Part shown: positions 1 through 64,000 of the stretch, piece by piece | Numbering within the stretch: position 1 is the first letter of the stretch | How the letters are laid out: each line of letters starts with the position of its first letter | DNA from: an uncultured bacterium | Lineage (GTDB): Bacteria; Poribacteria; WGA-4E; WGA-3G | Direction: 5' to 3' | DNA length: 64,000 nt | Assembly: GCA_964652195.1 (NCBI GenBank) | Contig: CAZZBB010000012.1 | Span: forward strand, 36,537 to 100,536 | Position numbers and translations under genes: made by a program | Notes under the pieces: model-generated | Database searches by the model: none | The model's input: the letters and a program-made list of their open reading frames with translations, nothing else | Told to the model about the DNA's origin: nothing

Positions 1-228
1 ATCAAATATATCATTAACAGTAATGTAAATAAGTACAAGGTTATCGAAGTCTTCACTCTTATCTATTTCAAATAAATGTCCCTCAATTCCTTTTTTTGAT
101 TGTGGGTCTGCAATATATAGTTCGTCAACGAGTGGTGTGATTTTCCAATCGAAAACAGATCTATAAAATGCTATTAACTTATCTATATCTTTTCCACCTA
201 TCTCAAAATGAGGAACAGGATTTGACAT
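1..228 (-). CDS. VOC (glyoxalase/bleomycin-resistance/dioxygenase) family protein, partial (C-terminus cut by window edge)
   Basis: Not in the ORF track. The reverse complement of 1-228 translates from an ATG at 228 as MSNPVPHFEIGGKDIDKLIAFYRSVFDWKITPLVDELYIADPQSKKGIEGHLFEIDKSEDFDNLVLIYITVNDIFD. This is co-linear with the two downstream VOC paralogs, sharing the PV..FEI and GxxGH motifs. Confidence 0.6.
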   Translation of the reverse strand, partial: MSNPVPHFEIGGKDIDKLIAFYRSVFDWKITPLVDELYIADPQSKKGIEGHLFEIDKSEDFDNLVLIYITVNDIFD

Positions 229-264
229 ATAAATGACTCCTATGAAGAAAATAGTAATGACTTT

Positions 265-621
265 TTAGGATTGGAATAAACCGAGACAATTACCACATGG
301 GTCAAGAAACATTGCGAATGTACCTTCCCCTTGAGGAACTGACATAGGTCCCATAATCACTTGTCCACCATTGCTTTCTACCTTTTTGGCATATTCATGG
401 ATATCATCTACCTGAATGTAAAAAGTCACATGGTTTCTTATAGGCATTTCATCTGTAGTTTGAACTATATGTCCTTTAATTCCCTGTTCTGATCCTGTGT
501 CAATATCATTGCCACAGTCATCATCTTGGTTTATGTTCCAATCAAATAATGTACCATAAAAATCTGTCAGTGAATCTTCTTTTTTACCAGCTATTTCAAA
601 GATAGTTACTGGATTAGGCAT
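265..621 (-). CDS. VOC/glyoxalase family protein
   Basis: 118 aa. Shows PVTIFEI, GIKGHIV, HVTFYIQVDDI, AMFLDPCGN. This pattern is typical of small glyoxalase-I-like VOC proteins. Confidence 0.8.
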   Translation of the reverse strand: MPNPVTIFEIAGKKEDSLTDFYGTLFDWNINQDDDCGNDIDTGSEQGIKGHIVQTTDEMPIRNHVTFYIQVDDIHEYAKKVESNGGQVIMGPMSVPQGEGTFAMFLDPCGNCLGLFQS

Positions 622-653
622 AGTTACGTCTCCTTCTATAGTTTTGTTCTATT

Positions 654-1031
654 CTAATTATTCATTGTATCTGGTTGTTTATATAAACCGATATAATTTC
701 CACTTGGATCAAGAAAGACCGCAAAAGCACCATTATCTCCGGGGATTTCTTGTGGGGGAATCATAGTCTTTCCGCCTAAATTTTCTGCTTGATCAAGCGA
801 TGACTGCAAATTATCAACTTCTACATAAATCGTAACATGATTGTTAAAACCCATTTCCTCACTTACTGGAAAGATATGTCCATGAATTCCATCGTCAGCT
901 TGTACCATATAAGTTCCACCGTATGGATTTACATCGGTTTTCCATCCAAAGACGTTGGTATAAAATTCATTTAACTTCTCACCTTCTCTTCCAGCAATTT
1001 CAAAATAGGTGACAGGATTTCCCATTAGCAT
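654..1031 (-). CDS. VOC/glyoxalase family protein (paralog)
   Basis: 125 aa. Shows PVTYFEIAG, GIHGHIF, HVTIYVEVDNL, AVFLDPSGN. It is a paralog of 265-621. Confidence 0.8.
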   Translation of the reverse strand: MLMGNPVTYFEIAGREGEKLNEFYTNVFGWKTDVNPYGGTYMVQADDGIHGHIFPVSEEMGFNNHVTIYVEVDNLQSSLDQAENLGGKTMIPPQEIPGDNGAFAVFLDPSGNYIGLYKQPDTMNN

Positions 1032-1512
1032 GACTCCTTAATAACTTTAATAGTCCTAAAAAATGATGTTTCTTTCATCATTTATATAATCATCTTGATT
1101 AGAAAATGTAATATATATTGATTTTACAACACATATAAAACGATAGTGATTCTGATTTAGTTGCATTTTCAGTCCAAGAATTATAGATTAATTAATGATT
1201 CTGAACCTATTCAGTTCGATATAAATATAATTATGACTTATAAAGCTATGAAAACTCCGTATTACAAATTTTATGCGAATTATGATTTATTGAATAGTAT
1301 GGTTATGGTATAATCTCAATGTTTAAATGGTTGTATGTATTCATAAGCAAAATAACTATGTATGCAACGATTGAGAATTAATAGAATTAAACTTAATTAA
1401 CGAATACAGGTCAAAACTATTAACTTCATAATAGCATATTACCAATAGGGGTATATTTTATATGTTTAATTTATATATCAATCGAGGAGATAATAGGGGA
1501 ATTGGTATATGT

Positions 1513-2733
1513 ATGCAAATTATAATCTTTTGCTTTTTATTATTTGTAGTTATACCTATTAGTGCTGATACTGAATCTGAAAAAAGTCCTATAAAGATTG
1601 GTGGTGCAATGCGGGTTAATTACGTATACGGTACATACGGTGATGAAGATAATCCACATCGCAGAGGAGATAAAATCGGAGATGTGGATCTTGAACTATT
1701 TAGGTTAAATTCTGATCTTGACTATCACAATTTAATTAGTAGAATTGAATACCGATGGTATGATAACTATAGTTTTTTTCACACTGCATGGTTAGGGTAT
1801 AATTTGGACAAGTTAGGAACCCTGAAGGCTGGAATTGTGCGAGTACCGTTCGGACCGACTGCTTACGGAGTATCAACAAGTTGGTTTTTTGACCAACATT
1901 TTTATGTTGGACTTGCTGATGACCCGGATATAGGAATCAGATGGAGTAATACTTATGATAAGTTAAGCTTGGATTTAGGTTACTTTTATGGTAGTGAATT
2001 CCAGACGGATGGTGATAGCCTTAATAGTTCACGATATGGTTATGACATAGTTAAATGGAAAGAAAAAGTTGATAGTAATGGAAAGGTTGAATGGGGTGCC
2101 GGTGAAAATGGATATGATGAAAGGCATCAACTTAACCTACGCACAATCTATAGTATTGATAATATTGGAGATATAGGTTTATCTTTTCAATACGGAATGT
2201 TGATTGGGACGGATGTAGGAGAGGATGATAGTGGGAATCACTATGCTGTCTCCGGTCATATGAAAAATACTATCTCTGATATTACACTCTTTTCTCAATT
2301 CTCTTATTATACACATAATATCTCTGATGAAACTCCGTGGAGTACCGGTGATCTAATTCCTATGGGGGCATACGATTTTGCATGGCCCGTTGCATCTACA
2401 GGATTGATACCAGCATTATCTTTGAGATATGGTGGTATAGACACCTCAAGTATCTCATGGATGGACAGTGTTACACCTTATATTGAATGGAGTACCATCC
2501 TAAAAACTGTAGAGGATTATAATAGCAGTACTTTGGTAACTCTTGGTGCAAGTTGGACATTATTTACTGCTTTATATGTCTATAGTGATTTTGGTCTTAC
2601 AGACGGAAACTTCTTCGTTGGGAATACAGATGATGATTATAATAATATACTGACTGGATTAAATCATGTTGGTGCCAATGGAAATAACAGTTGGCATTGG
2701 CGTCTAAATTTCAATTTTGGATATTATTTCTAA
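1513..2733 (+). CDS. Putative outer-membrane beta-barrel porin
   Basis: A signal-like N-terminus (MQIIIFCFLLFVVIPISA|D) follows internal Met 1513; the ORF track starts at 1462. Amphipathic beta-strand character runs throughout, and the C-terminus is aromatic (NFNFGYYF). It lies directly upstream of the BCCT transporter. Confidence 0.5.
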   Translation: MQIIIFCFLLFVVIPISADTESEKSPIKIGGAMRVNYVYGTYGDEDNPHRRGDKIGDVDLELFRLNSDLDYHNLISRIEYRWYDNYSFFHTAWLGYNLDKLGTLKAGIVRVPFGPTAYGVSTSWFFDQHFYVGLADDPDIGIRWSNTYDKLSLDLGYFYGSEFQTDGDSLNSSRYGYDIVKWKEKVDSNGKVEWGAGENGYDERHQLNLRTIYSIDNIGDIGLSFQYGMLIGTDVGEDDSGNHYAVSGHMKNTISDITLFSQFSYYTHNISDETPWSTGDLIPMGAYDFAWPVASTGLIPALSLRYGGIDTSSISWMDSVTPYIEWSTILKTVEDYNSSTLVTLGASWTLFTALYVYSDFGLTDGNFFVGNTDDDYNNILTGLNHVGANGNNSWHWRLNFNFGYYF

Positions 2734-2801
2734 ATGTCTTATTCCTTCCAATTATATATGCTCTTTACGGATAAGTTCAATTCTAAAAGGAGAATTTTGT
2801 A

Positions 2802-4445
2802 ATGCACGAAGAAGAAAAACAGCCACAGCAGATGCCACACCAAATTGATGTAGGCAATTACAAGAAATTATTCGGATTAGAGATCTACCTTACACCTGTG
2901 TTTGTAATTTCCAGTATTTCCATTGTACTTTTTATCATTGGTTCACTTATCTTTCAAGAAAGTGCAACAAAATTATTTGGAAATCTCAGAGTCTGGCTTA
3001 CGACCAACCTTGATTGGTTGTTTATGGGAACAGCGAATATCGTCTTTCTACTTTGTTTGTTTGTTGCCATATCACCCCTTGGAAAGATTAGGTTAGGTGG
3101 TAAAGATGCTAAACCTGAGTATTCTAAGATTACTTGGCTGGCAATGCTCTTTGCAGCTGGAATTGGAATTGGTCTTCTATTTTTTGGTGTGTTAGAACCG
3201 GTCACCTACTATCAAAGTCCTCCACTTGGTGAAAGTACTGTCTATGATACAGATACTGTCTATACTACTGAAAATGCCCCTGATATCTCAGATCCGATCG
3301 TACAAAAAGCAAGTTCATTGGGTTTGGCTGCAACAGTCTTTCACTGGGGTCTACAAGGTTGGGCAATTTATGGTGTGGTAGGACTGGCATTAGGGTTTTA
3401 TGCCTATAATCGAGGATTACCGCTCCTAATTCGTTCTGCATTTTATCCTATATTTGGTGATCGTATATGGGGTTGGACAGGACATATCATTGATACTCTC
3501 GCCATATTTGCTGGTATTTTCGGTCTGGCAACCTCTCTCGGTTTGGGAGTTCAACAAGTAACCTCTGGACTTAACTACCTATTTGATATTCCTGCAAATA
3601 CACTCTCAATGGTGTTATTAATTGTAGTAATAACATCTATCGCACTTGTATCTGTGATGACAGGTATTAATGTAGGAATCAAGAGGTTGAGCCAGTTCAA
3701 TATAATACTTGCTTTTATCTTATTATCAGTAGTATTCATTCTGGGTCCAACAAGTTATATATTCAGAAGCGTATTCGCAAGTCTTGGAACTTATATAATG
3801 AAGATTGTTCCACTGAGTAACTGGATTGGTCGTGAGGACACTGGTTTTCTACATGGATGGACTACATTCTATTGGGCATGGTGGATTGCATGGGCACCTT
3901 TCATAGGGACATTCATCGCAAGAATCTCAAAAGGGCGTACAGTTCGTCAATTCGTTATCTTTGTTCTCCTTTTACCAACATTATTATGTTTAATCTGGTT
4001 TAGTACTTTTGGTGGAACTGCTTTTCATCAATTCTTCACAGAAGGATACACCGAAGTAACAGAGATTGTTGAGGCATATAAACCGGAACTTGCACTGTAT
4101 GCAATGTTTAAAGGACTGCCTTGGCCGACACTGCTATCCTGTATAGGTATGTTGTTAACCATTATCTTTTTTGTCACCTCATCCGACTCTGGATCACTGA
4201 TAATTGATATCATAGCTGCCGGTGGAAAGGTTGATGCTCCGATACCACAACGTGTATTTTGGTGTACAGTTGAAGGGTTAATTGCTATCTCACTATTACT
4301 GGGTGGTGGATTAACTGCACTACAAGCAGCGTCACTTGTAAGTGGCTTCCCATTTGCGATTGTCCTGTTAGGAATGGGAGCGTGTGTCTTGTATGGATTA
4401 ATTCAAGAATTGCAGAAATTAAAGAATGAGGAAAGAGAATTATAA
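2802..4445 (+). CDS. BCCT family transporter (betaine/carnitine/choline type)
   Basis: 547 aa polytopic. Contains the BCCT signature region WGLQGWAIYGVVGLALGFYAYNRGLPLLIRSAF and a Trp-rich TM8 region. An AGGAG RBS sits at 2783. Confidence 0.85.
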   Translation: MHEEEKQPQQMPHQIDVGNYKKLFGLEIYLTPVFVISSISIVLFIIGSLIFQESATKLFGNLRVWLTTNLDWLFMGTANIVFLLCLFVAISPLGKIRLGGKDAKPEYSKITWLAMLFAAGIGIGLLFFGVLEPVTYYQSPPLGESTVYDTDTVYTTENAPDISDPIVQKASSLGLAATVFHWGLQGWAIYGVVGLALGFYAYNRGLPLLIRSAFYPIFGDRIWGWTGHIIDTLAIFAGIFGLATSLGLGVQQVTSGLNYLFDIPANTLSMVLLIVVITSIALVSVMTGINVGIKRLSQFNIILAFILLSVVFILGPTSYIFRSVFASLGTYIMKIVPLSNWIGREDTGFLHGWTTFYWAWWIAWAPFIGTFIARISKGRTVRQFVIFVLLLPTLLCLIWFSTFGGTAFHQFFTEGYTEVTEIVEAYKPELALYAMFKGLPWPTLLSCIGMLLTIIFFVTSSDSGSLIIDIIAAGGKVDAPIPQRVFWCTVEGLIAISLLLGGGLTALQAASLVSGFPFAIVLLGMGACVLYGLIQELQKLKNEEREL

Positions 4446-4543
4446 TCTCAATACTCTGAACAGTAAGTTGGAAATGTTGCAACTTCAGTTCAATTACGGT
4501 TCTACTTCTATTGAATGTAGTTGACCAGTTATTATAAGAATAT

Positions 4544-4582
4544 ATATATAGGCATGGTTTCATACCGTGCCTATATATTTTA
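4544..4582 (+). terminator. Rho-independent terminator downstream of the BCCT gene
   Basis: ATATATAGGCATGG / CCGTGCCTATATAT forms a 14-bp stem with one G.U pair and a 7-nt loop, followed by TTTT. Confidence 0.6.
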
Positions 4583-4618
4583 ATTCTTAATTTCCAAACT
4601 TACTGAAAGAGAATAATA

Positions 4619-5629
4619 ATGAAAATACTTGGAATTGATACATCTTGTGATGAAACAGCAGCAGCAGTAGTTGAAAATGGTAGGGAAGTCTTATCAAATA
4701 TTATTGCTTCACAGATCAAAGACCATCAAGAATATGGTGGTGTTGTTCCAGAATTGGCATCGCGTAAACACATTGAAGCAATCAACTATATTGTAAACAG
4801 ATCATTAGATGATGCCAACCTTACTTTCGATGATATAGATGCAATAGCAGTTACAAATCGTCCAGGATTAATCGGGGCATTACTTGTTGGGGTTGCTGCT
4901 GCAAAAAGTCTCGCTTACTCACACAATCTTCCCTTACTCGGGATAAATCATATTGAAGGTCATATTTATGCGAATTATATGGTTCATGAGACCATATCAT
5001 TTCCACATATATGTTTGACTGTCTCTGGAGGACATACGTTGCTGGTCGAGGTGTATGAAGGATGGAAATATAAGGTTTTGGGAACAACACAGGATGATGC
5101 AGCTGGAGAGGTATATGATAAAGTCGCTAAATATCTTGGACTCGGTTTCCCCGGAGGAAGGATAATAGATGAACTTGCTCAGGAAGGGGATCCAAATGCG
5201 ATTGACTTTCCTCGACCTATGTTACATAGTGGAAATTACCAATTTAGTTTTAGTGGGATTAAGACCTCAGTAAAGTATTATATTGAAAAAACAAAAAAGA
5301 ACGGCATGAATACAAGGATTGAAGATATTGCAGCCAGTTTTCAAGCCGCTGTTGTTGATGTCCTTGTTGCAAAAACCATTGAAGCTGCAAAAACAAACAA
5401 CTCCCGTTCAATTACTTTAACAGGTGGTGTTGCCGCGAATAGTCATCTGCGTTCTTCACTCACTGTAGTTGCTGATGATATTGATGTTAAAGTCTACTAT
5501 CCCTCTATAAGATTATGTACAGATAACGGTGCTATGATCGCCGGTATTGCCTACGAAAAATATACACAAGGACTTCAAGATGACCTATCTTTAAACGCTG
5601 CTGCAAATGGGTCATTAGTTGACGTATAA
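4619..5629 (+). CDS. tsaD: tRNA N6-adenosine threonylcarbamoyltransferase
   Basis: Shows MKILGIDTSCDETAAAVV, the Kae1/TsaD family HIEGH motif, and GGVAAN. Confidence 0.9.
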   Translation: MKILGIDTSCDETAAAVVENGREVLSNIIASQIKDHQEYGGVVPELASRKHIEAINYIVNRSLDDANLTFDDIDAIAVTNRPGLIGALLVGVAAAKSLAYSHNLPLLGINHIEGHIYANYMVHETISFPHICLTVSGGHTLLVEVYEGWKYKVLGTTQDDAAGEVYDKVAKYLGLGFPGGRIIDELAQEGDPNAIDFPRPMLHSGNYQFSFSGIKTSVKYYIEKTKKNGMNTRIEDIAASFQAAVVDVLVAKTIEAAKTNNSRSITLTGGVAANSHLRSSLTVVADDIDVKVYYPSIRLCTDNGAMIAGIAYEKYTQGLQDDLSLNAAANGSLVDV

Positions 5630-5643
5630 AAGGCAGAACAATT

Positions 5644-6267
5644 ATGTCTAATTTACGTATTCAAAAGGCAGTATCTGCTTTAAGAACTGGCGGTATCATT
5701 GCAATTCCTACGGATACTGTTTATGGTTTGGGGGTAGATGCATTTAATGCTGATGCAATCCAAAAGTTATATACCATAAAAGGTAGACCAGAAGAAAAAC
5801 CGATACCTTTAGTTCTTGGGTCAGTTGATGATGTTACTAAAGTTGCACAGAATATCCCTGGTTTCTTTTATCATCTAATAAAAAAATATTGGCCAGGTGG
5901 TTTAACAATTATTGTTGAATCTAAAAATCTATTACCCCAACTAACTGCCGGTGGGAATACCGTTGGAATACGTATCCCAAATCATGGCCTCTTATTAGAA
6001 ATACTCCATGAATTTGGTGGACCGATGGCTATCACAAGTGCCAATTTATCAGGAGATGCTGCCTCTACCTCACCTCAGGAATTGGGTCTTGAATTGACCA
6101 ATAAACTTGATTATATTGTCGATGATGGTAAGACTCCAGGACCTATCCCGTCCACTGTCTACGATATCTCAATTTCTCCTCCATTAATACGTCGTGAAGG
6201 AATTATATCAGAAGAAACACTCAATATGGAATACGCGTGTTACAACAGACTTTTAAAGAAATCTTAA
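5644..6267 (+). CDS. tsaC: L-threonylcarbamoyladenylate synthase (YrdC/Sua5 family)
   Basis: Shows PTDTVYGLGVDAFNADAIQKLYTIKGRPEEKPIPLVL and a YrdC fold of about 200 aa. It lies adjacent to tsaD. Confidence 0.8.
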   Translation: MSNLRIQKAVSALRTGGIIAIPTDTVYGLGVDAFNADAIQKLYTIKGRPEEKPIPLVLGSVDDVTKVAQNIPGFFYHLIKKYWPGGLTIIVESKNLLPQLTAGGNTVGIRIPNHGLLLEILHEFGGPMAITSANLSGDAASTSPQELGLELTNKLDYIVDDGKTPGPIPSTVYDISISPPLIRREGIISEETLNMEYACYNRLLKKS

Positions 6268-6821
6268 AATTCCTTGCATCACCAAATGGAATTTGGTTTA
6301 TGCTTAGTTTAGGATGTGTTATAGCTTTATTATACCTATACTATAGATGGAAACAAATACCTGGTCTGACAGTGGAATTAATTAAGGATGATACATGGTT
6401 TATCAATCGAGATGACAATAACAAACTGGCAATCATTATATCACTACATTTGACAAATAAGTCAAGTTCACCAATTCAAATGCATAGATGTAAATTAAGT
6501 GGATATACCCCAAAAATGCCTCCTGAACAGATGTTTTTAGAAGGATATGATAAAACAGTCGAATTAGTTCTACCTAAATATGATTCATATTCTGAGATAG
6601 TCGGTAAATCTGAAAATATTACTTCATCCTATGTTCTTAATCCATATACCGAGCAAAGAATGTGGGTTTATTATGAATCTGGTATTGTAACCTTGACAAA
6701 CATATTACGTGCTCCAATTGTGATTAAAGATCTAAATGGAAAACGTAAATCTCTTCAAGTGGCTGTACCTCGAAATATGGAACAGATTCAACTTTATCGT
6801 GAAGCGGCAATGCGATGGTAA
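6237..6821 (+). CDS. Hypothetical protein with N-terminal TM helix
   Basis: 194-aa ORF overlapping the tsaC 3' end. One hydrophobic segment (IWFMLSLGCVIALLYLYY). No recognisable motif. Confidence 0.4.
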   Translation: MLQQTFKEILKFLASPNGIWFMLSLGCVIALLYLYYRWKQIPGLTVELIKDDTWFINRDDNNKLAIIISLHLTNKSSSPIQMHRCKLSGYTPKMPPEQMFLEGYDKTVELVLPKYDSYSEIVGKSENITSSYVLNPYTEQRMWVYYESGIVTLTNILRAPIVIKDLNGKRKSLQVAVPRNMEQIQLYREAAMRW

Positions 6822-6947
6822 CACGGAAATTTAAATCCTTCAAGAAAATCCTTATTCGTACATACTAAACTCCAATTATAACCCAAATTATTTGCCATTT
6901 TATCAGGTGTATGGTATCCTATATCTTCAAGGAGGAGTACCAAACCT

Positions 6948-7706
6948 GTGGAATCAATAAGTGGTATCTCGAATGAATTTATTCGAGAAGAAATTGAAGA
7001 ATATCTTGAGCGTCCTGAAGAAAAAGACAGATTTGTTGATATGTTTTCGGCTGCCTCTTCAAAGATGCAAGATATTGCAGCTGCATTAATAGATGGGGAT
7101 CATCATACAGTTGATGAGTTAACCGAGCAAGCACTTGATGATGGAATTGAAGCATTGGAGGTAATGGATGATGGTCTTATCTTAGGTATGGGTATAGTTG
7201 GTATAAAATTCAGAGAGAATGTTATATTTGTTCCTGAAGTTCTTGCCTGTGCACGCGCAATGAAGGCTGGAATGAACCACATTGAACCAATTCTATCAGA
7301 TTCTGGGATAGACCCTATAGGCACTGTTATAATGGGAACAGTGAAAGGGGATTTACATGATATTGGTAAAAACCTGTGTATTATGATGCTAAGAGGAGCA
7401 GGATTCGTGGTTCATGATTTGGGAGTGGATACATCTGTAGATGAATTTTTGGATGCAGTTGAGGAATTTGAAGCACCTATATTAGGAATGTCTGCATTGC
7501 TAACAACAACCATGCCAAACATGGGGAAGACTATTGATGCATTTATTGATGAGGATTTACGCGAAGAGGTAAAGATCATGGTTGGTGGGGCACCAGTAAC
7601 ACAGACATTCGCTGATGATATGGGTGCTGATGGTTATGGTAAAGATGCATTAGAATGTGTTGCCTTAGCAAAAGAATTTCTTCAAGAAACAGATGATGAC
7701 TGGTAG
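6948..7706 (+). CDS. Corrinoid (B12)-binding protein of the MtbC/MttC/MtgC type
   Basis: The N-terminal helical B12-binding_2-like region is followed by a Rossmann B12 domain. That domain carries DxHxxG (GDLHDIGKN) and MLRGAGF...LGVD...SALLTTT. Confidence 0.8.
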   Translation: MESISGISNEFIREEIEEYLERPEEKDRFVDMFSAASSKMQDIAAALIDGDHHTVDELTEQALDDGIEALEVMDDGLILGMGIVGIKFRENVIFVPEVLACARAMKAGMNHIEPILSDSGIDPIGTVIMGTVKGDLHDIGKNLCIMMLRGAGFVVHDLGVDTSVDEFLDAVEEFEAPILGMSALLTTTMPNMGKTIDAFIDEDLREEVKIMVGGAPVTQTFADDMGADGYGKDALECVALAKEFLQETDDDW

Positions 7707-7721
7707 TTTCTATCTTAGTAT

Positions 7722-9626
7722 ATGAAAAAAGTTGATAAAAAAGAGTATGAAAAAAGACTCAACAAAATCACTGAGATTTTTGAAGAGCTTGTAGTTCATG
7801 CCGATGAACAAGCGACCTATCGCTGTCCATACAAGGACAGAAATGACCATTGTACCGCTAAATTTGGATGTCGAAATCAACGAAAAATTGATAAAGGTAC
7901 AGGGTTAAAATGTGTTGGTGACGATAAATTAGACTACCGTACAGCATGGGAAACAGAAAAATCTGCAATCACGGAAACATTAATCGAGAAGACTAACGCT
8001 ACTATTTCCTGCGACGGTAAATTTTATCAACTAACACCAGGAAAAACTGTCTTCGATTATGCTGATGATTTAGCAGTTCAAGTTCCTACATCCTGTTTCC
8101 GTACAGGACAATGTCATGAGTGTATTGTGGAAATTAAAAGCGGTATGGATAGTTTGCGACCCCCTAACGAGGTGGAAGCTTTCCTCCGAGAAAACTATCG
8201 TTTAGCCTGCCAATCTGTTGTTCTTGATGTTGATCAAGATATAGAATTTGCTCCACTCCGTCGTTCCCCCCGCATACTTACCCAAACTACATCAGAACAA
8301 GATAAATTAGAACACATCAACCCATTTGTTACCCACCAAGATGGGACAGTATACTATAAAAATGAACCCGTAGATAAATTTCGAGGACATATCTATGGTT
8401 TAGCTATAGATATTGGTACAACAACTGTCGTGGCTAGTCTTGTTGATTTAGAAAATGGTAAGGACGTTTCTGTGAGTTCATTTGAAAATCCACAGCGTTT
8501 TGGTGGTAGTGACATAATGCACCGTATTTCATACGATGCAGAGTTTGAAGGGGAATTGAGAAAATCCTTATTGGCTGCATTAAATAGTGAAATTATGGAG
8601 ATGTGTGAGAGATTAGATATTGTTCGACAGGAGATTTATGAAATTGTGGTTGCTGGCAATACTACAATGAGAGACATCTTCTTTAGACAGGATGTTCAGA
8701 GTATAGGTCAAAAACCGTATAAATCCATTATTGAACATGAGCTTAATGATGGGTTGCGTATGAGTACTTCACTAACTGAAAAATCTCGTCGTCTTGGGAT
8801 AAGATCTAATCCGAAGGCAATGGTTTATAGTTTACCATTAATAGCGAGTCACGTTGGTGCTGATGTAGCAGCAGATCTGATTGCAATGGATATGCTAAAT
8901 CAAGATGATATTGTCATGTTAGTAGATGTAGGAACAAATACTGAAGTAATTGTTGGTAATAAAGACCGAATGGTGGCGGCCTCGTGTCCTGCTGGTCCTG
9001 CGTTTGAGGGTGGTGGCATAGAATATGGAATGCCAGCTTATCCTGGAGCAATCGAATCAATTAGATTGAATAATGAAGAAATTGATTATCGAACAGTAGA
9101 TGATGAAAAACCTGAAGGATTTTGTGGGTCAGGATTAATTTCATTACTTGCTGAGTTATTACGTACTAATCAGATGAATCCAAAAGGGGTCTTTGCAGAT
9201 AAAAAGCAAAAGATATTATCTATTTTACCTGAATATGGGATTACTTTCTCACGTGAGGATGCAAGTAATTTAGCCCAAGCTAAGGCCGCGAATTATTGTG
9301 GTCAGTATATCGTACTAAGACAGTTCGGTGTATCCCCAAAAGAAATCAGCAGACTGTATTTAGCTGGTGGATTCGCAAATTTTGTAGATTCTGGTGAGGC
9401 AATTGATATCGGGTTTCTGGCACCAGTTCCTGAAGAACGAATAGAAAAAATTGGTAATGCAGCCTTAGCAGGAGCAAAGTCAGTGTTACTATCTAAGGAA
9501 AAACGTCAAGAAATAGAGGCATTAGTCAAAAACATAGAGCATATTGAACTTGAAACAACATCTGACTTTTTTGATGTTTTTGTTGAGGGTTGTCAATTTA
9601 AACCTATGCCTAAGGATATAAGTTAG
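7722..9626 (+). CDS. RamA/RACo-like reductive activase of corrinoid proteins (2Fe-2S ferredoxin + ASKHA ATPase, DUF4445)
   Basis: The N-terminal Cys cluster is CRNQRK...C...CFRTGQCHEC...LACQ. An ASKHA/actin-fold region follows (GLAIDIGTTTV, VDVGTNTEV). It sits immediately after the corrinoid protein. Confidence 0.7.
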   Translation: MKKVDKKEYEKRLNKITEIFEELVVHADEQATYRCPYKDRNDHCTAKFGCRNQRKIDKGTGLKCVGDDKLDYRTAWETEKSAITETLIEKTNATISCDGKFYQLTPGKTVFDYADDLAVQVPTSCFRTGQCHECIVEIKSGMDSLRPPNEVEAFLRENYRLACQSVVLDVDQDIEFAPLRRSPRILTQTTSEQDKLEHINPFVTHQDGTVYYKNEPVDKFRGHIYGLAIDIGTTTVVASLVDLENGKDVSVSSFENPQRFGGSDIMHRISYDAEFEGELRKSLLAALNSEIMEMCERLDIVRQEIYEIVVAGNTTMRDIFFRQDVQSIGQKPYKSIIEHELNDGLRMSTSLTEKSRRLGIRSNPKAMVYSLPLIASHVGADVAADLIAMDMLNQDDIVMLVDVGTNTEVIVGNKDRMVAASCPAGPAFEGGGIEYGMPAYPGAIESIRLNNEEIDYRTVDDEKPEGFCGSGLISLLAELLRTNQMNPKGVFADKKQKILSILPEYGITFSREDASNLAQAKAANYCGQYIVLRQFGVSPKEISRLYLAGGFANFVDSGEAIDIGFLAPVPEERIEKIGNAALAGAKSVLLSKEKRQEIEALVKNIEHIELETTSDFFDVFVEGCQFKPMPKDIS

Positions 9627-9644
9627 AGGAAAGAGTTATAATAA

Positions 9645-10640
9645 GTGTTAGATTTTCGTGAACGTTTAAATCTTGATATTCCTATTTTATATGATGGTGG
9701 TTTCGGTTCACAGTTATTTGCCCGGAATATTCAACTTGCTAATAGTGCGATAGCAAATGAATCACATCCTAACGATGTAGTTGGTATTCATTCTGATTAT
9801 ATTATTGCTGGTGCGGAAGCGATTGGAACAAATACTTTTGTCGTTTCTCCGCTTCACCTTGAAATAACAGATCAAGATGAATCTGAGGCTGAACGTCTAA
9901 CTCGACTTGCAGTGCAGCATGCAAAGTCTGCAGTAGAAAAACACGAAAAACATGTATATATCTCAGGTTCGGTAGGTCCATCCCCTGGCGCAATAGAGGC
10001 AGATAGCGGAGATACGACATTTGGTATTGCAAATGATAAAGTTCGTGAAGCTCATAAACTTGTTATCAATACGCTTGTAGATGAAGGGGTTGATTTTCTA
10101 TGTTTAGAAACAATGTTTTCTGCTAAAGAAGCTGCAATTGCTGTTGATATAGCAAGAGAAACAGGTCTACCAATAGCTGTAAATTTAACATATAAATGGA
10201 CAAAAGAACGTCGAACTGGGCAGGAAATATATAAGACAGACTGGGGACATAGTGCTCTTAACCTACTCGAAATTCTATCAAGTGGGGAGTTTTCCAATGG
10301 CGACTCACTTGTGGATTATGTTGATATAATAGGCTTAAATTGTGGTGCTGAATCTAAACTTGACGAACATACTGGCATGCCTTATGCAATCAAGGGTACA
10401 GAACAACTTAGAGATGCCATGATAAGTATGGGTATTAAGGGTAAAAAGATGATGGCATATCCCAACGCTGGAATGCCTATTCTTGATAAGGACTATAAAA
10501 CTGTATATACGCAAACACCAGCGGACATGGCAAAATATGTACCTGAATTAGTAGATGTTGGTGCATACTTTATTGGTGGATGCTGTGGGACAACTTCCAG
10601 TCACATTGCTGCATTCAGAAAAAGTATGGATTCACTATAG
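9645..10640 (+). CDS. Homocysteine S-methyltransferase (Pfam S-methyl_trans) domain protein, putative methylcorrinoid:thiol methyltransferase
   Basis: GTG start. ILYDGGFGSQL parallels MetH/BHMT ILDGxMGTxL. HSDYIIAGAEAIGTNTF parallels MetH HxxYxxAGADIIETNTF. The Zn-ligand motifs GLNCG and GGCCGTT are present. Confidence 0.7.
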   Translation: MLDFRERLNLDIPILYDGGFGSQLFARNIQLANSAIANESHPNDVVGIHSDYIIAGAEAIGTNTFVVSPLHLEITDQDESEAERLTRLAVQHAKSAVEKHEKHVYISGSVGPSPGAIEADSGDTTFGIANDKVREAHKLVINTLVDEGVDFLCLETMFSAKEAAIAVDIARETGLPIAVNLTYKWTKERRTGQEIYKTDWGHSALNLLEILSSGEFSNGDSLVDYVDIIGLNCGAESKLDEHTGMPYAIKGTEQLRDAMISMGIKGKKMMAYPNAGMPILDKDYKTVYTQTPADMAKYVPELVDVGAYFIGGCCGTTSSHIAAFRKSMDSL

Positions 10641-10799
10641 TCTCTCAAATTTTTTCTATATACGATATAACTAAATACTGGTTGTACCTATCTTTACTAC
10701 TATTTGGGTAAATAAACACAGAGTTACAATTTCACATTTAATCTTGTTAATCCAACAACCATAGTTATATGTCCTGATTATTAATTTACGATACATAAC

Positions 10800-11414
10800 A
10801 TGTATACCCGTATAAAAATCTGTGGAATTACTAACCTAAAAGATGCCATCGGTGCAGTTGAAGCTGGAACAGATGCTCTCGGTTTTATTTTCGTTCCTGA
10901 AACTCCACGTTATATTGAACCTTTAGATGCTTTTGAGATTATCCAGTCCATTCCACCATTTATATCAACTGTAGGTATTTTTAAAGATGAAGAAAAACCA
11001 TTTATTCATAGAATTGTTAGTGAAACAGGTATTACTTATATTCAACTACACGGATCCGAAACACCAGAATTTTGTGAGGATTTCAGTCTACCAGTTATTA
11101 AGGTTTTTGAATTTAATGAGAAATCTAACCTTAAGATATTAGATACATATAATGTCAACGCACATCTTCTGGATAAACCAAAATCTACTAAAGGAATAGT
11201 AAACTGGAGTATAGCTTTGTCTGCTAAACGATATTCCAATAGGTTGATACTTGCAGGAGGACTAACACCAGAGAATGTATCTGAAGCAATCCAATATGTT
11301 AAACCCTATGCTGTTGATGTTGCAAGTGGGGTAGAACACGAAATAGGTATAAAAGATCATTGTAAAATGATTAGATTCATTCAGGAAATCAGAAAAGCTG
11401 AAATACATATTTGA
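10800..11414 (+). CDS. trpF: Phosphoribosylanthranilate isomerase
   Basis: Shows KICGIT, AGTDALGFIFVPETPRYI, VGIF, IQLHGSE, VDVASGVE..GIKD. Confidence 0.7.
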   Translation: MYTRIKICGITNLKDAIGAVEAGTDALGFIFVPETPRYIEPLDAFEIIQSIPPFISTVGIFKDEEKPFIHRIVSETGITYIQLHGSETPEFCEDFSLPVIKVFEFNEKSNLKILDTYNVNAHLLDKPKSTKGIVNWSIALSAKRYSNRLILAGGLTPENVSEAIQYVKPYAVDVASGVEHEIGIKDHCKMIRFIQEIRKAEIHI

Positions 11415-11435
11415 GTAGTAGATACGGAGAAAACA

Positions 11436-11942
11436 GTGTCTGAAAAAATTACACTAACTTATAAGAGATTACCTGATCGAATTAATTACTTTGAACAGAT
11501 ACTACTGTATGAAAATGATGATATTATAATAACAACACAGAAAATCTGTCCATCTTCTCCAATTATATTTAATGGTCAGGAGGTATTAGCAGATAATTTT
11601 ACTGCTATTTGGTTTGTATTCACAGGGTTATGGTATGATATTGGAAAAATCTACAATCTTGATAGTGAATGGACAGGATATTATTGTGATATAATATTGC
11701 CAGTCACCAGAAGTAAAACTAAATTTGAGATTGTAGATTTATTCTTAGATTTGTGGATATCTCCTGACGGTGGTTATGCCATTCAAGATGAAGACGAATT
11801 CGAGGAAGCGGTAAAGAATGGAGTCATATCTGATGAAGTTGCCGATAAAGCAAGAAGTACTTTGGATTTTCTGATTGAGGAAGTCACTGAGGAAAACTTT
11901 CCTCCAAAAGTTGTAAAAGACTATATAATTCAAATATCATAA
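11436..11942 (+). CDS. DUF402 (FomD-like nucleoside phosphatase fold) family protein
   Basis: Shows YCDIILP....DLFLDLWISPDGGYAIQDEDEFEEAV, which matches the DUF402 pattern. Confidence 0.55.
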   Translation: MSEKITLTYKRLPDRINYFEQILLYENDDIIITTQKICPSSPIIFNGQEVLADNFTAIWFVFTGLWYDIGKIYNLDSEWTGYYCDIILPVTRSKTKFEIVDLFLDLWISPDGGYAIQDEDEFEEAVKNGVISDEVADKARSTLDFLIEEVTEENFPPKVVKDYIIQIS

Positions 11943-12042
11943 TTTTGATTTTCTACCACATATTATACTGATGTTTTATATAATATTCATACAATTAAAC
12001 TATTTCTAACCATATAATTTAGAGTTAACACTGGAGTTAATT

Positions 12043-13251
12043 ATGTCCATTTTAGCAATAAATGGTGGTGAACCAGTAAGAGATAAATCTTTTCCATCTT
12101 GGCCTACTCTTAATCCTAAGGATTTAGAAGTATTCGAGAGTATTTATAATAGTAAAGTTTGGGGAGTTGGAGGTAAGCAAGTTCCTGAGTTTTCTAATAG
12201 TTTCGCCGAATTCCAGGGTGCAAAATATGGCGTTTGTGTTAATAGTGGCACAACAGCTCTCTATCTTGCTTTAAAGGCTGCAGATGTTGGACGGGGTGAT
12301 GAAGTAATTACAACTGCATACACCTTTCAGGCTACAATCGTAGCTATTTTAATGACGCATGCAATCCCTGTTTTTGTGGATACTTCACCAGATAGTTTTT
12401 TGATTGATGCGTCAAAAGTGGAAGACGCAGTTAATGATAGAACAAAGGCAATCCTCCCAGTACATATTGCTGGATATCCTGCAGATATGGATTCAATTAT
12501 TGAAATTGCAGCAAAACATAATGTACGAGTAATTGAAGATTGCGCACAGGCACATGGTGCTGAATGGCGTGGAAAAGGAGTAGGTAGCTGGGGAGATTTT
12601 GGGTGTTTTAGTTTTCAATCATCAAAAAACCTCTGTGCCGGTGAAGGAGGAATTGTCCTGATGAATGATCGGGAGTTGTATGAACGAGTGTATTCTCTAC
12701 ACAACTGTGGACGTACAACTCCTAATGCTGAATATGGTAATATCGAACCTTTTGGTGCGAATTTCAGAATGACAGAATGGCAAGCAGGAATTCTAATTTC
12801 CAGATTAACAAGACTTGAAAGTGAAACAAACCACAGACACATGAATATGCGTTGGTTAGATGGTTGGTTTGGTGAAATTCCTGGTATTAAAGTAACACCT
12901 CTTGATCCACGGGCGACTCGAGGTGGTTCACACGGATACAAAGCTATTTTTGATTCAGAGGAATTTGAGGATATATCTCGAGCTACATTCATTAATGCTA
13001 TGCGTGCTGAAGGTATTCCTATCGGGTATTGGTATAGTACTCCTATGTATCGTTCTACTTTTCTTGATACAAATACATTTGGTGACAAACTGGATTTTTC
13101 TAACACAAACTGTCCTGAGACAGAAAGAATATGTCAATCTGGTCTTGCTTTAGGTCAGAATGTATTAATGGGAACAGAAGAGGATATGGAAGATATTGTA
13201 AAAGCAGCAATAAAAATAAGGCGGAATGCTGGGGAATTAAAGGAAGGATAA
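12043..13251 (+). CDS. DegT/DnrJ/EryC1/StrS family PLP-dependent aminotransferase
   Basis: Shows GDEVITTAYTFQAT, PVHIAGYPADMD and the SxK Lys region FQSSKNL, with a fold of about 400 aa. Confidence 0.8.
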   Translation: MSILAINGGEPVRDKSFPSWPTLNPKDLEVFESIYNSKVWGVGGKQVPEFSNSFAEFQGAKYGVCVNSGTTALYLALKAADVGRGDEVITTAYTFQATIVAILMTHAIPVFVDTSPDSFLIDASKVEDAVNDRTKAILPVHIAGYPADMDSIIEIAAKHNVRVIEDCAQAHGAEWRGKGVGSWGDFGCFSFQSSKNLCAGEGGIVLMNDRELYERVYSLHNCGRTTPNAEYGNIEPFGANFRMTEWQAGILISRLTRLESETNHRHMNMRWLDGWFGEIPGIKVTPLDPRATRGGSHGYKAIFDSEEFEDISRATFINAMRAEGIPIGYWYSTPMYRSTFLDTNTFGDKLDFSNTNCPETERICQSGLALGQNVLMGTEEDMEDIVKAAIKIRRNAGELKEG

Positions 13252-13384
13252 GATTAATTCATCACATGGTGTTAATCGTGACAATATCAGGTCATTAAAA
13301 ATTATTTTAACTTTTTACTATCCTTTTATTTTATAGGTGACTCTATATTTTCAAAGTGCCTATAAAATATTGAGGAGATTAATC

Positions 13385-13945
13385 ATGAGTATTGACCGTG
13401 AAATTAGAACAGAAATACGTAAAATAGTAAGGATGTTAGAAGCAACTACACGATTTCTTGAAAAACCTTCTGTGACAGACAATTTTTCTGATGGTGAAAA
13501 TCGATGCATTCTACAGTTTAATAACGCCTTAAATCGTCTTTATGAATTAGAAGCATTACCGGAAGGATTTTTCCAACCTTTAGATAGCAATGCCTCTGTT
13601 GGTGACATTGGTTATGCATATCATCAAGTTGCAATCTATCTAAAAGAAGGAACGGGGATTGAATTCGACTTTGATATTCAAGAGGCAAAAAGAACAATTG
13701 GAGATGAGATGAAGAATTTAGGGGATATTTTCACTCGTTCCTTTTTTAGCGATAAAGAAAGGGGTTCATCCGAAACTGATGGTCCTGAAAATGTTGAAAT
13801 AGTGGACGATGATGATATAACTGTAGAATCAGTAGAACCACGACTGGACAAGCTGGAAGAACAGATGGAAACTGTCGTAGAGATCCTTCAAGAACTTCGA
13901 TCCAAAAAGGAAAAGAAGGAAGAGAAGAAGGATGATAAAAAGTAG
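13385..13945 (+). CDS. Hypothetical protein with acidic/Lys-rich C-terminus
   Basis: An internal ATG at 13385 is preceded by GAGGAG; the ORF track starts at 13337. The C-terminus is KKEKKEEKKDDKK. No recognisable domain. Confidence 0.45.
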   Translation: MSIDREIRTEIRKIVRMLEATTRFLEKPSVTDNFSDGENRCILQFNNALNRLYELEALPEGFFQPLDSNASVGDIGYAYHQVAIYLKEGTGIEFDFDIQEAKRTIGDEMKNLGDIFTRSFFSDKERGSSETDGPENVEIVDDDDITVESVEPRLDKLEEQMETVVEILQELRSKKEKKEEKKDDKK

Positions 13946-13959
13946 TAGTTTGTTACGGA

Positions 13960-14010
13960 TTGATGAAGATTTATACGGGTAACCACACTGCCAATCTTCA
14001 TCAATTTTAA
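13960..14010 (+). terminator. Hairpin terminator candidate
   Basis: TTGATGAAGATT ...21 nt... AATCTTCATCAA forms a 12-bp stem followed by TTTTAA. It lies just downstream of the 13385-13945 CDS. Confidence 0.45.
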
Positions 14011-14147
14011 CCTCTTATCATATTGACCAGTTTTCATCAAGATTGACATCATTGTTCTTGTTTTTGTTGAAAGTAATATTTACACCTATTTTTTTGATAC
14101 ATCCCCATTTAGATGTATAAGAAATGACAGAATTCTAATTTGTAGAT

Positions 14148-16055
14148 CTACCAATGTTTAAATGAATACATTCGCTCACCTAAAGATAAACCTAAGATCG
14201 CCCATATAGTTCCCATTACAAATTCACCCAACATTGCTCCTAAGAAGAGAGGTAGTGTTTTTCTATATGCACCGATTCCTCCGTGACGAACAATTATTGT
14301 CTTGATAGTCCAAGCAAGGAAGACTGGAAACCACAGTCTTCCAAAGTTCCAATTTCCGGCAAGTGGATAAGCGAGTGGGTGTAGTTGCCACCAAAGAAAC
14401 TTAATTCTCATCAATAATGTGCATATTGTTAATATGACACCAAATCCAAAGAAACCGAGATGTCTCCATTCCGTTTCACTTGGAATAGTTAACCAACGTT
14501 GTAGATCATTAAATGCTTCTTGTCCCCGCCAGGTTCCTATACTGCCATGAAGATAACCCGCATGAAGAAATGCAACGAATCCAATTAACAAACCGATCAC
14601 TGACGATCCCCACATCACCCACAGAAGTTGTTTATTATTTATGGAACCTTTTTCGGCTAATTTGAAGCCTTCAAGTTGATTTGGCATAGGTTGTGAACGG
14701 TAATTTCGAGTGAATCCGTATAAGAATGAAAATCCTGTTAGTGTTTGTGCTCCAATTTTTCGGGACCCGAAAATGGATGTTAGGAAGAAACTTGGTCCAG
14801 CACGATAAAAGTCTTGGGTAGGTGTACCAAGTTCAGCTCTCATTCGTGTAAATGCCAAAACTAATATAAAGTGAATACTAAAGAAACCAAGAATCCCCCA
14901 CCATGACATTCCCGCTTTGAGACAAAAACCAAACACTATAGCAATACTCATAAGAAACCCTATGAATGCACCTCTGTATCCTATTGGTTCGTGGGACATG
15001 TCAAGATCGTTTCTTAATCCGATAATTTTCTTGAATACTTTCCATAAATGTTTGTGAGTAACCCATAATGCAAAAAAGCATAAGGCAAAATAAGCACCGA
15101 GTGATTGCATATCAATGTGAGGATATCCTGGGGTTTGATTTAATCCCGTAATTGAACCAAATATGAGCTGTACTTTCCAAAACAGATAAAAAACCCAACA
15201 TGATAATGATAAACCAAGCGGCATCAAGAAACCTATTCCTATCGCATAAGGATTAAGGTGTATAGGGGTTGAGCCGATAGCATTAAACGGTTTTTCAGTA
15301 AACATTCTTCCAATATCATGTCTAATTGGTATTCCCGGTATCACTGGAAATAGAAAATTGAGTCCATTCAATAGGTCAAGTCCCAGTCCAATGCCAATAC
15401 CTATCCATAATAATCGGCTTCGATAGAAACCGCTCCCTGTTGTCATCTCATAAGGAAGTAGGATAATAGGATAACTGAGTTTTTCATGTTCAATCCACTG
15501 CTTCCGGAGAATTACACTCAGCATTATCATAGAAAATGCTAATGCTGAAAAGAATACTAACCAGTGTATTATAGGTGTAATCCATGCTTGAATATGATCT
15601 ATCTCAAAGAAATTGGATGTTCCTTCATAATAACCAGTAAGAGCATTTCGATCCATAACGGCAATCCAGTCCGGTATGTATCGAAAAAACAGTGATTGCC
15701 ATTCATTTTCGGGGGTTGCAAACCAACTTGCGTGACCCAGAATGCACATAGTTGCTTGCAATAAATCGTGTCCACTGACAACACATGCTAAGGTTACCAT
15801 TAGGTAAACAGTGAGCATTTCTGCCTGTGAGAACTTCCATTTTGGCAGGTATTTAATTAGAAACAGATTTAGGATTGTTAGGATGAAGAGCGTGAAGACG
15901 GCGTTGAAGAAGATCGCCATCGTAGTAGGGTATTGTGTTGTCCAGACAGTCTCTGTTTGAACAACCAGATAGATATTAAGTGGAAGTGAAAGTAGTCCAA
16001 TTAGAATAGAACGTAATGTGATATTTTCTGTTGATAAGACAGATGATTTTAACAT
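14148..16055 (-). CDS. Large polytopic integral membrane protein, unknown function
   Basis: 635 aa with more than 14 hydrophobic segments and many Trp/Gly-rich loops. It is the last gene of a minus-strand envelope cluster. Confidence 0.6.
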   Translation of the reverse strand: MLKSSVLSTENITLRSILIGLLSLPLNIYLVVQTETVWTTQYPTTMAIFFNAVFTLFILTILNLFLIKYLPKWKFSQAEMLTVYLMVTLACVVSGHDLLQATMCILGHASWFATPENEWQSLFFRYIPDWIAVMDRNALTGYYEGTSNFFEIDHIQAWITPIIHWLVFFSALAFSMIMLSVILRKQWIEHEKLSYPIILLPYEMTTGSGFYRSRLLWIGIGIGLGLDLLNGLNFLFPVIPGIPIRHDIGRMFTEKPFNAIGSTPIHLNPYAIGIGFLMPLGLSLSCWVFYLFWKVQLIFGSITGLNQTPGYPHIDMQSLGAYFALCFFALWVTHKHLWKVFKKIIGLRNDLDMSHEPIGYRGAFIGFLMSIAIVFGFCLKAGMSWWGILGFFSIHFILVLAFTRMRAELGTPTQDFYRAGPSFFLTSIFGSRKIGAQTLTGFSFLYGFTRNYRSQPMPNQLEGFKLAEKGSINNKQLLWVMWGSSVIGLLIGFVAFLHAGYLHGSIGTWRGQEAFNDLQRWLTIPSETEWRHLGFFGFGVILTICTLLMRIKFLWWQLHPLAYPLAGNWNFGRLWFPVFLAWTIKTIIVRHGGIGAYRKTLPLFLGAMLGEFVMGTIWAILGLSLGERMYSFKHW

Positions 16056-16079
16056 ACATCATTATCTATATAATTACAT

Positions 16080-18002
16080 TTAAAATGCACGTTCAATTCC
16101 ATAAAATAGGTGAGGTCTAATTGAGTTAGGGGGTGTTGGATCAAGTGGAAATGCCACTTCAATTCTGAATATACCTGCATCACTAACCTTAGCAAAACTT
16201 CCACGTAAGCCAAATCCTATGCCACGTTTTACATCCTGAATATCAAATGCATTCTCACTATCCCATATATAACCAAAATCTACAAAGGAGGTTAAACTCA
16301 TAATTAAGCCAAGATCTATGATGCGGTTCTTAACAAATGGTTTAGCAATATATGTAGCAGCCTTGGTTAGACCGTTATTTATACTATTAAAAATTGATCC
16401 TCCACATAACGTTCGACTTTCTAAACTAAAAACCATCATTTTCTCACCGCTAAACTCCCTGAAAGCATATCCTCGTAAACCATTATCTGCACCCAATAGA
16501 ACTTGACTTTCACCTCCCCAGCCATACTGCATTTCAGATTTAAACTGGAATACAATTGTCTGATGAAAATCGATTAATCCGTTCTTTCGAAATCCCTTAT
16601 CAACTCTATAAATATCACCAGTATTGAAGATATCTCGAAAATAAAATGTACAATGGGATTGTATATCAGAATGTTCAATCCGGTCTGTAAAACCGGTAGA
16701 AAATCCTATCAATCCAATGGCAAATAATCTATCTATACTTTCCCATCCTGAGTTAAACACGAGGGATGTGAATGTCTTGTTTCTCTCAGATCCATATATA
16801 GGTGATGAATAACCAACTGATAAATTATATAATGACCCTGTAACAAAATCTTCATCTCCACCCATCGCCCTTAGAAACCGTGTCTGATGGAATCCAATGT
16901 TTCTTCTACCAAGAGTAATACCTACCCGTTTTATATCATGATCTGATGGAGATGCTCTGGATTGGCCTACAGATTCTAAAGACTGAAAATTCGTTTGTAT
17001 GGAATCGAACCAAACCCCTATATAATTCTGATGATGTCGATCTCCAAAATATCGTATTATGTTCCCCGATGCCTTATTACGTGTTTCTTCAAAGGTATCA
17101 GTTCTTATCCCTTGTTCATACCATCGAACTTGATTGATTAGTTCAGAAATCCCAAATCTGGCACTCCAGCGACTCATTAGTGAGTATTGAGGACGTTCTA
17201 ACAACACACTCCAGGAATCCCCTTCTCGACTCTGAATATATTGTCCATCAAAGTCTAAATAAGAATCGAAAAGTCGAGGTATTCTATATTTCATTGTTAC
17301 AAAACCTCGTGTTTTTTCTCCAACTTCACTGATTCTTTCATATCTAATTTGACTACCTTGTCCCGATCCGAATAAATTGGTTTCTTTCATCTGTAAAAGA
17401 AAATACCCAGTTTGATTGTTAATTCCTGGGTCAAATGCACCTGTCAATGAAAAAAACTCAATAACTGTGACATCAATTACAACACCTTGTAAATCTTCAT
17501 TCCATTCAGACTCAATCTTTGCTGCCCCAATATAAGGTTTTTGTCTTAATATTCTTTCGCTTTCTTTCCTATCTGCTTCTACATAGACTTTATCTTTCTT
17601 GAGAAGTAGTTCTCTCAAAATTACATTTTCTTTAGTCTTTGTGTTTCCCGTTACAGTAAATGAACGAATTTTCCCTTCATCTATTATTAATCTTATGAAT
17701 ACTTCATCATTAATGATATTGGGTGACTCTACTACTCTAACATATAGGTAACCCTTATTACGGTAAAATTTCGTTATTCTATCAGTATCATTTTTTATTG
17801 AATCCTCATCATAGATTTCGCCAATTTCCACATCCATTAATTGCAGAATCTGTTCTTGATTGAAGGATTGATTTCCAGATAAAACAATACTTTTTATCCT
17901 AATGTGGTGATTTGCTAAAACAGGTTGTTTTAGTAAGTAGAATACTCCAAGGATCATAATACTCGAAAAAGTAAGTTTAGAGATATATTTAAATGTATTC
18001 AC
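16080..18002 (-). CDS. Omp85/BamA-TamA family outer-membrane protein (POTRA + beta-barrel)
   Basis: Signal peptide, POTRA-like repeats (IKSIVLSGNQSF...; FTVTGNTKTKENVILREL) and a C-terminal barrel ending in the aromatic residue ...FYGIERAF. Confidence 0.75.
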   Translation of the reverse strand: MNTFKYISKLTFSSIMILGVFYLLKQPVLANHHIRIKSIVLSGNQSFNQEQILQLMDVEIGEIYDEDSIKNDTDRITKFYRNKGYLYVRVVESPNIINDEVFIRLIIDEGKIRSFTVTGNTKTKENVILRELLLKKDKVYVEADRKESERILRQKPYIGAAKIESEWNEDLQGVVIDVTVIEFFSLTGAFDPGINNQTGYFLLQMKETNLFGSGQGSQIRYERISEVGEKTRGFVTMKYRIPRLFDSYLDFDGQYIQSREGDSWSVLLERPQYSLMSRWSARFGISELINQVRWYEQGIRTDTFEETRNKASGNIIRYFGDRHHQNYIGVWFDSIQTNFQSLESVGQSRASPSDHDIKRVGITLGRRNIGFHQTRFLRAMGGDEDFVTGSLYNLSVGYSSPIYGSERNKTFTSLVFNSGWESIDRLFAIGLIGFSTGFTDRIEHSDIQSHCTFYFRDIFNTGDIYRVDKGFRKNGLIDFHQTIVFQFKSEMQYGWGGESQVLLGADNGLRGYAFREFSGEKMMVFSLESRTLCGGSIFNSINNGLTKAATYIAKPFVKNRIIDLGLIMSLTSFVDFGYIWDSENAFDIQDVKRGIGFGLRGSFAKVSDAGIFRIEVAFPLDPTPPNSIRPHLFYGIERAF

Positions 18003-18050
18003 GATTTCTACCTACAAAACATTAGTGGTGATAAATTATGATACAGTCTT

Positions 18051-20114
18051 CTATGAGATAACATTTACACGATTAGAGAGAAACCCTTCAACTAACAAAA
18101 GACATACTGTCAAAAGTAACAACTCACCCCAGATTTCTCGACCATGTCTATACAAATCTAAGGATTTAGAATCAAATTCCTCATCTTCTAAGGAATGTGT
18201 TTGGGCATTAATCTTTTGTGAGGCTTCTTTTAAACTAATATGTTCTAAATTTGATTCAGATGGATGTGTATTTACTGCGAAGAATTCTCTATAAAGATTT
18301 CCATGTGATGATAAGTCTACTTGATATATCCCTGGCTGTTCAGTTGAATTATAATTCAATGAGCCATCTTCTTGGATAATAACAGCAGTTCCTTCATTCT
18401 CATCTATTGAATCCACACGTTTAATCCAAACAGGAGTTCCTATTAGGTTATTATTTTTTTTAGTATAAGGTTCACCTACTAAAATATTCCTTTGTGTTTC
18501 ATCGTAGCTGGCATATAAGACTGTATTTTGTAACAAAGGCAGAAAATATGGATTAAGTAAAAGCTCATTTCTTCTTGAATCACTATCAAGAGAAACATTA
18601 AAGAAGATAATCCTACTGTTCTTCTCTTGCTTCTCAATTAGGAAAGGTGTATCGTCATCAAAACTTGCAATTATATTTGAGTCATTAGATAAATCTGTTG
18701 TCATTCCACGATAGAATTGTGGGGCATATTGTCCAGACAAGACACCTTCGTCGAAAATCTCAAAAATGGGATGTGTTTTATCATATTGGATAATTTTCCT
18801 GGGTCTATCCCATTCTTCAACTTGATTAAATTCTGCTGGTGCCCATGTTAAGTTACTTTTTTTAGATACAAATGCAATTATATCTTTACCTTGTCGGATA
18901 AATTCCTTAATCTTTAAATCAGATTTCTCTGATATAGATGAGACATCAGTCAAGAGTAGAATATCAATATTATCAAGAGGATATTCATCGAATTCAGATA
19001 TGTAACATGCTATAGGTTGGATCATAGAATTTTTATTTTGTCCTACACTTTCAGATGAATTGAATAAAGGGTTCAAAGACAAGATTAGAAACTCATTATT
19101 ATCGCTTACACAAAGCACACGAATATCACCCAATACCTTAAAAACGAAATATCGTTTATTATCAATATTTAGCCGGTCTGAGGTTAACTCAAATGATCCT
19201 ATATGGAATCCTGGAGTTGGAAAGTTATGACTAATCGACTTAGTAATCAATTCATTTGGATGTGCTGAAAAGGATTGTTCTATTTGTTTTTTATTTTCTG
19301 TATACATTGAAAGTGTTGTTTGGGTTAATGGTGTATCTGAATGATTATTGGTTTTGATATTTAAGTATAATGGTAAATCTACACCTATTAGTTGATGGGA
19401 TGGAGATATTTCTTCAATATCTGTATTATGAGAATTGTTACTACTTACTGTAATAAGTAAAATCCGTGAACCTGAGATATTGGGTATTTGTCCCCAATTC
19501 TCCCATCCTTTTTTTGTAAAATCAGAGATTATATAAAGTTCCTTGTTTGTTTGATTTGACTTCAATAGAATCTTGTGAGCCATTTCAATACTGGATTGAA
19601 CATTAGTTCCTCGATTTGAAACTTGTGTGTCATTTAAGGTTGAAATTACACCATTAATATCAGGAGTGAGTTCTCTATAGATTGGCTTCGGAATGTCTGA
19701 CATTAATATTACGGAAGCAGAATCTCCATTTCTTAATGAACTTAGGATTTCATTCGCTTTTTTCTTTGCTTTATCATACCAAACCCCGTCTACATCTTGA
19801 TAAGCCATACTGAATGAATTATCTAAAACAATTACGACATCGGTCTTTGCTCGGACTGCCGCAAGAGGTAAACCAAGGGTGAGGAAAGGACGGGCAAGAG
19901 CGAGTGCAATAAATGCAATAATTAACATTCGCAAAAGGAGTATTAGAAATTGTTTTAATTGGAGACGTTTTACGTTTTGTCGATGAGCAGTAACAAGGAA
20001 CATTAGGCTGCTAAAATCAATGGTAACTGCTTGACGTCGATTCCAAAGATGAATTATAAGAGGTATTCCAGCAGCTAATAGGCCAAACAAAAATAGAGGA
20101 TTTAAAAATGCCAA
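18051..20114 (-). CDS. BatA-like protein: N-terminal double-TM domain + von Willebrand factor A domain
   Basis: MAFLNPLFLFGLLAAGIPLIIHLWNRR matches the TIGR02226-type N-terminal domain. The vWA MIDAS motif is VVIVLDNSFSM. Confidence 0.75.
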   Translation of the reverse strand: MAFLNPLFLFGLLAAGIPLIIHLWNRRQAVTIDFSSLMFLVTAHRQNVKRLQLKQFLILLLRMLIIAFIALALARPFLTLGLPLAAVRAKTDVVIVLDNSFSMAYQDVDGVWYDKAKKKANEILSSLRNGDSASVILMSDIPKPIYRELTPDINGVISTLNDTQVSNRGTNVQSSIEMAHKILLKSNQTNKELYIISDFTKKGWENWGQIPNISGSRILLITVSSNNSHNTDIEEISPSHQLIGVDLPLYLNIKTNNHSDTPLTQTTLSMYTENKKQIEQSFSAHPNELITKSISHNFPTPGFHIGSFELTSDRLNIDNKRYFVFKVLGDIRVLCVSDNNEFLILSLNPLFNSSESVGQNKNSMIQPIACYISEFDEYPLDNIDILLLTDVSSISEKSDLKIKEFIRQGKDIIAFVSKKSNLTWAPAEFNQVEEWDRPRKIIQYDKTHPIFEIFDEGVLSGQYAPQFYRGMTTDLSNDSNIIASFDDDTPFLIEKQEKNSRIIFFNVSLDSDSRRNELLLNPYFLPLLQNTVLYASYDETQRNILVGEPYTKKNNNLIGTPVWIKRVDSIDENEGTAVIIQEDGSLNYNSTEQPGIYQVDLSSHGNLYREFFAVNTHPSESNLEHISLKEASQKINAQTHSLEDEEFDSKSLDLYRHGREIWGELLLLTVCLLLVEGFLSNRVNVIS

Positions 20115-20201
20115 TAGAGATTTACTCCGTAATGTCCTTGATAATTTAGATGTCTAAGATTATTATCATGAAGATTTAAATTATCTATCCTGATAAACAG
20201 T

Positions 20202-21695
20202 TTACTCTCGGATATTAATTTCAAGTTGATTCATTGTTCGAAAACTACCTTCAGTAAATTCTATCATTGTATTTGATTCAAGGACACTACCCCCAAGCTG
20301 GATATGGTTAGCATCTGCAATATCCTGACCAATAGAAGGATCCATCTGTACCCATCTTCCAACATATACCTCTGGCCAGAAATGGTAATAGAATCCACCC
20401 CCAGTAAGGATTAATCCGGTACATATTCTTGATGGAATCCCGACAGAACGAGCTAATGCAATGAATAAGACCGTATGTTCTGTACAATCGCCGGATTGTG
20501 TTTTAAGTGTTGCCAGTGAAGTACTATATCCACCACTTAGATTCTTATCAATAATAGTCTTGTAAACCCAATCAGATAATTTTTTTGCTGCCTTCCAGGA
20601 GTTTACATCGCCATTAATTACTAATTCAGCTTTTTTCTTGATTTCTTCACTATCTGATTCTATATATGTACTTGGAGAAAGAAATACATCGAATTCTGTA
20701 TTCTGTATTGGTAAATCTAAACAATTTGTTTCATCTATATCTGACACATGTATACTTAATACACCGGAACGCTCATCATTCAATTCGAGACTTTGTCTAT
20801 GATTATCTACAACAGTCTCAATTAAATTGCCTCTTGTAAGCTTTAGTTCAGCCACAAGACGAGATGTACCGGGTTTAGATTTTTTACCTGTAGGTATAAT
20901 CCTACTTTTCAACATGATATCTATTTCATCGGTTTTACCAATAGCAGTAGTTCTGTCAGTTTTTGTTGTCACCATTGCAAAACCCATCATATCAGTTGAA
21001 TTCTTGAATGTAATTCCATCTTCAGTGATCCAGATACGGCTATTAATTCCTCCAAGAATATCCAGTTTTGTTTCAATAAGAAATACTTCCAAGTCTTCAG
21101 ATTGGTAAGTCAGATTATCTTTGCCTATCACATTCAGTTTAGCTTCAACTGGCTTAAGTAAATCAAAGCTGAATGTATGAATGTTTAGTTTTTCACCGGC
21201 TCTTAGTTTATTATTTGTTATTAGATGTTCTACAGCGGCTGATTCTGAAATTGTATCATTAGGGATTTCCACTTCGACTTTTGTAGTTTTGCCATTCAGT
21301 GTTGTTGAAATGTAGGCAATGTTATCTATAATTTTTCCTTCAGTATGTTTCTCACCTGATTCATTTGAAGTAGAGAAAAAATAGCGGGGTTTTAATTCTG
21401 AATCTAAGTATTCAATTCGGTTCGTCTCAATAGTGAATTTCTTTCCTAAACCAGATAGTTCCATATTAATATCTGTTTTAATTCGCAACATTTCTTCATT
21501 ATTGTATATAGTTTTTTCCAAAAAAGTATGGACAAATCCGATCTTCTTGTTCATCATCTGTAAATTGTACCAATGTTCTTGAGACTTTTCGAACATCATA
21601 TCAAAATCCACTTTATCCTTATCCACAGAACTGACATTTTGTATTAGCATCATGAAGCAAAATATAGATAACCCTATGATTGTATACAATTTCAT
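20202..21695 (-). CDS. Transglutaminase-like cysteine-protease-fold protein, secreted
   Basis: Signal peptide. Cys-His-Asp core: GDCTEHTVLFIALARSVGIPSR, YHFWPEVY, WVQMDPS. Confidence 0.75.
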   Translation of the reverse strand: MKLYTIIGLSIFCFMMLIQNVSSVDKDKVDFDMMFEKSQEHWYNLQMMNKKIGFVHTFLEKTIYNNEEMLRIKTDINMELSGLGKKFTIETNRIEYLDSELKPRYFFSTSNESGEKHTEGKIIDNIAYISTTLNGKTTKVEVEIPNDTISESAAVEHLITNNKLRAGEKLNIHTFSFDLLKPVEAKLNVIGKDNLTYQSEDLEVFLIETKLDILGGINSRIWITEDGITFKNSTDMMGFAMVTTKTDRTTAIGKTDEIDIMLKSRIIPTGKKSKPGTSRLVAELKLTRGNLIETVVDNHRQSLELNDERSGVLSIHVSDIDETNCLDLPIQNTEFDVFLSPSTYIESDSEEIKKKAELVINGDVNSWKAAKKLSDWVYKTIIDKNLSGGYSTSLATLKTQSGDCTEHTVLFIALARSVGIPSRICTGLILTGGGFYYHFWPEVYVGRWVQMDPSIGQDIADANHIQLGGSVLESNTMIEFTEGSFRTMNQLEINIRE

Positions 21696-22027
21696 ATTTA
21701 CACCTCTAAAGTGTGCAATTTTATTTTTTTGGATTTGTTATTATCTTGTTATACCATTTCTGATAATTAAAGTCACTTTAATGTAGCATAAACTTTCAGT
21801 TTATACCGTATTTCAATATCTGCATTACTACTATTCAAAGGTTGTTTGATACTGCCTAACCTAAAAGTTATGGATAAAAAAGAGACAGTTTCATTCAGAA
21901 ATAAGATTAGAACTCATAGTCGTAAATTGAACATTTAATCCTAAATTCTTAGATGATAAATCGTGAAAATGTTGTGTTTTTCCCGGTGGCGAAAAAGTGA
22001 CGAAAAAGGGGAAAAGTTACACTTTTT

Positions 22028-22044
22028 GACACATTGTGTGTCAT
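22028..22044. promoter_or_regulatory. Perfect palindrome TGACACA-N3-TGTGTCA (operator-like)
   Basis: Seen directly. It lies in the 860-bp non-coding region upstream of the minus-strand envelope cluster. It is flanked by repeated AAAAAGTG/CACTTTTT and TTGACA motifs. Confidence 0.3.
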
Positions 22045-22318
22045 TGAAATTGGTGTAAATTACCCCTCTAACCTCTGTCATAGACTGACTTTATCCCACT
22101 TTGAATTGACTATATAAGAATTTCCAAAAAGTGTGATTTTGTGTTTTTGTTGTCCTTACGGATTTTGTATTTTTCAAACTGCATATTAAAGCTGATTTTT
22201 TGACATAAAGTATATTTTGTATTTAGGACGTTTTTATAGATAGTCATCATTAATTCTCTTATTATTTACTTCCCATTAAGGTGGCGAATTCCATACTCGG
22301 ATTCGGCGTTGATTTGGT

Positions 22319-22336
22319 GAATGCTAAACAGCATTC
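22319..22336. repeat. GAATGC-loop-GCATTC hairpin repeat (family member)
   Basis: GAATGCTAAACAGCATTC. Related copies lie at 34358-34375 (GAATGCCTTAGGGCATTC) and 37922-37939 (degenerate). Confidence 0.45.
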
Positions 22337-22557
22337 ATACCGCTGATTCATTGATTTCACTCTTAGTTTGCGTGAAAAAGATGTACAAACTGGATGTTTG
22401 TGCTAAAAAGTAGCTTTTGGTAATGTTAGTTGTTAGCTATAGATATATTCTTCATTTTATTTTCAATTTTTTAGAAAAATGTGTAAAATCATCATTTGGT
22501 AGGGTTAACACTAATAGCAATTATTTTACTGTCTTTACAAGATGATACCATGAGAAA

Positions 22558-23259
22558 TTATGATAGAAGGGAATCAGGGATAATATTGCAGAGTTCTGAG
22601 ATTTCATTGATAGTGGTACCGTTCCAATTTTCAACATCTGATCGATGTGGGTCATAGGCATCTGATAAGTTTGTGCGTATGAGAATTGGTTGCATACCAA
22701 CAGTTGATGCACCGGTAAGTTCTTCGCTACTCCCATCCCCGACATAGATACATTCTTCTGGTTTGACATTTAGTCTTTCACAAGCTATTTCGTATATGCG
22801 AGGGGATGGTTTCTTGATGTGTTCTTCACAAGAAAATATGGGGGTATCAATGTATTGTGCTAAGGGAGAATTCGGATAGAGCATTGGAACGGTATTGTTG
22901 CAATTAGTGATTAACCCGAGAAGATACCCTTTACATTTTAGTCGATTTAACCCTTGTAGCACTTCAGTTTTGGGGATTAGGGAATTCCTTGTAAATTCAT
23001 TATTGATTGCAGATATTTTTTCCATTTGGGTTTTATTGACTGAAACATTTAGACGACGTCCTATTTCTTTGATGTGTTCTTCCGCAGAAAGTTTTCCTAA
23101 AGATCTATCATTGATGGTTTCTGCCTTTATCTTCCAAAATTTCTGATACGAAACATTAAGTATTTTTGCCATTTTAACCAATACGGGGTCATATACTTTT
23201 CTGCTGAAGATTGGGACTAAAGTGCCGTATAGGTCGAATATGATGGCTTTATATTGCAT
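22558..23259 (-). CDS. HAD superfamily hydrolase
   Basis: Motif I is IIFDLYGTL. A C-terminal VGDGSSEE...G motif is present. Confidence 0.7.
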   Translation of the reverse strand: MQYKAIIFDLYGTLVPIFSRKVYDPVLVKMAKILNVSYQKFWKIKAETINDRSLGKLSAEEHIKEIGRRLNVSVNKTQMEKISAINNEFTRNSLIPKTEVLQGLNRLKCKGYLLGLITNCNNTVPMLYPNSPLAQYIDTPIFSCEEHIKKPSPRIYEIACERLNVKPEECIYVGDGSSEELTGASTVGMQPILIRTNLSDAYDPHRSDVENWNGTTINEISELCNIIPDSLLS

Positions 23260-23325
23260 TCTTCTTTTTGATTATATTTCATAAGTCGAATATATTACGT
23301 ATCTTTGTTTTTGCATTGCCCTATA

Positions 23326-24081
23326 TTATTTTGAAACAATTGAAGTCGGGAAAGCATCGTAAGTTTTTCCGTTTATTTTTCTACCCCGTTTTGATTTTTG
23401 GACCCCACCCCATTGTTTAAAGAAGAAATGTACCTTTTCCTTTTCGCATAGATCTCGGATATCAATAACCCATTTCTCTTCCATTTTACGTGCCCCTGGA
23501 CCTGATTCTCCTCCAACAATAACCCAATTAATCTTAGTTAGATCTAAATCTGGTAAAGGACCGATAAGCGGTTCAAGTGATAAGAATTTTACTTTTGCAT
23601 TGGTTTCTCGTAGAGCCTCAATTCTATGTATGACACGACTATCTTCAACACTTACACCCATCCAGACGTTTGGGGGCCATGACAATTCCGAATTATATCT
23701 TAATAATTGTTCTGCACGTTTAGTCAAAATCTGGAATTGGTGCCAATATGCTTTTTCCATAACATAGAACACTTCTTTGATATATGATAATTCAATCTTT
23801 TCATGAAAGAGATCGCTCATAGAATTTACAAAGATCCGTCGAGGTTTTTTCCATTTTAGCGGTTGATTAAGGAGTGAACGAACTGGTTGTACTTTCTGTG
23901 TCCATTGAGGCCCGGCTTTTGTGTTTTTTGCAAAACCTTCATACGCTAATCCTTTACCAGAAAACCGTGCTGCTATGCGTTCGGCATAACAGAACCGACA
24001 TCCTTCAGAGACACGTGTGCAACCCCGTACTGGATTCCAAGTAGATTCTGTCCATTCGATGCTTGATGATATGGTAGCCAT
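23326..24081 (-). CDS. Phage Gp37/Gp68 family (DUF5131) three-Cys-motif protein
   Basis: The N-terminus WNPVRGCTRVSEGCRFCYAE carries a C-x6-C-x2-C motif. Size is 251 aa. Gene pairing matches this family. Confidence 0.65.
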   Translation of the reverse strand: MATISSSIEWTESTWNPVRGCTRVSEGCRFCYAERIAARFSGKGLAYEGFAKNTKAGPQWTQKVQPVRSLLNQPLKWKKPRRIFVNSMSDLFHEKIELSYIKEVFYVMEKAYWHQFQILTKRAEQLLRYNSELSWPPNVWMGVSVEDSRVIHRIEALRETNAKVKFLSLEPLIGPLPDLDLTKINWVIVGGESGPGARKMEEKWVIDIRDLCEKEKVHFFFKQWGGVQKSKRGRKINGKTYDAFPTSIVSK

Positions 24082-24112
24082 TTTTTATCTCCAACGAAAT
24101 TTCTAATGATTA

Positions 24113-25030
24113 TTAATTAGAATGTTGAGCTAATTCTTTTAGAAGAATGTCTTGTGCAATGTTCACTGCTGTAGGAGCCCCTTTTGGGTTACCTGCAGCA
24201 AAACATAATAGGTATAAGGGGACATTTTTTGAATTACGAAGTGGTAAGGGTTTTTCGGCAACACCACTAAATATTTCTTTTAACCTTTTCACGAAATACC
24301 GTTCAATTTCTATAAATATATCACCAGTCTTTACCCACTGATTTTGAACTTCAAACATTGGAATCTGTTGAGCAATTTTGTAGAAAACGTCATACCAAGT
24401 CTCATTACCAAAAAACAGATTCAATTTTTCTTGAATCGAAGGACGAATATCACCATTCCTTTTTAGTAATCGATTTACGGTGCCAATTGGAAATAATAAC
24501 CAAAGATCAATAGCCTTAGTTTTAGCAATAGATTGAATAGTCTTCCATTCAACCTGCATTCCAAAAGGATCAAGAAACACTAATGCTCGATGCATTCCCC
24601 ATTCTTTATTGCAAAAATCATCCAAGAATGTATTCGCATCAGATTGAAGACATTCTATATCATCTGGTAAGAAGTCTTGTTTTTGTACAAATTCATCTTT
24701 AAGTTTCTTTAATTCTGAGAAATTGTGTTCGTCTTGTTCTATAAAGAAGTATTTTTGGAATCTTGGTTTTACTTCTAACGCATTTCGAACAGATCCTTGT
24801 CGAAAATTCAGTATTTCCTGAGAAATGAGTTCAGGAAATAAAATCTCTTTTTGATCTTCATCAAGTTTTAGTTCTCTATAACCAGTTCCGGCAAAAGCAT
24901 CTACATAAGCGAATTTGAAATTTTGCTTGTTCATTATTGTTGTATAGGCACTTAAATATTTGCTTACACAATTCAACTTTTGCTCTGTCCAGCTTCCACC
25001 GAAAACCTGACCAAAGCTTTTCATCTGCAC
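24113..25030 (-). CDS. Partner protein of the Gp37/Gp68 family (TcmP-like); methyltransferase-fold-like
   Basis: Encoded 32 bp upstream on the same strand. Contains VDAFAGTG, which is like MTase motif I, and FLDPFG, which is like the DPPY motif. Identity as TIGR04474 TcmP is recalled, not computed. Confidence 0.5.
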   Translation of the reverse strand: MQMKSFGQVFGGSWTEQKLNCVSKYLSAYTTIMNKQNFKFAYVDAFAGTGYRELKLDEDQKEILFPELISQEILNFRQGSVRNALEVKPRFQKYFFIEQDEHNFSELKKLKDEFVQKQDFLPDDIECLQSDANTFLDDFCNKEWGMHRALVFLDPFGMQVEWKTIQSIAKTKAIDLWLLFPIGTVNRLLKRNGDIRPSIQEKLNLFFGNETWYDVFYKIAQQIPMFEVQNQWVKTGDIFIEIERYFVKRLKEIFSGVAEKPLPLRNSKNVPLYLLCFAAGNPKGAPTAVNIAQDILLKELAQHSN

Positions 25031-25283
25031 CTCTAAAAAATAGACTTATTGAACTAAGAGTATATAATATATTATTACGAACTGTCAATTAAAATTATCA
25101 TGTTGTTTATTATTTGAGGGTGTTTTTGTGGAATTATGGAATCGAACCGATGGTATTAGGTATAGACATAGCACCAGTGGCATGGAATGTGTATAGTTAG
25201 TTCGTGGATTCCTGAGTCTAAGACAGAAGGGCAGCATGCGCGTTTGGCATGCTGCATGAGGTTTTGTAAGTATGCTTAGTGAT

Positions 25284-25306
25284 ACACCTTTCGCACCTCT
25301 GGTGCT
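25284..25306. repeat. 23-bp repeat ACACCTTTCGCACC(T)CTGGTGCT, copy 1
   Basis: Contains the GCACC-N3-GGTGC hairpin. Copies 2 and 3 lie at 30076 and 30127, and an inverted degenerate copy at 59207. Copy 1 sits at the left edge of the GC-rich island. Confidence 0.7.
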
Positions 25307-25606
25307 GAAGATACATGAAGTAGTATTATTTTTCTAAATTGATGCCATTAGATATAACATTACTGATAGTGGTGGCAAAAAGCACACGCTTGTAATTGGT
25401 CGCAGTATATATGCAAGGGTTAATGGTAAATGGAAGTATCAGACAGGTTAGTGGTTAGAAGCTAAAAAAATTAAAAAATGGTTTGACAAGCATAGCAGCA
25501 ATTAACTACACTATATTAGGTTTTGATACAATTACGGAGCAAAATAAGCGTAGGTTCAGCAAGAACCTACGCTTATTATAGTGCTTTGCAAAACCAGAGG
25601 TTTCAC

Positions 25607-26107
25607 ATGAAATATCAATTGGTAATCCAAGACCTTAGTATACCGGTGCCAGGTGTACCTTCGTGGAGTATACCCTTATGTTCTAACCATAACGTTTACT
25701 TTGGTTGCTTAGGGCATATAGCCGAGGAGGATATAAAAACAAACCGTATAGATAGCCAATTTTATAATGGAGAAGATACAGCTATCGTCTTAGATATTGA
25801 TATAGATGCCAAAGTCGTGAGACACACCTGTTTGGCCCGTAAAAAAGAGACGACTGTGCAGTCAACAGTGGCGTTGGGTATAGGTGATGATATAGTGGAT
25901 GCGGGGGCTAAATTCACAGTAGGTCAGACGACGTATATAGCGATAACCGAGAGTGTAAAAGAGACGGTTAATACCCCTGTGGTTTCGCTAAGAGATAGTG
26001 TATATGCCGGCGTAGATTTTGATCGTCGTGCGCTATGCTCTGCCCACGCGGATTTTGATTTTGAGGGCAATGATTTTGACGAAGGTTCGGTCTGGTATCA
26101 GCCTTGA
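25607..26107 (+). CDS. Hypothetical protein
   Basis: An internal ATG at 25607 follows an AGAGG RBS; the ORF track starts at 25523, but a strong hairpin at 25544-25575 falls inside that longer ORF. No recognisable domain. It is the first gene of the GC-richer island. Confidence 0.4.
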   Translation: MKYQLVIQDLSIPVPGVPSWSIPLCSNHNVYFGCLGHIAEEDIKTNRIDSQFYNGEDTAIVLDIDIDAKVVRHTCLARKKETTVQSTVALGIGDDIVDAGAKFTVGQTTYIAITESVKETVNTPVVSLRDSVYAGVDFDRRALCSAHADFDFEGNDFDEGSVWYQP

Positions 26108-26172
26108 ATAACTTTTAGATGCGACTTGGCACCCCGGTTTATACTGTCGGGGTACCCTAAAGTAGAATTCCC

Positions 26173-27792
26173 ATGAGAATAAAACATGCTTTTACAATAC
26201 TTTTTGTTATCCTCTTTGGCATTAGTGTTTTTATCTTTTTACGAAGTTCTAATGTCCTTCCCAATGGTGATAAACTTGTCTTTCTCAATGGTGATAAACT
26301 GAAACCGAGAACTCCGGATGGTCCTGTCTCCACGTTAGAAAAAGCGGCGCGTGTGGCGTTGCATCCACTCGCAGCAGATTGGAAAACAGTTGAAGCAGCA
26401 ATGAAGCAGCGTGTTTTATCTTGGGAGGATTGGGCTCGGAAAACAGTTGAAATCGGGTGTGCGATGGACGTGCTGTATGGACATATAAACACCCCTGAAG
26501 AGGTTGCAGCGGCACGCGAAAAACAGTTAGCGATACAACTGAAATGGGCTGCCGACTGTGAATCTAGAGGGTCTATTCTTCCTAACTATCCTTTTGAGAT
26601 TCCGAAGGTTTCCCCTAAGAAGCGGTTTGACTACGAAGGACCTCAGACGAGCGAAGCACTGCTGGCAGCGTTTGATCGGAAGTGGATGGAACGTTATCCG
26701 CAATCGGTGGATTGGGACGCACATTATCCCAAAGCCGCCTGGATTGACCGAATTGTGAGTCTGGGCGGTGAAGTCCAAAGTTACGGCGATTATAGTTTTT
26801 ACCTTAAATTGCGCAGAGACCTTATCAAACACAAAGAGTCCCCGCACAAATGGCATAGTGGGGCGTTCGGTATCCCTCCAACAACGAACTTTGAGGAATA
26901 CGAAACAGGCTATATCAATAGAAAGATTTGGGAAAATGATATACGCAAAGAGGTTCGCTCTAACTACCCTGACGAGCCCAAGATTACAACCTATTTCCCC
27001 AGTGATCAACCTGATAAATACCTTCCTGTAGTAGGTAACATGACGTATGTCTACAGAAAGCCGAATAGCAGTGCAGTGAGAACCTATGGTAAATTGCTGA
27101 CTGATGAAGAGGTAAAGGACCTGAGAAATAAAGGCATAGAACCGAAGGATGTTGAAATTGTCTACATTGATGACGAATACAATGTCCTTACCGAAAAACC
27201 GAAACCCTATAACCATCAAGAGTGGTTAGAAAAAAACTCTTATGACATTGTCCCCGAAGGACTCCGTGCGCCGGATGGCACCATCGTGTCCCCTGAGCGT
27301 TATCAGGAAATAAGAGGTCAAGAGATGCCTTATGAGACGCGGCAAAGGTATGATGAATATATCGGTGATTCCCCTGCTGCTGTGGATCCTGCTGCTGCTG
27401 AGGCGGAACGCCGAGCCGTATTAACCCGCGAAGCTGCCCGTGCGGAATTTGAACGATTTAAAGAGGATATGCGCCAAATAGAAAAGTTTCAGTCTATGGC
27501 AGCAAACGAGGTATCCCGTAAGTTTGCGTTGGAGTTTCTGTCTCAATACACGCCGAAGTCCGCCACGGATAAACGGCTCCAAACGGCACTGCAAACGATG
27601 TTTCAACGTGGGTTTGATGACGGGCTGCACAGCCTGCGAAAAGACGACCCTGCCCTGGCAGCAGAGTTAGAACGGCAGCTTGCCGAAACATACAGACCAC
27701 CACAACCGCAGTTGCGACGACTAAAGACCGTGCCCCAAAAGACCGTGCCCCCTAATCCAGCGGAGACACCTCCCGCAGGGGATACGGACTAA
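26173..27792 (+). CDS. Hypothetical 539-aa protein with N-terminal membrane anchor
   Basis: Long ORF with about 50% GC and a hydrophobic N-terminus (AFTILFVILFGISVFIFL). The antisense strand also carries long ORFs, as expected for GC-rich DNA. No motif recognised. Confidence 0.5.
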   Translation: MRIKHAFTILFVILFGISVFIFLRSSNVLPNGDKLVFLNGDKLKPRTPDGPVSTLEKAARVALHPLAADWKTVEAAMKQRVLSWEDWARKTVEIGCAMDVLYGHINTPEEVAAAREKQLAIQLKWAADCESRGSILPNYPFEIPKVSPKKRFDYEGPQTSEALLAAFDRKWMERYPQSVDWDAHYPKAAWIDRIVSLGGEVQSYGDYSFYLKLRRDLIKHKESPHKWHSGAFGIPPTTNFEEYETGYINRKIWENDIRKEVRSNYPDEPKITTYFPSDQPDKYLPVVGNMTYVYRKPNSSAVRTYGKLLTDEEVKDLRNKGIEPKDVEIVYIDDEYNVLTEKPKPYNHQEWLEKNSYDIVPEGLRAPDGTIVSPERYQEIRGQEMPYETRQRYDEYIGDSPAAVDPAAAEAERRAVLTREAARAEFERFKEDMRQIEKFQSMAANEVSRKFALEFLSQYTPKSATDKRLQTALQTMFQRGFDDGLHSLRKDDPALAAELERQLAETYRPPQPQLRRLKTVPQKTVPPNPAETPPAGDTD

Positions 27793-27982
27793 ATGAAGCA
27801 TCTGATACATTGGAGCAGCCTCGTGCTGCTCCTTATCGGGGTGCGGACTACTTCTATAGCCGGACCACTACAGACGTAGCTTCTCTGTGAGTACGTCACT
27901 GGGATGAGATAGACGTGGCGGCTATCCAAAGAGACTATCAACCTTAGAGACAGAAGAACAGATATCAGAGTATCTGCTGTGG

Positions 27983-28845
27983 GTGCTTCTCTTTGTACCG
28001 ACACTTTACCTCTTTTCACCGCCCTATCGTAGTGGCGGGGGATGGACAACCCATGCCACCGCTTTTTTACTCGCCTCCCCTATCGTCATGCTACTGCTAC
28101 GCACCGGACGGTATTTTCTGACACGCACACAGCACCCCTTTGCAAAGGTTGTCACAGAAAAGATGTCCGCACGCGGTATCTCACTGGTTCTCTGTGCCAT
28201 ATGCATCCTCAGCGGAATTGCTTATATCGTGCTTGTGCGGGATACATTTTGCACAGGATACACCAATATCAAGAACACGTATCTAACGCGACGACAGAAC
28301 AAAAACCATTAGATTTTCTAAAAACATACAACGTGACACACATACTTCTCAGTGAAGAAGATGTGCTGAACATCGCTTCTCTGCACACGGATGAACAAGA
28401 CGAATACCTAACTTCTATGGTGAGACTACTGCCACGCTCTTATACCGGCAGTACACATGCCAGATTGATACCGGCACACAAAAAAACGTTGCTCAGTTTT
28501 GTGGAGATCGATTTCTATCACAAACCAACTACCGCCACAGCAAAACTAAAAAACGGTAAAACAGTAAATATCGGATACGTCAAGTCCGATAGCACAGCAG
28601 AGAAAAAAAATGAAAAATACGGGGGAATGCTACATCTATTCGATCCAAAAACACACCAAGAAGCCATATACTACCTATCCCCGCAGATTTGGAATAGTTT
28701 CGCTATCAAACTATTTTTCCGAAACCAATATAGCAAAGCGTTTGTGCCCGTATATCCACAACAAACAGGAAACGCAAAAGTCAAAATATGGGAGATACAG
28801 TATCCGACAGATATAAATGAAAATCTGAAATATCTCGAAAGGTAA
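27983..28845 (+). pseudogene. Probable frameshifted gene (hypothetical membrane protein)
   Basis: ORF 27983-28312 reads as a membrane N-terminus. ORF 28042-28845 is protein-like only after about 28300 (KPLDFLKTYNVTHILLSEEDV...). Its first 80 codons are His/Arg/Cys-rich out-of-frame noise. A +1/-1 shift near 28290-28315 would join the two halves. Confidence 0.35.
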
Positions 28846-29358
28846 ATGAAAATGATACGCATCTTGAAACAATGCTGCATATATGGCGGGATCCTTTTCT
28901 TTGGACTTGTCATTACAAATGCGACACTACAACGATTGGTAAAACCAACACCGATAAAAGTGTACGTGATACCGAAAACAGAAAAGAAAGAATATATAAA
29001 AAGAAATACAAAACTCTATGAACACCTAAAACCGAAACCGATTGACCGGCAGAAAGTATTTGATAACACAATCATTGAGAATAACATCTTCGCACCCCTC
29101 GGATACAAACCGCCCAAAAAAACACACACTTATAGACTCGTCGGAACACAGATACCAATCGGGAGAGAAACAGAGGCAATAGCGATATTACAAGAGACCA
29201 CCGGCGAGAAAAATATGCTGAGCGTTTCCATCGGAACAAAAATAGCACAGGACACAGTGGTCATGGACATAAAACCCAAGCAGATAATCATCAAAAAAGG
29301 GAATAGACGGACCCTCCTGAGGTTAGAGACATGGCTACTCCTAAATAACAGAAGGTAG
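28846..29358 (+). CDS. Hypothetical single-TM protein (weak GspC/PilP-like pattern)
   Basis: N-terminal TM (CCIYGGILFFGLVI). The C-terminal region RLVGTQIPIGRETEAIAIL...IIIKKGNRRTLL is reminiscent of GspC/PilP beta-domains. Low confidence. Confidence 0.4.
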   Translation: MKMIRILKQCCIYGGILFFGLVITNATLQRLVKPTPIKVYVIPKTEKKEYIKRNTKLYEHLKPKPIDRQKVFDNTIIENNIFAPLGYKPPKKTHTYRLVGTQIPIGRETEAIAILQETTGEKNMLSVSIGTKIAQDTVVMDIKPKQIIIKKGNRRTLLRLETWLLLNNRR

Positions 29359-29367
29359 GCACACAGC

Positions 29368-29989
29368 ATGAAAGCAAACGCAATTACGAGCACACGCATC
29401 GTTCTCACATTTATGCTCATCGCAATGTTCGGGGAAAATATATATAGATATGGCAGCCACAGCAACAATTCCACTGATCTTCATACTCGATGCCATTGAC
29501 GGATATGTCGCACGAAAGTATAAACAGGAAAACGCCTCCGGCGCCGTCTTAGACATTGCAGCAGATAGAATTATTGAAAATGTATTTTGGATTTACTTCA
29601 CCGCAAATCAGGTGATCCATTTCTGGATGCCGGTCGCAGTACTCACACGCGGATTCGTTACGGACGCAATACGCAGCTTCGCACTCAAAGACGGAAAGAT
29701 CCCTTTTGAAATGAACACAAAATATTGGACACACGCAATGACAAGCTCACGCATCTCACGCGCATGCTCAGGAACATCAAAAATGAGCGCATTCTTCGCA
29801 ATGGCAGCATTACTCGCTATCAAAAATCAGCAGATACACACCCAGCAGCTCGAGAAACTTCAGACAACAACTCTTATACTCGCAATCACCGCTGTCGCAA
29901 TCTGTATACTACGAGGGATACCTGTCATAATTGAGGGGCGACATCAAAAAAGCATTCAAACAATAATCTGGGTTATACTATTCATGTAA
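29368..29989 (+). pseudogene. CDP-alcohol phosphatidyltransferase family gene, apparently frameshifted
   Basis: From 29368 frame 1 gives MKANAITSTRIVLTFMLIAMF, a typical N-terminus, then a stop. From 29450 frame 2 carries D(x)2DG(x)2AR(x)8G(x)3D(x)3D (LDAIDGYVARK...GAVLDIAADRI). The shift falls in AAAATATATATAGATATGG. Confidence 0.5.
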
Positions 29990-30075
29990 TACCATTTCTA
30001 ATTAATTTTTGTTCCATTACCTAATGTTACTATAGTTTGGACAATTTTCGTAATTTCTTGAACAACTGTATACAT

Positions 30076-30098
30076 ACACCTTTCGCACCGCTGGTGCT
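30076..30098. repeat. 23-bp repeat ACACCTTTCGCACCGCTGGTGCT, copy 2
   Basis: Identical to copy 3 and 22 of 23 identical to copy 1. Confidence 0.7.
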
Positions 30099-30126
30099 CG
30101 GTTACTTGTGGCATTTACGTTTCTAC

Positions 30127-30149
30127 ACACCTTTCGCACCGCTGGTGCT
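30127..30149. repeat. 23-bp repeat ACACCTTTCGCACCGCTGGTGCT, copy 3
   Basis: Tandem with copy 2 at a 51-bp period. Confidence 0.7.
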
Positions 30150-30426
30150 ACGGATTTAGTCAATAGTATTCTTTTTCGGAAAGTTTCATGTTGTGGTTTA
30201 ACTCATCAATTAATAAGTTCTTATCAAACAACAGTCTGGGGAATGGTATCAAACATTAACACCCAAGCACCCGTAGTTAGGGATGTGTCTAAACATAAAG
30301 AATAGACTTACAAGTCTTTGTTTAATTCTTAAAACTGTCCAAACTATAGTATAAATTAGAACATGTCTTATAAATCATACATTTGGGATTTTTTGATCTT
30401 GTCCATGTACTCCAGATTGAAACAAC

Positions 30427-30445
30427 GGACGGGGAGACCCCGTCC
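30427..30445. repeat. GC-rich hairpin repeat GGACGGGG-AGA-CCCCGTCC followed by CTACGA
   Basis: Perfect 8-bp stem. A second copy lies at 37836-37854 (GGACGGGGAAACCCCGTCCCTACGA). Confidence 0.6.
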
Positions 30446-30601
30446 CTACGAAGAGGAATTGAATTTGTATGGTCATTTCGTATTAGTGAGATACACTGTA
30501 GTTATATCTTATTGCTGAAGTTGGATATACGTATGATGGGTTCAACGCATCCAACTGTAAGCGGAGAAACATTCGAATATCTGATTAAAACTATAGACGA
30601 T

Positions 30602-31183
30602 TTATCGATTTTCAAAGGCAGTAATGTCTGCTTCGTATTGAAGTGTCCAACCAATTTCATCGAGTCCGTTTAGTAGACAGTACTTTTCAAAGTCGCCTAT
30701 CTCAAATGTGTGGGTAGTTCCATCAGGACAAATTACCGATTGTACTTCGAGGTCAATCATCAATTGATAGCCTTCTGTGTCTTGTGCTGCTTTGCTAAGT
30801 TCTGTGATGATATCTGCTGGTAATGAGACCGGTAGGATTCCATTCTTATAGCAATTGTTGCGGAAGATGTCTGCAAAGGAGGGTGCGAGAACGGCTTTAA
30901 ATCCGTATTGCTGAAGTGCCCAGGGGGCATGTTCACGAGAACTACCGCAACCGAAGTTTATTCCAGCGATGAGAATACTGGCGTCAGCATACTTGGGTTG
31001 GTTCAATATAAAATCTGGATTTGGATCACCGTTTTCAAGATACCGCCAATCGTTAAAGAGAAATTCACCGAATCCAGTACGTTCAATTCGTTTTAGGAAT
31101 TGTTTCGGGATAATCTGATCGGTATCAACATTAATTCGGTCAAGAGGTACGACGAATCCAACATGTTCTTTAAATGCTTCCAT
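30602..31183 (-). CDS. leuD: 3-isopropylmalate dehydratase small subunit
   Basis: Shows [17 protein letters not shown] and [12 protein letters not shown]. Confidence 0.9.
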
Positions 31184-31575
31184 TATAACACCTCAATGGG
31201 TTCTTTTCGTTTCCTTTCAGTTTGATCGAAGTCTGTATCGAAACTAATGAGTTGCATCTCATATTTCGCAGCGACAGCGTATTGGTATGCATCGTCAAAG
31301 TCAAGATTGAATTTATCTGCTATGCGTTCCAACGTTTTAAGATCTTCTGGGGATAATGATAGGATGCCAACTCCGTCAACAATTATGTCCTCAAGAAACG
31401 AATTAAAAAGCGTAAAATATTTCAATCGAAACAGAATAATCCCTATAGAATGTAGGGACAGATCCGTTATGTAGATTGTGCTCAAGTCGTTAATTTGTAA
31501 GAATGATTGGACATCATCCTTTTTGTCTTGTCCCAACAAAGCTTCAAGGAAGATGTTAGTATCTGCGAGGTACAC
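31183..31575 (-). CDS. PIN-domain toxin (VapC-like)
   Basis: [12 protein letters not shown] fits the PIN N-terminal Asp motif. A GTG start at 31575 follows GGAGG and overlaps the antitoxin stop as TAGTG; the ORF track extends to 31656. Its stop overlaps the leuD start. Confidence 0.6.
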
Positions 31576-31778
31576 TATTCCCTCCAATCTGACGCTTTTT
31601 TCTGAAGTTCGAGGGCTGTAAACTGGTCTCGAAACGCTTTTAATCCACCAATCCATTCTAAGTTTGGTTTTTTCTTCCGTTTTGAACTTTTTTTTGTATG
31701 TAAGAAATCAATGAAGTGAATGACTTCTTCTTGGAGTTCCGGAGGAAGTTCCCTAATTTTTTCAATGATAGATTCCAT
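31575..31778 (-). CDS. DUF2281-like antitoxin
   Basis: 67 aa. MESIIEKIRELPPELQEEVIHFIDFLHTKK matches the DUF2281 pattern. It is translationally coupled to the downstream PIN gene. Confidence 0.55.
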   Translation of the reverse strand: MESIIEKIRELPPELQEEVIHFIDFLHTKKSSKRKKKPNLEWIGGLKAFRDQFTALELQKKASDWRE

Positions 31779-31817
31779 TGTTGTCTCCGTATTTTTCAGG
31801 GTAGAGTGGACACAGGT

Positions 31818-31845
31818 ATTTTAAGCAAGCCTTTGACTTATCCAA
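31818..31845 (-). promoter_or_regulatory. Candidate sigma70-type promoter for the toxin-antitoxin pair
   Basis: Minus strand reads TTGGAT, 16 bp, TAAAAT, with GGAG 8 nt before the antitoxin ATG. The -35 box overlaps the leuC stop. Confidence 0.3.
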
Positions 31846-33238
31846 ACGTTCGTATGTCCACAAAATGTCCTGTTACAGCAGTTGCTGCAGCCATTTGTGG
31901 ACTAACAAGGTGTGTCCTTCCACCTTTACCTTGTCTACCCTCAAAGTTTCTGTTAGATGTGCTTGCACACCTTTGTCCTGGTGTCAGCGTGTCTGGATTC
32001 ATTCCAAGGCACATACTGCATCCTGCTTCTCTCCATTCGAAACCTGCTGATTGGAAGATCTCATCAAGTCCTTCTGCTTCAGCTTGCCGTTTGACGGCTT
32101 GTGAACCAGGCACAACCATTGCACTGACGGTGTCTGCGACCTTTCTACCTTTTGCCACCTCTGCGGCTGCCCGTAAATCACTAATACGAGAGTTGGTACA
32201 ACTACCAATAAAAACTCGATCAACTGGGATGTTGGTTATCGGTGTACCCGGTTTTAAATCCATATATTCTAATGCGTGTTCAGCTGCCCGTTTTTCATCT
32301 TGTGATTCCATTTTATCAGGATCTGGTACCTGTCCAGTAACATCGGTGACCATACCAGGATTTGTACCCCAAGTAATTTGGGGTGCTATATCGGCAGCAT
32401 CAAGAATAAGGGTTTTATCATAGGTTGCCCCGTCATCTGTTGGGAGTTGTTTCCAACGTTCAACTGCAGCATCAAATGCTTCGTCTTTAGGAGCGAAACG
32501 TTTTCCGGCAAGGTATTCATAGGTCGTGTCATCTGGTGCAATCATCCCTGCGCGAGCACCTGCTTCAATTGACATATTACATACAGTCATCCGTTCTTCA
32601 ATGCTAAGGGATCGTATAGTGGAACCTGTGTATTCAACTACAGCGCCATTTCCTCCATCAATACCGATATGTCCGATAATAGAGAGGATGATGTCTTTTG
32701 CTGTTACCCCATAAGGGAGTGTGCCGTCAACCCGGATTTCAAAGGTTTCTGATTTTTGTTGTAGTAAGCATTGTGTCGCAAGGACATGTTCAATTTCACT
32801 TGTTCCGATACCGAAAGCGAGTGCTCCTAAGGCACCATGTGTTGAGGTGTGGCTATCACCGCATACAATTGTCATGCCGGGTTGAGTGATGCCGAGTTCT
32901 GGACCAATGACGTGGACGATTCCTTGATCGGGACTGTTGATGTCGTAGAGAGGAATGTCAAACTCTTTACAGTTTTGTGATAGAGTCTCCATCTGCTTGG
33001 CAGCGATCAGGTCAGTAATAGGCAGCGACCTATCCGTCGTCGGTACGTTGTGATCCATAGTTGCGAAGGTTAACTCTGGTCTGCGTACTTTTCTGTTGTT
33101 GATTCGTAACCCTTCAAATGCTTGTGGGGATGTGACCTCGTGTACAAGGTGTGTGTCAATATATAGTATGGGAACTTCGTCTTCGGATGCTCGGACGAGA
33201 TGTGTGTCCCATATTTTTTCGTACATTGTTTTTTTCAT
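31838..33238 (-). CDS. leuC: 3-isopropylmalate dehydratase large subunit
   Basis: 466 aa with an aconitase-family Fe-S ligand region ([18 protein letters not shown]). Confidence 0.9.
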
Positions 33239-33957
33239 AATTTTTCTTTACCTTTAAATAACGAGCAGATCTCCCCTGACAACGGATAATTTCAAACCCT
33301 CTTGCTTCTAAATAGGGATAAACATGGCGATTTCGATAGTCGTAGGAGGCTTTTGTGATTTGATCGTAACTGGAATCAATAGCAAGGATTTTCAAGTCAA
33401 TGCGTCGTTTTATAGCGGGTTAGCGTTTTCATTTCTGGTGTTATAACTCTCTTTCATTAGCACGTTCAATCAAACGTTCAATCATTCGCTGCTCGACCTC
33501 AATTAGTGTGCATCCTATAGGTGTTCGGGCTTGCACTTCGTTAATTGCGCGTTTTTTGTCCAGTATCCCTAAGCCAAGAATACCCATATCATACTCGGGA
33601 CGTTGTCGAATACGCTCCGCAACCAACTCTGACTGTTGTTCAGGTGTCAATTGAATGAACGAAAACCGTGCGGGTTGGTTTTCCACCACTTCCCGTAAAG
33701 AGAGCCATTGCCCGTTGGGTGCCATTGCCACTGGACGGCTCCAATGGTCTTCGCGAGGTATCGGTGTGTCATTCGTCATAAATATTTCCTCAATACTGTG
33801 TGTTCAGAATCAAGATTATGCTGTCCACTACTTCATCGAGAGCAAATAATAGTAGTATCATACTATAAAAACACCCGAAAATCAACAAAAACGCATTCTT
33901 CAGAATTATTTAGTGTTGAGAATTTTCAGTGCTTTAGCATGGGTGTAAAGTCAATAT

Positions 33958-34266
33958 CTATAAATCCATTTTTAGTTGCTTTAGCATCTCAATTACTTCA
34001 TCTGCTACAAGGATATACAAACTCTTAGGATCAAACAGATAGTTTTTGAACAACAACCAACATATCTTTGACCAAGGGAGATCTGTGCTAAAGAAGCGTT
34101 GTATCGTGCGATAGCTACCTCCTTTTGATGTCCCCCGTGAGATATTTAACATGGTGACTTGACCAGTCATCGCAAGCAGTGCAAATACAACTTGGCATAA
34201 CTGGTGGATCATAGTAGTGGATAGACATGGATTAAGTACAGTAATTAATGCTATAATTCCTGGCAT
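33958..34266 (-). pseudogene. Possible DDE transposase N-terminal fragment (IS4/IS701-like)
   Basis: 102 aa. RGTSKGGSYRTIQRFFS...YILVADEVIE resembles the N-terminal region and first catalytic D stretch of IS4/IS701-type transposases. It is truncated. Recall-based. Confidence 0.3.
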
Positions 34267-34357
34267 GGGTGTGTGTCCTTTCTAAGTTACGATAAAGTTT
34301 TATGAAGATTAATTTTTTAATTCGGTAATTTTAGAGAAATATCCAAATCAACGGTAT

Positions 34358-34375
34358 GAATGCCTTAGGGCATTC
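34358..34375. repeat. GAATGCC-TTAG-GGCATTC hairpin repeat
   Basis: Perfect 7-bp stem. Part of a larger repeated intergenic module shared with 37790-37990. Confidence 0.5.
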
Positions 34376-34532
34376 CCCGCCTACCGGGTTTGGTAAATTA
34401 GAATTGCCGAAATATTTTCTTTATCTTCATAAAACTTTAGGACAGACACCCTTTTATTCAAGTATTTTTGGCGAAGGTATTGAAACAAAACTAATATTAA
34501 ATATGATTTAGAATTTACTAACAAGGAGTCAG

Positions 34533-36365
34533 ATGAAACGTTATTTTACCAGTATCGGCATTGCGATAATGTTCTTTACCTATTTCGGTTGTTCTTCAGA
34601 CGAAGAACCGGGAGATATGGATTCTATGATAGTGCCAGATCCAACCGAAGAAACAGTTGAAGTCGTAGAGGTAGAGGATGTTGTCCTACTTTCGGATGAT
34701 GTTGTGTTAGAAAATATGTCTGTGTCTGAGATCGCAGCCCTTGAAGATAAAACGCCTGTTCAGATTGTGACAGTGCTTGAAGGCACGCAGCGTGTTAGCA
34801 TTGCGGCCCGATTTCGGGGTGTACGCGATTTCGGGTATGAATTTCCGGTGTATGAGTGCGAGTTGATGTCCGAAGACATTGAGGATATGGGTGGTATTGC
34901 TGCCGGTATGTCAGGGAGTCCTGTTGGTGTACCTGGCAAAATTATGGGTGCGCTTGCTTACGGTAACAACTTCTCTGCGGCACCGACCCGTTTTTGGGTG
35001 ACACCGATTGACGCGATGGAGTCTGCGCGTGATCATCAAACATTTGGTGATGAGTTAGCGGAGCATCTTGCTGCGGCACCGTCTGGTGGGATAAACGCTG
35101 TGTACGCCCCCGTCAAAACCCCGCTTATGATTACGGGTTTAAAACCGAGTAGGCTTCGGCATCTTGAATCGCGTCTGAAAGGAACACGATTTGAGTATGT
35201 AGAAATTTTTGCTGATGTTGGTGGGGCGCCTGCGGCCCCTTCTGTTGATAGAGATCTATTGGCAGGTGATATGATCGGTGTTGCGATTGTGATAGGCGAT
35301 GTTGTCAATGCGATCGGTTTTGGCACAGTGACGCAAGTTTATGACGATGACACGTTCGTTGCGTTTGGGCATCCGTTTTCTGCGTTTGGCGATGGTAAAA
35401 CGTCAATGCCGGTCTATAGAGCGACTGTCAATGGGCTTGTGCCGAACTTACAAAACACCTATAAATCTGTGTCGGCTTATGGCGAACCGATTGGCACTGT
35501 TACCAAAGACCTTATCCCTGGGATTGTGGGTGAATTTGGTGATCCGCCCGAGATGATACCTGTCAATATCGAGTATAAGAGAAATAAGGACATCATCAAA
35601 AAATCGCATGAAGTTTCCTATGGCAACGAACTCTTTATACCGATCATCGCTGCTGTTACACAAGACGCCATCCGGTTAGAAACAAGTCCAACCACTATAG
35701 AGGCAACGATAGAACTGAGTTTCAAAGAGTCGCAGCAGCGTTATACAGAAACCTTTTTAAGTGCATCCCAAGACACTTGGTTTGACACACTGCAAAATAC
35801 CGAGAGGATTATTGGGGCTTTTACCGATCCGTTTTTAAACAAATCTGAAAAAGCTACGTTGACGTTGGTTGACATAACGATTGTTGAGAAACCGCAGATT
35901 ATGACAGCGACGATTCAGGAAGTGATTGCGCCTGACCAAATTGTGCGTGGCACGACGGCTACGATAACTGTTGTCCTGTTACCACACTGGAGTGCTGTAA
36001 TAGATGGTGATCGGAAGATAGAGAAGCAGGTAACGCTTTCGGTGCCTTCGGATTATCCGTTAGGTGATGCGTGGATCAGTGTTTTCTCTGAAGATACGGA
36101 TAACTTCTTTTTTGATTTTGATTTTGATTTTGACCTTGACCTTGATGTTGACTCCGATTTTGGACCTTTCCCAGAGGACCTTGACGAACTGATTGAACAG
36201 ATGGAAGAGAACCAGAAAGGATCTGCTGGACTCATCACCGTTGTTTTGTCAGAAGATATTGTTTTCCCTGACGATTTTATTTTTGATGAACCGCAAAACG
36301 AAGTGACACTTGATGATTTTATTGTCACGGGTTCTGAACATGATTTGGTTGAGATTACAGAGTAA
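34533..36365 (+). CDS. Lipoprotein with peptidase S55 (SpoIVB-like) serine-protease motif and C-terminal acidic (FD)n repeat
   Basis: Lipobox: signal then FGCSS. GIAAGMSGSPVGVPGKIMGALAYG matches the SpoIVB active-site Ser region (recall-based). The C-terminus is FDFDFDFDLDLDVDSDF. Confidence 0.5.
   Translation: MKRYFTSIGIAIMFFTYFGCSSDEEPGDMDSMIVPDPTEETVEVVEVEDVVLLSDDVVLENMSVSEIAALEDKTPVQIVTVLEGTQRVSIAARFRGVRDFGYEFPVYECELMSEDIEDMGGIAAGMSGSPVGVPGKIMGALAYGNNFSAAPTRFWVTPIDAMESARDHQTFGDELAEHLAAAPSGGINAVYAPVKTPLMITGLKPSRLRHLESRLKGTRFEYVEIFADVGGAPAAPSVDRDLLAGDMIGVAIVIGDVVNAIGFGTVTQVYDDDTFVAFGHPFSAFGDGKTSMPVYRATVNGLVPNLQNTYKSVSAYGEPIGTVTKDLIPGIVGEFGDPPEMIPVNIEYKRNKDIIKKSHEVSYGNELFIPIIAAVTQDAIRLETSPTTIEATIELSFKESQQRYTETFLSASQDTWFDTLQNTERIIGAFTDPFLNKSEKATLTLVDITIVEKPQIMTATIQEVIAPDQIVRGTTATITVVLLPHWSAVIDGDRKIEKQVTLSVPSDYPLGDAWISVFSEDTDNFFFDFDFDFDLDLDVDSDFGPFPEDLDELIEQMEENQKGSAGLITVVLSEDIVFPDDFIFDEPQNEVTLDDFIVTGSEHDLVEITE
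36109..36160 (+). repeat. Hexanucleotide tandem repeat (TTTGAT/CCTTGA)n inside the CDS
   Basis: tttgattttgattttgattttgaccttgaccttgatgttgac, encoding FDFDFDFDLDLDVD. Confidence 0.8.
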
Positions 36366-36420
36366 TCTGTATCTGGGACGAAACCACATCAAAGAGCGGA
36401 GAATTGAATATCTGACCAAG

Positions 36421-37599
36421 TCACTCAAAAGGTTGCAACATACCATCTTTTACAATCAGTGCTTTCTGTTCATACACAGCATCTCCATCAGCATTAAATG
36501 AGAATTTTCCAAAAATCGTGTCTAAGTTGCTGGTATTTGCTAAAGCGTCTCTGATTGAGATTGAGTCTATTACTTCGGCATTCTTAATTGCTTCTGTCAA
36601 AATGTGGACGGACGTATAAGATGCTGCTGCAAAGACATCTGGAATCATGCCAAAGGTTGTGTGATACTTATCAACAAATGCCTGATTCCCCGGTGTGTCA
36701 TCTGTGGGAAGCCAACCAATAAAGGTTATTACACCTTCAGCAGCAGGACCTGCAGCTGTTACATCAGTATTGGTTAATGAACTCATGATCATGGGAACGG
36801 ATATGCCGAGTGTTTGTGCTTGGATTAGGATTGGTGCTTTTTCTGGTGGCAGAGCAGAGATGAAGATAGCATCGGGTTCCAACTCATTTATCCGATTTAA
36901 TTGTGCTGTGAAATCTGTATCACCACCCTTGAAAATTTCCGTGGTTATTACCTCAATATTGATGTCACTTAATGCTTCGCGTAATGCATCGTTTCGGTCC
37001 GTAGAGAATACATCAGTTTCATCATACATTGTAGCTACGCGTTCATAAGCGAGTTTCGCGTGTGTGGTTTTAACACCATTAAGTGCTAAGACATTCGAGG
37101 CGAGAGGAATTCGAAAGAGGAAATCTCCTAATGCACTTAAACCCCTTGACCCCGACGTTGGGCTAATCGCGACAGTTTGATTCTCTTGTGCGACTGGGAA
37201 TGCCAACTTAGTAGCACTTGAGGTTGCGGGACCGAGAATAACAAATACACCGTCTTCGTGAATTAGTTTATTGAAAGCATCAACTGCAGCAGGTGGCGAA
37301 CTCATACTGTCTTCAAGGATTGGTTTGAGTATGGTGTTATTGAGTTGAGTACTGTTAATTTCATCAAATGCTAGTTCAAATCCCTGCCTCATGCGTTCAC
37401 CGGAAGCAGTTAAGTGTCCTGTTAGCGGTAAAACAACTCCGATAGTAATTTCGGTACTCTTATCATCTGCTTGTTGGGTTGGAGGTTGAGTAATTTGTGT
37501 TATTCGTTCGCATGCTGAAAAACATATCAACAAGGCTGCAATTGTCGTTAAAATAAAAATAGATTTCAAATTATTGATCCTTTTAATGTGTTTTTTCAT
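36421..37599 (-). CDS. ABC transporter substrate-binding lipoprotein, branched-chain amino acid (LivJ/K, Peripla_BP_6) family
   Basis: Lipobox ICFSAC. ITIGVVLPLTGHLTASGERMRQGFELA and GVFVILGPATSSAT match the family. No permease or ATPase genes are adjacent. Confidence 0.75.
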   Translation of the reverse strand: MKKHIKRINNLKSIFILTTIAALLICFSACERITQITQPPTQQADDKSTEITIGVVLPLTGHLTASGERMRQGFELAFDEINSTQLNNTILKPILEDSMSSPPAAVDAFNKLIHEDGVFVILGPATSSATKLAFPVAQENQTVAISPTSGSRGLSALGDFLFRIPLASNVLALNGVKTTHAKLAYERVATMYDETDVFSTDRNDALREALSDINIEVITTEIFKGGDTDFTAQLNRINELEPDAIFISALPPEKAPILIQAQTLGISVPMIMSSLTNTDVTAAGPAAEGVITFIGWLPTDDTPGNQAFVDKYHTTFGMIPDVFAAASYTSVHILTEAIKNAEVIDSISIRDALANTSNLDTIFGKFSFNADGDAVYEQKALIVKDGMLQPFE

Positions 37600-37635
37600 T
37601 TATTATGTCTTGTGGGATGGTGATATAATCCGATG

Positions 37636-37742
37636 TAATGCAGATTAAATATACCAAAATAATTCAGGTATGTCAAATTCAAAGTATGGATTATTCAAAT
37701 GCTTTTGCTACAGTTGAATGGGATGAACTATAATCTGCATTA
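37636..37742. promoter_or_regulatory. 12-bp perfect inverted repeat TAATGCAGATTA ... TAATCTGCATTA enclosing about 83 nt, in the 5' region of the SBP gene
   Basis: Seen directly, at 37636-37647 and 37731-37742. Confidence 0.25.
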
Positions 37743-37835
37743 ATGACTTAATACAAATGGGTTTTTTGATGGTGTTATTATACGGTATGAATGACATATA
37801 TAGATTATAGATTAATTTTTAACTCGGTCATATAC

Positions 37836-37854
37836 GGACGGGGAAACCCCGTCC
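37836..37854. repeat. GC-rich hairpin repeat GGACGGGG-AAA-CCCCGTCC followed by CTACGA (second copy)
   Basis: Matches 30427-30445. It is embedded in a composite intergenic repeat that also has a degenerate GAACGC..GCATTC module at 37922-37939. Confidence 0.6.
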
Positions 37855-38082
37855 CTACGATAATTTTATAGGCTGGATTACCGAAATATTTTCTTAAACT
37901 CTATAAGTCATTCCCGGGTATGAACGCTATTTAGCATTCACCGTGTTAGAAACCGCACTTACCGGGGCTATAAGAGTATTAATTTTGAAAGATAGAAGTT
38001 CATATAACTATTATCATACTCCGGTTAATGTACTGATATCAAAGTTGTCAGGTCTATAGGTTATTTACCTTAGATCATAAAT

Positions 38083-39225
38083 TTATTTCACACAACGAAA
38101 TCCATCATTTGGATTTGTAGCATTAGGTAGTCTTGAGGTGCGTTCAGAAACCCGCAATTTTTCTGGTATATTCAACCATGAACCCCCTCGTAACACACGA
38201 TTTTTCTTTACATTCAAAAAATCTGATATAGCTATTTCAATGTTTTCAAAACCCGCAATTGGATTCTCTTTGGGAGAATTAACATAGAAAGTGGCTTCAT
38301 ATACATCAAGACACCATTCTCTTACATTTCCTGACATATCGTACAGACCAAATTCGTTTGCAGGAAAACTACCTACTTGTAATGTTCCACTGCCTTCTGT
38401 ATCCTTATAATAATTCGCTTTTGTACCATCAATTGTATTCCCCCAAGGGTATATCATATCTTCTAACTTTCCCCGTGCAGCTATTTCCCATTCTGCTTCT
38501 GTAGGTAACCGTTTACCTGCCCATTTTGCATAAGCCATTGCTGCGTACCAACTCACATAAACAACAGGATGGTTCTCTTTTCCCGCTGGATAGTCGTTCC
38601 CAATCCAATGAATTAGATAATATCCATCATGATATGCAGGTGGAATTCGATCTTTGCCCCACTCAGGATTAGCATCAACAAATGCTTTATATTGTGCATT
38701 GGTGACTTCATACTTGTCGATATAGAATGCATCAACGTAAACGGTATGGATAGGTTTTTCATCTGTATCTCCGGTGTTGCTACCCATCTGGAACTCTCCT
38801 GCGGGGATTAACACCATATCGGTATCATCATATGTAAGCTTAAACTCATACGGAATTCTGACTTTAAAACTAACCGGTTTGCCATTTGAAGTGGCGGGAT
38901 AGAAAACACTATTTTTTAAAGATTCAATAGCTGCTTCCTCTAACCCAAAACCGAGTTCTGTTAGAGCTTTAATATCTTTAGCTATACCATCTACATTAAT
39001 GGTTGCTTGTAGAAGAACTTTACCCTCTTTACCTGCTCTCTTCGCTTCAACTGGATATTCAGGTTTCATTAAGTTCTTCACCTTAGGGGGTACAATCTTA
39101 GAATTCTCTGGAGGAATGTGATTATCAACATCAAAAGAATCCGAACTGCTTTTTTCAGCAATTAGGAGTCCAGAAATGATGATACAGACAGAAATAAAGA
39201 GAGTTATACCTTTCACAGATTTCAT
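38083..39225 (-). CDS. Fusion protein: TonB C-terminal domain + formylglycine-generating-enzyme (FGE-sulfatase/SUMF1) family domain
   Basis: Signal peptide. KPEYPVEAKRAGKEGKVLLQATINVDG...GKPVSF is TonB_C-like. The FGE domain follows: MVLIPAGEFQMGS, HPVVYVSWYAAMAYAKWAGKRLPTEAEWE, RVLRGGSW. Confidence 0.65.
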   Translation of the reverse strand: MKSVKGITLFISVCIIISGLLIAEKSSSDSFDVDNHIPPENSKIVPPKVKNLMKPEYPVEAKRAGKEGKVLLQATINVDGIAKDIKALTELGFGLEEAAIESLKNSVFYPATSNGKPVSFKVRIPYEFKLTYDDTDMVLIPAGEFQMGSNTGDTDEKPIHTVYVDAFYIDKYEVTNAQYKAFVDANPEWGKDRIPPAYHDGYYLIHWIGNDYPAGKENHPVVYVSWYAAMAYAKWAGKRLPTEAEWEIAARGKLEDMIYPWGNTIDGTKANYYKDTEGSGTLQVGSFPANEFGLYDMSGNVREWCLDVYEATFYVNSPKENPIAGFENIEIAISDFLNVKKNRVLRGGSWLNIPEKLRVSERTSRLPNATNPNDGFRCVK

Positions 39226-39340
39226 ATTCCCTTACTATATATGTATAGAGGATTAAGGACAATAGGCGTACTCTATACATTGAGCACGCCTATTAAGTAC
39301 AAGAATTGATTTGTATCCAGAGATTGAGTTATAAAGAAGA

Positions 39341-41455
39341 CTATGCTTCCTCTTCTTCTTCCTCACCTTCTTTTGATATCGCTATAACCTTCTGTGCAAC
39401 ATCATCTGGGACAATCTCATAATTTGAGAATTCCATAGTAAACTGCCCGCGTGCACTTGTCATAGATTTCAAATCAATGGAATAACGAAACATTTCTGAA
39501 AGTGGCACTAAGGCATTTATTTCTTGTCGTTTACCAACTTGTTCAACCCCCATTACCTGTCCACGTCGTCCATTAAGATCACCTATGATACTTCCCATAT
39601 ATTGGTCGGGAACTGAGATTGAGACGTTCATGATAGGTTCAAGTAAGCACGGATCAGCTTGTTGTACCGCAGTAGCAAATGCCATGGAACCAGCAATTTG
39701 GAAAGCCATATCAGATGAATCAACATCATGATATTTCCCATCGTATAGGTCTATCTGAATGTCAACTAATGGATAACCGGCAATTAGTCCACGATCCATT
39801 CTGTCGCGTATACCTTTTTCTACGGCTGGAATGTAATTGCTTGGTATCACACCACCTTTAATGTTGTTAATAAATTCAAATCCTTCACCGCGTTGAAGCG
39901 GTCCTAAATTTATTGTAACATCCCCAAATTGTCCTTTTCCACCCGATTGTTTTTTGTGTCTTTCTTGTACACCTTTAACACTTCGTCGCACAGTTTCCCG
40001 ATAGGGAACTTTGGGAGGGAATAATTCTGTTTCAACACTGAATTTCTCTACAATTCTCTGACGATTCACATTGATGTGAAGTTCCCCTAAACCTGAAACT
40101 AACAACTGTTTGGTCACATCATTCCTTTCAATTTTGAATGATGGATCTTCTTCTGAAATCCGATTAAGGGCGGTGATAAGTTTTTCGTCGTCTCCCTCAC
40201 GTGTAGGTGAAATAGCAAAAGAGATTACAGCCTGAGGAAATTCAATTCCGGGAAGTATAATTGAATTATCTCTATCGCAAAGAGTATCCCCAGTCTGGGT
40301 GAGAGATAGTTTTGTCAATGCGCCAATATCACCAGCAGGTATACTGGTGGTGTTTATTGATTGGTTACCATTCATGTATGCTGGTTTTCCAATTCTTTCC
40401 AACTCACCACGATTAGGATTATTTGCTTGTATATCACCCGTTAAAGATCCGGAATACACGCGGAATAAACTGAGTTGTCCTGAAAATGGGTCTGCGATTG
40501 TTTTGAATACAAGGGCAGACATCGGTGCTTCTGTTGATGGTTCTCGAGTATTGGATTCGTCATCTGCATCATGGACAGCACCTACCTGTTCAGGTGAAGG
40601 ACAACAATTTACAAGCGTATCCATTAACTGTTGTACACCAATGTTTTTTAAGGCGGATCCGCATAGAACTGGTACAAACTGACTTTCAAGGATTCCCGTC
40701 TGAATTCCTTGCTGAATTTCTTCATCAGATAGTTCACCTTCAAAAAACTTCTCAATTAATGCGTCATCACTTTCAGCGGCGACTTCAACGAGTGCTTCTC
40801 TTGTTTCTTCAGCTGCAGTTGTTAGGTCGTCAGGAATATCAGATTTTGCGATAGGAGCGTTACTACCTGGTTCAAGAAATGCTCCATTCTGTACAACATC
40901 AACCACCCCTGTGAACTGGTCTTCTTTTCCTATCGGTAGTTGAATCGGTACAGCACGTGTTTCTAATATTTCGGATATACTTGCAAGCGCATTTTCAAAG
41001 CTTGCATTTTCTTTATCCATTTTATTTATAAATAGTAGTCTTGGCAGATTATATTTATCCGCAATTTCCCATACTTTTTCGGTTCCACCCTCTACACCTG
41101 TAGTAGCATCTACAACCACGATAACCGCATCTACAACTCGAAGCACACCGTATAGGTCTCCGTAAAAATCCTCTGCTCCGGGTGTATCAATTAGATTTAG
41201 TTTATGTTCGTCCCATTCCGCGATACACACTGAACAATTTAGTGACGTTTTCCGTTCAATCTCATCAGAGGCATAATCAGCTACCGTGTTTCCATCATCC
41301 ACAGATCCCATCCGCTCTATGGCACCACCGTTGTATAGCATAGCTTCAATTAGGGATGTTTTGCCAGCCCCTGAATGAGAAATAATACCGATATTCCGAA
41401 TTTCTTCTGTTCTGTATTGTCTCATCTTCTTAGAAAGTTCTCCTTTTGTAACCAC
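39341..41455 (-). CDS. Elongation factor G family translational GTPase paralogue (non-canonical G1 and switch-II)
   Basis: Five-domain EF-G architecture of 704 aa. G1 is ISHSGAGKTS and G4 is NKMD. Switch II is DTPGAEDF, so the catalytic His of DTPGH is replaced by Ala. The C-terminus is an acidic tail, EGEEEEEEA. Confidence 0.8.
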   Translation of the reverse strand: MVTKGELSKKMRQYRTEEIRNIGIISHSGAGKTSLIEAMLYNGGAIERMGSVDDGNTVADYASDEIERKTSLNCSVCIAEWDEHKLNLIDTPGAEDFYGDLYGVLRVVDAVIVVVDATTGVEGGTEKVWEIADKYNLPRLLFINKMDKENASFENALASISEILETRAVPIQLPIGKEDQFTGVVDVVQNGAFLEPGSNAPIAKSDIPDDLTTAAEETREALVEVAAESDDALIEKFFEGELSDEEIQQGIQTGILESQFVPVLCGSALKNIGVQQLMDTLVNCCPSPEQVGAVHDADDESNTREPSTEAPMSALVFKTIADPFSGQLSLFRVYSGSLTGDIQANNPNRGELERIGKPAYMNGNQSINTTSIPAGDIGALTKLSLTQTGDTLCDRDNSIILPGIEFPQAVISFAISPTREGDDEKLITALNRISEEDPSFKIERNDVTKQLLVSGLGELHINVNRQRIVEKFSVETELFPPKVPYRETVRRSVKGVQERHKKQSGGKGQFGDVTINLGPLQRGEGFEFINNIKGGVIPSNYIPAVEKGIRDRMDRGLIAGYPLVDIQIDLYDGKYHDVDSSDMAFQIAGSMAFATAVQQADPCLLEPIMNVSISVPDQYMGSIIGDLNGRRGQVMGVEQVGKRQEINALVPLSEMFRYSIDLKSMTSARGQFTMEFSNYEIVPDDVAQKVIAISKEGEEEEEEA

Positions 41456-41624
41456 ACGGAATAGGTCAAACTATGCCGTTATTAAGATATATAATTTTAG
41501 CACATGTGATAGAAAATAGCAACTTAAACGATTTGAAATAGTGTGAATCTGTAAGACATCATAGGAAATATTAGTATTTTTCACCAAATAGGATATAATT
41601 GTAGATACAAATTGAATTGAATAG

Positions 41625-42002
41625 GTGATTAGAATGAAAGGATTTTTCTTTATAATAGGTTCAGCATTTTGCTTACTGAGTGTGTTCATGGGTGCGTTCG
41701 GTGCCCATACTCTTAAAACTAAAATATCAAAAGAGATGTTAGACATCTTTGAAGTGGCTGTACGATATCAAGTATATCACGGTATAGGTCTAATAATTGT
41801 GTCCTGGGCAATATCACAATGGCAGAATTCCTTTACAACCGCAGCTGGATGGTGTTTCATCGGTGGAATAGCTATCTTTTCTGGCAGTTTATACATTCTC
41901 AGTATGACTGGTATCCGTTGGCTTGGTGCCTTGACTCCGATTGGTGGGTTAGCTTTCATTGCAGGATGGGCATGCTTGATATTGGCTGTTTTCCGGAAGT
42001 GA
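41625..42002 (+). CDS. DUF423 (YgdD/TMEM256) small membrane protein
   Basis: Four TM helices in 125 aa. GAFGAH and HGIGLII are characteristic. Confidence 0.7.
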   Translation: MIRMKGFFFIIGSAFCLLSVFMGAFGAHTLKTKISKEMLDIFEVAVRYQVYHGIGLIIVSWAISQWQNSFTTAAGWCFIGGIAIFSGSLYILSMTGIRWLGALTPIGGLAFIAGWACLILAVFRK

Positions 42003-42163
42003 TAGCGTTAAGGTTTAATTTTGCTCAGATCATGAATGGTTGTTATCCGTGGCTTGAAATACTGCACAAACTAAACAGTTTATGCTACATTTAAGAGACC
42101 TAAATCATCAGAAATGGTATAATAAAGATTCTGGCATGAATGCCTATTCGGTAAGGTTTGTTT

Positions 42164-44569
42164 CTACTGAACAATTGTAAGAGATAGACTTGTAGATCTA
42201 CCTGCCCCATCAATACAGGTCAATTGATGGTTGCCAACAACGGGTATAAGAAATGCTGGTTCTACTGCTTCGCCTTTTGATATAAGCTCACCATTTAAAA
42301 ACCAGTAGAGATTCTGTGTGTCGCCTGAAACTGATGCTGATAGTCGTATTTTTTGATATTCAGGTGGAACTCCCGAACGGATGTGATATACAGTTTTGCG
42401 GGTTGGGGATAGGATAATTGGTGGTGTGCCTGTAAGTAGGCGTGTGCAGTCAGCATTATGTGTAGGTAGTACTGGAACAGCATACCCGGAAGCATTTAGC
42501 CATGTAGCAACTTCTGATGGCCACACAACAATTGTTTTATCTATATATTTCCTTCCAGTCCTGCATGACGAACATAGCCTCTCACCTGTCAATATATCAA
42601 TTTGTATATTCTTATGAATGTGGCATTTCTCCACAGGTGAGATATTTGGGATATACATATCAGTTGTAGATGTAGGACAATGTGGTGTGAGGAGTCTTCC
42701 ACTTAATGAGCAAACACGATATTCTTTTACTTTCTCTGGTTTGCTAAACCATTGGCTTGTCTTTTCTCCGGAAAGGACAGTAAAAAGTGAAAAAAGTATT
42801 GGAGCTGCGGTGTCAGAACCACTTAAAATGGGTGAACCGGTCCCATTAAAATTTCCAATCCATACACCTATTGTAAAATCAGGTGAATAGCCTATGCTCC
42901 ACGCATCTCTATGACCATAGGATGTGCCTGTTTTCCATGCAACTTTAGGCATGGTTCCAGTTAATTCAAAGGCTTCTGGGAAATCGGGACGTTTGAGAGT
43001 TGTTAACATCTCTGTCACTATCCAACTGGTCTCAGGTGTTAATAATTTATAATCTGATGTAGTAGGTGAAACCGCTTGCTCAAGTTCAGTTTTATGTCTC
43101 TTTTGTTTACCTATTTCATTTTCATCTTTCTTTAGGATTTTATAGGGAGAAAATATCCCCATATTTGCTAATCCTGCATATAGGTTTGTTAACTCCAATA
43201 GATTAACACCACATCCCCCGAGTACAAGTGATAGACCGTATTTATTTTCGTTAGCGAATGTGGAAATACCGGCACGACGTAGAAATGTATATAGTTGATC
43301 CTTTCCGATTTTGGCATAGAGATTTACCGCTGGAACATTGAGTGAATTTGCTAAGGCATCTCGTGCCGTAACATATCCAGTGAATTTCCCATCAAAATTT
43401 ACGGGACTATATCCGAGATAGTCAACTGGAACATCATATAGTAATGTCTGTGGTGTAATTAAACCTTTGTCAATAGCAAGAGCATAAATAAAAGGTTTCA
43501 GCGTTGAACCCGGTGATCGTATGGCAAGTGTTCCGTTTACTTGACCTGAATAATCTGCATCGAAAAAATCGTGTGACCCCACCATAGCCAAAACATCCTT
43601 GCTTTTTGTATCCATTACGATTACTGCTCCAGTAGAAACACCTTGTGCTTGTAAAGGTCGTAGCCGTTCGCGGAGGATTCGTTCGGCAATATCTTGATAT
43701 CGATGGTCAATAGTTGTGTGTATCCACGGTTTATTAGAATTACCAGACAAATATGAAGTGCGTTTTTTAGCCAGTAAACGAGAAAGGTGTGGAGCTTTAA
43801 ATGGAAGTGCGTAACGTTTTGTAGGTATATGCTCCTGTAAAGCTTCTGCCATCTGCTGTTCGGTTATTTTCCCAGCATTCCTCAAGCGTTGTAGTACTTT
43901 TTTCCTTGCCTTCAACGCCCGTTTTGGGTATCGGTCTGGTCGTAATCTTTCTGGTGAGTTCGGTATTGCAGCTAATAATGCGGCTTCCCCAAGACTAAGA
44001 GCATTTTGTGGTTTATTGAAATAAATGCGTGAGGCAGCAGCAGAACCAACAATGTTTCCACCATAGGGTAGCATATTGAAATAGTATGTCAATATCTCCG
44101 ATTTCTTATACGTCAATTCCAACTGTACTGCGCGGAACATCTCTATCATTTTATTGGGTATAGTTCGTTCCTTTGGCTCCATTAGTCTTGCTAATTGCAT
44201 AGTAATTGTGGAACCGCCGCGTACCACCTTACCTGTTTTTAAGTTATCATACATTGCACCAAAAAGCGCCACTGGATTAATACCCCAATGATGATAAAAC
44301 CATCTATCTTCGTATGTTAACATGGCAGTTTGGAATTGAGGGGATACGTTCTCAAGTGTGGTCTCTGTAATTCGCCACATATCATCTGCTGAAGTAAACG
44401 CACGAAGCCATTCACCATTCCTATCAAGTACAACTGTAGATGGAGGTTGGTGTAGTTTTTCTTTAGGCAGTGGGAAACACAAATGTAAGATTAAGAAAAG
44501 CAAGAGGGGAAATGCAGGGATTGCCAGAAAATATAGAGATTTTCTATGTGTATTTATATATCTAAACAT
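42164..44569 (-). CDS. pbpC: Penicillin-binding protein 1C (bifunctional transglycosylase/transpeptidase)
   Basis: GT51 motifs (EDRWFYHHWGINP, RGGSTITMQLARL), the transpeptidase motif SPGSTLKPF, and a PBP1C C-terminal domain. It lies downstream of the alpha-2-macroglobulin gene. Confidence 0.8.
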   Translation of the reverse strand: MFRYINTHRKSLYFLAIPAFPLLLFLILHLCFPLPKEKLHQPPSTVVLDRNGEWLRAFTSADDMWRITETTLENVSPQFQTAMLTYEDRWFYHHWGINPVALFGAMYDNLKTGKVVRGGSTITMQLARLMEPKERTIPNKMIEMFRAVQLELTYKKSEILTYYFNMLPYGGNIVGSAAASRIYFNKPQNALSLGEAALLAAIPNSPERLRPDRYPKRALKARKKVLQRLRNAGKITEQQMAEALQEHIPTKRYALPFKAPHLSRLLAKKRTSYLSGNSNKPWIHTTIDHRYQDIAERILRERLRPLQAQGVSTGAVIVMDTKSKDVLAMVGSHDFFDADYSGQVNGTLAIRSPGSTLKPFIYALAIDKGLITPQTLLYDVPVDYLGYSPVNFDGKFTGYVTARDALANSLNVPAVNLYAKIGKDQLYTFLRRAGISTFANENKYGLSLVLGGCGVNLLELTNLYAGLANMGIFSPYKILKKDENEIGKQKRHKTELEQAVSPTTSDYKLLTPETSWIVTEMLTTLKRPDFPEAFELTGTMPKVAWKTGTSYGHRDAWSIGYSPDFTIGVWIGNFNGTGSPILSGSDTAAPILFSLFTVLSGEKTSQWFSKPEKVKEYRVCSLSGRLLTPHCPTSTTDMYIPNISPVEKCHIHKNIQIDILTGERLCSSCRTGRKYIDKTIVVWPSEVATWLNASGYAVPVLPTHNADCTRLLTGTPPIILSPTRKTVYHIRSGVPPEYQKIRLSASVSGDTQNLYWFLNGELISKGEAVEPAFLIPVVGNHQLTCIDGAGRSTSLSLTIVQ

Positions 44570-44712
44570 GGGAGATGACCTTCGATTAAGGAACTGTGGA
44601 ATAAGAAACTTAAATTGATTATTAATGAAAGAGATGGGGAAGAGGATAAACCCTTATCTCTTTCGTGGGTTGCCCTATAAATTTGGGCATCGAAAAAACT
44701 TAAAGTAGTCGG

Positions 44713-47700
44713 TTAATCAATAATTGTGATCTTACCACTACTTGCGATAGAGGAATTGGCTGGGTCATACATTGCCTCTGCAGATACAGGTGGCAGATTA
44801 AATTCCCCTCGTGTTACGGCTCTTAAAGCGTAGTGGAACTTGCGTTCTCTCTGACGTGGGAATGTACCGAAAAATATCATACGATCATCCCGTATGTCAA
44901 CATAATCAGGTTTAAAGTCATCAGTTTTCAGCCAGGGAATACTTGCCCGAGATGCTAATCTGGCATTCTCTATTTCAAAACCGGCTGGTAACATGTCTAC
45001 AACGACGACGTTTTCAAGGTTAAAGTTAAGTGCTTTTACAGTGATTTCTGCTATCACCATATCCCCATGTTTGAATTCGTTTTCGTATGGAGTTCCATCT
45101 TGGTTAAGGTACCGACGTCGCACCTGTAAATCTCGATCATATTCCTCAATAGAGGAATCACGTCGTATGCCAAATGCAGACCAATGATAATAACAATTAC
45201 CTTCTCCTTCAATAGAGATTTGAATCTGTGCACCATCCCATTCTTTATTTGCGAATCGAACTGATGGGTTTTCTGAATCAAAATCAGCCAAATGTGTACC
45301 ATTGACAGTAATTGTTCCAGTATAATTACCATCCATTTGTTTCCTCAATATCTTACCCAATGCAAGAAAAGCAAATGCATTTTCTTGTGTTGTTCCCCAA
45401 CGATTCTTTTTCGATGCAGATTGACTGAGATTATTAACCAACATTGGAATTGATGGATGATTTTCATTCACTTCAGCAAGTACGTCGAGCATTATAGCTT
45501 GGGATCGAATAGGTGAATTGAAGTTGTTGCCAGACTGTCTTTTACCACCGTTTGATGTTGGAATCGAAATAGGTAGCATTGAAAGAGCAGTTTCCAGGTC
45601 ACCACTAAGTCCAAATGCACCTGCTAATTGAAAACGACTAAATCCAGTAAGACCACTGAGCAGATTATTCTTAAAGTAGTGCATCACACCTTTCTCAGGA
45701 TGTCCAGCTGCAGCCAAAACATAACAAGAATAGACTGCCCGTTCAGCATTATATCTATTGTTATTATCAATTGTTCTTTGGTTACTTGAAATTTGTTTTG
45801 CTTGGTTTCTTAATCCCTCAAGCATGGCAGTGTAAACACGGTCAGATACCTCATATCCCGATTTTCGAGCTTCAACCAAAAAGTGTGTTGCATATATACT
45901 ACTCCAATGATTAATATAACCTCCACCGGGCCAATACGAGAAATGATTTTGGGATGAAAGCATACTTTCAAGTTTATTTATTCCTTGGGTAATGTAATAA
46001 TCTATACGTTCATCTGTGGCAAGGTCAGGATCAATTGTACGAGCAACATCACTAAAATAGAGTAAAGGGAATACCTTGCTTGTTGTTTGCTCAAGACACC
46101 CGTAGGGATATCTTAACAGATAACGAATGCCATCGGCAAATTTGACTGCGGGAAAGGGAGAAACAGTTAGACCAAATTCGGATGACTCCGGTATAAAGTT
46201 TGATGGGAATATGAAATCTTCGGGTTCATCAGCATTCACAATTCCATTTCCAGTATCAGTTACAGGTGGTGCAGCTGATCGCAGGGGGAGTTGGACGGTC
46301 ATTTCTGATCGTTCGTTGTTCCCAAAAGCAGATACTGTGAAGGTCGCTTTGCCTATTGAATCGTGTGTGAGTAGCTCAAATAAGAGTTGCTCTTCAACAT
46401 CAGACCCGATATATATCTGTTTTTGAATTTTACGATTGTCAGTTGTAGCTTCATCCGCTTCGGCATCTGATAGGAATTGAACATCTCCTTGTGCTTGGAT
46501 CTCAACATTGAACTCTCCATCTACACCTGTTCCGTTATGCACGTTTATTGGAAATTGAATACGATCTCCACCAGAGAGGAAACGTGGGAAAGTCGGTGTG
46601 ATTACCACAGGTTCCCGTACTATTATTGGTTTTTCAGCGGCCCCAAAGTTTGTATTAGCATACGCAACAGCCATTATTCTTAATGTTCCGTTAAACTGGG
46701 GTACATGAAAGTCTACTGTTCCTTTTCCATTCCGATCTGTTTTCAATATACCTGACCAGAGGGAGACCGGTTTGACACGCATAATGCTTGCTGTATTTAG
46801 CCGTTTTGCCCGACCAGCTGCTAAACTTCCATCACCACCTGTACTTGATTCTGTTTGTGCCGATTCGATTTCCGGTAAAACAGCAGAATATAGATCATGG
46901 ACAACTGTCTTTAACCCTCTTTGCCTATAGAAGTATTTATGTGCATCAGGGGTTTTGAAATCGGTTAACTGGAGAATCCCTTCATCAATTGCAGCAATTG
47001 TGATATGGGAGAAACCGCTATTTTTACCCTTCACAGTATACTTGACTGTTACATCAGTATTAGGTCTTATCTCTTCAGGAGCATCAAGATCAATTGTAAA
47101 CCGGTTTGATGTGTCATCAATCTTCAATGGGATAATACCGAAAGCTCGGGCGGAACCGTGTTCTTTGAGTGATTCCGTTGACCGGATTATTGTTCCAGAT
47201 AGATATATGTTCGGTTTATAGGCATATTGAACAGGTATATTCAAACTTGCAGTATTACCTCTAAGGTTTACAATCTTATAACTTAGGATTTTTTCCCGTT
47301 CAATTGTCAATAATAATTTACCTGGAAACGGAGCTTTAACATGTAGTTTTGCTATCTCTCCTGGATTGTAGGCTGTTTTATCTAAGTTCATCTCAAGTAA
47401 ACTTGGATTTTCCATAGATACAGGTACGTATCCCCATCCAGAAGTTTCCATCTTGATTTCTGATTTAGCACCTGAGGCTGTATCCTCTATGTGTACGCGA
47501 TACTCACCATATTCAGTAGGTGTGAATGTAAAGGTTCCTATATCTGAGGTCGAGATTAAAGGGTGAGATTCTAATGTCGTTTTTTGAGGATTAGAGACGT
47601 ATTGAGACTGCCCTCGTGAATTTCTTCTAAGAATAGTATTCCAGCGAACTTTGTAAACAGTAAGTAAAAGATCTCTTCCAGCCACGGAATTACCATTTTT

Positions 47701-50151
47701 GTCCACTGCGATATAGTCTATTGTCACCTCTTGGTTGCGGTTTATTGCTCCATCATTAGGACGTTTAATACCAACATAATGTGAATAAGGATGAATAATA
47801 GCCCTTTGGGAAGCCGTAACAGCTCTACCACCGGGTTCATTAACACTCGCTGTAAATATACCATTTAATAGAGAAGGGGCTTTGACTTTTTCAGGTAGCA
47901 TTACCTGATATATGACTTTACCTTCATTATTAGTCTTAGTTTCTTTCAAATTCATCCTTTGTTTTTCAAATCGAGCAGTACTTGAGAAATGAAATGAACG
48001 CCATTTCTCAGCTGGTACATAAGGAACTGCTTCAAGCATATAGTATGCAGTGACTTTTCGGTTTGTAGCAGGAGGCCCGAACAAGTTGACAGCAGTTACC
48101 TCCATACCTACCTCAGCTCCTATGTCATATTCAGGTTTATCTGTAGAGACAATCACCTTCATACGGTCAGGCATAAACTCTTCAACTTGGAATCGACCAC
48201 GACCAATTTCTTTATTAGCCACTTTTATCTTGGCGATATAACCACCAGTTTGTGCATAGGGAGGTAAAGTCAATTCAACTTCACATCCGCCGTGTTTGTC
48301 TGTATTTTTCTGGAATTCTCTTATGGTTCTTCCATCTGGAGCGGTAACTTCAATATGGGTCGGAAGAATAGGGGGTGTTAAATTATCTTTTCCCCGTACT
48401 ATTCCTGCGATATTTACCCTTTCTCCAGGACGATACACACCCCTACTTGTATATAGAAATGCGTCATATCCAGTTTCTAAGTATGCTGTACCACCAACAT
48501 TAAAATCGCCTGTAGAAAGTTGGTGTCGGTTAAGTTGGATGAAAGATATATCTTCACCTTTTTCTGCAGTCAGCATAAAAGGGGTAAACCCTTCGGTTTT
48601 TTGATCCACTGATGAGAATTTTACAAAACCTTGCCAATTTGTTTTTCCTGTCAGTAATGTTTGGTTGTTATCACTGATAAGTTTAATTGTTGCTTGAGAT
48701 ACAGGTTTTAGATTGGAAAGGGAATTGACCCATACCCATAACTCATCTCCTGCCCTTTTTGATATAATCCCAAGGTCAGTTAGCATTACCCATTGTGTTG
48801 CACGAGGTCTATAGTTATGAGGGTGTCTGGCAGTGACTTTAAAGATACCTATATACTTATCATCAAGATATTGCCCCAAATCAATAGGAGTTTTTACCTC
48901 TTCATTCAGTTTTGATTTAATTGATAGACTACCCGAATGGATTGGTTTACCTAAACCGCTTGTATATGTACTCCAATTTCTTAGTTTAGAAGCATATATA
49001 AGGTTATTAGCAAAAACCTTTTCAATTTGAATGTTGACATTCTCTATATTTGTTGTTGCTAATCCGAGATTCATGTTTTGATTTCGAGTTAAGAAAAACC
49101 CACTTCCGGCAAAACGAATCTGCGGAGGTACATCCGGTATGGTAAGTGTTACTGAATAAGATTTCTTTAATATGGATCCATCAGGGGCAGTTAATCCTTC
49201 CTGAATGCTGACTTTATATTTACTACGCCGTTGAAAATCACCATATATATCAACCCCATCATAACGTTGGATTATCTGCGTATCTAATTCGGGTTCAATT
49301 TGAATGTACGGTTGTATGGTATCAACAGGTACATTAGAACTGAATCGAAGCCGTATATGAGGACTACCAGAATATTCATCTACATTGGCATATGTAACTC
49401 TAAGTCTATCTCTGCCAGCCAAGGTTAATGTTCTAATACTTGCCTGCTTCAATCCAATTTTTCCACCGATACAATTAAATCCTTTATCAATTTGTACCTT
49501 TAGAGATTGATTTCCAAGAAGTCGTGGAATTTCTTCTGTCTCAATTGATATCTCTTTTGCAATTCCACTTTCTGGTTGAAGTGTATAGGGTAATATAACA
49601 TTATCTTGAAGCTTCAGAGATAGATTTGAACGTAAATCGGCAATATTCACAGGATAGTTAAAAGCTAACTTCCCTTTGACTTTGGCATGGGTCTTGGTAT
49701 ATTTAAATTCCAGATTCTTCCTTTCAATACGAAATGGTTCTGTTAAAAAAGTGAATTTTCTGTTACCAGTAATGACAAAACCCAGTGAACTTTGATGCAA
49801 TTTCGGTGAGAGTACGACGGTGTAACTTGCGGAGGGAGATAAAGGACTATCTAAAAAGTAACGAATTGTATCACGTTTGACCCAACGGCTGACTCCTTCA
49901 ACTGTAGGAGTAAATTGAACTGCCTGACTTGGCAATTCGGTGTTAACCAGTGAATTATCTATGACAGGTTCTGAAAATGTAAATGTAAAGTCTACCCATT
50001 GAAGGACTTTCTCACCCTTTGGTGTGAATGATTTTACATGGACACGAGTTTTTGAACCTGTGGATAGATTGTGAATATATAGAGAACCTATTATCAATAA
50101 AAGCAAAGAGAGTATTCCTACAACGCCTATATACAATTGTTTATTTTTCAT
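44713..50151 (-). CDS. Bacterial alpha-2-macroglobulin family protein (YfhM-like) with thioester motif
   Basis: 1812 aa with an N-terminal anchor, MG domains and the thioester CLEQ (RYPYGCLEQTT). Confidence 0.85.
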   Translation of the reverse strand: MKNKQLYIGVVGILSLLLLIIGSLYIHNLSTGSKTRVHVKSFTPKGEKVLQWVDFTFTFSEPVIDNSLVNTELPSQAVQFTPTVEGVSRWVKRDTIRYFLDSPLSPSASYTVVLSPKLHQSSLGFVITGNRKFTFLTEPFRIERKNLEFKYTKTHAKVKGKLAFNYPVNIADLRSNLSLKLQDNVILPYTLQPESGIAKEISIETEEIPRLLGNQSLKVQIDKGFNCIGGKIGLKQASIRTLTLAGRDRLRVTYANVDEYSGSPHIRLRFSSNVPVDTIQPYIQIEPELDTQIIQRYDGVDIYGDFQRRSKYKVSIQEGLTAPDGSILKKSYSVTLTIPDVPPQIRFAGSGFFLTRNQNMNLGLATTNIENVNIQIEKVFANNLIYASKLRNWSTYTSGLGKPIHSGSLSIKSKLNEEVKTPIDLGQYLDDKYIGIFKVTARHPHNYRPRATQWVMLTDLGIISKRAGDELWVWVNSLSNLKPVSQATIKLISDNNQTLLTGKTNWQGFVKFSSVDQKTEGFTPFMLTAEKGEDISFIQLNRHQLSTGDFNVGGTAYLETGYDAFLYTSRGVYRPGERVNIAGIVRGKDNLTPPILPTHIEVTAPDGRTIREFQKNTDKHGGCEVELTLPPYAQTGGYIAKIKVANKEIGRGRFQVEEFMPDRMKVIVSTDKPEYDIGAEVGMEVTAVNLFGPPATNRKVTAYYMLEAVPYVPAEKWRSFHFSSTARFEKQRMNLKETKTNNEGKVIYQVMLPEKVKAPSLLNGIFTASVNEPGGRAVTASQRAIIHPYSHYVGIKRPNDGAINRNQEVTIDYIAVDKNGNSVAGRDLLLTVYKVRWNTILRRNSRGQSQYVSNPQKTTLESHPLISTSDIGTFTFTPTEYGEYRVHIEDTASGAKSEIKMETSGWGYVPVSMENPSLLEMNLDKTAYNPGEIAKLHVKAPFPGKLLLTIEREKILSYKIVNLRGNTASLNIPVQYAYKPNIYLSGTIIRSTESLKEHGSARAFGIIPLKIDDTSNRFTIDLDAPEEIRPNTDVTVKYTVKGKNSGFSHITIAAIDEGILQLTDFKTPDAHKYFYRQRGLKTVVHDLYSAVLPEIESAQTESSTGGDGSLAAGRAKRLNTASIMRVKPVSLWSGILKTDRNGKGTVDFHVPQFNGTLRIMAVAYANTNFGAAEKPIIVREPVVITPTFPRFLSGGDRIQFPINVHNGTGVDGEFNVEIQAQGDVQFLSDAEADEATTDNRKIQKQIYIGSDVEEQLLFELLTHDSIGKATFTVSAFGNNERSEMTVQLPLRSAAPPVTDTGNGIVNADEPEDFIFPSNFIPESSEFGLTVSPFPAVKFADGIRYLLRYPYGCLEQTTSKVFPLLYFSDVARTIDPDLATDERIDYYITQGINKLESMLSSQNHFSYWPGGGYINHWSSIYATHFLVEARKSGYEVSDRVYTAMLEGLRNQAKQISSNQRTIDNNNRYNAERAVYSCYVLAAAGHPEKGVMHYFKNNLLSGLTGFSRFQLAGAFGLSGDLETALSMLPISIPTSNGGKRQSGNNFNSPIRSQAIMLDVLAEVNENHPSIPMLVNNLSQSASKKNRWGTTQENAFAFLALGKILRKQMDGNYTGTITVNGTHLADFDSENPSVRFANKEWDGAQIQISIEGEGNCYYHWSAFGIRRDSSIEEYDRDLQVRRRYLNQDGTPYENEFKHGDMVIAEITVKALNFNLENVVVVDMLPAGFEIENARLASRASIPWLKTDDFKPDYVDIRDDRMIFFGTFPRQRERKFHYALRAVTRGEFNLPPVSAEAMYDPANSSIASSGKITIID

Positions 50152-50529
50152 CGTAAAGTCTCCTAAGCGTCCAATTAAACTGAAACTTGAAGTCTATTAA
50201 TTTTTAGTGCAATAAATTTGTCCACATTGTCCTATGATTCTGTCAATATGAACATAATATTTATTGATATGAAAATCCGTTCTTCTATTATCTATGATAC
50301 TTAAAATTAAGATGATATCCATTTGAGATCTTGTTATCAATCAAGTTAATTCTTTATTTATTATGTACAGAGCAAATTCTGTGCCAATATTTAGTACTTC
50401 CAATATGATTTCCATAATATTGCTACTAAATTCTGTATATTTTAGAAACATCATTATTTATTACACTCAGTTTAAATCAAACAAACAATTAGAGTGTGTA
50501 TGGCAACGGGGGTAATTATAACAGAAGGA

Positions 50530-50563
50530 CAATCTCGCTTAAAGCAACCTTTAAGCGAGATTG
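50530..50563. promoter_or_regulatory. Perfect 15-bp-stem palindrome CAATCTCGCTTAAAG-CAAC-CTTTAAGCGAGATTG
   Basis: Seen directly. It lies between the alpha-2-macroglobulin operon start and the Cyc2-like gene end. No T-tract follows on either strand. Confidence 0.3.
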
Positions 50564-50791
50564 TTTGGTGGAATGTCAGGTAGTTAGTATATTACTAAAA
50601 TCGGGTAGATTTGTAAGAAAATGCTATCATGTGTAAAAAATAACACACTCAACTATTTTCTTACTTACATGAATGTGTAAGGTGTATTCTACAATTGTGC
50701 TTAAGGGAGCACCTACAGAGGTTATATAAGAAAAAACATAGATTTCAAACATCATTTCTTATATTCAACTTCCGATACATTTATTTATGAA

Positions 50792-52009
50792 TTAAAACCA
50801 GAAATGAGACATTAGAATGAGTTGATTTGTCCCTTTGAGTTGTCGTAATTCACTTTTACTTGAGATCTTCTCATCTGGCAAGCGATCATTGTTTGGTAGG
50901 TTTGCCCAGTAAAATAGTGAAATAGCCCCGTTTTCCATAAAATTGTATTTGGCAGTAAATGTAATTCGCTTACCTGCATCCCCTAATACCATTCTATCAG
51001 GATCAAATAAACCGTAACGACCAGATAGTGATAACTGGGGAAAGAGTCGATATTTGGCACCAAAATAATACCCTTTAGAATCGACAGTATCGTCTGCAAA
51101 AGACAGTACTTCACCACTATTACCAAAATTGAATTCACCTTCCAAACTGAGATCACCGAATGAGGCAGTCAAGAAAGCACCAAGTACTCGTTCCCACTCT
51201 TCATTAGGTTTTTCTAACATACATGAAATACCTGCACGGATTGGACCGAGTTGTCCACCGAATGTTCCAAGAGATCCATTGGCGGTGTTATTCCTCGCAT
51301 TGAAAAAAGCTGCATTGTAGAAAATTTTTCCATAACTACCCCCTGCTTCGAGGCCGACATCACGTTTATTTGAACCTAAATCGTAACCTTCTCTCACGAG
51401 TATATTATGATCTTTTTGTTTAATGCCGAATGGTAGTCGAAATTGTCCAACTCTAACGTAAAGATGTTTAGGAATCGCATCAACAGTTGCAAAGGCATTT
51501 AATGTAGTACCAACATTATTCGATACGGTTAACCGGATGTTTTCTGAGGCTTGCGCGTTAAATGTAACTTCTGCTTGCATGAGAAAAAATCTATCAACAG
51601 AAGAATGGCATGAGGTACAGCCTGCTCTTGTTCCTTCTTCTTCATCAACATGGGTGGTTTTGATAAATGCTGTCTGGAGATCGAGTGAAGTGGTTATTTG
51701 TTTGATTAACTCCTTTGTTTCTTCTGTCACAGCCTCTATATCAAAGTCTTCAGGGAATTCAAAATAGTTTTCTTCGAAAATCTCACCAATGCGATTTCGA
51801 GGTCCACCACCCGCAGGATCTATATGACAGAAAGTGCAATCCTTATTTAATTCGGCTGCAAATTCTGGTCTGGCTTCGGCAGAGTTAATCATGAATATGC
51901 TAATCAATACAATTGATAGAAATGTCAATATTAACAATTTTGGAATATTGAATTGCTTCATATTTTTTCGAGGAAAAAGCATATTCAATTTGGTAGAATA
52001 AAATTCCAT
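50792..52009 (-). CDS. Cyc2-like fused c-type cytochrome / outer-membrane beta-barrel protein with two CXXCH motifs
   Basis: AAGGAG lies 6 nt before ATG 52009. A signal peptide is followed immediately by CTFCH, with a second CTSCH about 90 aa later. The rest is beta-strand-patterned (RITFTAKYNF, YYFGAKYRLF) and ends in the aromatic residue ...HFWF. Confidence 0.55.
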   Translation of the reverse strand: MEFYSTKLNMLFPRKNMKQFNIPKLLILTFLSIVLISIFMINSAEARPEFAAELNKDCTFCHIDPAGGGPRNRIGEIFEENYFEFPEDFDIEAVTEETKELIKQITTSLDLQTAFIKTTHVDEEEGTRAGCTSCHSSVDRFFLMQAEVTFNAQASENIRLTVSNNVGTTLNAFATVDAIPKHLYVRVGQFRLPFGIKQKDHNILVREGYDLGSNKRDVGLEAGGSYGKIFYNAAFFNARNNTANGSLGTFGGQLGPIRAGISCMLEKPNEEWERVLGAFLTASFGDLSLEGEFNFGNSGEVLSFADDTVDSKGYYFGAKYRLFPQLSLSGRYGLFDPDRMVLGDAGKRITFTAKYNFMENGAISLFYWANLPNNDRLPDEKISSKSELRQLKGTNQLILMSHFWF

Positions 52010-52066
52010 AGGCTTACTCCTTATACTGTCAATTAGGCAAGGTTTTATTGCAATCTATAGTTGACA

Positions 52067-52654
52067 TCAATCAAGTGCAGTAAAAACATAGTCCATATCT
52101 TTAACTCTGGCATGGCAACCCCAACATACACGGTCTCGGGCTAAGATTGTAAAATCATCATCAGGAGCACCTCTTGTGTATTCAATAAACTCCCAATCAT
52201 TATGATCAGGATCGCTACCAGCAACTTTACGCATAATTGCAATCAAACCGATGTAGTCTTTATTAGGTCTGGAAGCTTCTTTTACAACAATACTTCCATC
52301 TGGGTATGGAAATGTCTGTTCTCCATCTGGTGCAATTACTTCTCGGTCTTGATTAACATATACGTTTTTTGTACCATTATGCGGGTCACCACCAGGAACA
52401 GGGGGTATAGGTTCTGCATTCAATTTAAGCCATTTCTCATAGCCTGCAGTATAATCAGGTAGTCCCGGTAGTGCAACAATTGTTTCTTCAGGTTGTTGAA
52501 CTTCTTGGTTATTCACTCCATTGTCAGTTTCCTGGACAAGTTCCTCTATCTGGTGTTCTTCCACACAGGAAGTGAACAGTAGACCAGCAATTAGAACTGA
52601 TACAATACATTGTATTGTATTTAGGAAATGGGGAGTATGTTTTCGGTTATTCAT
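52067..52654 (-). CDS. Monoheme c-type cytochrome lipoprotein with C-terminal CXXCH (cytochrome P460 / c'-beta-like arrangement)
   Basis: Signal then lipobox LFTSC. A single CWGCH lies 15 aa from the C-terminus, as in the P460/c'-beta family (recall-based). Size is 195 aa. Confidence 0.45.
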   Translation of the reverse strand: MNNRKHTPHFLNTIQCIVSVLIAGLLFTSCVEEHQIEELVQETDNGVNNQEVQQPEETIVALPGLPDYTAGYEKWLKLNAEPIPPVPGGDPHNGTKNVYVNQDREVIAPDGEQTFPYPDGSIVVKEASRPNKDYIGLIAIMRKVAGSDPDHNDWEFIEYTRGAPDDDFTILARDRVCWGCHARVKDMDYVFTALD

Positions 52655-53004
52655 AACTTTCTCCTTAGATGAATATGATTTTAGTATATATTAAACTTGT
52701 AAGCTATACAATACATTAATTCGTTTGTCGATAGTAAAATATAGAAAAACTTAATACCTACGGGGAATAATCTCCGGTTTTATAGATAGAATTGGAACCT
52801 ATAAAACCGCAATACTTATGTGACACCTAACGACAAAAAGGACTTATCATATTACATTTATTTTTTTATACCAAAATGATTTAAATTGTTGTAATATTAT
52901 CATCTGTTATTTAGTAAAGTCAGTATACGAATTGAATCAAAGACTAAACGAAACATTAATTATCATATATGAAACGAACTAACATGTGAATAAAGGAGAA
53001 TTGG

Positions 53005-54021
53005 ATGCTTAGAAAATTGTTTAAAGGTGGTGATAAAAAAGCTGATGAACTAAAGAACACAGTACAGGATGAACCACTGGAGACAAATGGGAAAGATAAT
53101 TGGTTTAATCGTCTGAAATCCAGTTTGGCTAAAACTCGAAATAATTTAATGTCTCAACTTTCTGGATTACTTCGAGTCGGTAGGAAGATTGACGAAGATC
53201 TAATGGATGAAATTGAAGAGATTCTAATCCAAGCTGACGTAGGTGTTGATACAACTCTGAAATTGATGGATAATGTTCGGGAGACAGTAAAATCCCAAGG
53301 ATTGGGCGACTCCTCTGAGTTAGAAATAGTTATTAAAGATGAAATTCGAAATCTGCTCGGGGAAGATACTCCATTAAAACTTGAAGGAGAAGGACCTTAT
53401 ACGATTTTGGTTCTTGGCGTGAACGGTGCAGGAAAAACGACAACTATTGGGAAACTTGCCAGCAGGTTTAACACTGATGGATACCGTGTTCTCGTTGCAG
53501 CAGGAGACACTTTTCGGGCAGCTGCTGAAGATCAATTAGAAGTCTGGTGTGAACGAGCAGGGGTCGACTTGATTCGGGGTGGAGAAAATGCTGAACCTGC
53601 CTCTGTGGTTTTTGATGCTATACACGCAGCAAATCATCGTGAAGCAGATGTTTTAATAGTAGACACAGCAGGAAGATTACATACGAAAAAACCTTTGATG
53701 GATGAGTTGTCAAAAATCGGACGGGTTATGGCACAAGCCCATGCTGGAGCTCCCCATGAAGTACTACTTGTTATTGATGGTACCGTGGGACAAAATGCCT
53801 TAATGCAGGCGAAGATTTTCAATGAAGCTGTTCCTATTACGGGTGTGGCAGTCACTAAACTTGACGGTACCGCAAAGGGCGGAATAATACTTGGAGTGAA
53901 ATCCGAATTGGGAGCACCCGTAAAACTAATTGGAATTGGAGAGAAACTTGACGACCTAAGAGATTTTGTAGGTACCGAATTTGTTGAAGCTCTTTTTGTT
54001 TCTGAAGAGACATCAGAGTAA
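53005..54021 (+). CDS. ftsY: Signal recognition particle receptor
   Basis: NG domain with GVNGAGKTTTIGKLA, DTAGR and TKLDGTAKGG. Confidence 0.9.
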   Translation: MLRKLFKGGDKKADELKNTVQDEPLETNGKDNWFNRLKSSLAKTRNNLMSQLSGLLRVGRKIDEDLMDEIEEILIQADVGVDTTLKLMDNVRETVKSQGLGDSSELEIVIKDEIRNLLGEDTPLKLEGEGPYTILVLGVNGAGKTTTIGKLASRFNTDGYRVLVAAGDTFRAAAEDQLEVWCERAGVDLIRGGENAEPASVVFDAIHAANHREADVLIVDTAGRLHTKKPLMDELSKIGRVMAQAHAGAPHEVLLVIDGTVGQNALMQAKIFNEAVPITGVAVTKLDGTAKGGIILGVKSELGAPVKLIGIGEKLDDLRDFVGTEFVEALFVSEETSE

Positions 54022-54122
54022 CATACTACAGCCTAACCCTACAACATATTATATAGGGTTAGGCTGTAGTATGTAAGCAGGTAATGTAGAGGACAATCTT
54101 AATCTACCTTGTAGAACTTGTC

Positions 54123-54740
54123 TTATAGGGCATCTCCATCTTTAAGGTAGGACTGTAAGTGTTTGCGTAGATTGCGATGGGCATGGAATAGGTGAGCCTT
54201 GACAGTTCCATCCGATCTACCAACCGCAGTAGCGATATCTTTTAGTGATAGACCATCCCAGTGGCGTAAGATGAAAATCTTACGTTGTTTCGGTGGCAGC
54301 TGACGAATCGCCTTTCGGATCTGAAGTCTAAGCTCCTTATTCTCCACTGCTTTGGCAGGTGAATCTAACCGTAGGTCTGGGAAATTCGCCATCGGTAATT
54401 CCTCGGATTCATCGGAATCATATACCATTACTTCCGAACGCGATTTTTTTCGTAAAAAATCTATACACAGGTTGACAGTGATTTTATAAAGCCAACTATA
54501 GAACTGGCATTGACTCTTGAAGTTACCCAATCCTTGGTAAGCACGGATAAATGCATCTTGTGTAATATCAAGGGCATCTTCATGATTAGGAACAAAACGC
54601 AGCACTAACCGATAAGTTCGTTTTTGATAGCGAGTAAATAGCGTATCAAATACTGCGGTATCACCACTTTGAAATTGTTCTATCAGTTGAGCATCATCAT
54701 TACAACTTGGAGGAATACTTTCGGGGCTTGGGGACTGCAT
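54123..54740 (-). CDS. ECF-type RNA polymerase sigma-70 factor
   Basis: Region 2 is DITQDAFIRAYQ...FYSWLYKITVN. Region 4 has an HTH (LSLKDIATAVGRSDGTVK). Confidence 0.8.
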   Translation of the reverse strand: MQSPSPESIPPSCNDDAQLIEQFQSGDTAVFDTLFTRYQKRTYRLVLRFVPNHEDALDITQDAFIRAYQGLGNFKSQCQFYSWLYKITVNLCIDFLRKKSRSEVMVYDSDESEELPMANFPDLRLDSPAKAVENKELRLQIRKAIRQLPPKQRKIFILRHWDGLSLKDIATAVGRSDGTVKAHLFHAHRNLRKHLQSYLKDGDAL

Positions 54741-54800
54741 GTTCTCCTCTTATATGTCATTGGCTGAATAGTAATTCAGTCGTTAGTTATAGAATAGAAG

Positions 54801-55679
54801 TCACCGATCTGTCTGTTTTTGTACACAATGAAACCATTCTCTGTATCTGCGGCTATCTTTAACCATCTGTTGAAGCAGGGATAATTCCTCATCTTCTTCG
54901 GCACAAGGTGCATCAGCCAGCAATGCTAACAACTCCTCATACACGATCTTATCTTCATCTACCAATGCTGAAAGAAGACTATCAAAGTTCTCTCCCATTC
55001 CGAGTAGTGAAAATAATTGATTCGTGTGCCGTAATTCTTCTGAGGCAGCCTGGTTTAGGTACGCAGCAAGTTCATGTTCATTTCGTTTCTCTGCGATTCG
55101 AGCGAGAATTAACCGCATTCCGACGAGTTTGAGTTTGGCTTGCGCAAGTTCGTCAAGTCCCGTCTCAAATTTCTCACGTAAATGATCAGCATCACGCGGG
55201 TGCAACTGGGAATAACTCGGCCAAACGGGTTTCGCCATCACCTGTTTCAATCTCTTTAGACTTTCTATAAGGTTATCTTGTTCTTCTGGGGACAATTGAC
55301 CAAAAGTGTGTTCCCAAAAGTCTTCTGCCTGTTTTACACCTTCACTAAAAAGTTCTTGAGATTGTGGTGTTAGTTGAATGCGAGCTCTTCTTCTATCTTC
55401 ATCACACTTACGACGGACAACCCAACCTTGACGTTCTAATCTGTTGACTAAACCAGAAACTGTATTGTGAGCAAGACCGAGATGTTCACCCAATTCACTT
55501 ACATACATGCCGGATTCACGACCATACCAATGTAAGTGTTGTAAGGCGTTAAATTGGACAATTGTTAGGCGATTCGGAACTAAATCCTGAATAAACCGGG
55601 ATTTGGTTGATGCTTGGGCATGTCGCATCACACGCATAACAACATCAATTTCTTGGTTGAATTCACGGTTTTTAGACAT
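54801..55679 (-). CDS. MarR-family HTH regulator fused to a C-terminal helical, possibly ferritin-like domain
   Basis: MarR wHTH (LTIVQFNALQHL...VSELGEHLGLAHNTVSGLVNRLERQGWV). The approximately 150-aa C-terminus carries E..H pairs (NEHE, EELRH). It lies immediately upstream of the ECF sigma factor. Confidence 0.55.
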   Translation of the reverse strand: MSKNREFNQEIDVVMRVMRHAQASTKSRFIQDLVPNRLTIVQFNALQHLHWYGRESGMYVSELGEHLGLAHNTVSGLVNRLERQGWVVRRKCDEDRRRARIQLTPQSQELFSEGVKQAEDFWEHTFGQLSPEEQDNLIESLKRLKQVMAKPVWPSYSQLHPRDADHLREKFETGLDELAQAKLKLVGMRLILARIAEKRNEHELAAYLNQAASEELRHTNQLFSLLGMGENFDSLLSALVDEDKIVYEELLALLADAPCAEEDEELSLLQQMVKDSRRYREWFHCVQKQTDR

Positions 55680-55803
55680 ATTTCTAAATTGCGTCCTATA
55701 TAAGAGGTAAATCCGTCGTATACGACATAATTATAGAGGTAAATTCAGGCTATGTCAAATTAAAATGGGTTTAAATACAGAATTAGTAAGAATTTAGAAG
55801 GGT

Positions 55804-57579
55804 TTAATTGCTACCAACCAAACGTTGTGCCTTCATTTTTCGCTTAGACTTGGTCTTTGTGCGTTTATTATTTATAGGTTTTTCTACTATTTTCTCTGGT
55901 TCAATCTCTTCGGATTGAGCAATCATTTCTTGTTGTTCTGCTTCATATTCAGCATAAGTTCCATCAAAAAATCGGGTGGTGATTCCCTCTTTAGTACTCT
56001 CAAAAATCAACATTTTAGTGGCTAAACTATTTAACAAATACCGGTCATGTGAAATGATGAAAAGCGTGGCAGGATAATTCGAAAGTGCATTTTCAAGTGC
56101 TTCACGTGCGGGGATATCCAAATGGTTTGTTGGCTCATCAAGGAGAAGTACATTTGCCTTTTCCAATAGTAGCTTTGCCAGTTGAACACGACTTTGTTCC
56201 CCTCCGCTCAAGTTTCGGATCTGTTTAAACACATCATCACCAGAAAATAGAAATCTTGCTAAAAAGCCACGAACTTGTGTCTGTGTGTAGTCAGGACAAA
56301 GTTCCCAAATTTCTTCAAGGATCTCTTTGTCAAGATTGAGTCCTTCTAATTCTTGTGTATAATACCCAAATTTAAGTGTAGGTCCAACCCAGAGTTCCCC
56401 CTGTGTTGGCTGTTCTTCTCCTAACATCATACGGAAGAATGTAGTCTTTCCAACACCATTTGGACCGAGAATACCAACCACATCTCCACGAGATACCTCA
56501 AAGGTTAGATCTGTGAACAAGACTTTTTCATCAAACTGTTTGCTAACTTTATGGCAACGAAGGATATCATCACCGCCACGTGTCTCTGCAGAGAAGTTAA
56601 GGTTCAACGAAGGAGAATCAGTACTCGGTTTTTCGACTTTTTCCATTCTGTCTAATTTTTTTAGACGTCCTTGTGCTTCACGAGTTCGTTGACCGGCTAT
56701 GTTCCGTTCGATAAAATCCGATTCCTTGGTAATAAAGTCCTGTTGAATTTTGAATGTTCTTTCATCGACCAATCTCTCTACACCCTTTATTTCACAATAC
56801 TTGGAGTAATTGCCTCTGTAAATCTTGATTTGATGGTGATTCAAATCCCATACTTTACTGACAACATTATCTAAGAAATACCTATCGTGGGAAACAACAA
56901 GAACTGCCCCTTTATACTCGGTATTAATATAATTTTCCAACCATTCGATTCCATTAATATCGAGATGATTTGTCGGTTCATCCAGAAGTAGTAGGTCAGG
57001 ATCTTCAAGTAACAGTTTGCCAAGTGTGGCACGGCTTTTCTGTCCACCACTAAGAACGCTAACCGGTAGGTTGAAATCCTGTACACTAAAACCTAATCCA
57101 CCTAAAACGCGATTAATCAGATGTTCATAGTCATAACCCCCTAATCGGTCATGTTGATCTTGTAGACGAGAATACCGTTGTAAAAGTTGCGGGGTTTCCT
57201 GAGATTCCATCTGTTCTGCAAGTAGTAGCATCTGATCCTCAAGGGCAAGTCTATCTGCAAAAACCTTAAGCATTTCTTGTCGGAGTGTACAATCATGTTC
57301 TAATTCCGGTTCTTGGCTCAGGTAACCTACACGCATTCCTTTCGCTGGTATAACTTTTCCTTTGAAATCCGTGAGTATACCACACATAATCTTCAGTAAC
57401 GTTGTCTTTCCACACCCATTTCGTCCAATCAAACCTAAGCGATCCCCAGGTGCAATCGAGATTGAAATATCATCCAGTATTATATCCGGATCATACATTT
57501 TCGTTACATTTTGTAATTCTACTAATGACATTATCTTTTGTCCTATAATCCATTTATCAGTGTGGTAATGTAGCCACAA
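55804..57579 (-). CDS. ABC-F family ATPase (tandem ABC domains, Lys-rich C-terminal tail)
   Basis: Two Walker A motifs (GRNGCGKTT, GPNGVGKTT) and two LSGG signatures. A more likely start is the internal Met at 57531 (MSLVELQNV). Confidence 0.8.
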   Translation of the reverse strand: MWLHYHTDKWIIGQKIMSLVELQNVTKMYDPDIILDDISISIAPGDRLGLIGRNGCGKTTLLKIMCGILTDFKGKVIPAKGMRVGYLSQEPELEHDCTLRQEMLKVFADRLALEDQMLLLAEQMESQETPQLLQRYSRLQDQHDRLGGYDYEHLINRVLGGLGFSVQDFNLPVSVLSGGQKSRATLGKLLLEDPDLLLLDEPTNHLDINGIEWLENYINTEYKGAVLVVSHDRYFLDNVVSKVWDLNHHQIKIYRGNYSKYCEIKGVERLVDERTFKIQQDFITKESDFIERNIAGQRTREAQGRLKKLDRMEKVEKPSTDSPSLNLNFSAETRGGDDILRCHKVSKQFDEKVLFTDLTFEVSRGDVVGILGPNGVGKTTFFRMMLGEEQPTQGELWVGPTLKFGYYTQELEGLNLDKEILEEIWELCPDYTQTQVRGFLARFLFSGDDVFKQIRNLSGGEQSRVQLAKLLLEKANVLLLDEPTNHLDIPAREALENALSNYPATLFIISHDRYLLNSLATKMLIFESTKEGITTRFFDGTYAEYEAEQQEMIAQSEEIEPEKIVEKPINNKRTKTKSKRKMKAQRLVGSN

Positions 57580-57608
57580 GTATTGTTCTCAGAATTAATT
57601 ATATGTAT

Positions 57609-58526
57609 TCAAGTCTGCCAATTAGAACTGCGAAGAATCATTTCTTGATACTTATCAGCACTATTCTTATCAGGCCTGCGTATGTTAAATTGTCTAAATC
57701 GCCAGAAAGCTATTGTGAGCGCAGCATAGTGAACATAGGGATCTAAACCTCTAAATTCATCATCAGAAATCGGACGAGTAGCATTATATGCATCCAAGAA
57801 ACTATGCACAAGTTCTTCTTCCAATATATGGTCTTCAGTGTAGCAACACCCGATAATTGTCATAGCGATATCAATTAACAATGTATCCTGACACCCCTCT
57901 TCAAAATCAATAATTGTGACCAACTTTTCACCATCAAAAAGTGTATTATCTAAGAACAGATCTCCGTGTAATAGACCTGAAGGTAGAGGTTTTTCCAATT
58001 CAGGTGTCATCCATTCGAGTTCTGATTTTAACCATAATAAAAATGGGTGTGTCTTAAATTCTGTCTTTTCTATCTCCTTAATAAATGGAACTATTTGCGA
58101 TATTCCCATTGGGAAACGTGGAAGTTCCATAAGCGGTGATATACGATGTAGTTTTGCTAATGCTTCTCCGATTTGCTTCAACACACACTGAGATGGGTGA
58201 GGGGTTGTTCCATTCATAAAAGGGTAAATTATCACACGGAAATCTTGCGATAAATGGAGAAATTCACCATTTCTCTGTGGAATAGGATATGGAGTAGGGT
58301 AATCATGTTGTTGAAGGTGTGTTAACAGAGAGATTTGCAACTGAAGTTCATCTGTAGTCTTCTCATCACATATTTTCAGTAGATAAACCCCATCTGAAGT
58401 AGTGAGTTTAAAGTTGCTATTTCCATACCCACCGGACATCACTTCAAGGTCTGTTGGTGTACCTATTGAGTAATGTGAAACTATGTCGGCAACTTCAGTT
58501 GATGAAAGGGTGGTATACTGTGCCAT
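57609..58526 (-). CDS. Protein-kinase-like phosphotransferase (APH / homoserine kinase type II family)
   Basis: Shows LLHGDLFLDNTLF and IIDFEEG. The start is placed at the internal Met 58526 (MAQYTTLSSTEVADIV...), which matches ThrB2/APH N-termini and removes the overlap with the TPR gene. Confidence 0.6.
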   Translation of the reverse strand: MAQYTTLSSTEVADIVSHYSIGTPTDLEVMSGGYGNSNFKLTTSDGVYLLKICDEKTTDELQLQISLLTHLQQHDYPTPYPIPQRNGEFLHLSQDFRVIIYPFMNGTTPHPSQCVLKQIGEALAKLHRISPLMELPRFPMGISQIVPFIKEIEKTEFKTHPFLLWLKSELEWMTPELEKPLPSGLLHGDLFLDNTLFDGEKLVTIIDFEEGCQDTLLIDIAMTIIGCCYTEDHILEEELVHSFLDAYNATRPISDDEFRGLDPYVHYAALTIAFWRFRQFNIRRPDKNSADKYQEMILRSSNWQT

Positions 58527-58539
58527 GTAATAATGGATA

Positions 58540-59061
58540 CTACTGTTTCGGTTCGGTAGCGTGTATGAATTCTTTGTATTCAGGTAGGTTGCGAAGTCTA
58601 TCAAATGCAGATTCCATTTTAGCAGATTCGAGCATTGCCTTATCTAATCGAACCGCTTCACGGAGAGAAATAATTGCCTTTTCTATAGTTTTTCCACTTG
58701 TTTTCTCTGCTTGAATGGAATAACCGATGGCAAGGTTATAATATGCCTTTGCGAAATTAGGATCTAACTGTGTTGCACGTTCCCAGGCAATGATTGCGTC
58801 ATATAGTTCACCCATATTTCCATATACAGCACCCAGATTGTAGTATGGCAGTGCCCACCCCGGCTCATTTTGAATTGCCAATTTGAACTCAGAAATAGCT
58901 TGTACATGGTCACCGTTCTTCGCGGAAGCAAGTCCCCATTTATAGTGTGATTGCGCAACCTCGTTGGGTTCTTGATCATTCGTCTCGTCGGAATATGGAA
59001 TAGTATTCAGTCCACATCCAATTAATATACAAAATGCACTGAATAATGTAAGTGTTTTCAT
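58540..59061 (-). CDS. TPR-repeat lipoprotein
   Basis: Signal then lipobox LIGCG. Three TPR-like units (AISEFKLAIQNEPGWALPYYNLGAVY...). Confidence 0.65.
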   Translation of the reverse strand: MKTLTLFSAFCILIGCGLNTIPYSDETNDQEPNEVAQSHYKWGLASAKNGDHVQAISEFKLAIQNEPGWALPYYNLGAVYGNMGELYDAIIAWERATQLDPNFAKAYYNLAIGYSIQAEKTSGKTIEKAIISLREAVRLDKAMLESAKMESAFDRLRNLPEYKEFIHATEPKQ

Positions 59062-59206
59062 AGATTAATCCCCAATTTCTCTTACAATACTATACCTGAT
59101 TCTGTGTATTGAGTCAAATAAATAGGAAAATTACAGCTGTAAACATCTTATCAATTCAGGGCTTACGCAATACCTCTTAAAGTCCCCTGATATTGTCCAA
59201 ATCGGC

Positions 59207-59229
59207 AGCACCAGCAGTGCGGAATGTGG
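59207..59229. repeat. Inverted, degenerate copy (19 of 23) of the 23-bp ACACCTTTCGCACCGCTGGTGCT repeat
   Basis: AGCACCAGCAGTGCGGAATGTGG is the reverse-complement orientation. It lies in the 1.1-kb AT-rich non-coding region. Confidence 0.4.
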
Positions 59230-60044
59230 ATAGAAAACTTAAATACAAAAATGAATAAAAATGAAGAATATCTTAATCAATAACAACTAATATATCACAA
59301 TAACACAAAATAAATTAAAAACACTTGTCAAAATAGAAATAAAATTGTAGAATACTGTATTGTTCACCTTTTATATACGAATACTAATTTATTACAATAG
59401 AGTTACGAGAATTTATATATTTAGAAATTAGTGTTCTTTAAGAATAACCCAATACAACACAACTATATAATATCATTTCTATTTGAATAGTTCACATTAT
59501 AGAAAATAAAGAAAATATCTATAGCTAACAACTAAAAACATAGAATGGATTCAAGAAATTTAGATGATGCATTTCACATATTCATATCAAAAATTAGGAG
59601 AAAAAATGATGACTACCTATAAAAACGATCCTAAATACAAAAGTTTAATTACGTCAAAAAAACGACATTATTTGATGGTTGGAAATGTCAAAATCAGCAA
59701 CAACAATAAAAACACAAAATCACACATTTTAGAAATTCTTATAAATGCAATTCAAAGTGGAGTAAAGTCAGTCTATGACAGGGTTTGCAGGGGTAATTTA
59801 CACCAATTTCAATGTCACACGATGTGACAAAAAGTGTAACTTTTTCCTTGTTTCGACACATAGAGGAAAACACCATGAACACGATATTACCATCAGAGAA
59901 TTTAGGATTAAAAGCCTGTTTTTGCACCCTATTATTTGTCTCTATATTAGGATTAAATCGCTGTTTTTTGCCTTTTTAACTGACAGAAATATCATCTTGT
60001 GTAAGGATGTAATACCATTTCTATATGATAATATAACATTATTT

Positions 60045-60117
60045 CGTAGGTCGGGTAGAAGCGATAGCAAAACCCGACTTTTTATTCTATCATCTCGGGT
60101 TTCGTGCCTCAACCCGA
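60045..60117 (+). terminator. Nested inverted repeats with a terminator-like hairpin (GTCGGGT...ACCCGAC + TTTTTATT) and an alternative outer 11-bp pairing
   Basis: GTAGGTCGGGT at 60045-55 pairs either with ACCCGAC at 60073-79 (followed by the T-run) or with ACCCGACCTAC at 60107-17. A CGGGTT...AACCCG hairpin lies in between. Confidence 0.35.
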
Positions 60118-60161
60118 CCTACAATATGTTATGACAATTTGTCAATTAGAAATGGTATAAT

Positions 60162-61406
60162 CTATTCTTTTCGCACAATTGAATTCAGAATTGGTAAAAG
60201 TGCACCTATAGTCGGAACATCACGGAATGTAAACCCATAGTGTGAGAAATAGCTTGATGTCTCTAATGCCTCTGCAATCGTAGCGTTTTTCTCTAATTCC
60301 TTGGATACTCCAATGATGAGCGGTATATCCGTCTTATTCGGTAGTGAATTCACCCGAGTAAGCAGATGTCCTTGATGCCATGGGTGGAATAATTCAATTG
60401 CAACTTCTACACCACTACTGTGGGTTAGTTGATAATCTGGGAAACAGTAGCTATCCCCAGGTAGAGGGAAGAATTGACTACCAGGTTGGATCTGCCACTT
60501 ATCAGTCTTGTTTTGAAGCATTTGCTGAAAGTGCTGAATATCTTCAGGGATATATGCAAGGAACTGTTGTGAAATTGGTTTAATTCCGCAGGAGTCATCA
60601 ATAGACAACTGAGAGGTACGTTTGTTTCTAAACTGAATTTCGGCAGTAAGTTCCCACTTCTGTTGATGTAGAACAGCGACAAAGAAGTTTGCCAAATTCA
60701 TACCGTACCGTTTTGTCTTATAGAATAAGTTCAGAGGACCATCCACAGTAATCTGGAAGATATCTCCTGTATCGGTTTTTTCTTTTCGAATGCTGGATAA
60801 AAGTTGGTGAAATCGAAGATACTTAAACAATTGTCGAAGTTCAGCAGTCATCGAATCTGTAAGTCTTAGTGTAAGTGAATTACAATGCAACAATAAACCT
60901 TGTACTTGGGCAGTATTATAGCGATGCAGTAGGTGTTCCGGAGAAATACTCCTAAATGACAGAATTTGTTGGCAACTCGGTAAATCTGCGTATAGATAAT
61001 CATGTAATTCTGTTTCTGGTAATTCCGAGTCGGCACCCATTAACGCAAGAACTTTTTGGTGGTATTCTGTATAGTCCTGAAATTGTTCTTGTGAGAGAAT
61101 ACGGCTTGTTTCTGTGAAAAGCCTGTTCCGAAAGGCAATCAGTTCTTCATTTGGTGCTGTATCGAATTCTGTACGATCTAACAGCAACTTTTCGAGTCCT
61201 CGTAAAATTATAGGGGACTCAGATGTACCATCAATTATCGTTTTACTATTATCTAATAGTGTTGATCTTTTATCGTCAGTAGCAGCTTCGAATATCGTGA
61301 TTAATTGTTCTGCGACCTTCAGCAATTTGGAATTCGTGGGATCAACAAATTGAGGGTATATTTGTCCCTTTTGTATCTTGTATCGGAGTAAGTCTTTAGT
61401 AAGCAT
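60162..61406 (-). CDS. DUF790 family protein (Bax1-like nuclease partner of XPB)
   Basis: 414 aa, encoded immediately downstream of the XPB-like helicase on the same strand. The DUF790/Bax1 assignment rests on this pairing and on size; it is recall-based. Confidence 0.5.
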   Translation of the reverse strand: MLTKDLLRYKIQKGQIYPQFVDPTNSKLLKVAEQLITIFEAATDDKRSTLLDNSKTIIDGTSESPIILRGLEKLLLDRTEFDTAPNEELIAFRNRLFTETSRILSQEQFQDYTEYHQKVLALMGADSELPETELHDYLYADLPSCQQILSFRSISPEHLLHRYNTAQVQGLLLHCNSLTLRLTDSMTAELRQLFKYLRFHQLLSSIRKEKTDTGDIFQITVDGPLNLFYKTKRYGMNLANFFVAVLHQQKWELTAEIQFRNKRTSQLSIDDSCGIKPISQQFLAYIPEDIQHFQQMLQNKTDKWQIQPGSQFFPLPGDSYCFPDYQLTHSSGVEVAIELFHPWHQGHLLTRVNSLPNKTDIPLIIGVSKELEKNATIAEALETSSYFSHYGFTFRDVPTIGALLPILNSIVRKE

Positions 61407-61421
61407 ACTTAGTTGATAAAG

Positions 61422-62837
61422 CTATTTTCTTTGATACGCGTTATGTTGTCGACGACGTTTATTGACAGAATGTTCACCGGTTTGTTTTGATATGAGTTCG
61501 TAAAGAACAGCTTGTTTACCTTCTTTTTTCCGTAGGATACGTCCTAAACGCTGCACATGTTCTCTGACACTCCCACTTCCAGAAACGATAATTGCAACAT
61601 TCGCTTCTGGGACATCAACCCCTTCATTCAACGCTTTTGAAGTGACTAAGATAGAATAGCTTCCATCACGGAATCCATTTAAAAAGGATGCTCGTTCTTT
61701 CTGTTTTGTCTGATGTGTTAGGACAGGTAAAAAGAATCGAGTCCCAATGTCGTAAGCAGTATCGTTATCTTGTGTAAAGATGATAATCCTATCTCCACGA
61801 TGTCTCTGAATTAGTTTCCACACCCATTCCTGTTTTGCTTTTGATGCAAAACTAAGTTGTTTTTGTGTTAGATACGCTTTGAATGCAGCACGTCCTTCAT
61901 CAGATTGAGAGGATTTCCACAGAAAATTCTTCCATCCACTTGATGTTCCCATATTGATATTTGATTTCCTAAGAAAGTCTAAATATGTTTTTCGTGCATC
62001 AAGATATTGTATCCGTTCTGTGTCTTCCATATCTATAGCCATAGTCACAACACGATAAGGGGCAAGTGTGTCTCCAGATAGATCCTGTACCTTTGCTTCA
62101 TAACAACATTCACCGACAAGTTCATAGAGCCTATTCTCCTTGCCATCCACACGATCAGGTGTTGCCGATAAACCTAAACGAAAAGGCGCAATACTGCTAA
62201 TAGCTGCATACTGATACTGATCGCCTGGAAGATGATGGCATTCATCGTAGATAGCAAAACCGAACCGATTGCCGTAGTGTGGGGCATGCATTACCGCAGA
62301 TTGATATGTTGTAACAGTTAGATCACTCAATTCGTGATGTCCACCCCCATATAAGCCAACTTCTTGGCCAAAATGTTCTTTTAGTACATCATACCACTGA
62401 TGCATTAGATCTATAGTTGGGACATGGACAAGTGCAGGTCGTTGCGTATCTTCAATCAGAAGAATAGCAATGAAGGTTTTACCCGCACCTGTAGGAAGAC
62501 TAATAACTCCACGTTTGTTGTTAGCATGCCAAGCATCAATGGCTTCAGACTGGTACGGATACGGAGTTAAGGATTTCTGACTTTGGAATGTCTGGACAGT
62601 GAATTGACGGGCAGAATCATTATATGGGAAGTTATGAGCACGAAGATGGGTAACTATATGACGATAACGGTATGCAGGGGCACGGTATGTTAGAGTGCGT
62701 TCGTCCCAACGGATATCTGGTAACTGTGCATGGATTTCCTCTGGGACGTTTTGTAGGATAAGGGTGCCTTTATCAAAGTCAATTGTTATCTGTTCCATAA
62801 GGCTGTATGCAAGAATGTCGTTTATAAACTGGTTCAC
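61422..62837 (-). CDS. XPB/ERCC3/Rad25-like SF2 DNA helicase
   Basis: Walker A LPTGAGKTFIA, DECHH box, motif III GLSATPDRVDG (a variant of the RED region), and motif VI QRLGRILR. Confidence 0.75.
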   Translation of the reverse strand: MNQFINDILAYSLMEQITIDFDKGTLILQNVPEEIHAQLPDIRWDERTLTYRAPAYRYRHIVTHLRAHNFPYNDSARQFTVQTFQSQKSLTPYPYQSEAIDAWHANNKRGVISLPTGAGKTFIAILLIEDTQRPALVHVPTIDLMHQWYDVLKEHFGQEVGLYGGGHHELSDLTVTTYQSAVMHAPHYGNRFGFAIYDECHHLPGDQYQYAAISSIAPFRLGLSATPDRVDGKENRLYELVGECCYEAKVQDLSGDTLAPYRVVTMAIDMEDTERIQYLDARKTYLDFLRKSNINMGTSSGWKNFLWKSSQSDEGRAAFKAYLTQKQLSFASKAKQEWVWKLIQRHRGDRIIIFTQDNDTAYDIGTRFFLPVLTHQTKQKERASFLNGFRDGSYSILVTSKALNEGVDVPEANVAIIVSGSGSVREHVQRLGRILRKKEGKQAVLYELISKQTGEHSVNKRRRQHNAYQRK

Positions 62838-63028
62838 ATTTTATAGTATAACGTGAAATCGAAGTAAGAGAATTCAACTATTTTATCACTAAAATTAAAT
62901 TCTCAACCCTTGGTAGGTTCGTTTTGTAACCATGGGAATGCAATCCATTTTCATATCACTTGCTTTCGATGGATTAGCGTGATAAGATTATGCTATCTTG
63001 TAGAATAAATAGAATGAGGTAATAACCA

Positions 63029-63994
63029 GTGCTGAAACTCATGATAATGCCACCACAGAATTCCCAATTACAAACTTGGGCAGAGACTATAAAAAAGGAA
63101 ATACCCGAATATGTTATTCTCTACCCGAAAACAGATGATGAGGTTGATCTACATCTTCCTGATTCAGATGCAGTTTACGGTTGGGTATCTCCAGAAAAGT
63201 TGCCATTAGCGAAAAATATGCGATGGCTACAAAGCCCCGCTGCTGGACCAGATGCCGGTTTCTATTATCCTGAATTGATTGAGCATCCTGTGGTTGTATG
63301 CAATCCACGCGGTATTTACAATGATCATATTGCACAACATATCCTCATGTTTGTACTTGCACTTGCACGGGGTTTACCTTCTTATCTGGACGCGCAGCGT
63401 GCTGGTATTTGGGATAGTAATGCCCGAAAAAGTGAATATATAGATCTTGCTGAAGCAACTGCTTTGATTGTCGGTGTGGGTGGCATCGGTCATGAAACTG
63501 CAAAATTATGTACCACATTTGGTATGAGAGTTATAGGAGTAGATCAGAGATGGGAATATACCATACCTGATATAGAAAAACATGAACCAGAAGAATTGGA
63601 CACACTTTTACCTTTGGCTGACTTTGTAATAGTGACGACTCCTCACACACCAGAAACAGAGGGAATGTGGAATAGAGATCGGTTTGAACTTATGAAAGAA
63701 ACCGCGTATTTCATCAATATTGGACGTGGTAAAACGACGAAACTTGATGATCTTGTTGATGCCCTTGAAAATCGAATTATTGCTGGATGTGGATTAGATG
63801 TATTTGAAGTTGAACCTTTACCTGTCGACAGTCCATTATGGAGAATGTCTAATGTCTTGATAACCCCTCATATTGCTGTTAAGGATGCGAAGCATATATC
63901 TGAACGCCATTTTGAAGTGTTTTTAGAAAATTCGCGTCTATTTGCTGAAGGGAAACCGTTAAAGAATGTAGTGGATAAAGCAATGTGGTATTAA
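63029..63994 (+). CDS. D-isomer-specific 2-hydroxyacid dehydrogenase family (NAD-binding)
   Basis: GVGGIGHETA..G..V.GVD Rossmann motif and a catalytic region ...GRG...D...L. Confidence 0.75.
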   Translation: MLKLMIMPPQNSQLQTWAETIKKEIPEYVILYPKTDDEVDLHLPDSDAVYGWVSPEKLPLAKNMRWLQSPAAGPDAGFYYPELIEHPVVVCNPRGIYNDHIAQHILMFVLALARGLPSYLDAQRAGIWDSNARKSEYIDLAEATALIVGVGGIGHETAKLCTTFGMRVIGVDQRWEYTIPDIEKHEPEELDTLLPLADFVIVTTPHTPETEGMWNRDRFELMKETAYFINIGRGKTTKLDDLVDALENRIIAGCGLDVFEVEPLPVDSPLWRMSNVLITPHIAVKDAKHISERHFEVFLENSRLFAEGKPLKNVVDKAMWY

Positions 63995-64000
63995 GTAATT

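What the first reader, a model, noticed from the sequence alone, without database searches (positions are those of the whole stretch)
25100..30351. GC-rich (~50%) foreign island of hypothetical genes bounded by a 23-bp hairpin repeat, with two apparent frameshifts
Base composition shifts sharply relative to the AT-rich flanks. The island encodes a 166-aa and a 539-aa hypothetical protein, a split membrane protein, a small TM protein and a split CDP-alcohol phosphatidyltransferase. Copies of ACACCTTTCGCACCNCTGGTGCT sit at its left edge (25284) and right edge (30076 and 30127). The right edge is itself a TIR-bounded 324-bp element. This may be a horizontally acquired, decaying island. Alternatively, given the frameshifts, it may be an assembly chimera.
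Basis: partly seen in the sequence, partly recalled or inferred. Interest (0 to 1): 0.7.

Follow-up and report, generated by a model that had tools for sequence, protein, structure and literature searches.

The report
Decaying Poribacteria glycosylation gene cassette
The "foreign island" is a real, half-eroded copy of a multi-copy gene cassette found only in sponge-associated Poribacteria. Intact copies are built around an STT3-type oligosaccharyltransferase. The cassette sits between short dispersed repeats and appears to have been exchanged recently between related lineages, which makes it a fairly ordinary case of gene-cluster decay.

Summary
Window 25100-30351 is 43.7% G+C against 37.7% for the rest, with a 48% core, so "~50%" overstates it. 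The 23-mer sits at 25284, 30076 and 30127. The ORFs and both reading-frame breaks are as described.

- **What the genes are.** They are a degraded copy of a Poribacteria-specific, multi-copy cassette: secreted A/B protein, 531-aa anchored protein, 190-aa protein, 841-aa STT3/AglB/PglB-like oligosaccharyltransferase, 165-aa protein, CDP-alcohol phosphatidyltransferase.
- **State in the window.** Only the 539-aa and 170-aa genes are intact. The "split membrane protein" is two remnants of the transferase gene joined across deletions. The 166-aa ORF is a 5'-truncated remnant. The phosphatidyltransferase has a 2-nt deletion in an (AT) run.
- **Not an assembly chimera.** A contig from a different assembly is 100% identical over 24962-30056. 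A roughly 95%-identical relative (L001) has the cassette at the same locus with different deletions.
- **The 23-mer.** It is a dispersed, strictly intergenic REP-like repeat, not an island-specific boundary. The 324-bp element carries the ends of an IS701-like insertion sequence.
- **Some support for lateral exchange.** Synonymous G+C is about 3 SD above the window's other genes. Divergence from L001 drops sharply exactly at 25150, the first base of a 202-nt flanking repeat.

Exchange within the phylum is plausible. Origin outside it is not.

The parts
25150..25351 (+). A 202-nt repeat element at the left edge. It is made of an inverted pair of 23/25-mer units (25170-25194 inverted and degenerate, 25282-25306 direct) around a second dispersed palindrome (25231-25255).
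   Evidence: L001 has a second copy at its right edge (14284-14534), 85-95% identical. The element folds as one long hairpin, -53.7 kcal/mol, z = -2.56. The palindrome 25231-25255 also occurs twice in L032. Low divergence from L001 begins at exactly 25150.
25483..25577 (+). A promoter-like site (TTGACA, 18 nt, TACACT) followed by a perfect 15-bp hairpin, upstream of the 166-aa ORF.
   Evidence: Consensus scan and inverted repeat I2. These are pattern matches only; function is not shown.
25607..26107 (+). The 166-aa ORF. It is a 5'-truncated remnant of the cassette's 255-290 aa secreted A/B protein, with the signal peptide and first ~125 residues lost.
   Evidence: tblastn to L002 B120 residues 2-116. 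Intact single ORFs of 255 aa (L003 15792-16559) and 260 aa (L006 2727-3509) align only from about residue 126 onward. The ORF is split in L001. The patch 25818-25996 is about 30% diverged from L001 inside an otherwise 99%-identical block.
26173..27792 (+). An intact 539-aa membrane-anchored protein of the 'C531' family. It has an N-terminal TM helix, a confidently predicted core with no known structural relative, and a coiled-coil and Pro-rich tail. An in-frame 24-nt tandem duplication lies at 26253-26300.
27794..27944 (+). Remnant of the 190-aa cassette gene D. It starts at 27794 and has a premature stop; only residues ~17-51 remain recognisable.
   Evidence: tblastn hit to D190 residues 17-51 at 27840-27944. 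blastn to L002 ends at 11750, 150 nt into the gene.
27932..28845 (+). Two remnants of the ~841-aa STT3/AglB/PglB-like oligosaccharyltransferase gene: residues 233-339 (27932-28252) and 609-832 (28243-28842). They are joined out of frame across a deletion of about 800 nt.
   Evidence: tblastn and blastn to L002. The intact homologue matches STT3 by sequence (PDB E 0.0045; profile 1.6e-6), TIGR04154 at 1e-16 and by fold (Foldseek AglB 7e9s, E 2.8e-14; the top 19 hits are all OST catalytic subunits).
28846..29358 (+). An intact 170-aa single-pass membrane protein (cassette gene F).
   Evidence: 54% identical to L002 F165 residues 1-139. N-terminal hydrophobic helix. Weak similarity to the GspC HR domain, E 1.2e-4, far below the cut-off.
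29368..29989 (+). CDP-alcohol phosphatidyltransferase gene (cassette gene G), disrupted by a 2-nt deletion in an (AT) run at about 29442.
   Evidence: PF01066, E 3e-15, 57 bits against a cut-off of 22. The nucleotide alignment with three intact homologues shows a 2-nt gap. The two reading frames are shown. The same sequence is in Logan contig L041.
30028..30351 (.). A 324-bp MITE-like element with 28-nt terminal inverted repeats. Inside it lie a direct doublet of the 23-mer (30076-30098, 30127-30149) and about 30 further bases homologous to the left repeat (to 30177).
   Evidence: Inverted repeats. The first 21 nt are identical to the terminus of an IS with a 425-aa DDE_5/DDE_Tnp_1 transposase in L024. 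The element is absent from L001. Short-read contigs stop at 30056 and 30455, on either side of it.

Best explanation
The segment is a pseudogenising copy of a multi-copy gene cassette specific to Candidatus Poribacteria.

Intact copies elsewhere, sometimes in tandem, have this order:
- a secreted 255-290 aa protein (A/B)
- a 531-aa N-terminally anchored protein (C)
- a 190-aa anchored protein (D)
- an ~841-aa STT3/AglB/PglB-type oligosaccharyltransferase (E)
- a 165-aa anchored protein (F)
- a 200-aa CDP-alcohol phosphatidyltransferase (G)

In the window, deletions removed the 5' half of A/B, most of D and about two thirds of E, and a 2-nt slippage deletion broke G. Only C (539 aa) and F (170 aa) remain intact.

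Inferred: the intact cassette is a membrane module that transfers a lipid-linked glycan onto envelope proteins or another envelope acceptor. C and A/B would be fast-evolving, recombining surface components.

Inferred: the window copy has lost its own transferase and is shrinking towards the C-F pair, which is seen without a transferase gene in other genomes. If C and F still work, they would depend on a paralogue elsewhere in the genome.

The cassette lies between copies of dispersed extragenic repeats: a 202-nt inverted-pair element on the left, and a doublet of the same 23-mer inside an IS-derived MITE on the right.

The block from the first base of the left repeat (25150) to the end of G (29974) is far less diverged from the nearest relative than either flank. 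I infer it was exchanged recently between related lineages by recombination anchored in the repeat. Its raised synonymous G+C is a trait of the cassette family and stands out here because this host genome is unusually A+T-rich.
For: Family and taxonomy.
- The 539-aa protein has 45 homologues. None matches a Pfam family, and the only informative source name is Candidatus Poribacteria.
- All 27 genome loci are Poribacteria MAGs, several with more than one copy per chromosome.

Cassette order and decay.
- tblastn with the L002 cassette proteins maps the same gene order across about 20 loci.
- The window retains B 2-116, C 1-531, D 17-51, E 233-339 and 609-832, F 1-139 and G 27-189 (nucleotide level).
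- L001 carries different deletions at the same locus.
- C followed directly by F, with no D, E or G, recurs in L015 and L017.

Identity of E.
- Sequence: STT3A E 0.0045; profile against STT3B 1.6e-6; many homologues carry PF02516; TIGR04154 1e-16.
- Structure: AF2 pLDDT 80.8; Foldseek gives AglB, STT3 and PglB at E 1e-14 to 1e-11.
- Residues: D56, D170-x-D172 and E356 are invariant.

Identity of G. PF01066 hit and a 2-nt deletion.

The sequence is real.
- L041 is 100% identical to window 24962-30056.
- L042 and L043 are 100% identical to 30455-34112 and 30455-33221.

Composition.
- Island GC3 is 0.38-0.46 against 0.288 +/- 0.051 for other ORFs.
- The cassette exceeds its flanks in 23 of 25 loci.

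Recent exchange.
- dS is 0.049 for C, against 0.17 (DUF5131), 0.19 (TcmP), 0.41 (leuD) and 0.49 (leuC).
- Identity to L001 is 0.96-1.00 inside the block and 0.85-0.95 outside.
- Mismatches are dense up to 25149, then only 4 occur in the next 600 nt. Position 25150 is the first base of the repeat.

Nature of the repeat.
- An exact-match scan of metagenomes found 11 further loci.
- All 25 occurrences in the window, L001 and those loci are intergenic, between unrelated housekeeping genes, and 10 of 13 sites are direct doublets.
Against: - No function of any cassette protein has been tested. 'Glycosylation module' rests on homology of E alone.
- E has xWSYG where canonical enzymes have WWDYG. The Asp that reads the +2 Ser/Thr of the sequon is missing, so E may not be an N-X-S/T protein glycosyltransferase at all.
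- C has no recognisable fold relative, and G is only assigned to a superfamily.
- dN/dS of C (0.38) rests on about 40 substitutions. It cannot separate weak constraint from recent relaxation, so C and F may also be dying.
- The recent-exchange inference rests on a single comparison genome. Both sequences are metagenome assemblies, and strain mixing during assembly could produce an identity mosaic.
- The two flanks themselves differ in dS (0.17-0.19 against 0.41-0.49). The whole region may be a general recombination mosaic in which the island is just one more tract.
- The right junction (30057-30454) is not covered by any second assembly.
Confidence: 0.8

Rival explanations
1. A classical genomic island acquired from outside the lineage by site-specific integration, with the 23-bp repeats as attL/attR. 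It would now be decaying because it is useless to the host.
For: - G+C and GC3 are atypical.
- Direct repeats lie at both edges.
- The island shows a younger coalescence than its flanks.
Against: - There is no integrase, recombinase or tRNA/tmRNA target in or beside it.
- All homologues of the cassette's 531-aa gene are Poribacteria.
- The cassette family is multi-copy and richer in G+C than its flanks in most Poribacteria genomes.
- The 23-mer is dispersed between unrelated housekeeping genes in other contigs.
- The nearest relative has the island at the same site.
Confidence: 0.05
2. An assembly chimera or sequencing artefact. On this reading the island was joined to this chromosome wrongly and the frameshifts are errors.
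For: - The composition changes abruptly.
- There are two frame breaks, one of them in an (AT) run that is prone to indel error.
- Short-read contigs do not bridge 30057-30454.
Against: - L041 reproduces 24962-30056 base for base, including the left junction, the 28245 deletion junction and the 2-nt deletion.
- L001, from a different assembly, has the order TcmP - repeat - cassette - repeat - leuD.
- The 'split membrane protein' comes from deletions of about 1.1 kb and about 0.8 kb, not from a 1-nt error.
Confidence: 0.04
3. A vertically inherited cassette with no lateral exchange. Its higher G+C would come from expression-linked codon bias or GC-biased gene conversion among paralogous cassettes. 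Its low divergence from L001 would come from the flanks, not the island, having been replaced by recombination with more distant strains.
For: - The cassette's GC3 excess is found across the family (23 of 25 loci).
- Paralogues clearly recombine: P0037 is 10-36% identical at the N-terminus and 94% at the C-terminus, and a roughly 30%-diverged patch lies at 25818-25996.
- The two flanks have different dS values, so recombination affects the whole region.
Against: - Pseudogene stretches of the island are 96-100% identical to L001, far below the neutral divergence of either flank.
- This reading requires two independent replacements, both ending at the island's edges.
- The left boundary coincides to the base with the end of a repeat. 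That fits recombination anchored in the repeat better than chance endpoints of flank replacement.
Confidence: 0.11

Closest known systems
STT3 / AglB / PglB oligosaccharyltransferases (GT-C fold, Pfam PF02516) and their gene clusters
   Same: - The intact 841-aa cassette protein has a multi-helix transmembrane N-terminal domain (the hydrophobicity scan and the AF2 helices are consistent with about 13 TM helices, though I did not count them) plus a C-terminal periplasmic domain.
- Its best sequence and fold matches are all OST catalytic subunits.
- It keeps the acidic residues of the first external loop, the DxD motif and the loop-5 Glu.
- As with archaeal AglB and the Campylobacter pgl locus, it sits in an operon with other membrane proteins.
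   Different: - The WWDYG motif reads xWSYG, with no Asp.
- The query itself gets no Pfam hit at E <= 0.1.
- The partner genes (531-aa protein with no known structural relative, 190-aa and 165-aa anchored proteins, CDP-alcohol phosphatidyltransferase) are not those of the pgl or agl clusters.
- No glycosyltransferases or flippase were seen among the cassette genes.
- The cassette is multi-copy per genome.
- In the window the gene is only two fragments.
REP / REPIN / BIME extragenic palindromic repeats
   Same: - The units are short (23-25 nt) with a small palindrome.
- They are strictly intergenic and dispersed between unrelated genes.
- They occur as direct doublets and inverted pairs, and cluster with other palindromic units.
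   Different: - The palindrome is only 5 bp.
- Copy number per genome is unknown.
- No RAYT transposase was looked for or seen.
- The doublet 'spacers' are themselves conserved, so the mobile or duplicated unit is larger than the 23-mer.
MITEs derived from IS701/IS4-type insertion sequences
   Same: The 324-bp element has no ORF of note. Its 28-nt terminal inverted repeats have 21 outer bases matching the terminus of a full IS with a DDE_5/DDE_Tnp_1 transposase in another Poribacteria genome.
   Different: - There is no clear target-site duplication: TAATGT on one side, TAAATT on the other.
- Only one further partial copy was found (L032).
- It carries the REP-like doublet inside it.
Decaying paralogous gene clusters in host-associated bacteria, undergoing reductive evolution with deletional bias
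   Same: Several independent deletions and a slippage frameshift have struck a redundant paralogous cluster. Two close relatives carry different lesions.
   Different: The island is younger than its flanks, and its boundary coincides with a repeat. This suggests the already damaged copy was still being passed between lineages.

Membership tests
Horizontally acquired genomic island (classical) | Base composition and codon usage differ from the host genome | tested here: met
   43.7% against 37.7% G+C, the highest of all same-size windows. GC3 is 0.38-0.46 against 0.288 +/- 0.051. The same excess is seen for this cassette in 23 of 25 Poribacteria loci.
Horizontally acquired genomic island (classical) | Integrase or recombinase present, with insertion at a tRNA/tmRNA or other att site | tested here: not met
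   ARAGORN found 0 genes. Rfam gave no hit at gathering threshold, and only a 20-bit chance match at E <= 5. No recombinase domain was found in any island ORF.
Horizontally acquired genomic island (classical) | Absent from closely related genomes at the same locus | tested here: not met
   L001, about 95% identical, has the cassette between TcmP-like and leuD. Only one close relative was available.
Horizontally acquired genomic island (classical) | Evolutionary history differs from that of the flanking genes | tested here: met
   dS is 0.049 in the island against 0.17-0.49 in the flanks. The change in mismatch density falls at 25149/25150.
STT3/AglB/PglB oligosaccharyltransferase (applies to 27932-28845) | GT-C fold: multi-pass transmembrane N-terminal domain plus a C-terminal periplasmic domain | tested here: met
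   Met for the intact homologue (L002 12178-14700): AF2 pLDDT 80.8, pTM 0.81. The top 19 Foldseek PDB hits are OST catalytic subunits, E 3e-14 to 4e-10. I did not count the TM helices.
STT3/AglB/PglB oligosaccharyltransferase (applies to 27932-28845) | Catalytic acidic residues: EL1 Asp, DxD motif, EL5 Glu | tested here: met
   D56, D170, D172 and E356 are invariant in 33 homologues. The DxD region aligns to the STT3 'DNEG' segment.
STT3/AglB/PglB oligosaccharyltransferase (applies to 27932-28845) | WWDYG acceptor-binding motif | tested here: not met
   The aligned segment reads (P/E)WSYG. W588 and G591 are invariant and the Asp is replaced by Ser.
STT3/AglB/PglB oligosaccharyltransferase (applies to 27932-28845) | Complete open reading frame in the window | tested here: not met
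   Only residues 233-339 and 609-832 of about 841 remain, in two frames.
CDP-alcohol phosphatidyltransferase (PF01066) | Profile match above the curated cut-off, and the D-x2-D-G-x2-A-R ... G-x3-D-x3-D motif | tested here: met
   57.3 bits against a cut-off of 22. DAIDGYVARKYKQENASGAVLDIAADRI can be read directly in the ORF.
CDP-alcohol phosphatidyltransferase (PF01066) | Intact reading frame | tested here: not met
   There is a 2-nt deletion relative to three homologues. The N-terminal 26 codons are in another frame.
REP / REPIN-type extragenic repeat | Short imperfect palindrome that is multi-copy and strictly extragenic | tested here: met
   5-bp stem. 25 of 25 occurrences in 13 sequences are intergenic. 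An exact-match scan found 11 metagenome loci.
REP / REPIN-type extragenic repeat | Occurs as inverted pairs or clusters | tested here: met
   Inverted pair at 25170-25194 / 25282-25306, folding as one hairpin. Direct doublets followed by inverted variants in L030 and others.
REP / REPIN-type extragenic repeat | A cognate RAYT (TnpA-REP) transposase in the same genome | not testable with these tools
   Only 64 kb of this genome is available, and no such gene lies in the window.
MITE (applies to 30028-30351) | Terminal inverted repeats matching an autonomous IS, small size, no transposase | tested here: met
   28-nt inverted repeats. The terminus is identical over 21 nt to the L024 IS, which encodes a DDE_5/DDE_Tnp_1 transposase.
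MITE (applies to 30028-30351) | Target-site duplication and multiple genomic copies | tested here: inconclusive
   The flanks are TAATGT and TAAATT. No second copy lies in the window. One partial copy is in L032. Short-read contigs break on both sides of the element, which hints at repetitiveness.

The most novel reading that the evidence does not exclude
The intact cassette may be an undescribed envelope-glycosylation module restricted to one phylum. It would combine an STT3-type transferase lacking the canonical WWD acceptor motif, a CDP-alcohol phosphatidyltransferase, and fast-evolving, recombining anchored proteins with no known structural relative. It would exist in many copies per genome and move between loci and lineages by homologous recombination at portable ~200-nt extragenic repeats. 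On this reading the window copy is a snapshot of a cassette being pared down to a transferase-less C-F pair that depends on a paralogous transferase elsewhere in the genome.
Probability: 0.2. Interest if true: 0.6.

Novelty: new member of a known kind. Interest (0 to 1): 0.35.

Why it matters
For this window the result is mainly a clarification. The anomaly is neither an artefact nor a foreign island. It is a paralogous gene cluster caught in decay, flanked by ordinary dispersed repeats.

Two side results are worth keeping.
1. Poribacteria are uncultivated sponge symbionts. They carry many copies of an unannotated cassette centred on an STT3-like oligosaccharyltransferase with an altered acceptor motif, next to rapidly diversifying anchored proteins. 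I found no paper in the searched library that describes it. If it glycosylates envelope proteins, it bears on how these symbionts present themselves to their host and to phage.
2. The drop in divergence falls exactly at the edge of a 202-nt repeat. This is a clean small example of extragenic repeats acting as portable homology for exchanging gene cassettes.

Tried and rejected
- **tRNA/tmRNA or known RNA at the left edge.** I suspected this from a GGAATCGAACC string. ARAGORN and Rfam found nothing.
- **Mini-CRISPR array.** The 23-mer doublets have about 26-nt 'spacers', but these spacers are conserved between copies at unrelated loci. Rejected.
- **Structured regulatory RNA in the 202-nt left element.** It folds as a long hairpin (z = -2.56). 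However, the differences between its two L001 copies are not compensatory, and its parts are dispersed repeats.
- **Conserved upstream element as the window's repeat.** Cassettes in 10 other loci have a conserved element upstream. blastn shows it is not homologous to the window's repeat and is absent from the window.
- **Pfam and NCBIfam.** No hits for the 166-, 539- and 170-aa proteins, apart from a sub-threshold GspC match for the 170-aa protein.
- **Exact-protein look-up of the TcmP-like neighbour.** Nothing on record, so I found no 'empty site' allele.
- **Literature.** Searches for Poribacteria with STT3, oligosaccharyltransferase or N-glycosylation, and for the run accession, returned nothing relevant.

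Full report

Yes, with one correction.
- The stated interval 25100-30351 is 43.7% G+C against 37.7% for the rest of the window. No other window of the same size exceeds 43.4% (mean 37.8%, SD 2.3).
- The excess is not just an effect of amino-acid content. Third-codon-position G+C is 0.38-0.46 for the four island ORFs, against 0.288 +/- 0.051 (maximum 0.42) for 35 other ORFs.
- The 23-mer occurs exactly where stated, and chance would give none.
- The 28-nt inverted repeats of the 324-bp element are present.
- The ORFs and both reading-frame breaks are as described.

**2. What the genes are**

The 539-aa protein has 45 database relatives. None matches a Pfam family, and the only informative source name is Candidatus Poribacteria. 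A pattern scan of 185,579 species genomes returned 27 loci, all from Poribacteria MAGs and often several per chromosome.

In a 6.4-Mb Poribacteria contig (L002) the homologue heads a gene series that occurs twice within about 16 kb, with other family members between the two copies. The series is 531 aa, 190 aa, 841-845 aa, 165 aa, then a 200-aa CDP-alcohol phosphatidyltransferase. Mapping these proteins onto all loci by tblastn shows the same order in about 20 loci. It is usually preceded by a secreted protein of 255-290 aa.

The large protein is an STT3/AglB/PglB-type oligosaccharyltransferase.
- Its only PDB sequence matches are STT3 (E 0.0045 for the single sequence; 1.6e-6 for a 33-sequence profile).
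- Many family members carry PF02516, and it matches TIGR04154 at 1e-16.
- An AlphaFold model (pLDDT 80.8, pTM 0.81) has AglB, STT3 and PglB as its top 19 structural matches, at E 3e-14 to 4e-10.
- The catalytic acidic residues are invariant (D56, D170-x-D172, E356).
- The WWDYG motif reads xWSYG, so acceptor recognition is probably not canonical.

**3. State of the copy in the window**

| Gene | Coordinates | State |
|---|---|---|
| A/B (secreted protein) | 25607-26107 | The 166-aa ORF aligns only to the last ~130 residues; signal peptide and first domain are gone |
| C (539 aa) | 26173-27792 | Intact, with an in-frame 24-nt duplication |
| D (190 aa) | 27794-27944 | Only the first ~150 nt remain, with a stop |
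| E (transferase) | 27932-28252 and 28243-28842 | Residues 233-339 and 609-832, abutting out of frame; the 'frameshift' is a deletion junction missing about 800 nt |
| F (170 aa) | 28846-29358 | Intact |
| G (phosphatidyltransferase) | 29368-29989 | 2-nt deletion inside an (AT) run |

The nearest relative (L001) has the cassette at the same locus with different lesions.
- It keeps more of D and E.
- It lacks window 28939-29572.
- It has A/B split.
- It carries an IS-type HTH fragment after G.

Decay is therefore ongoing and independent in the two lineages. C followed directly by F, without D, E or G, also occurs in L015 and L017. The C-F pair may therefore be a stable end state. dN/dS for C is 0.38, which is compatible with this but not decisive.

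**4. Artefact?**

No. A Logan assembly of run SRR16090826 contains a 5,095-nt contig identical to window 24962-30056 with no mismatch or gap. It spans the left junction and both frame breaks. Two further contigs are identical to 30455-34112 and 30455-33221. I do not know whether the window was assembled from the same reads, so this is independence of assembler, not necessarily of data.

The 400 nt between 30056 and 30455 are not bridged. L001 nevertheless has the same adjacency of cassette and leuD.

**5. The repeats**

The 23-mer is one unit of a dispersed extragenic repeat family.
- An exact-match scan of metagenome contigs found it at 11 further loci. The neighbouring genes checked in L030 and L038 are unrelated housekeeping genes: M61 peptidases, alcohol dehydrogenases, an ABC ATPase and purH.
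- All 25 occurrences examined are intergenic, and 10 of 13 sites are direct doublets 49-59 nt apart.
- In several loci the doublet is followed by inverted variants and by other palindromic units.
- Its own hairpin is only 5 bp.

In the window the left copy is part of a 202-nt element (25150-25351). That element contains an inverted, degenerate partner (25170-25194) and another dispersed palindrome (25231-25255), and folds as one long hairpin. L001 has a second, 85-95% identical copy of this 202-nt element at the right edge of its cassette. The ancestral arrangement was therefore repeat - cassette - repeat.

In the window the right copy is reduced to the doublet plus about 30 nt. It lies inside the 324-bp element. 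That element's termini are identical over 21 nt to those of a complete IS encoding a DDE_5/DDE_Tnp_1 transposase in another Poribacteria genome. The element is best read as an IS701-like MITE, although it shows no clean target-site duplication.

**6. Foreign or not?**

Not from outside the phylum. The cassette's G+C excess is a family trait, seen in nearly all loci by total G+C and in 23 of 25 by GC3. It is simply largest here because this host genome is the most A+T-rich.

There is, however, clear evidence of a separate recent history.
- Synonymous divergence between the window and L001 is 0.049 for the 539-aa gene.
- It is 0.17 and 0.19 for the two genes to the left, and 0.41 and 0.49 for leuD and leuC to the right.
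- Even the pseudogene stretches are 96-100% identical.
- Mismatches are dense up to position 25149 and then almost stop, with 4 in the next 600 nt. Position 25150 is the first base of the 202-nt repeat.
- The right-hand repeat copies are only about 84% identical between the two genomes.

The simplest reading is that the block 'left repeat + cassette' (25150-29974) was exchanged between related lineages, with a crossover anchored in the repeat. This is an inference from one genome pair.

A patch of about 180 nt at 25818-25996 is about 30% diverged inside the otherwise near-identical block. It looks like a conversion tract from another paralogue.

**7. Mechanism, with shown and inferred steps**

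Shown:
- the cassette's composition
- the identity of E and G by homology
- the lesions
- the distribution of the repeat family
- the divergence mosaic

Inferred:
- The intact cassette transfers lipid-linked glycans to envelope acceptors.
- C and A/B are variable envelope components.
- C and F in the window may still function with a transferase encoded elsewhere.
- Exchange happens by homologous recombination at the repeats.

**8. Comparison and novelty**

As a window feature this is a new example of known things: a decaying paralogous cluster, REP-like repeats and a MITE. The cassette family itself appears to be undescribed in the searched literature. It differs from the pgl and agl systems in its motif, its partner genes and its copy number. 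That is a lead for other loci where it is intact, not a property of this window.

**Scores:** interest 0.35; confidence in the main explanation 0.8.

Noticed in passing
L002 5690-5960 and 8720-9000; also L006, L007, L011, L014, L016, L020, L021 and L024 upstream of the A gene: A non-coding element of about 170-230 nt upstream of the cassette's first gene is 73-88% identical across loci whose proteins are only 35-60% identical. It reads as two or three hairpins with some covarying stems, each followed by a T-run. After them comes a near-perfect promoter (TTGAAA, 17 nt, TGGTATTAT), then AAGGAGAT and ATG. It is absent from the window's copy.
   Followed up: partly
window 23326-25030 (minus strand): The left neighbours are a DUF5131 protein (weak match to 'radical SAM mobile pair protein A') and a three-Cys-motif partner protein TcmP (TIGR04474, E 9e-60). 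NCBIfam describes this two-gene module as mobile. Synteny with L001 breaks just beyond it.
   Followed up: no
window 31183-31778 (minus strand): A PIN-domain toxin and a DUF2281 antitoxin pair sit between leuC and leuD. L001 has only the DUF2281 gene there, because window 31271-31560 is missing from L001.
   Followed up: no
window 60040-60130 and L030 5405-5440: A second type of extragenic palindromic repeat starts with GTAG (GTAGGTCGG...CCGACCTAC). It occurs as an inverted pair in the window and beside the 23-mer cluster in L030.
   Followed up: no
window 59207-59224 (minus strand), within the 28.5% G+C stretch 59001-60000: A diverged copy of the 23-mer unit with about 30 nt of its downstream context (TTCCGCACTGCTGGTGCTGCCGATTTGGACAATA) lies about 140 nt upstream of a lipoprotein-like ORF. 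It follows a very A+T-rich intergenic region of about 900 nt.
   Followed up: no
window 33958-34266 (minus strand): A 102-aa ORF matches the N-terminus of DDE_5 transposases (E 3e-8). It is an IS fragment of the same superfamily as the IS whose ends bound the 324-bp element.
   Followed up: no
L004 12328-12875, L016 3534-4422, L025 11176-12049: In several genomes the transferase gene lacks roughly residues 130-660 and the two ends abut. This is either a recurrent deletion or a genuine short isoform of about 300 aa.
   Followed up: no
window 26253-26300: An in-frame 24-nt tandem duplication (NGDKLVFL / NGDKL...) lies in the low-confidence linker after the membrane anchor of the 539-aa protein. 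It is absent from L001.
   Followed up: partly

Follow-up and report, generated by a model that had tools for sequence, protein, structure and literature searches.

Dispersed hairpin repeats of Poribacteria as REP-like modules with a probable partner among IS200-type Y1 transposases

Poribacteria, a candidate phylum known chiefly through metagenomes of sponges, carry a short hairpin repeat that is abundant and intergenic and that, in its exact form, is nearly exclusive to them. Four copies occur in the 64-kb stretch of Poribacterial DNA analysed here (the window), and we regard these repeats as probably being non-autonomous, selfish modules of the REP type, with a small Y1 (HUH) transposase of the IS200 branch, bearing the signature of TnpA-Y1 subclass 1.2, as their partner. 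A REP-like or mobile-element nature had been proposed in the original prediction, and it gains support from the abundance and intergenic location of the motif, together with a Y1 transposase gene that the modules bracket in related genomes, because this bracketing is the arrangement of the REP/RAYT (TnpA-REP) system, or “REPtron” (Nunvar 2010, PMC2817692; Quentin 2018, PMC6006769). A literature search pairing Poribacteria with REP, RAYT or IS200 brought up no relevant work among the papers searched. The dominant intergenic repeat of the phylum thereby receives a first description.

Three near-identical copies lie on the plus strand of the window (25284-25306, 30076-30098 and 30127-30149) and read ACACCTTTCGCACC(T/G)CTGGTGCT. 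Their presence at the predicted positions is confirmed. Allowing up to three mismatches, the 23-bp motif matches three times in the window against 0.00 expected from 100 shuffles, and the pattern GCACC-N3-GGTGC also three times, against 0.01 expected. The inverted copy announced at 59207 is also confirmed: the reverse complement of 59207-59229, CCACATTCCGCACTGCTGGTGCT, shares 19 of 23 positions with the plus-strand copies. A covariance model (CM R1) was built from other genomes and then used to score the window copies, where the three plus-strand ones reached 40-44 bits with E values below 1e-12. Copy 1, gtgATACACCTTTC-GCACC-TCT-GGTGC-T, spans positions 25279-25308 (44.2 bits, E 8.7e-15), copies 2 and 3 form the first and second units of a doublet at 30071-30100 (40.1 bits, E 3.1e-13) and 30122-30151 (41.4 bits, E 9.8e-14), and copy 4, a CACATTCC variant, occupies 59205-59234 on the minus strand (18.2 bits, E 6.5e-5). 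The GCACC-N3-GGTGC stem, supposed to be present in every copy, is found in the three plus-strand copies but not in the 59-kb one, whose stem GCACT...GGTGC has four Watson-Crick pairs and one T-G. This last copy belongs to a recurrent CACATTCCGCACC variant, which in other genomes takes the second position of doublets, and its flanks (..TTTTCTATC before, GCCGATTTGGACAATA after) agree with the consensus GCCGATTTGGTCAATAGTA of a larger, B-type repeat described below; by its sequence, it is apparently a remnant of the second unit of such a repeat.

Decayed modules accompany the intact ones. On the minus strand, 25171-25197 (ACTATACACATTCCATGCCACTGG..; CM R1 10.5 bits, E 0.06) aligns with intact reverse modules of L062 and of L120, a close relative (about 95% identical), and makes with copy 1 an inverted pair (25171-25308) able to fold as a long hairpin. 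A second, probable case at 30266-30291 of the minus strand, AGCACCCGTAGTTAGGGATGTGTCTA, falls below the threshold of the model and was recognised from an alignment, where it is matched by AGCACCAGCAGTGCGGCAGGTATCTA of L111 and by comparable sequences of L069 and L103. As foreseen, all copies in the window are intergenic, lying outside any ORF of at least 100 aa, and L120 carries copies at matching places, among them the orthologue of copy 1 at 5109-5138. Rfam gave no match at its gathering thresholds anywhere in the window; with E values up to 10, over 24.9-30.7 kb, the matches did not exceed chance level.

The module is about 26 nt long and comprises a single-stranded head and arm, (C)TATACACCTTTC, a G+C-rich stem of 5 bp, a 3-nt loop and a T, with the head, CTAYA, at 8-9 nt from the stem. 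Stem variants co-vary (GCACC/GGTGC, GCCCC/GGGGC, GCCTC/GAGGC). With the arm as the sole anchor of the search, perfect 5-bp stems were present in 94 of the 147 cases that lack GCACC; with four stem positions fixed, the third pair was Watson-Crick in 261 of 317 Poribacterial and 369 of 395 metagenomic matches, and all four pair types were used. Folding of single modules and of the doublet is weak and does not decide the matter (z from -0.35 to -2.6, about -1.6 for the doublet).

Modules occur as singletons, as convergent pairs and as tandem arrays whose period is sharply defined at 50 nt: same-strand neighbours are 50 nt apart in 84 cases, 51 nt in 18 and 49 nt in 10, and arrays reach up to six identical units in L082. 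The doublet of the window had been described as imitating a mini-array around a 28-bp spacer, which is real (30099-30126, plus strand, CGGTTACTTGTGGCATTTACGTTTCTAC) and is not a unique sequence but belongs, as a conserved spacer, to a tandem unit of 50-51 nt; its consensus across loci and genomes is TGGTTTCTTGTGG..AC.TTTTCTATA. A palindromic 23-bp repeat present twice around such a spacer could recall a degenerate CRISPR-like mini-array, with the solitary copies as orphan repeats. We give this reading practically no credence, as it is refuted by the conservation of the spacer between loci, between genomes and within arrays; moreover, Pfam finds no Cas family in the ORFs adjoining the copies, and the repeats also form inverted pairs and flank a transposase gene.

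The plus-strand copies of the window sit inside two larger composite repeats. The A-type composite (25150-25351, plus strand) runs from a reverse module through a nested hairpin and a forward module to a tail that ends with ..CTAAATTGATGCCATTAG; sequences in L062 and at a second site of L120 (10284-10534) match it at 82-85% identity but have unrelated flanks, and this L120 paralogue has one additional 49-nt unit. The nested hairpin, GCAGCATGC-N7-GCATGCTGC (25231-25255), has a 9-bp stem, lies inside the inverted pair and is flagged as terminator-like on the minus strand; in other genomes its sequence substitutes for the module-arm GAAA in some composite copies and not in others. The B-type composite (30028-30351, plus strand) carries the tandem doublet, contains the probable decayed module at 30266-30291 and ends in 28-nt terminal inverted repeats (30028-30055 and 30324-30351; I13) that are 86% complementary. 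Its homologues in L069, L102, L103 and L111 have different flanks, a further homologue occurs in L060, and the composite is missing at the orthologous site of L120. The L111 copy shows a 9-bp flanking duplication, TATTGTGTT, and no clear target-site duplication was seen in the window, L069 or L102. The terminal inverted repeats and the homologues at unrelated sites are reminiscent of MITEs, but these features belong to the carrier, whereas the 23-bp module is also found outside such carriers and in the unrelated second carrier type. Paralogous composites differ in module content, and so does one orthologous site when the window is set against its 95%-identical relative; a clean pair of filled and empty sites for a single module was not found.

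The same two composites bear on a reading in which copy 1 and copies 2/3 would be att-like direct repeats delimiting an acquired island of 4.8 kb (25.3-30.1 kb). The G+C content is 0.43-0.48 within this segment and about 0.35 outside, its ORFs lack a Pfam family except for a CDP-alcohol phosphatidyltransferase, and the direct repeats have 51 nt of extended similarity. We nevertheless find an island very improbable, since each copy is part of a different, self-contained composite also found elsewhere, the segment has no integrase or recombinase, and L120 carries the same block, no empty site being known. No tRNA or tmRNA that could serve as an attachment site was detected in the window.

Beyond the window, a motif scan recovered at least 111 stretches, 103 of those listed being labelled Poribacteria and two coming from an unlabelled MAG of the same architecture, and no module copies were found in viral contigs. 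At least 23 stretches of 8 kb derive from one genome, which answers positively, in related genomes, whether the repeat recurs genome-wide. Placement differs sharply between coding and intergenic DNA: the loci hold 329 perfect-stem modules, and only 13 of them (4%) fall in ORFs of at least 150 aa, whose share of the locus sequence is 72% (p about 1e-153). Strongly intergenic placement would also be expected of hairpins whose role is primarily in the host, as terminators, mRNA-stabilising stem-loops or binding sites for host proteins, their spread being a by-product, and enterobacterial REPs do have such secondary roles (PMC2817692, PMC3733652). For the Poribacterial modules this seems to us quite improbable, although slightly less so than the island. 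The stem is not followed by a T-run, and the modules of the window are never flagged as terminator-like; convergent and co-directional gaps are not preferred (modules are in 18-22% of these vs 28% of divergent ones), and the modules have no orientation bias toward the flanking genes. For these reasons an intrinsic terminator was rejected, and a host function does not account for arrays in which as many as six identical units follow one another.

Returning to the preferred reading of selfish modules, the search for a partner among the neighbouring genes yielded a single informative ORF cluster, Y1_Tnp, the remaining clusters being mostly ordinary paralogous families (Peptidase_C25, GFO_IDH_MocA, PhyH, ABC). 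The Y1 gene encodes a protein of 157 aa (Pfam Y1_Tnp, E 2.8e-28) with conserved catalytic motifs HIH and YI.NQ. In Poribacteria it is bracketed by inverted modules in nine of nine loci examined (L094, L087/L113, L106, L042 with two genes, L017, L114, L115-118 and L119), antisense upstream of the gene and sense downstream, the usual distances being some 14 nt to the start and 15 nt from the stop. A set of 77 metagenomic Y1 loci, retrieved by the protein alone and independently of the hairpin motif, has the hairpin upstream in 71 cases, downstream in 65 and on both sides in 62 (shuffles, 0.2%), with modal distances again of 14 and 15 nt.

The RAYT-type (IS200-like) transposase suggested by the original prediction is therefore present in related genomes as far as its IS200-like nature goes, but there is no Y1 gene within the 64-kb window, and the protein scores 35 bits with the NCBIfam RAYT model NF047646, below the cut-off of 80, and has no RAYT structure among its PDB matches. 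The copies in the window are orphans, remote from any transposase gene, and most likely persist as passive relics and as substrates for recombination. The absence of the gene from the window and the failure of the RAYT model count against the preferred explanation, as do the lack of GT[AG]G at the foot of the hairpin, the short (5 bp), thermodynamically weak stems and the occurrence of up to two or three Y1 genes per genome.

In IS200/IS605 elements, the hairpins of the two ends are co-oriented on one strand. This is relevant to the alternative that the modules are the ends, and PATE- or MITE-like miniatures, of a still autonomous IS200-type insertion sequence, instead of partners of a domesticated RAYT-like enzyme. 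The Y1 protein does pass the IS200/IS605 model NF033573 (76.7 bits, cut-off 55), its closest relatives of solved structure are TnpA of the ISDra2 and IS608 types, and several Y1 genes coexist in certain genomes (L042 and L113 with two each, and a 3.57-Mb contig encoding three of the proteins). Small hairpins adjoin the gene, as in IS200/IS605 elements and PATEs, and a conserved tetra-/pentanucleotide some distance 5′ of the hairpin recalls the left-end cleavage site of IS608. Even so, we deem an autonomous element unlikely, though the least so of the alternatives: the flanking modules are inverted and not co-oriented, with arrays of several modules per side; no tnpB adjoins the Y1 genes; the Y1 paralogues seen are 72-90% identical, whereas recent IS copies would be nearly identical; and modules far exceed genes, 329 vs 6 in the motif-selected loci.

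Short G+C-rich palindromes that are extragenic, clustered and of high copy number, with stems maintained by compensatory changes, are common to our modules and to the REP/RAYT system, and so are the inverted repeats that bracket a Y1 HUH gene, the downstream one starting at or just past the stop codon. The host phylum differs, and so does the geometry. The Poribacterial CTAYA lies 8-9 nt upstream of a 5-bp stem, whereas REPs have a longer stem with GT[AG]G at its foot; the reverse complement of the module puts (T/G)TAG 3′ of the hairpin and not at its 5′ foot. The dominant cluster is a direct tandem with a 50-nt period, while REP clusters alternate in orientation, and the Y motif is YI.NQ..HH and not the Y...NP of the RAYTs, whose model NF047646 the protein fails. 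REPINs (Bertels and Rainey 2011, PMC3116915) also have a doublet as recurrent unit, and inverted pairs able to fold into a long structure occur in both, but the doublet met most often in our data is direct (head to tail, 50 nt), and that of REPINs inverted.

A closer match for the enzyme is TnpA-Y1 subclass 1.2, mostly cyanobacterial or from Bacteroidetes, which was reported without REPs and generally without terminal hairpins, and whose signature includes the HuH motif DH[IV]H, the W motif WQ, the Y motif Y...Q..HH, about 148 aa and a C-terminal tail of about 30 aa (Quentin et al. 2018, PMC6006769). As assigned by motifs, our protein carries this signature (DHIH, WQ, YI[KN]NQE.HH) at a similar size, about 150 aa including some 30 aa of C-terminal tail; in alignment A6 it has PDH[ILV]HIL, EWQ and YI.NQE.HH, and it measures 157 aa, 34 of them in the tail. 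Further points in common are diverged paralogues and a copy number that is low to moderate. The difference lies in the hairpin modules, which here consistently flank proteins of the same signature. We tentatively propose, with somewhat less than even confidence, that the modules are the missing DNA partner of subclass 1.2, and that both constitute a second REP/RAYT-like system from the IS200 branch, with its own geometry, independent of the GTAG-REP/RAYT lineage and extending to several lineages beyond Poribacteria.

Binding and cleavage of the module by the enzyme are predicted by analogy with known transposases. As IS608 TnpA and the E. coli TnpA-REP do, the Y1 enzyme would bind the module hairpin on single-stranded DNA and would cut and rejoin within the conserved head/arm. 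Cuts at the same site of two adjacent units would free a circle of 50 nt, which would re-insert beside another head, and such release and re-insertion would account for the constant period, for the conservation of the spacer and for indels of one unit. The 50-nt arrays offer a simple readout for a single-strand cut-and-paste model of REP cluster growth. A Y1 subclass listed without a REP partner (PMC6006769) is now linked to a concrete and easily synthesised DNA substrate, which makes the activity of subclass 1.2 directly testable and, if the link is true, REP-like systems arose more than once from IS200-type enzymes. On a practical side, such repeats break assemblies, as exemplified by a 5-kb Logan contig that terminates inside composite B.

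The four hairpin sites originally described for the window are present, three of them on the forward strand at 25284, 30076 and 30127 (ACACCTTTCGCACC(T/G)CTGGTGCT) and one on the reverse strand at 59207 (a 19/23 match), and shuffled window sequence gave no matches to the repeat. The GCACC-N3-GGTGC stem ascribed to every copy holds for the three forward copies, but copy 4 carries GCACT/GGTGC instead. Despite this imperfect stem, copy 4 is a true family member, because R1, a covariance model of the module trained on other genomes only, scores it at 18.2 bits (E 6.5e-5), the other three copies reaching 40-44 bits. Its arm, CACATTCCGCACC, is a variant that recurs in the second unit of doublets elsewhere. 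The same model found a decayed reverse module at 25171-25197 (-), and a further decayed copy at 30266-30291 is suggested by alignment only. None of the window copies lies inside an ORF of at least 100 aa, in agreement with the intergenic placement first described. At the DNA level, the coding regions of the window share about 70% identity with Poribacteria loci, and its repeats share about 90% with the repeats of isolate MSPOR6, from which we infer that a Poribacterium is the source of the window.

The top strand of the module can be written as CTATACACCTTTCGCACCGCTGGTGCT. In first or solitary copies, positional information begins at ATAC, immediately before ACCTTTC, and in last or solitary copies it stops at the T that follows the stem. 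A minimal module of about 26 nt results, which nearly equals the 23 bp of the initial description. A conserved spacer, TGGTTTCTTGTGG..AC.TTTTCT, stands before the internal array copies and gives a tandem unit whose spacing proved to be regular, with neighbour distances of 50 nt (84 cases), 51 nt (18) and 49 nt (10). Convergent module pairs are 40-49 nt apart, and array length extends to five or six units or beyond (L082). Among the stem types, GCACC/GGTGC (196), GCCCC/GGGGC (78) and GCCTC/GAGGC (37) prevail, the GTCCC, GCATC and ACCCC forms being rarer. The module stem co-varies: perfect stems occur in 94/147 non-GCACC cases when the search is anchored on the arm alone, and with four stem positions fixed, Watson-Crick pairing at the third position holds in 261/317 matches. 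Placement is again intergenic, with 13 of 329 modules in ORFs of at least 150 aa, though such ORFs make up 72% of the DNA. A role of the modules as terminators is not supported, because there is no T tail 3′ of the stem, no preference for convergent gaps and no bias of orientation relative to genes.

In a collection with one genome per GTDB species, the search pattern CACCTTTCGCACCNNNGGTGCT was found in at least 111 stretches. Among the matches listed, 103 carry the Candidatus Poribacteria label, 2 come from an unlabelled MAG sharing the same architecture and 6 are singletons from other taxa, for which the chance estimate is roughly 4 (19 specified bases). Further copies within a genome, as expected from a REP-like repeat, were indeed encountered, at least 23 separate 8-kb stretches belonging to one genome, and viral contigs had no matches. 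The matches in L009, L019 and L083 (Candidatus Zambryskibacteria / Yonathbacteria, CPR) have common extended flanks, ggtaCACCTTTCGCACC...GGTGCTcaagg, and probably belong to some conserved gene or RNA that has nothing to do with the repeat family.

When all ORFs of the motif-selected loci were clustered, one small cluster corresponded to Pfam Y1_Tnp, the IS200-like transposase family. In every motif-selected locus with this gene, antisense modules stand upstream, with about 20 nt between the last one and the ATG, and sense modules stand downstream, the first one beginning at the stop codon; the bracketing is no different in loci retrieved solely through protein identity. A metagenome search with the Y1 protein alignment added 80 loci (56-88% identity), 77 of them with enough flank, wherein a GCNCC-N3-5-GGNGC hairpin occurs within 100 nt upstream of the gene in 71 and downstream in 65, and on both sides in 62, versus 0.2% in shuffles, at modal distances of 14 and 15 nt. 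Many of these loci contain the module TTCTACAAAGATGyC-GC.CC-loop-GG.GC-T, repeated in tandem every 45-50 nt, which has the same CTAYA head and the same 13-nt arm length as the Poribacterial CTATACACCTTTC, and whose third stem pair is Watson-Crick in 369/395 cases, with all four pair types occurring. The check for a RAYT-type (IS200-like) transposase was thus positive in related genomes, where a Y1_Tnp gene is bracketed by modules; its product passed the IS200 model and not the NCBI RAYT model (35 bits against a cut-off of 80). No Y1 homologue was found within the 64-kb window, so the window copies are orphans. In two loci, Y1 genes are paired about 2 kb apart (L042, 2151-2642 and 4440-4955; L113, 1-207 and 2001-2474); the L042 pair is only about 73% identical mutually, with separate module arrays at each gene, and such pairs may be paralogues whose cognate stem variants differ.

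The defining arrangement of REP/RAYT systems, also named REPtrons (PMC6006769), is a Y1 gene with inverted copies of a palindromic repeat on its two sides, the repeat being scattered in many further copies as well (PMC2817692). The Poribacterial modules are likewise dispersed and stand in inverted orientation around a Y1 gene, and the system therefore probably works like REP/RAYT. However, membership of the REP/RAYT family fails on two tested features: a GT[AG]G head is missing from the foot of the module, and the protein falls below the RAYT cut-off. The motifs DHIH, WQ and YI.NQE.HH, the length of 157 aa and the 34-aa tail of the Y1 protein fit the published signature of TnpA-Y1 subclass 1.2, which was described as near IS200 and without IS properties, and was entered as “REP: no” (PMC6006769). 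The closest solved structures are of the IS608 and ISDra2 type. The inverted flanking modules, the 72-90% identity among paralogues and the lack of tnpB adjoining the Y1 genes speak against a classical IS200 element. Altogether, the intergenic, high-copy modules and the bracketing of the Y1 gene in related genomes support the REP-like reading, and the system is best classed with REP/RAYT systems, as a variant whose partner enzyme belongs to a subclass earlier thought to be without a REP partner. The repeat family appears to be undescribed in the literature searched.

Modules also occur in composite repeats. In one genome, an element of about 330 bp, flanked by the terminal inverted repeats CACCATAGGCGTCAATTTA, contains four modules, two in each orientation, and a nested hairpin breaks up some of them. 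The A-type carrier of the window (25150-25351), formed by a reverse module, a nested hairpin (25231-25255) and a forward module, is a short relative of this element, and recurs once in L062 and twice in L120, a close relative about 95% identical to the window. The B-type carrier (30028-30351), with 28-nt inverted repeats at its bounds, contains the doublet, and its homologues in other genomes have unrelated flanks. L120 keeps the first A-type carrier at the orthologous site, but its leuD-proximal spacer is without the B-type carrier and has a second A-type copy instead; the two L120 paralogues differ by exactly one 49-nt unit. These differences show recent turnover, but do not amount to an unambiguous filled/empty pair for one module. 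The nested hairpin, AGCATGCGCGTGTGGCATGCTGCATGA, also present in L012, L022, L027, L088 and others, takes the place of GAAA in the arm of only part of the reverse modules within a composite, and has the look of another very small insert, mobile or gene-converted, nested in the module. A 127-aa HTH_23/HTH_28/HTH_29 ORF of L120 (9819-10202, -), within about 400 bp without counterpart in the window, occupies the same spacer that holds the TIR carrier in the window, which makes this spacer a mobile-DNA hot spot; we interpret the ORF as the N-terminal portion of an IS630-type transposase.

The analysis shows hairpins under structural constraint, their spread through intergenic DNA, their regular arrays, turnover between relatives and the tight bracketing of a Y1 gene that looks catalytically intact. 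If the Y1 enzyme acts as IS608 TnpA and E. coli TnpA-REP do, it would recognise the module hairpin on single-stranded DNA and cut within the conserved head/arm. Cuts at equivalent sites of neighbouring units would set free one-unit circles, which could re-insert next to another head, as in the model of Nunvar et al. for BIME growth (PMC2817692). Such release and re-insertion would account for the constant period, for the conservation of the spacers and for indels of one unit.

The window contains other repeats. A second, canonical-looking REP class, GTAGGGACGGGGT(C/T)TCCCCGTCC, occurs at 30427-30449 (-) and 37836-37858 (-), where a GTAG head stands immediately at the base of an 8-bp stem, and similar hairpins are found in other Poribacteria loci; the first of these copies, 157 nt downstream of leuD, was flagged as terminator-like. 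Another dispersed hairpin repeat, GGTGAATGCTAAACAGCATTCATACC, lies at 22316-22341, 34333-34378 and 37917-37942, in both orientations. The block 25523-29400, with hairpin modules on both sides, has a G+C of 0.43-0.48 versus about 0.35, and its ORFs (194, 539, 267 and 170 aa) match no Pfam family and keep the same order in L120. A 102-aa ORF at 33958-34266 (-), whose match to Pfam DDE_5 is confined to positions 1-66, is a truncated transposase remnant. An inverted repeat of 500-650 bp (21934-22458 and 59258-59912), with arms 37 kb apart, comprises 190 nt at 84% identity plus shorter blocks, and its sequence also adjoins a B-type carrier in L103 (3405-3842); the 59258-59912 arm holds an ORF without Pfam family (59775-60134, 119 aa), and the 22-kb arm broken ORFs only. 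Finally, a 49-nt inverted repeat (88%) lies at 21746-21794 and 42077-42125, 20 kb apart, both arms of which match L008 (772-862).

Follow-up and report, generated by a model that had tools for sequence, protein, structure and literature searches.

A predicted VapC/DUF2281 toxin-antitoxin cassette in the polymorphic leuC-leuD spacer of Candidatus Poribacteria

Genes encoding a DUF2281 antitoxin and a VapC-type PIN toxin separate leuC from leuD in the window, the whole stretch of 64,000 nucleotides analysed here. As a type II toxin-antitoxin (TA) system the pair is ordinary, belonging to the known VapC/DUF2281 family; its location is unusual. It is likely to be an addictive, selfish cassette, expressed by read-through and lodged at a leuC-leuD hotspot of sponge-associated Poribacteria. 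Gene identities, protein fold, gene junctions, polymorphism among relatives, purifying selection and the pattern of deletions form the observed part of this reading. By itself the cassette adds little, since pairs of the VapC/DUF2281 kind have been described before and one of them validated; its value lies in the natural experiment around the spacer. This one defined site, within an essential biosynthetic operon, lends itself to comparison over about 35 species: they show intact cassettes as well as orphan antitoxins, no fewer than 7 independent toxin-first deletions, replacement by a cassette of another family, and a scar preserving the ribosome-binding site of the essential gene downstream.

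The elements of the locus are listed in Table 1. The products of leuC and leuD are recognised at the equivalog level by TIGR00170 (E 1.5e-237, 788.7 bits against a cutoff of 560) and TIGR00171 (E 1.5e-81, 272.8 bits against a cutoff of 116), as by Pfam Aconitase (E 7e-183) and Aconitase_C (E 1e-38), and the genes lie on one strand, leuC first, as expected of a leuCD operon. The antitoxin and toxin genes are small, adjacent and co-oriented, as in type II TA systems. The stop codon of the former (TAG, 31577-31575) and the GTG start of the latter (31575-31573) share one G, forming the TAGTG overlap described in the original prediction, which is kept in 12 of 12 intact loci. GTG 31575 is taken as the PIN start because homologues begin with MYLADTN at the same position; the GGAGG said to precede it is part of a GGAGGG Shine-Dalgarno motif (31585-31580). 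A longer PIN ORF of 157 aa, starting at ATG 31656, was rejected, its extra N-terminus overlapping the antitoxin and being unconserved. At the opposite end, the overlap foreseen between the PIN stop (TAA, 31185-31183) and the leuD start (ATG, 31183-31181) is made by the A at 31183 (TAATG, 31185-31181); the same junction is found in L005, L014, L019 and L023. A Shine-Dalgarno site precedes each start of the cassette chain. The hairpin downstream of leuD, a consensus match only, with a weak T-tail, is the probable end of a leuC-antitoxin-PIN-leuD transcript. Rfam scans of the 29500-34500 region (E up to 1) gave no match, hence no leader, riboswitch or known sRNA, and no paralogues were found within the 64-kb window.

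Table 1. Features of the leuC-leuD locus in the window
Feature	Positions	Strand	Evidence or remarks
leuC, 3-isopropylmalate dehydratase large subunit, 466 aa	31838-33238	minus	TIGR00170 and Pfam Aconitase
leuC-antitoxin spacer, 59 nt	31779-31837	minus	contains antitoxin Shine-Dalgarno GGAG, 31788-31785
DUF2281 antitoxin, 67 aa	31575-31778	minus	Pfam PF10047
VapC-type PIN toxin, 130 aa, GTG start	31183-31575	minus	Pfam PF01850, AF2 and Foldseek
PIN/leuD junction	31181-31194	minus	GAGGTG, 31194-31189, leuD Shine-Dalgarno within final PIN codons
leuD, 3-isopropylmalate dehydratase small subunit, 193 aa	30602-31183	minus	TIGR00171 and Pfam Aconitase_C
Terminator-like GC-rich hairpin	30427-30445	minus	8-bp stem, 7 GC pairs; about 155 nt past leuD stop

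The PIN protein matches Pfam PF01850 (E 1e-14, 55.6 bits against a cutoff of 23.6) over positions 1-119 of the 120 of the profile, and an identical protein is named 'VapC toxin family PIN domain ribonuclease' by NCBI. It scores 18 bits, below the cutoff of 73.6, against NCBIfam TIGR00028 (the Mtu_PIN_fam VapC subfamily), and by these profile scores is placed outside that subfamily, in the broader PIN/VapC class only. The AF2 model (pLDDT 93.8) predicts an alpha/beta/alpha fold resembling solved VapC/FitB toxins, the top Foldseek matches in the PDB being FitB, K. pneumoniae VapC, PAE2754, Mtb VapC20 and Shigella VapC, with probability 1.00 and TM values of 0.64-0.80. A single-sequence search of the PDB gave no match; only the profile of homologues reached VapC 1w8i. 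The metal-binding acidic residues of canonical PIN domains lie at about D4, E/D40, D93 and D112. Acidic residues, whose lack on alignment would have counted against the PIN ORF, are conserved: D5, D38, D92, D94, D95, D113 and D117 are invariant across 26 homologues. D5, D95 and D113 are matched by acidic residues in the 1w8i alignment; D38 is taken as the second canonical residue only by position and invariance, its alignment with solved VapCs being inexact. When the homologue profile was aligned by hhalign to a Shigella VapC sequence, only the N-terminal DTN motif was matched, which does not place the second acidic residue.

The antitoxin matches Pfam PF10047 over residues 2-64 of the 64-residue profile (E 9.6e-18, 65 bits; cutoff 26.5). 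Its score against NCBIfam NF050009 (TA_VapB) is 37.9 bits, below the cutoff of 60, and the match is limited to the N-terminal 35 residues. An AF2 single-sequence model suggests a helical protein with a Lys/Arg-rich linker; its pLDDT of 65, too low for a fold search, makes the model indicative only. A PDB single-sequence search gave no match, hence no solved relative, and no DNA-binding domain was detected by Pfam, the PDB search or the AF2 model. Over the 12 intact loci dN/dS measures 0.107 for PIN and 0.130 for the antitoxin; values of about 0.11-0.13 show purifying selection on intact cassettes. Families, fold, acidic residues and junctions thus agree with the DUF2281-antitoxin/PIN-toxin module predicted between leuC and leuD.

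In E. coli, toxicity and its neutralisation have been demonstrated for a marine VapC/DUF2281 pair (PMC12654330), and DUF2281-PIN pairs, among them ssl0385/sll0205 and ssl2138/sll1092, have been predicted in Synechocystis (PMC4963859). The poribacterial cassette resembles these systems in the association of a PIN toxin (about 130 aa) with a DUF2281 protein (about 67 aa), in the antitoxin-first order with 1-nt stop/start overlap, in the VapC/FitB-like fold and in the conserved acidic residues; the order of genes in the validated marine pair is, however, inverted. The cassette differs from them in that it resides between two subunit genes of one enzyme, lacks a recognisable promoter or operator, and has the essential leuD gene starting inside the toxin stop codon. 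FitAB of Neisseria gonorrhoeae and the classical VapBC systems of Shigella/Salmonella and M. tuberculosis (VapC20 and others) provide the best structural matches of the PIN model (TM 0.73-0.80) and have equal size and domain architecture, but PIN sequence identity is only 11-20%. The antitoxins of these systems bind DNA through RHH, AbrB or similar domains and are autoregulated from their own promoter, whereas no DNA-binding domain is detectable in the DUF2281 protein.

That leuC and leuD are normally contiguous, as originally stated, holds in 105 non-poribacterial loci, in which the gap has a median of 134 nt (25th percentile, 17.5 nt) and never hosts this cassette or another TA (0 of 105). 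A JGI metagenome scan with LeuD, which returned only three poribacterial loci, served as the broad outgroup sample. The spacer was compared in 33 species-level relatives of the window (Candidatus Poribacteria), and TA-derived genes were found in 22. The antitoxin/PIN cassette is intact in 11 relatives; in 8 the antitoxin survives whole or as a fragment, PIN being deleted or truncated; 3 have an unrelated HicB/HicA cassette, confirmed by Pfam (L013, L016, and HicB alone in L008). The remaining 11, which include the scar of L010, contain no TA gene. An extra spacer ORF in L012 is of the dnstrm_HI1420 type. Capture of unrelated genes, HicBA and an HI1420-type antidote, by the same spacer in other species marks it as a hotspot, and by this survey it appears as a recurrent, clade-wide TA landing site in Poribacteria. 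The HicBA cassettes share with the window cassette the insertion site, the orientation, the antitoxin-first order and, in the decayed copy, the earlier loss of the toxin; they differ in belonging to unrelated families (HicA is an mRNA interferase, HicB its antitoxin), and are absent from the window. The insertion claimed in the original prediction is real; far from being private to the genome, it represents one of the states found at a polymorphic hotspot common to the clade.

Decay of the cassette follows a constant order. Seven deletions could be mapped (L011, L015, L017, L021, L022, L068 and the L010 scar); because their endpoints differ they are regarded as independent events, which gives at least 7 independent deletions, every one removing toxin sequence. 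L009 could be an ancestral empty site, or otherwise an eighth deletion. The antitoxin is present in every decayed VapC/DUF2281 locus, none of the 33 relatives has a toxin without its antitoxin, and toxin-first loss is seen also in HicBA, as L008 keeps HicB without HicA. Pairing of the genes and retention of the antitoxin in all decayed loci suggest that the DUF2281 protein neutralises the PIN toxin. Orphan antitoxins are intact (dN/dS about 0.14), and could serve beyond neutralising a lost toxin. In L010 the cassette is gone, and the final 34 nt of PIN are kept, including GAGGTGTTATAATG, the stretch of the leuD ribosome-binding site; retention of these residues is consistent with a dependence of leuD on the 3' end of the cassette. 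Comparison of related leuCD loci, as had been advised, reveals an arrangement that is old and clade-wide, and both dN/dS values of about 0.1 and the toxin-targeting deletions argue for toxin activity. The locus thus provides comparative evidence on the decay path of addictive modules, in which the toxin goes first and the antitoxin never does, and on how a host gene becomes dependent on sequence from a selfish element.

Decayed versions in many relatives, and the fact that the genomes are metagenome-assembled, might suggest that the cassette is an inactive relic made of decayed ORFs, or the product of a chimeric contig. We consider this very improbable. In the window neither ORF is truncated and the start signals are intact; dN/dS stands near 0.1, residues of the catalytic type do not vary, and the AF2 model has high confidence. 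The arrangement recurs, identical or nearly so, in more than 20 independent assemblies, complete (closed) long-read chromosomes and separate sequencing runs included, which argues against an assembly artefact.

Transcription signals were searched in the leuC-antitoxin spacer. The sigma-70 promoter originally proposed (TTGGAT, 31845-31840; 16 nt; TAAAAT, 31823-31818) is present as a string, and its -35-like hexamer overlaps the leuC stop codon as described. It agrees with the consensus at 8 of 12 positions, the -35 hexamer contributing 3 of 6, and lies below the threshold of the scan (at least 9 of 12), at which shuffled sequence yields 6.8 sites in the region. The site is found only in the window genome, being missing even in the nearest relative, and in 8 of the 12 intact loci even a lax threshold yields no sigma-70-like site at this place. 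Uncalled and unconserved, it was rejected as evidence of a promoter. No operator-like palindrome was found in the 59-nt spacer, and hence no autoregulated promoter with operator repeats was recognised, by a sigma-70 consensus that may not fit poribacterial promoters; lack of a match does not for this reason imply that an internal promoter is missing. The single weak terminator-like match within PIN is no more than shuffled sequence gives. Absence of a conserved promoter, of an operator palindrome and of terminators above the shuffled level makes read-through from leuC more likely than an own promoter, leuC being the probable source of cassette transcription. Homologous cassettes sited elsewhere in poribacterial genomes (L084, L093) must carry promoters of their own. 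The spacer offers comparative evidence that TA cassettes can persist without their own promoter, and a simple system for asking whether operon-embedded TAs follow the regulation of the host operon.

According to the selfish-cassette reading that we favour, PIN would be a Mg2+-dependent VapC-like endoribonuclease that cleaves a tRNA or rRNA target and thereby arrests growth, and the small helical DUF2281 protein would bind and block it. Most likely devoid of its own promoter, the cassette would be co-transcribed, riding the leuC-leuD mRNA, and translation would proceed as a coupled chain from antitoxin to PIN to LeuD, the leuD ribosome-binding site now residing within the final PIN codons. The cassette was probably gained early in the clade, at a permissive intra-operon site, and selection keeps it intact in about a third of the species. 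With the dynamics presumed for an addiction module, the toxin would always go first on decay, and even a full deletion would have to spare the 3' end that drives leuD translation.

If the cassette resides on the leu mRNA and is translationally chained to leuD, synthesis of toxin and antitoxin would track leu-operon expression. The cassette could then have been co-opted as a regulator that links growth to leucine biosynthesis: when leucine runs short, levels of the labile antitoxin would drop, leaving the PIN RNase to slow growth or to adjust the LeuC:LeuD ratio. Purifying selection across deep divergence fits such domestication, as do the translational chain into leuD kept in several lineages, the two unrelated TA families in one spacer and the intact orphan antitoxins. 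It is nonetheless an unlikely explanation. Sister species with no cassette, or with remnants only, have intact leuC and leuD, so the cassette is dispensable for leucine synthesis. The PIN/leuD 3' junction varies widely (1-nt overlap, about 15-22 nt, about 65-75 nt, or 207 and 451 nt with extra inserts), which speaks against tuned coupling; close homologues of the cassette (69-73% identity) occupy unrelated genomic contexts, and a leucine-related feature was nowhere seen in the sequences.

In 64 of 66 pairs the cassette shows about half the synonymous divergence of its flanks, so that a single ancient insertion followed by plain vertical inheritance is insufficient. It is conceivable, though doubtful, that the spacer is a dedicated landing pad, at which promoter-less VapC/DUF2281, HicBA and HI1420-type cassettes are swapped between species by homologous recombination, leuC and leuD serving as arms, and are then driven by the leu promoter and tied to leuD translation, toxin activation being coupled to leucine starvation. 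If so, these TAs would be nutrient-wired and operon-embedded rather than free-standing and autoregulated, and the about two-fold lower synonymous divergence would be a trace of inter-species spread.

Sponge symbionts are described as rich in TA and defence genes in one report (PMC5649159), and the PIN/DUF2281 pair might be an anti-phage abortive-infection module whose position within leuCD is incidental. A 72%-identical homologue pair is flanked by an MmeI-type restriction-modification gene on one side and a PLD/helicase gene on the other, and in the related MSPOR6 genome leuD is closely followed by DruA, NurA, HerA-like and PIN genes. As an account of the window cassette this is improbable: no PADLOC defence model matches, and the neighbours of the locus are housekeeping or unknown genes, outside any defence island. 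A defensive role is in any case compatible with a selfish cassette, sharing its parts and differing in the selective benefit, and the two are inseparable by sequence alone.

In E. coli, mazEF, located downstream of relA, is one of the chromosomal TA systems that share a transcript with housekeeping genes. Synechocystis TA pairs occur inside multi-gene transcription units (PMC4963859). As in these systems, the poribacterial TA genes would ride a host transcription unit; mazEF and the Synechocystis TAs are placed at the end of an operon or beside it, whereas the poribacterial cassette splits subunit genes and supplies the downstream ribosome-binding site. The literature searched gave no report of a TA between leuC and leuD, nor of the poribacterial locus. 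The entericidin (EcnA/B) of Burkholderiales is an unrelated 40-aa lipoprotein rather than a PIN/antitoxin pair, and is comparable as a small accessory gene residing in the leuC-leuD spacer across a whole lineage.

The DUF2281 antitoxin and PIN toxin genes postulated between leuC and leuD are borne out by Pfam and NCBIfam matches (see the table), and the overlaps between adjoining genes are as the original prediction gave them. The antitoxin stop TAG (31577-31575) and the PIN start GTG (31575-31573) have a G in common, forming TAGTG, and GGAGGG is found 4 nt 5' of the GTG. The PIN stop TAA (31185-31183) and the leuD ATG have an A in common, and GAGGTG, 5 nt 5' of the ATG, lies within the final PIN codons. 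The GTG start is backed by homologues, which begin MYLADTN with ATG at the same position. An alternative PIN ORF of 157 aa was rejected, as the N-terminal extension is not conserved and overlaps the antitoxin. The TA (toxin-antitoxin) module itself is ordinary, but its setting, inside a two-gene enzyme operon and chained to the downstream essential leuD, is unusual; no report of a TA cassette in such a leuC-leuD setting was found in the literature searched.

Features of the window and decayed leuC-leuD loci of relatives (L-numbers); deletions are given in spacer coordinates of the intact locus L024
Feature or locus	Position or length	Strand	Description
leuC	31838-33238	minus	466 aa; Pfam Aconitase; NCBIfam equivalog model well over cutoff
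Spacer, leuC to 67-aa ORF	59 nt	minus	
DUF2281 antitoxin ORF	31575-31778	minus	67 aa; Pfam DUF2281, E 9.6e-18
PIN ORF, GTG start	31183-31575	minus	130 aa; Pfam PIN, E 1e-14
leuD	30602-31183	minus	193 aa; Pfam Aconitase_C; NCBIfam equivalog model well over cutoff
L004			antitoxin fragment
L009	deleted about 12-732		
L010	deleted 19-641		
L011	deleted 330-709		antitoxin only
L015	deleted 278-734		antitoxin frameshifted
L017	deleted about 304-725		antitoxin only
L021	deleted about 278-740		antitoxin only
L022	deleted 374-556		PIN with in-frame 61-codon deletion
L039			antitoxin only
L068	deleted 305-600		of PIN, only 3' fragment left

By sequence and predicted fold, the cassette is a type II TA system of the VapC/DUF2281 class, and would work like one. 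PIN residues D5, D38, D92, D94, D95, D113 and D117 are invariant in 26 homologues (67-89% identity), and the homologue profile reaches the archaeal VapC 1w8i, with whose acidic residues D5, D95 and D113 align. D38 probably fills the second canonical acidic position, an assignment that no alignment bore out. The AF2 model of the PIN protein is confident (pLDDT 93.8), and its best PDB matches (FitB, K. pneumoniae VapC, PAE2754, Mtb VapC20, Shigella VapC; TM 0.64-0.80) come from TA complexes and are without exception PIN toxins. The identical protein is named VapC-family PIN ribonuclease at NCBI; against TIGR00028 and NF050009, which are narrower NCBIfam models, the cassette proteins score below cutoff. 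For a marine VapC/DUF2281 pair, toxicity in E. coli and its neutralisation by the DUF2281 partner have been shown (PMC12654330), and DUF2281-PIN pairs have been catalogued in Synechocystis (PMC4963859). In the antitoxin no DNA-binding domain was detected, and no solved relative was found; its low-confidence model has three helices and a basic linker. Selection also speaks for a functional cassette: over the 12 intact loci, PIN has a dN/dS of 0.107 and the antitoxin one of 0.130, with 0.036 for leuC and 0.033 for leuD.

In contrast to typical type II modules, the leuCD cassette seems devoid of an autoregulated promoter and operator of its own. The original interpretation is supported except for the promoter. 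The string TTGGAT-16-TAAAAT, put forward as a candidate sigma-70 promoter, is present at 31845-31818, but matches 8/12 consensus positions and occurs in this genome only. It was not reported by a promoter scan (threshold at least 9/12, with shuffled sequence giving 6.8 sites in the same region), and under a lax rule it is missing in the nearest relative. Under this lax rule, no sigma-70-like site was found in 8 of the 12 intact loci (150 nt before the leuC stop plus spacer), and neither an operator-like palindrome nor an Rfam element was found. One weak terminator-like match, no more than expected by chance, falls within the cassette, and a GC-rich hairpin is located 3' of leuD (30445-30427). 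Because leuD needs expression together with leuC, the most economical reading is, by inference, that a promoter-less cassette is read through on the leu mRNA; poribacterial promoters may differ from the sigma-70 consensus.

The exact PIN protein resides also in MSPOR6 (GCA_003635315.1), a Candidatus Poribacteria MAG, and in two sequencing runs, always in the order leuC-DUF2281-PIN-leuD. A LeuD-anchored scan, one genome per species, yielded ~45 poribacterial loci plus outgroups, which were re-annotated by tblastn and ORF listing before the spacers were read. Spacer states were counted in the 33 species having LeuD at least 82% identical to that of the window and an adjacent leuC. The DUF2281-PIN cassette is intact in 11; PIN is removed or truncated in 8, which keep all or part of the antitoxin; an unrelated cassette is found in 3, as HicB plus HicA (L013, L016) or HicB alone (L008), both families being confirmed by Pfam; spacers of 21-292 nt without a TA gene mark the remaining 11. 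The leuC-leuD site is used by several TA families across the clade. Additional intact cassettes were identified in ENA and JGI metagenomes. In more distant Poribacteria the spacer is short and empty, or the two leu genes lie apart, and no TA genes were found in the spacers of 105 non-poribacterial leuC-leuD loci (median gap 134 nt).

Other sequences also populate the spacer. In L012 a 130-aa dnstrm_HI1420 antidote-like ORF (spacer positions 674-1066), an orphan antitoxin of RelE/HigB type, lies 3' of PIN; its ATG and the PIN stop overlap, and the same GAGGTG serves this ORF. L032 has an empty spacer of 21 nt that corresponds in sequence to the 3' flank of the HicBA loci. Not all spacers free of TA genes look ancestral: L020, L028 and L030 have a common ~60-nt element, duplicated in L020, and L025 and L034 have GC-rich hairpin repeats, suggesting that small mobile repeats also land there. 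In Burkholderiales and further betaproteobacteria (L064, L076, L078-L080, L105, L110, L116, L158, L171), the leuC-leuD spacer measures 247-389 nt and contains a ~40-aa ORF for a lipoprotein of the Entericidin EcnA/B family (Pfam E 1e-9), hence another lineage fixed another small gene in the same spacer. In the more GC-rich Poribacteria L035-L043 (LeuD 73-77% identical) the 4 kb preceding leuD contain no leuC, so the two genes are not linked throughout the phylum; leuD of L036 is preceded by an oxidoreductase-like gene.

Partial loci were mapped onto L024, in whose spacer the antitoxin spans positions 78-284 and PIN 284-676. Deletion endpoints are different in every mapped locus. Setting aside L009, which could be an ancestral empty site instead of a deletion, the seven mapped deletions are independent events, and the toxin is affected in 7/7. 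No toxin without its antitoxin was found among surveyed loci, and the HicBA series decays in the same direction, as HicB is what L008 retains. An active toxin and a protective antitoxin would lead one to expect this order of decay. Orphan antitoxins are still intact ORFs; their dN/dS of ~0.14 is no proof of present constraint, since it includes the history preceding orphaning.

Among the intact loci, the 3' end of the cassette varies in its connection to leuD. The 1-nt TAATG overlap is found in the window, L005, L014, L019 and L023. L088 and L091 have a ~15-22 nt spacer with AGGAGAAAA; L006, L018, L024, L027 and L029 have one of ~65-75 nt with its own GAAGGAGAA; L012 and L026 have extra inserts and larger spacers. 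The overlap form, where PIN codons contain the leuD Shine-Dalgarno, may derive from the 75-nt form via deletion between two ATGs. The 51-nt spacer of L010 joins the first 18 nt after leuC to the final 34 nt of PIN and ends GAGGTGTTATA-ATG; here the cassette has been lost, yet the piece predicted to drive leuD translation is retained. As a comparative series, these loci cleanly illustrate how TA modules addict and decay, and how a host comes to depend on them.

The cassette tree is broadly congruent with the leuC+leuD tree, over which the cassette is scattered throughout the clade, a pattern that fits an early gain and many later losses. At four-fold degenerate sites the cassette has diverged less than its flanks in 64/66 pairs (median 0.316 vs 0.54-0.56); between the window and MSPOR6, dS is 0.037 for PIN, and 0.22-0.31 for leuC, leuD and the antitoxin. 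The lower synonymous divergence does not fit simple vertical descent. Inter-species recombination, in which leuC and leuD serve as homology arms, would account for it, and likewise for replacement by HicBA and for the 5' spacer, which occurs as at least three sequence types in mosaic combinations with the 3' junction types. Synonymous constraint or composition (GC3 0.37-0.40 vs 0.46) is the alternative source of the low divergence. PIN homologues at least 77% identical all reside at the leuCD site; those 69-73% identical reside at other sites, one between restriction-modification and helicase genes.

MSPOR6 (L001), the closest genome, diverges from the window directly after leuD, which makes it a relative rather than the genome of the window. 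At this point (7219-12206) it encodes DruA/DUF4096 and NurA, together with a DUF87 (HerA-like) ATPase and a further PIN protein, a group resembling a defence cluster and absent from the window. In the window, the low-GC (34-36%) non-coding stretch just 3' of leuD (within 29990-30600) is framed by a 28-nt inverted repeat, 86% complementary, with arms at 30028-30055 and 30324-30351, 268 nt apart; the element resembles a MITE. A 23-nt sequence is repeated exactly, in direct orientation, at 30076 and 30127. At the opposite side, ~700 nt upstream of leuC, a 102-aa ORF (33958-34266, minus strand) matches the N-terminal quarter only of DDE_5 transposases (E 3e-8), and is a transposase fragment.

What the first reader, a model, noticed from the sequence alone, without database searches (positions are those of the whole stretch)
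34300..37990. Composite intergenic repeat modules carrying interchangeable GC-rich hairpins
Regions 34300-34450 and 37790-37990 share an architecture: TTAATTTTT(A)A(C)TCGGT, then a GC-rich hairpin, then ATT(G/A)CCGAAATATTTTCTT. The hairpin differs between them. In the first it is GAATGCCTTAGGGCATTC. In the second it is GGACGGGGAAACCCCGTCC plus a degenerate GAACGC..GCATTC. The GGACGGGG hairpin recurs at 30427 and the GAATGC hairpin at 22319. In an AT-rich genome these GC-rich stems are conspicuous. They may be sRNA genes, terminators, or MITE or REP families.
Basis: seen in the sequence. Interest (0 to 1): 0.5.

Follow-up and report, generated by a model that had tools for sequence, protein, structure and literature searches.

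The report
Nested palindromic mobile repeats of Poribacteria
The two look-alike intergenic modules are copies of a small non-coding mobile element confined, as far as sampled, to the sponge-associated phylum Poribacteria: it always carries a GC-rich hairpin repeat and inserts, without duplicating its target, at the centre of other DNA hairpins, giving hairpins nested inside hairpins.

Summary
The shared frame is a 101-130 nt palindromic element, ATGAAGATTAATTTATTAATTCGGTAAT...cargo...ATTACCGAAATATTTTCTTAAWCTTCAT. Its 19-mer occurs in at least 99 stretches from 38 Poribacteria assemblies. No complete frame occurs in the 18 non-Poribacteria hits.

The interchangeable GC-rich hairpins are REP-type repeats. 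Two families carry the GTAG tag. One family (GTGCGGTT) flanks a Y1/RAYT transposase gene in inverted orientation in two genomes.

The frame plus its cargo moves as a unit. Copies 100% identical sit in unrelated host hairpins of one genome. A clean filled/empty allele pair shows insertion exactly at the dyad centre of a palindrome, with no target duplication. 84% of copies lie at the apex of a host hairpin, against 3% of controls. Frames also nest inside other frames.

Module A sits in the leader hairpin of a decayed IS701-like element. Module B sits in the loop of a GAATGC-type hairpin. Neither shows features of an sRNA or a terminator.

The mechanism of movement is inferred. The leading candidate is single-strand HUH/Y1 (RAYT-like) transposition. 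This is a new variant of the REP/MITE kind.

The parts
34302..34430 (+). Frame element copy A, 129 nt. The L arm is 34302-34329 and the R arm is 34403-34430. The interior holds a remnant of the P1 REP with an H1 hairpin inserted in it.
   Evidence: Arm profiles built from 80 related copies give nhmmer E = 1e-9 for the L arm and 2.5e-6 for the R arm. It aligns to Poribacteria copies at 75-93% identity.
34345..34379 (+). H1 hairpin unit, AAATCAAC-GGTAT-GAATGCC-ttag-GGCATTC-CCCG.
   Evidence: The same unit with the same flanks occurs in L031, L008, L089 and other loci.
34380..34393 (+). Right-hand remnant of the P1 REP unit, CCTACCGGGTTTGG, including the CTAC (= GTAG) tag.
   Evidence: It matches intact cargo in L012 and L089...AACCGCACCTACCGGGTTTGGgaaaattaga.
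33958..34482 (-). Decayed IS701-like insertion sequence. It comprises the left end CAATACCTTCGCCAA (34482->34468), a leader with a hairpin (GGGTGTGTGTCC 34267-34278 and GGACAGACACCC 34440-34451), and a truncated transposase ORF of 102 aa. It is the host of frame A.
   Evidence: The ORF hits Pfam DDE_5 at E = 3e-8. The end and leader are conserved in L141, L138 and L142, all of which lack the frame.
37798..37904 (+). Frame element copy B, about 107 nt. The L arm is degenerate, with a 7-nt ATAGATT duplication (GATTAATTTTTAACTCGGTCAT = 37810-37831). The R arm is 37877-37904. The cargo is a P3 REP.
   Evidence: nhmmer gives E = 1.7e-8 for the R arm and 0.098 for the L arm. It is 84-88% identical to P3-carrying frames in L092, L076, L041 and L056.
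37834..37860 (+). P3 REP, ACGGACGGGGAAACCCCGTCCCTACGA. Its reverse complement reads GTAG-GGACGGGG...
37783..37918 (+). Host hairpin of frame B. It is an H1-type hairpin split at its loop: CGGTATGAATGAC at| ... |aa GTCATTCCCGGG.
   Evidence: L089 has the identical arrangement: acggtatgaatgacat|frame|aagtcattccccggg.
37917..37943 (+). Second H1 unit, GGTATGAACGCTATTTAGCATTCACCG. It forms a tandem H1 dimer with the split unit.
   Evidence: Tandem H1 dimers are common in related loci.
37944..37967 (+). P1 REP remnant, TGTTAGAAACCGCACTTACCGGGG.
   Evidence: (P1right at 37951-37966), and comparison with L089 and L049.
37742..38038 (.). Lineage-specific 297-nt block containing the whole of module B. 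It lies between the stop of the FGE/TonB gene and the promoter of the substrate-binding-protein gene.
   Evidence: The orthologous spacer in L127 has 3 nt in place of this block. The whole spacer in L126 is 41 nt.
30425..30451 (+). Stand-alone P3 REP, ACGGACGGGGAGACCCCGTCCCTACGA, in a convergent spacer.
   Evidence: On the - strand it also fits a simple hairpin-plus-T terminator pattern downstream of leuD.
22283..22348 (-). Stand-alone tandem pair of H1-type units: AATCAGC-GGTAT-GAATGCT..AGCATTC-ACC, then AAATCAAC-GCC-GAATCC..GGAATTC-GCC.
30074..30149 (+). Two copies of a further repeat, ATACACCTTTCGCACCGCTGGTGCT (hairpin GCACC-GCT-GGTGC). The copies are at 30074-30098 and 30125-30149. A third copy is at 25282-25306.
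   Evidence: The same family occurs in L041, and its ACACCTTTCGC prefix precedes H1 units in L031 and L049.

Best explanation
The modules are copies of a family of non-coding, non-autonomous mobile DNA found only in Poribacteria among the hits sampled.

Shown:
1. The GC-rich hairpins are REP-type repeats. The P1 (GTGCGGTT) and P3 (GGRCGGGG) families carry the GTAG tag. P1 flanks a Y1/RAYT transposase gene in inverted orientation in related genomes.
2. The common 'frame' is a 101-130 nt palindromic carrier. It has two conserved 28-nt arms: an 11-bp terminal stem, a 9-nt mismatched bubble that differs between left and right, and an 8-bp inner stem. It always encloses a cargo segment, which in most copies is a recognisable REP unit.
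3. Frame plus cargo is the unit that multiplies.
4. The frame inserts exactly at the dyad centre or apical loop of pre-existing hairpins. These hosts include REPs of at least a dozen stem families, H1 hairpins, an IS leader hairpin, a plain AT-rich palindrome and the cargo of other frames. There is no target-site duplication and no loss of bases.

Inferred: movement goes through a single-stranded, folded-back DNA intermediate. This intermediate is cut and joined by an HUH/Y1 tyrosine transposase acting in trans, either a RAYT- or TIRYT-like enzyme or an unidentified recombinase. The targets would be hairpins extruded at the replication fork.

The two window copies are old and partly decayed. 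They lie in harmless positions and probably have no function for the host.
For: - **Distribution.** The 19-mer was found in 117+ stretches. 99 of these come from 38 Poribacteria assemblies. There are no frames in the other 18 loci.
- **Anatomy and cargo.** There are 83 complete frames in 896 kb. Recognised cargo classes are P1, P2, P3 and P4; 15 of 81 fall in none of them. No frame is empty.
- **Co-inheritance of arm and cargo.** P2 and P3 occur only with the TTAATCTTCAT arm (16/16). P4 occurs only with TTAAACTTCAT (7/7).
- **Recent movement.** Frames in L023, L040 and L119 of one chromosome are 100% identical over 105 nt, yet sit in different host hairpins with flank identity of 0.42. L075 and L102 are 99.1% identical in an H1-type host and a CACAACCT-type host respectively.
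- **Target.** 68 of 81 frames have complementary flanks of at least 5 nt, against 2.9% of 2000 controls. Uninserted loops TCCT, AGGA and CCA correspond to TC|CT, AG|GA and C|CA in filled copies.
- **Clean filled/empty alleles.** In one sample, L139 is filled and L140 and L138 are empty...TTTATCAA|TTGATA.... There is no duplication and no loss.
- **Frame A.** It lies inside the leader hairpin of an IS701-like element. Three other copies of that IS lack it.
- **Module B.** The block is absent from the orthologous spacers in L126 and L127.
- **RAYT.** The L006 ORF hits Pfam Y1_Tnp at E = 3.9e-17. It is flanked by inverted P1 REPs, as is its 73% ortholog in L129. The protein search returned 336 homologs, and those that carry a source name are named Poribacteria.
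- **Orientation.** Frame orientation follows local GC skew, 36 concordant to 15 discordant, p = 0.005. It does not follow gene direction, 24 to 26. This fits replication-linked single-strand transposition as described for IS608 (PMC5027513).
Against: - No transposase gene was found flanked by the 28-nt arms. The only Y1 gene in the roughly 900 kb of repeat-seeded loci is flanked by P1 REPs, not by arms.
- The same arms occur with at least four different REP families. A single REP-specific RAYT therefore cannot explain all copies.
- There is no conserved tetranucleotide 5' of the insertion point, unlike IS200/IS605 targets.
- In the CACAAACT host family, filled loops appear 1 nt longer than the few empty ones.
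- The GC-skew test uses 8-kb windows as a proxy for replication direction, some copies may be orthologous, and several tests were run.
- The arms vary too little for a covariation test, and position 7 is an A.A mismatch in 45 of 81 copies.
Confidence: 0.7

Rival explanations
1. The frame is an ordinary MITE, a deletion derivative of a DDE-transposase insertion sequence, mobilised by cut-and-paste. The IS701-like element next to module A would be one candidate parent.
For: The frame has terminal inverted repeats and MITE-like size. A DDE_5 transposase fragment lies 35 nt from frame A.
Against: The ends of the IS701-like element are CAATACCTTCGCCAA, unrelated to the arms, and frame A is an insertion inside that IS. 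There is no target-site duplication in the clean filled/empty pair or in the loop statistics, whereas DDE transposition makes staggered cuts. No coding version with these ends occurs in about 900 kb.
Confidence: 0.05
2. The frame is mobilised by a site-specific or RNA-guided recombinase. An IS110/IS1111-type enzyme is the obvious candidate, because that family is known to insert into REPs and other palindromes with little or no duplication. A tyrosine or serine recombinase is also possible.
For: Insertion is precise and free of duplication, and goes into REP hairpins. REPs are known targets of insertion sequences (PMC3733652; the IS110-family preference is my own knowledge).
Against: The hosts span at least 12 unrelated stem sequences plus an AT-rich palindrome. 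This is hard to reconcile with sequence-guided targeting. No such gene was seen next to the arms, although the loci were not screened for IS110-type genes.
Confidence: 0.12
3. No dedicated enzyme is involved. Frames spread by host processes acting at hairpins: breakage at extruded palindromes followed by capture of frame DNA, or template switching and gene conversion between hairpins.
For: The target is a structure, not a sequence. Flanks next to frame A are perfectly complementary although the empty IS copies are not, which suggests palindrome correction. At one orthologous host REP, two species carry frames in opposite orientation with different cargo.
Against: The 28-nt arms keep their exact sequence across 38 assemblies with G+C from about 35 to 50% (loci sampled), including the left/right-specific unpaired 9-mers. 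This points to a sequence-specific protein partner. The junctions are exact to the base. Identical copies sit in hosts with no shared homology.
Confidence: 0.1
4. The modules are functional RNA elements selected at these positions, such as sRNA genes, terminators or mRNA-stabilising hairpins.
For: The folds are very stable. REPs elsewhere can affect mRNA stability or termination (PMC3733652). The P3 copy at 30427 fits a simple terminator pattern on the - strand.
Against: There is no Rfam match at threshold. The frame hairpins have no T-run, and terminator-like hits do not exceed shuffles. Orientation is unrelated to gene direction. Flanking-gene arrangements match the background. Presence or absence varies at orthologous sites.
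Confidence: 0.03

Closest known systems
GTAG-tagged REP sequences with their RAYT transposases (REPtrons)
   Same: P1 and P3 are short GC-rich stem-loops with 8-9 bp stems, 3-4 nt loops and a terminal GTAG. They are extragenic and multi-copy. P1 flanks a single-copy Y1_Tnp gene in inverted orientation in L006 and L129.
   Different: They are in a phylum where I found none described. Most sampled copies are not free-standing but ride inside the frame. The H1 family has GTAT and an AATCAAC prefix instead of GTAG.
REP dimers embedded in long conserved palindromes in Anabaena variabilis (GTAG-15) and Halothiobacillus neapolitanus (CGTC-1), from Di Nocera et al. 2013, PMC3733652
   Same: A conserved palindromic sequence encloses REPs, and the palindrome is never found empty.
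   Different: Here the cargo is a single REP unit drawn from several interchangeable families. The carrier is shown to insert at the centre of other hairpins without duplication and to nest recursively. It is conserved across a phylum.
REPINs (Bertels and Rainey 2011)
   Same: Both are long hairpins of about 100 nt, non-autonomous, probably served by a single-copy Y1 transposase, long-lived and apparently inherited vertically.
   Different: A REPIN is two inverted REPs around a spacer. The frame's arms are not REPs: they have no GTAG and no internal GC palindrome. The REP sits at the hairpin tip.
MITEs (for example Correia, RUP, Nezha)
   Same: Size, terminal inverted repeats, absence of coding capacity and intergenic location.
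   Different: There is no target-site duplication, no parent IS with the same ends, and the target is a structure (a palindrome centre).
Insertion sequences that target REP loops or palindromes (IS1397/ISKpn1, IS110/IS1111 family)
   Same: Insertion into the central part of REP hairpins.
   Different: Those are autonomous elements with sequence-specific targets. This element is 0.1 kb, non-coding, and accepts many unrelated hairpins.
BIMEs of E. coli and NIMEs of Neisseria (mosaic intergenic repeat clusters)
   Same: Intergenic mosaics are built from a few repeat modules in varying combinations.
   Different: Those modules are juxtaposed. Here they are nested one inside the loop of another.

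Membership tests
GTAG-type REP / REPtron | Short (20-40 nt) palindromic stem-loop with a 6-9 bp stem and a short loop | tested here: met
   P3 has an 8-bp stem and 3-nt loop. P1 has a 9-bp stem and 3-4 nt loops.
GTAG-type REP / REPtron | Terminal GTAG tag next to the stem | tested here: met
   The tag is present in P1 (GGTAG-GTGCGGTT), in P3 (TCGTAG-GGACGGGG) and in host families (GTAG-CACAAACT, GTAG-GCGCGCTT). It is not present in H1, which has GTAT.
GTAG-type REP / REPtron | A RAYT (Y1, HUH) gene flanked by the same REP in inverted orientation | tested here: met
   This holds for P1 in L006 and L129. It was not examined for P3 or H1. There is no Y1 gene in the window.
GTAG-type REP / REPtron | High copy number and extragenic location | tested here: inconclusive
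   There are 46 GTGCGGTT hairpins in 896 kb of loci that were chosen for containing the frame. The window has only 2 P3 copies and 2 P1 remnants. Whole genomes could not be counted.
REPIN | Two REPs in inverted orientation around a spacer | tested here: not met
   The arms lack a GTAG and a GC palindrome. There is one REP unit, at the tip.
MITE (DDE-mobilised) | Terminal inverted repeats and a size of 70-300 bp | tested here: met
   19 of the 28 arm positions are complementary, and total length is 101-130 nt.
MITE (DDE-mobilised) | Target-site duplication | tested here: not met
   The filled/empty pair L139 against L140/L138 shows none. Loop comparison agrees: TCCT becomes TC|CT.
MITE (DDE-mobilised) | A parent IS with the same ends | tested here: not met
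   None occurs in about 900 kb. The neighbouring IS701-like element has different ends.
IS200/IS605-derived elements (PATEs) | Conserved tetra- or pentanucleotide target 5' of the left end, and subterminal hairpins instead of inverted repeats | tested here: not met
   The 5' flanks vary: TCAA, CTAA, TTTC, TTAG, CTGT and others. The absence of duplication does fit this family.
Intrinsic terminator | GC-rich hairpin followed by a T-run, oriented with the upstream gene | tested here: not met
   The frame hairpins are not called, and only the P3 copy at 30427 (- strand) is. Orientation is unrelated to gene direction.
Known RNA family (Rfam 15) | Match at the gathering score | tested here: not met
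   There are 0 hits in the window. Only sub-threshold miRNA-precursor-like hits appear.
Transcribed sRNA | A discrete transcript | not testable with these tools
   No expression data are available.

The most novel reading that the evidence does not exclude
The frame is a previously unrecognised kind of single-strand DNA transposon. It is a 0.1-kb 'REP carrier' recognised through its conserved arms, or through its cargo REP, by RAYT-type HUH enzymes, and it integrates at the tip of any extruded DNA hairpin. If so, Poribacteria would hold the first natural record of REP dissemination with base-exact, recent insertion events. It would also show a structure-targeted integration rule (the palindrome centre, with no duplication) not described for bacterial transposons.
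Probability: 0.3. Interest if true: 0.75.

Novelty: new variant of a known kind. Interest (0 to 1): 0.55.

Why it matters
How REPs and REPINs multiply is still unproven. RAYTs cut REP DNA in vitro, but no transposition event has been reconstructed.

Here, identical copies in different hosts and a base-exact filled/empty allele give clear insertion events for a REP-carrying unit. They also give a simple, unusual target rule: the centre of a hairpin, with no duplication.

The elements have practical effects too. They break short-read assemblies of Poribacteria: the Logan contigs end at 37859, inside module B, and at 34453, inside the repeated end of the IS that hosts module A. They could also serve as lineage markers for these uncultured sponge symbionts.

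For the window itself the result is modest. It contains two old, partly decayed copies in harmless intergenic positions.

Tried and rejected
- **Rfam.** Searches at gathering and at permissive thresholds gave nothing usable. No tRNA or tmRNA was found.
- **Metagenome scan.** A scan with the substrate-binding protein returned only distant, non-syntenic relatives without the repeats.
- **Viral contigs.** There were 0 matches to the R arm.
- **Y1 transposase search.** I searched the window and all loci with E. coli RayT, the Poribacteria RAYT and an HMM of 121 sequences (120 homologs plus E. coli RayT). This found only the one gene in L006 plus the loci fetched on purpose.
- **Clustering of RAYT homologs.** Single linkage at 62% identity merged 119 of the 121 sequences into one cluster.
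- **Autonomous frame.** No pair of arms enclosing a gene was found. The three long cases are repeat mosaics or decayed copies.
- **Covariation in the arms.** The arms vary too little. I saw two compensatory substitutions and one matched G insertion, so I did not run a formal pair count.
- **Other orthologous comparisons between loci.** These were informative but untidy: opposite orientation and different cargo at one site (L038/L105), and internal deletions (L103/L109).
- **Literature.** I found nothing on REPs or MITEs in Poribacteria.
- **8-codon ORFs in both arms.** ATG...TAA ORFs (MKINLLIR* and MKFKKIFR*) can be read in both arms. I treated them as coincidental, because they have no upstream ribosome-binding context and their variation is not synonymous.

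Full report
**1. The observation**

- GGACGGGG-N3-CCCCGTCC occurs twice, against 0 expected.
- GAATGC-N6-GCATTC occurs three times with at most 1 mismatch, against 0.09 expected.
- ATTRCCGAAATATTTTCTT occurs twice, against 0.16 expected.

Module A is part of a 147-nt near-perfect palindrome with an RNA fold of -55.7 kcal/mol, z = -7.85. The window has 38% G+C, no tRNA and no Rfam hit at gathering score.

**2. Where the window comes from and how widespread the frame is**

I scanned 185,579 species-representative genomes for the 19-mer. 99 of them are from 38 Candidatus Poribacteria assemblies. About nine chance matches are expected for a uniform 18.5-base word in 596 Gb. The 18 non-Poribacteria hits lie in what looks like ordinary coding sequence and contain no frame.

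The window shares repeats and genes with low-GC Poribacteria MAGs. A 100% identical protein sits on an NCBI contig of 137 kb.

Short-read (Logan) contigs of the same organism end at window positions of about 34453 and 37859. These lie in the repeated IS end beside module A and inside module B.

**3. Anatomy of the frame**

Aligning the hits shows a complete element, which I call the frame:

ATGAAGATTAA-TTTWTTAAT-TCGGTAAT [cargo of 45-130 nt] ATTACCGA-AATATTTTC-TTAAWCTTCAT

The outer 11 nt and inner 8 nt of the two arms are complementary. The middle 9 nt are not. They differ consistently between the left and right arm and are as conserved as the paired parts.

In 896 kb of loci there are 83 complete frames. 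Their modal length is about 115 nt, and none is empty.

Cargo falls into recurrent classes:
- **P1:** tCCGGTGCGGTT-AGGA-AACCGCACCTACCGGGyyTGGGG, in either orientation.
- **P2:** GCTGGCGAGGTT-TCCT-AACCTCGCC.
- **P3:** GGRCGGGG-AAA-CCCCGYCCCTACGA.
- **P4:** a double hairpin.
- **Others:** 15 of 81 copies fit none of these classes.

The arm variant and the cargo are inherited together. P2 and P3 occur only with TTAATCTTCAT (16/16), and P4 only with TTAAACTTCAT (7/7).

**4. The hairpins are REPs**

Read on the other strand, P1 is GTAG-GTGCGGTT... and P3 is GTAG-GGRCGGGG.... Host hairpins read GTAG-CACAAACT, GTAG-GCGCGCTT and so on. A short GC-rich stem-loop with a terminal GTAG defines the GTAG REP superfamily (PMC3733652).

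In locus L006, a 173-aa ORF hits Pfam Y1_Tnp at E = 3.9e-17 and E. coli RayT at 2.4e-7. It is flanked upstream by GGTAGGTGCGGTTTGGAACCGCACC and downstream by CCGGTGCGGTTGCGAACCGCACCTACC, that is, by inverted P1 REPs.

Its 73% ortholog in L129 is flanked the same way by the GTTCGGTT variant. A 55% paralog in L130 is flanked by a different 95-nt hairpin repeat. The protein search found 336 homologs. Only a few carry a source name, and those are named Poribacteria.

The GAATGC hairpin (H1) belongs to a family AATCAAC-GGTAT-GAATGCC-n4-5-GGCATTC-MCCG. It is often a tandem dimer. Its tag is GTAT, not GTAG, and no transposase was linked to it.

**5. The frame is mobile and targets hairpin centres**

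- **Identical copies in different hosts.** Within one chromosome (OZ246958), the frames in L023, L040 and L119 are 100% identical over 105 nt. They lie in different hosts: GGTGCGGTT tc|ct and GAGCAAACT aa|aa, with flank identity of 0.42. In CBDHCS01, two 99.1% identical frames lie in an H1-type hairpin and a CACAACCT hairpin.
- **Position at hairpin apices.** 68 of 81 frames have perfectly complementary flanks of at least 5 nt, and 57 of 81 have at least 7 nt. The figures for 2000 control positions are 2.9% and 0.25%.
- **No duplication in the best-sampled host.** Uninserted GTGCGGTT loops are TCCT/AGGA, CCA/TGG and so on. Filled ones read TC|CT, AG|GA, C|CA and TG|G. Nothing is duplicated or lost.
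- **A clean filled/empty pair.** Three contigs of one sample carry the same locus. L140 and L138 read ...CATTTATCAA|TTGATACATTGAC.... L139 has a 124-nt frame exactly at the bar, which is the dyad centre of TATCAA|TTGATA, with no duplication.
- **Recursive nesting.** Frames occur in the cargo loop of other frames in L003, L006, L025, L068 and L114.
- **Intergenic location.** 80 of 81 frames are intergenic, and the arrangement of flanking genes matches the background.

**6. The two window copies**

*Frame A (34302-34430).* It carries a P1 remnant into which an H1 unit has inserted. L089 and L031 show the intermediate forms.

Frame A is not merely beside the DDE_5 fragment. It is inside that element. 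The IS701-like left end CAATACCTTCGCCAAAAAT and its leader are conserved in three other Poribacteria copies. In those copies a hairpin (GGGTGTCTGTCC...GGACACACACCC) is intact, whereas the window copy has the frame at its apex. The IS ends are unrelated to the arms. This removes the obvious rival that the frame is a MITE of the neighbouring IS.

*Frame B (about 37798-37904).* It has a degenerate left arm and P3 cargo. It sits in the loop of an H1-type hairpin, CGGTATGAATGAC at|...|aa GTCATTCCCGGG, exactly as in L089. A second H1 unit and a P1 remnant follow it.

The whole 297-nt block (37742-38038) is absent from the orthologous spacer in two relatives with conserved gene order. That spacer is 217 nt in L127 and 41 nt in L126. 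The likely promoter of the downstream gene is outside the block and conserved.

Profile searches find no further frames in the window.

**7. How it probably works**

What is shown is precise, duplication-free insertion at a structural target, conserved asymmetric arms, and obligatory cargo that is usually a REP. What follows is inferred.

Staggered-cut (DDE) transposition is excluded by the missing duplication. Enzymes that cut and rejoin single strands fit the data. HUH/Y1 transposases do this on folded single-stranded DNA at the replication fork and leave no duplication (PMC5027513, PMC3201880). RAYTs are the Y1 branch tied to REPs. Some Y1 genes are flanked by long inverted repeats instead of REPs (TIRYTs; PMC3733652).

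In line with a replication-linked process, frame orientation follows local GC skew, 36 to 15, p = 0.005. It does not follow gene direction, 24 to 26. I regard this as suggestive only.

Three points count against a simple RAYT model. The same arms serve several REP families. No Y1 gene was found between arms. There is no conserved target tetranucleotide. An unidentified recombinase, or host processing of extruded hairpins, therefore remains possible.

**8. Comparison with what is known**

They reported that REP dimers in Anabaena variabilis and Halothiobacillus neapolitanus lie inside long conserved palindromes that are never found empty.

Four things are added here:
- interchangeable REP families in one carrier;
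- base-exact evidence for movement of the composite unit;
- the palindrome-centre target without duplication;
- recursive nesting, with conservation across a phylum.

Literature searches found no description of REPs or MITEs in Poribacteria.

I file this as a new variant of the REP/MITE kind, not as a new category.

**9. Verdict**

The finding is real and is correctly described. In the window the copies are old passengers. The family they belong to is of moderate to good interest for mobile-DNA biology.

Noticed in passing
window 21746-22458 and 59258-59992 (inverted): A non-coding repeat of about 330-420 nt is present twice in the window in inverted orientation, 37 kb apart (82-84% identity). 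Copies at about 80% identity occur in Poribacteria loci L012 (3436-3853) and L089 (1763-2119), near frame elements. It has no Rfam hit, and its fold is not unusually stable (z = -1.6).
   Followed up: partly
window 21749-21816 and 42054-42122 (inverted); also L031 2693-2753: A 69-nt repeat contains TATACCATTTCTGATAAT and a GTAGCATAAACT half-hairpin. The motif TA(T)ACCATTTCTAAT recurs next to many frames in related loci. It may be a promoter-like or another repeat module.
   Followed up: no
window 25282-25306, 30074-30098, 30125-30149: A third repeat family, ATACACCTTTCGCACC-nCT-GGTGCT, is present. Its ACACCTTTCGC prefix is followed by H1 hairpins instead in other Poribacteria (L031, L049). This is a second case of a shared prefix with exchangeable hairpins.
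   Followed up: partly
window 33958-34266 (-); proteins P0241-P0289: All 49 database homologs of the DDE_5 N-terminal fragment are short (56-176 aa). In L141 the rest of the transposase follows in an overlapping second ORF. So this IS701-like family is frameshifted or decayed in every homolog retrieved, most of them unnamed metagenome proteins.
   Followed up: partly
window 30028-30055 and 30324-30351: A 28-nt inverted repeat (86% complementary) brackets about 270 nt that contain the two ACACCTTTCGC repeats. It lies in the convergent spacer between a CDP-alcohol phosphatidyltransferase gene and leuD.
   Followed up: no
window 31183-31656 (-): A PIN-domain gene sits between leuC and leuD, interrupting the usual leuCD pair. 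Its stop overlaps the leuD start.
   Followed up: no
window 26000-36000: G+C rises to 0.43-0.48, against about 0.33-0.41 in the rest of the window. ORFs at 26173-29358 have no Pfam match. This may be a foreign segment.
   Followed up: no
L130 1700-2000 and 2560-2680: A RAYT paralog in another Poribacteria genome is flanked by two direct copies of a 95-nt hairpin repeat, CTGTGGGAGAGGAATCC...GGATTTCCCTCCCACAG. It looks like a REPIN-like family distinct from P1.
   Followed up: no
frame arms, e.g. window 34302-34328: Both arms read outward-in as 8-codon ORFs from the terminal ATG to a TAA in the inner box (MKINLLIR* and MKFKKIFR*). This is probably coincidental.
   Followed up: no
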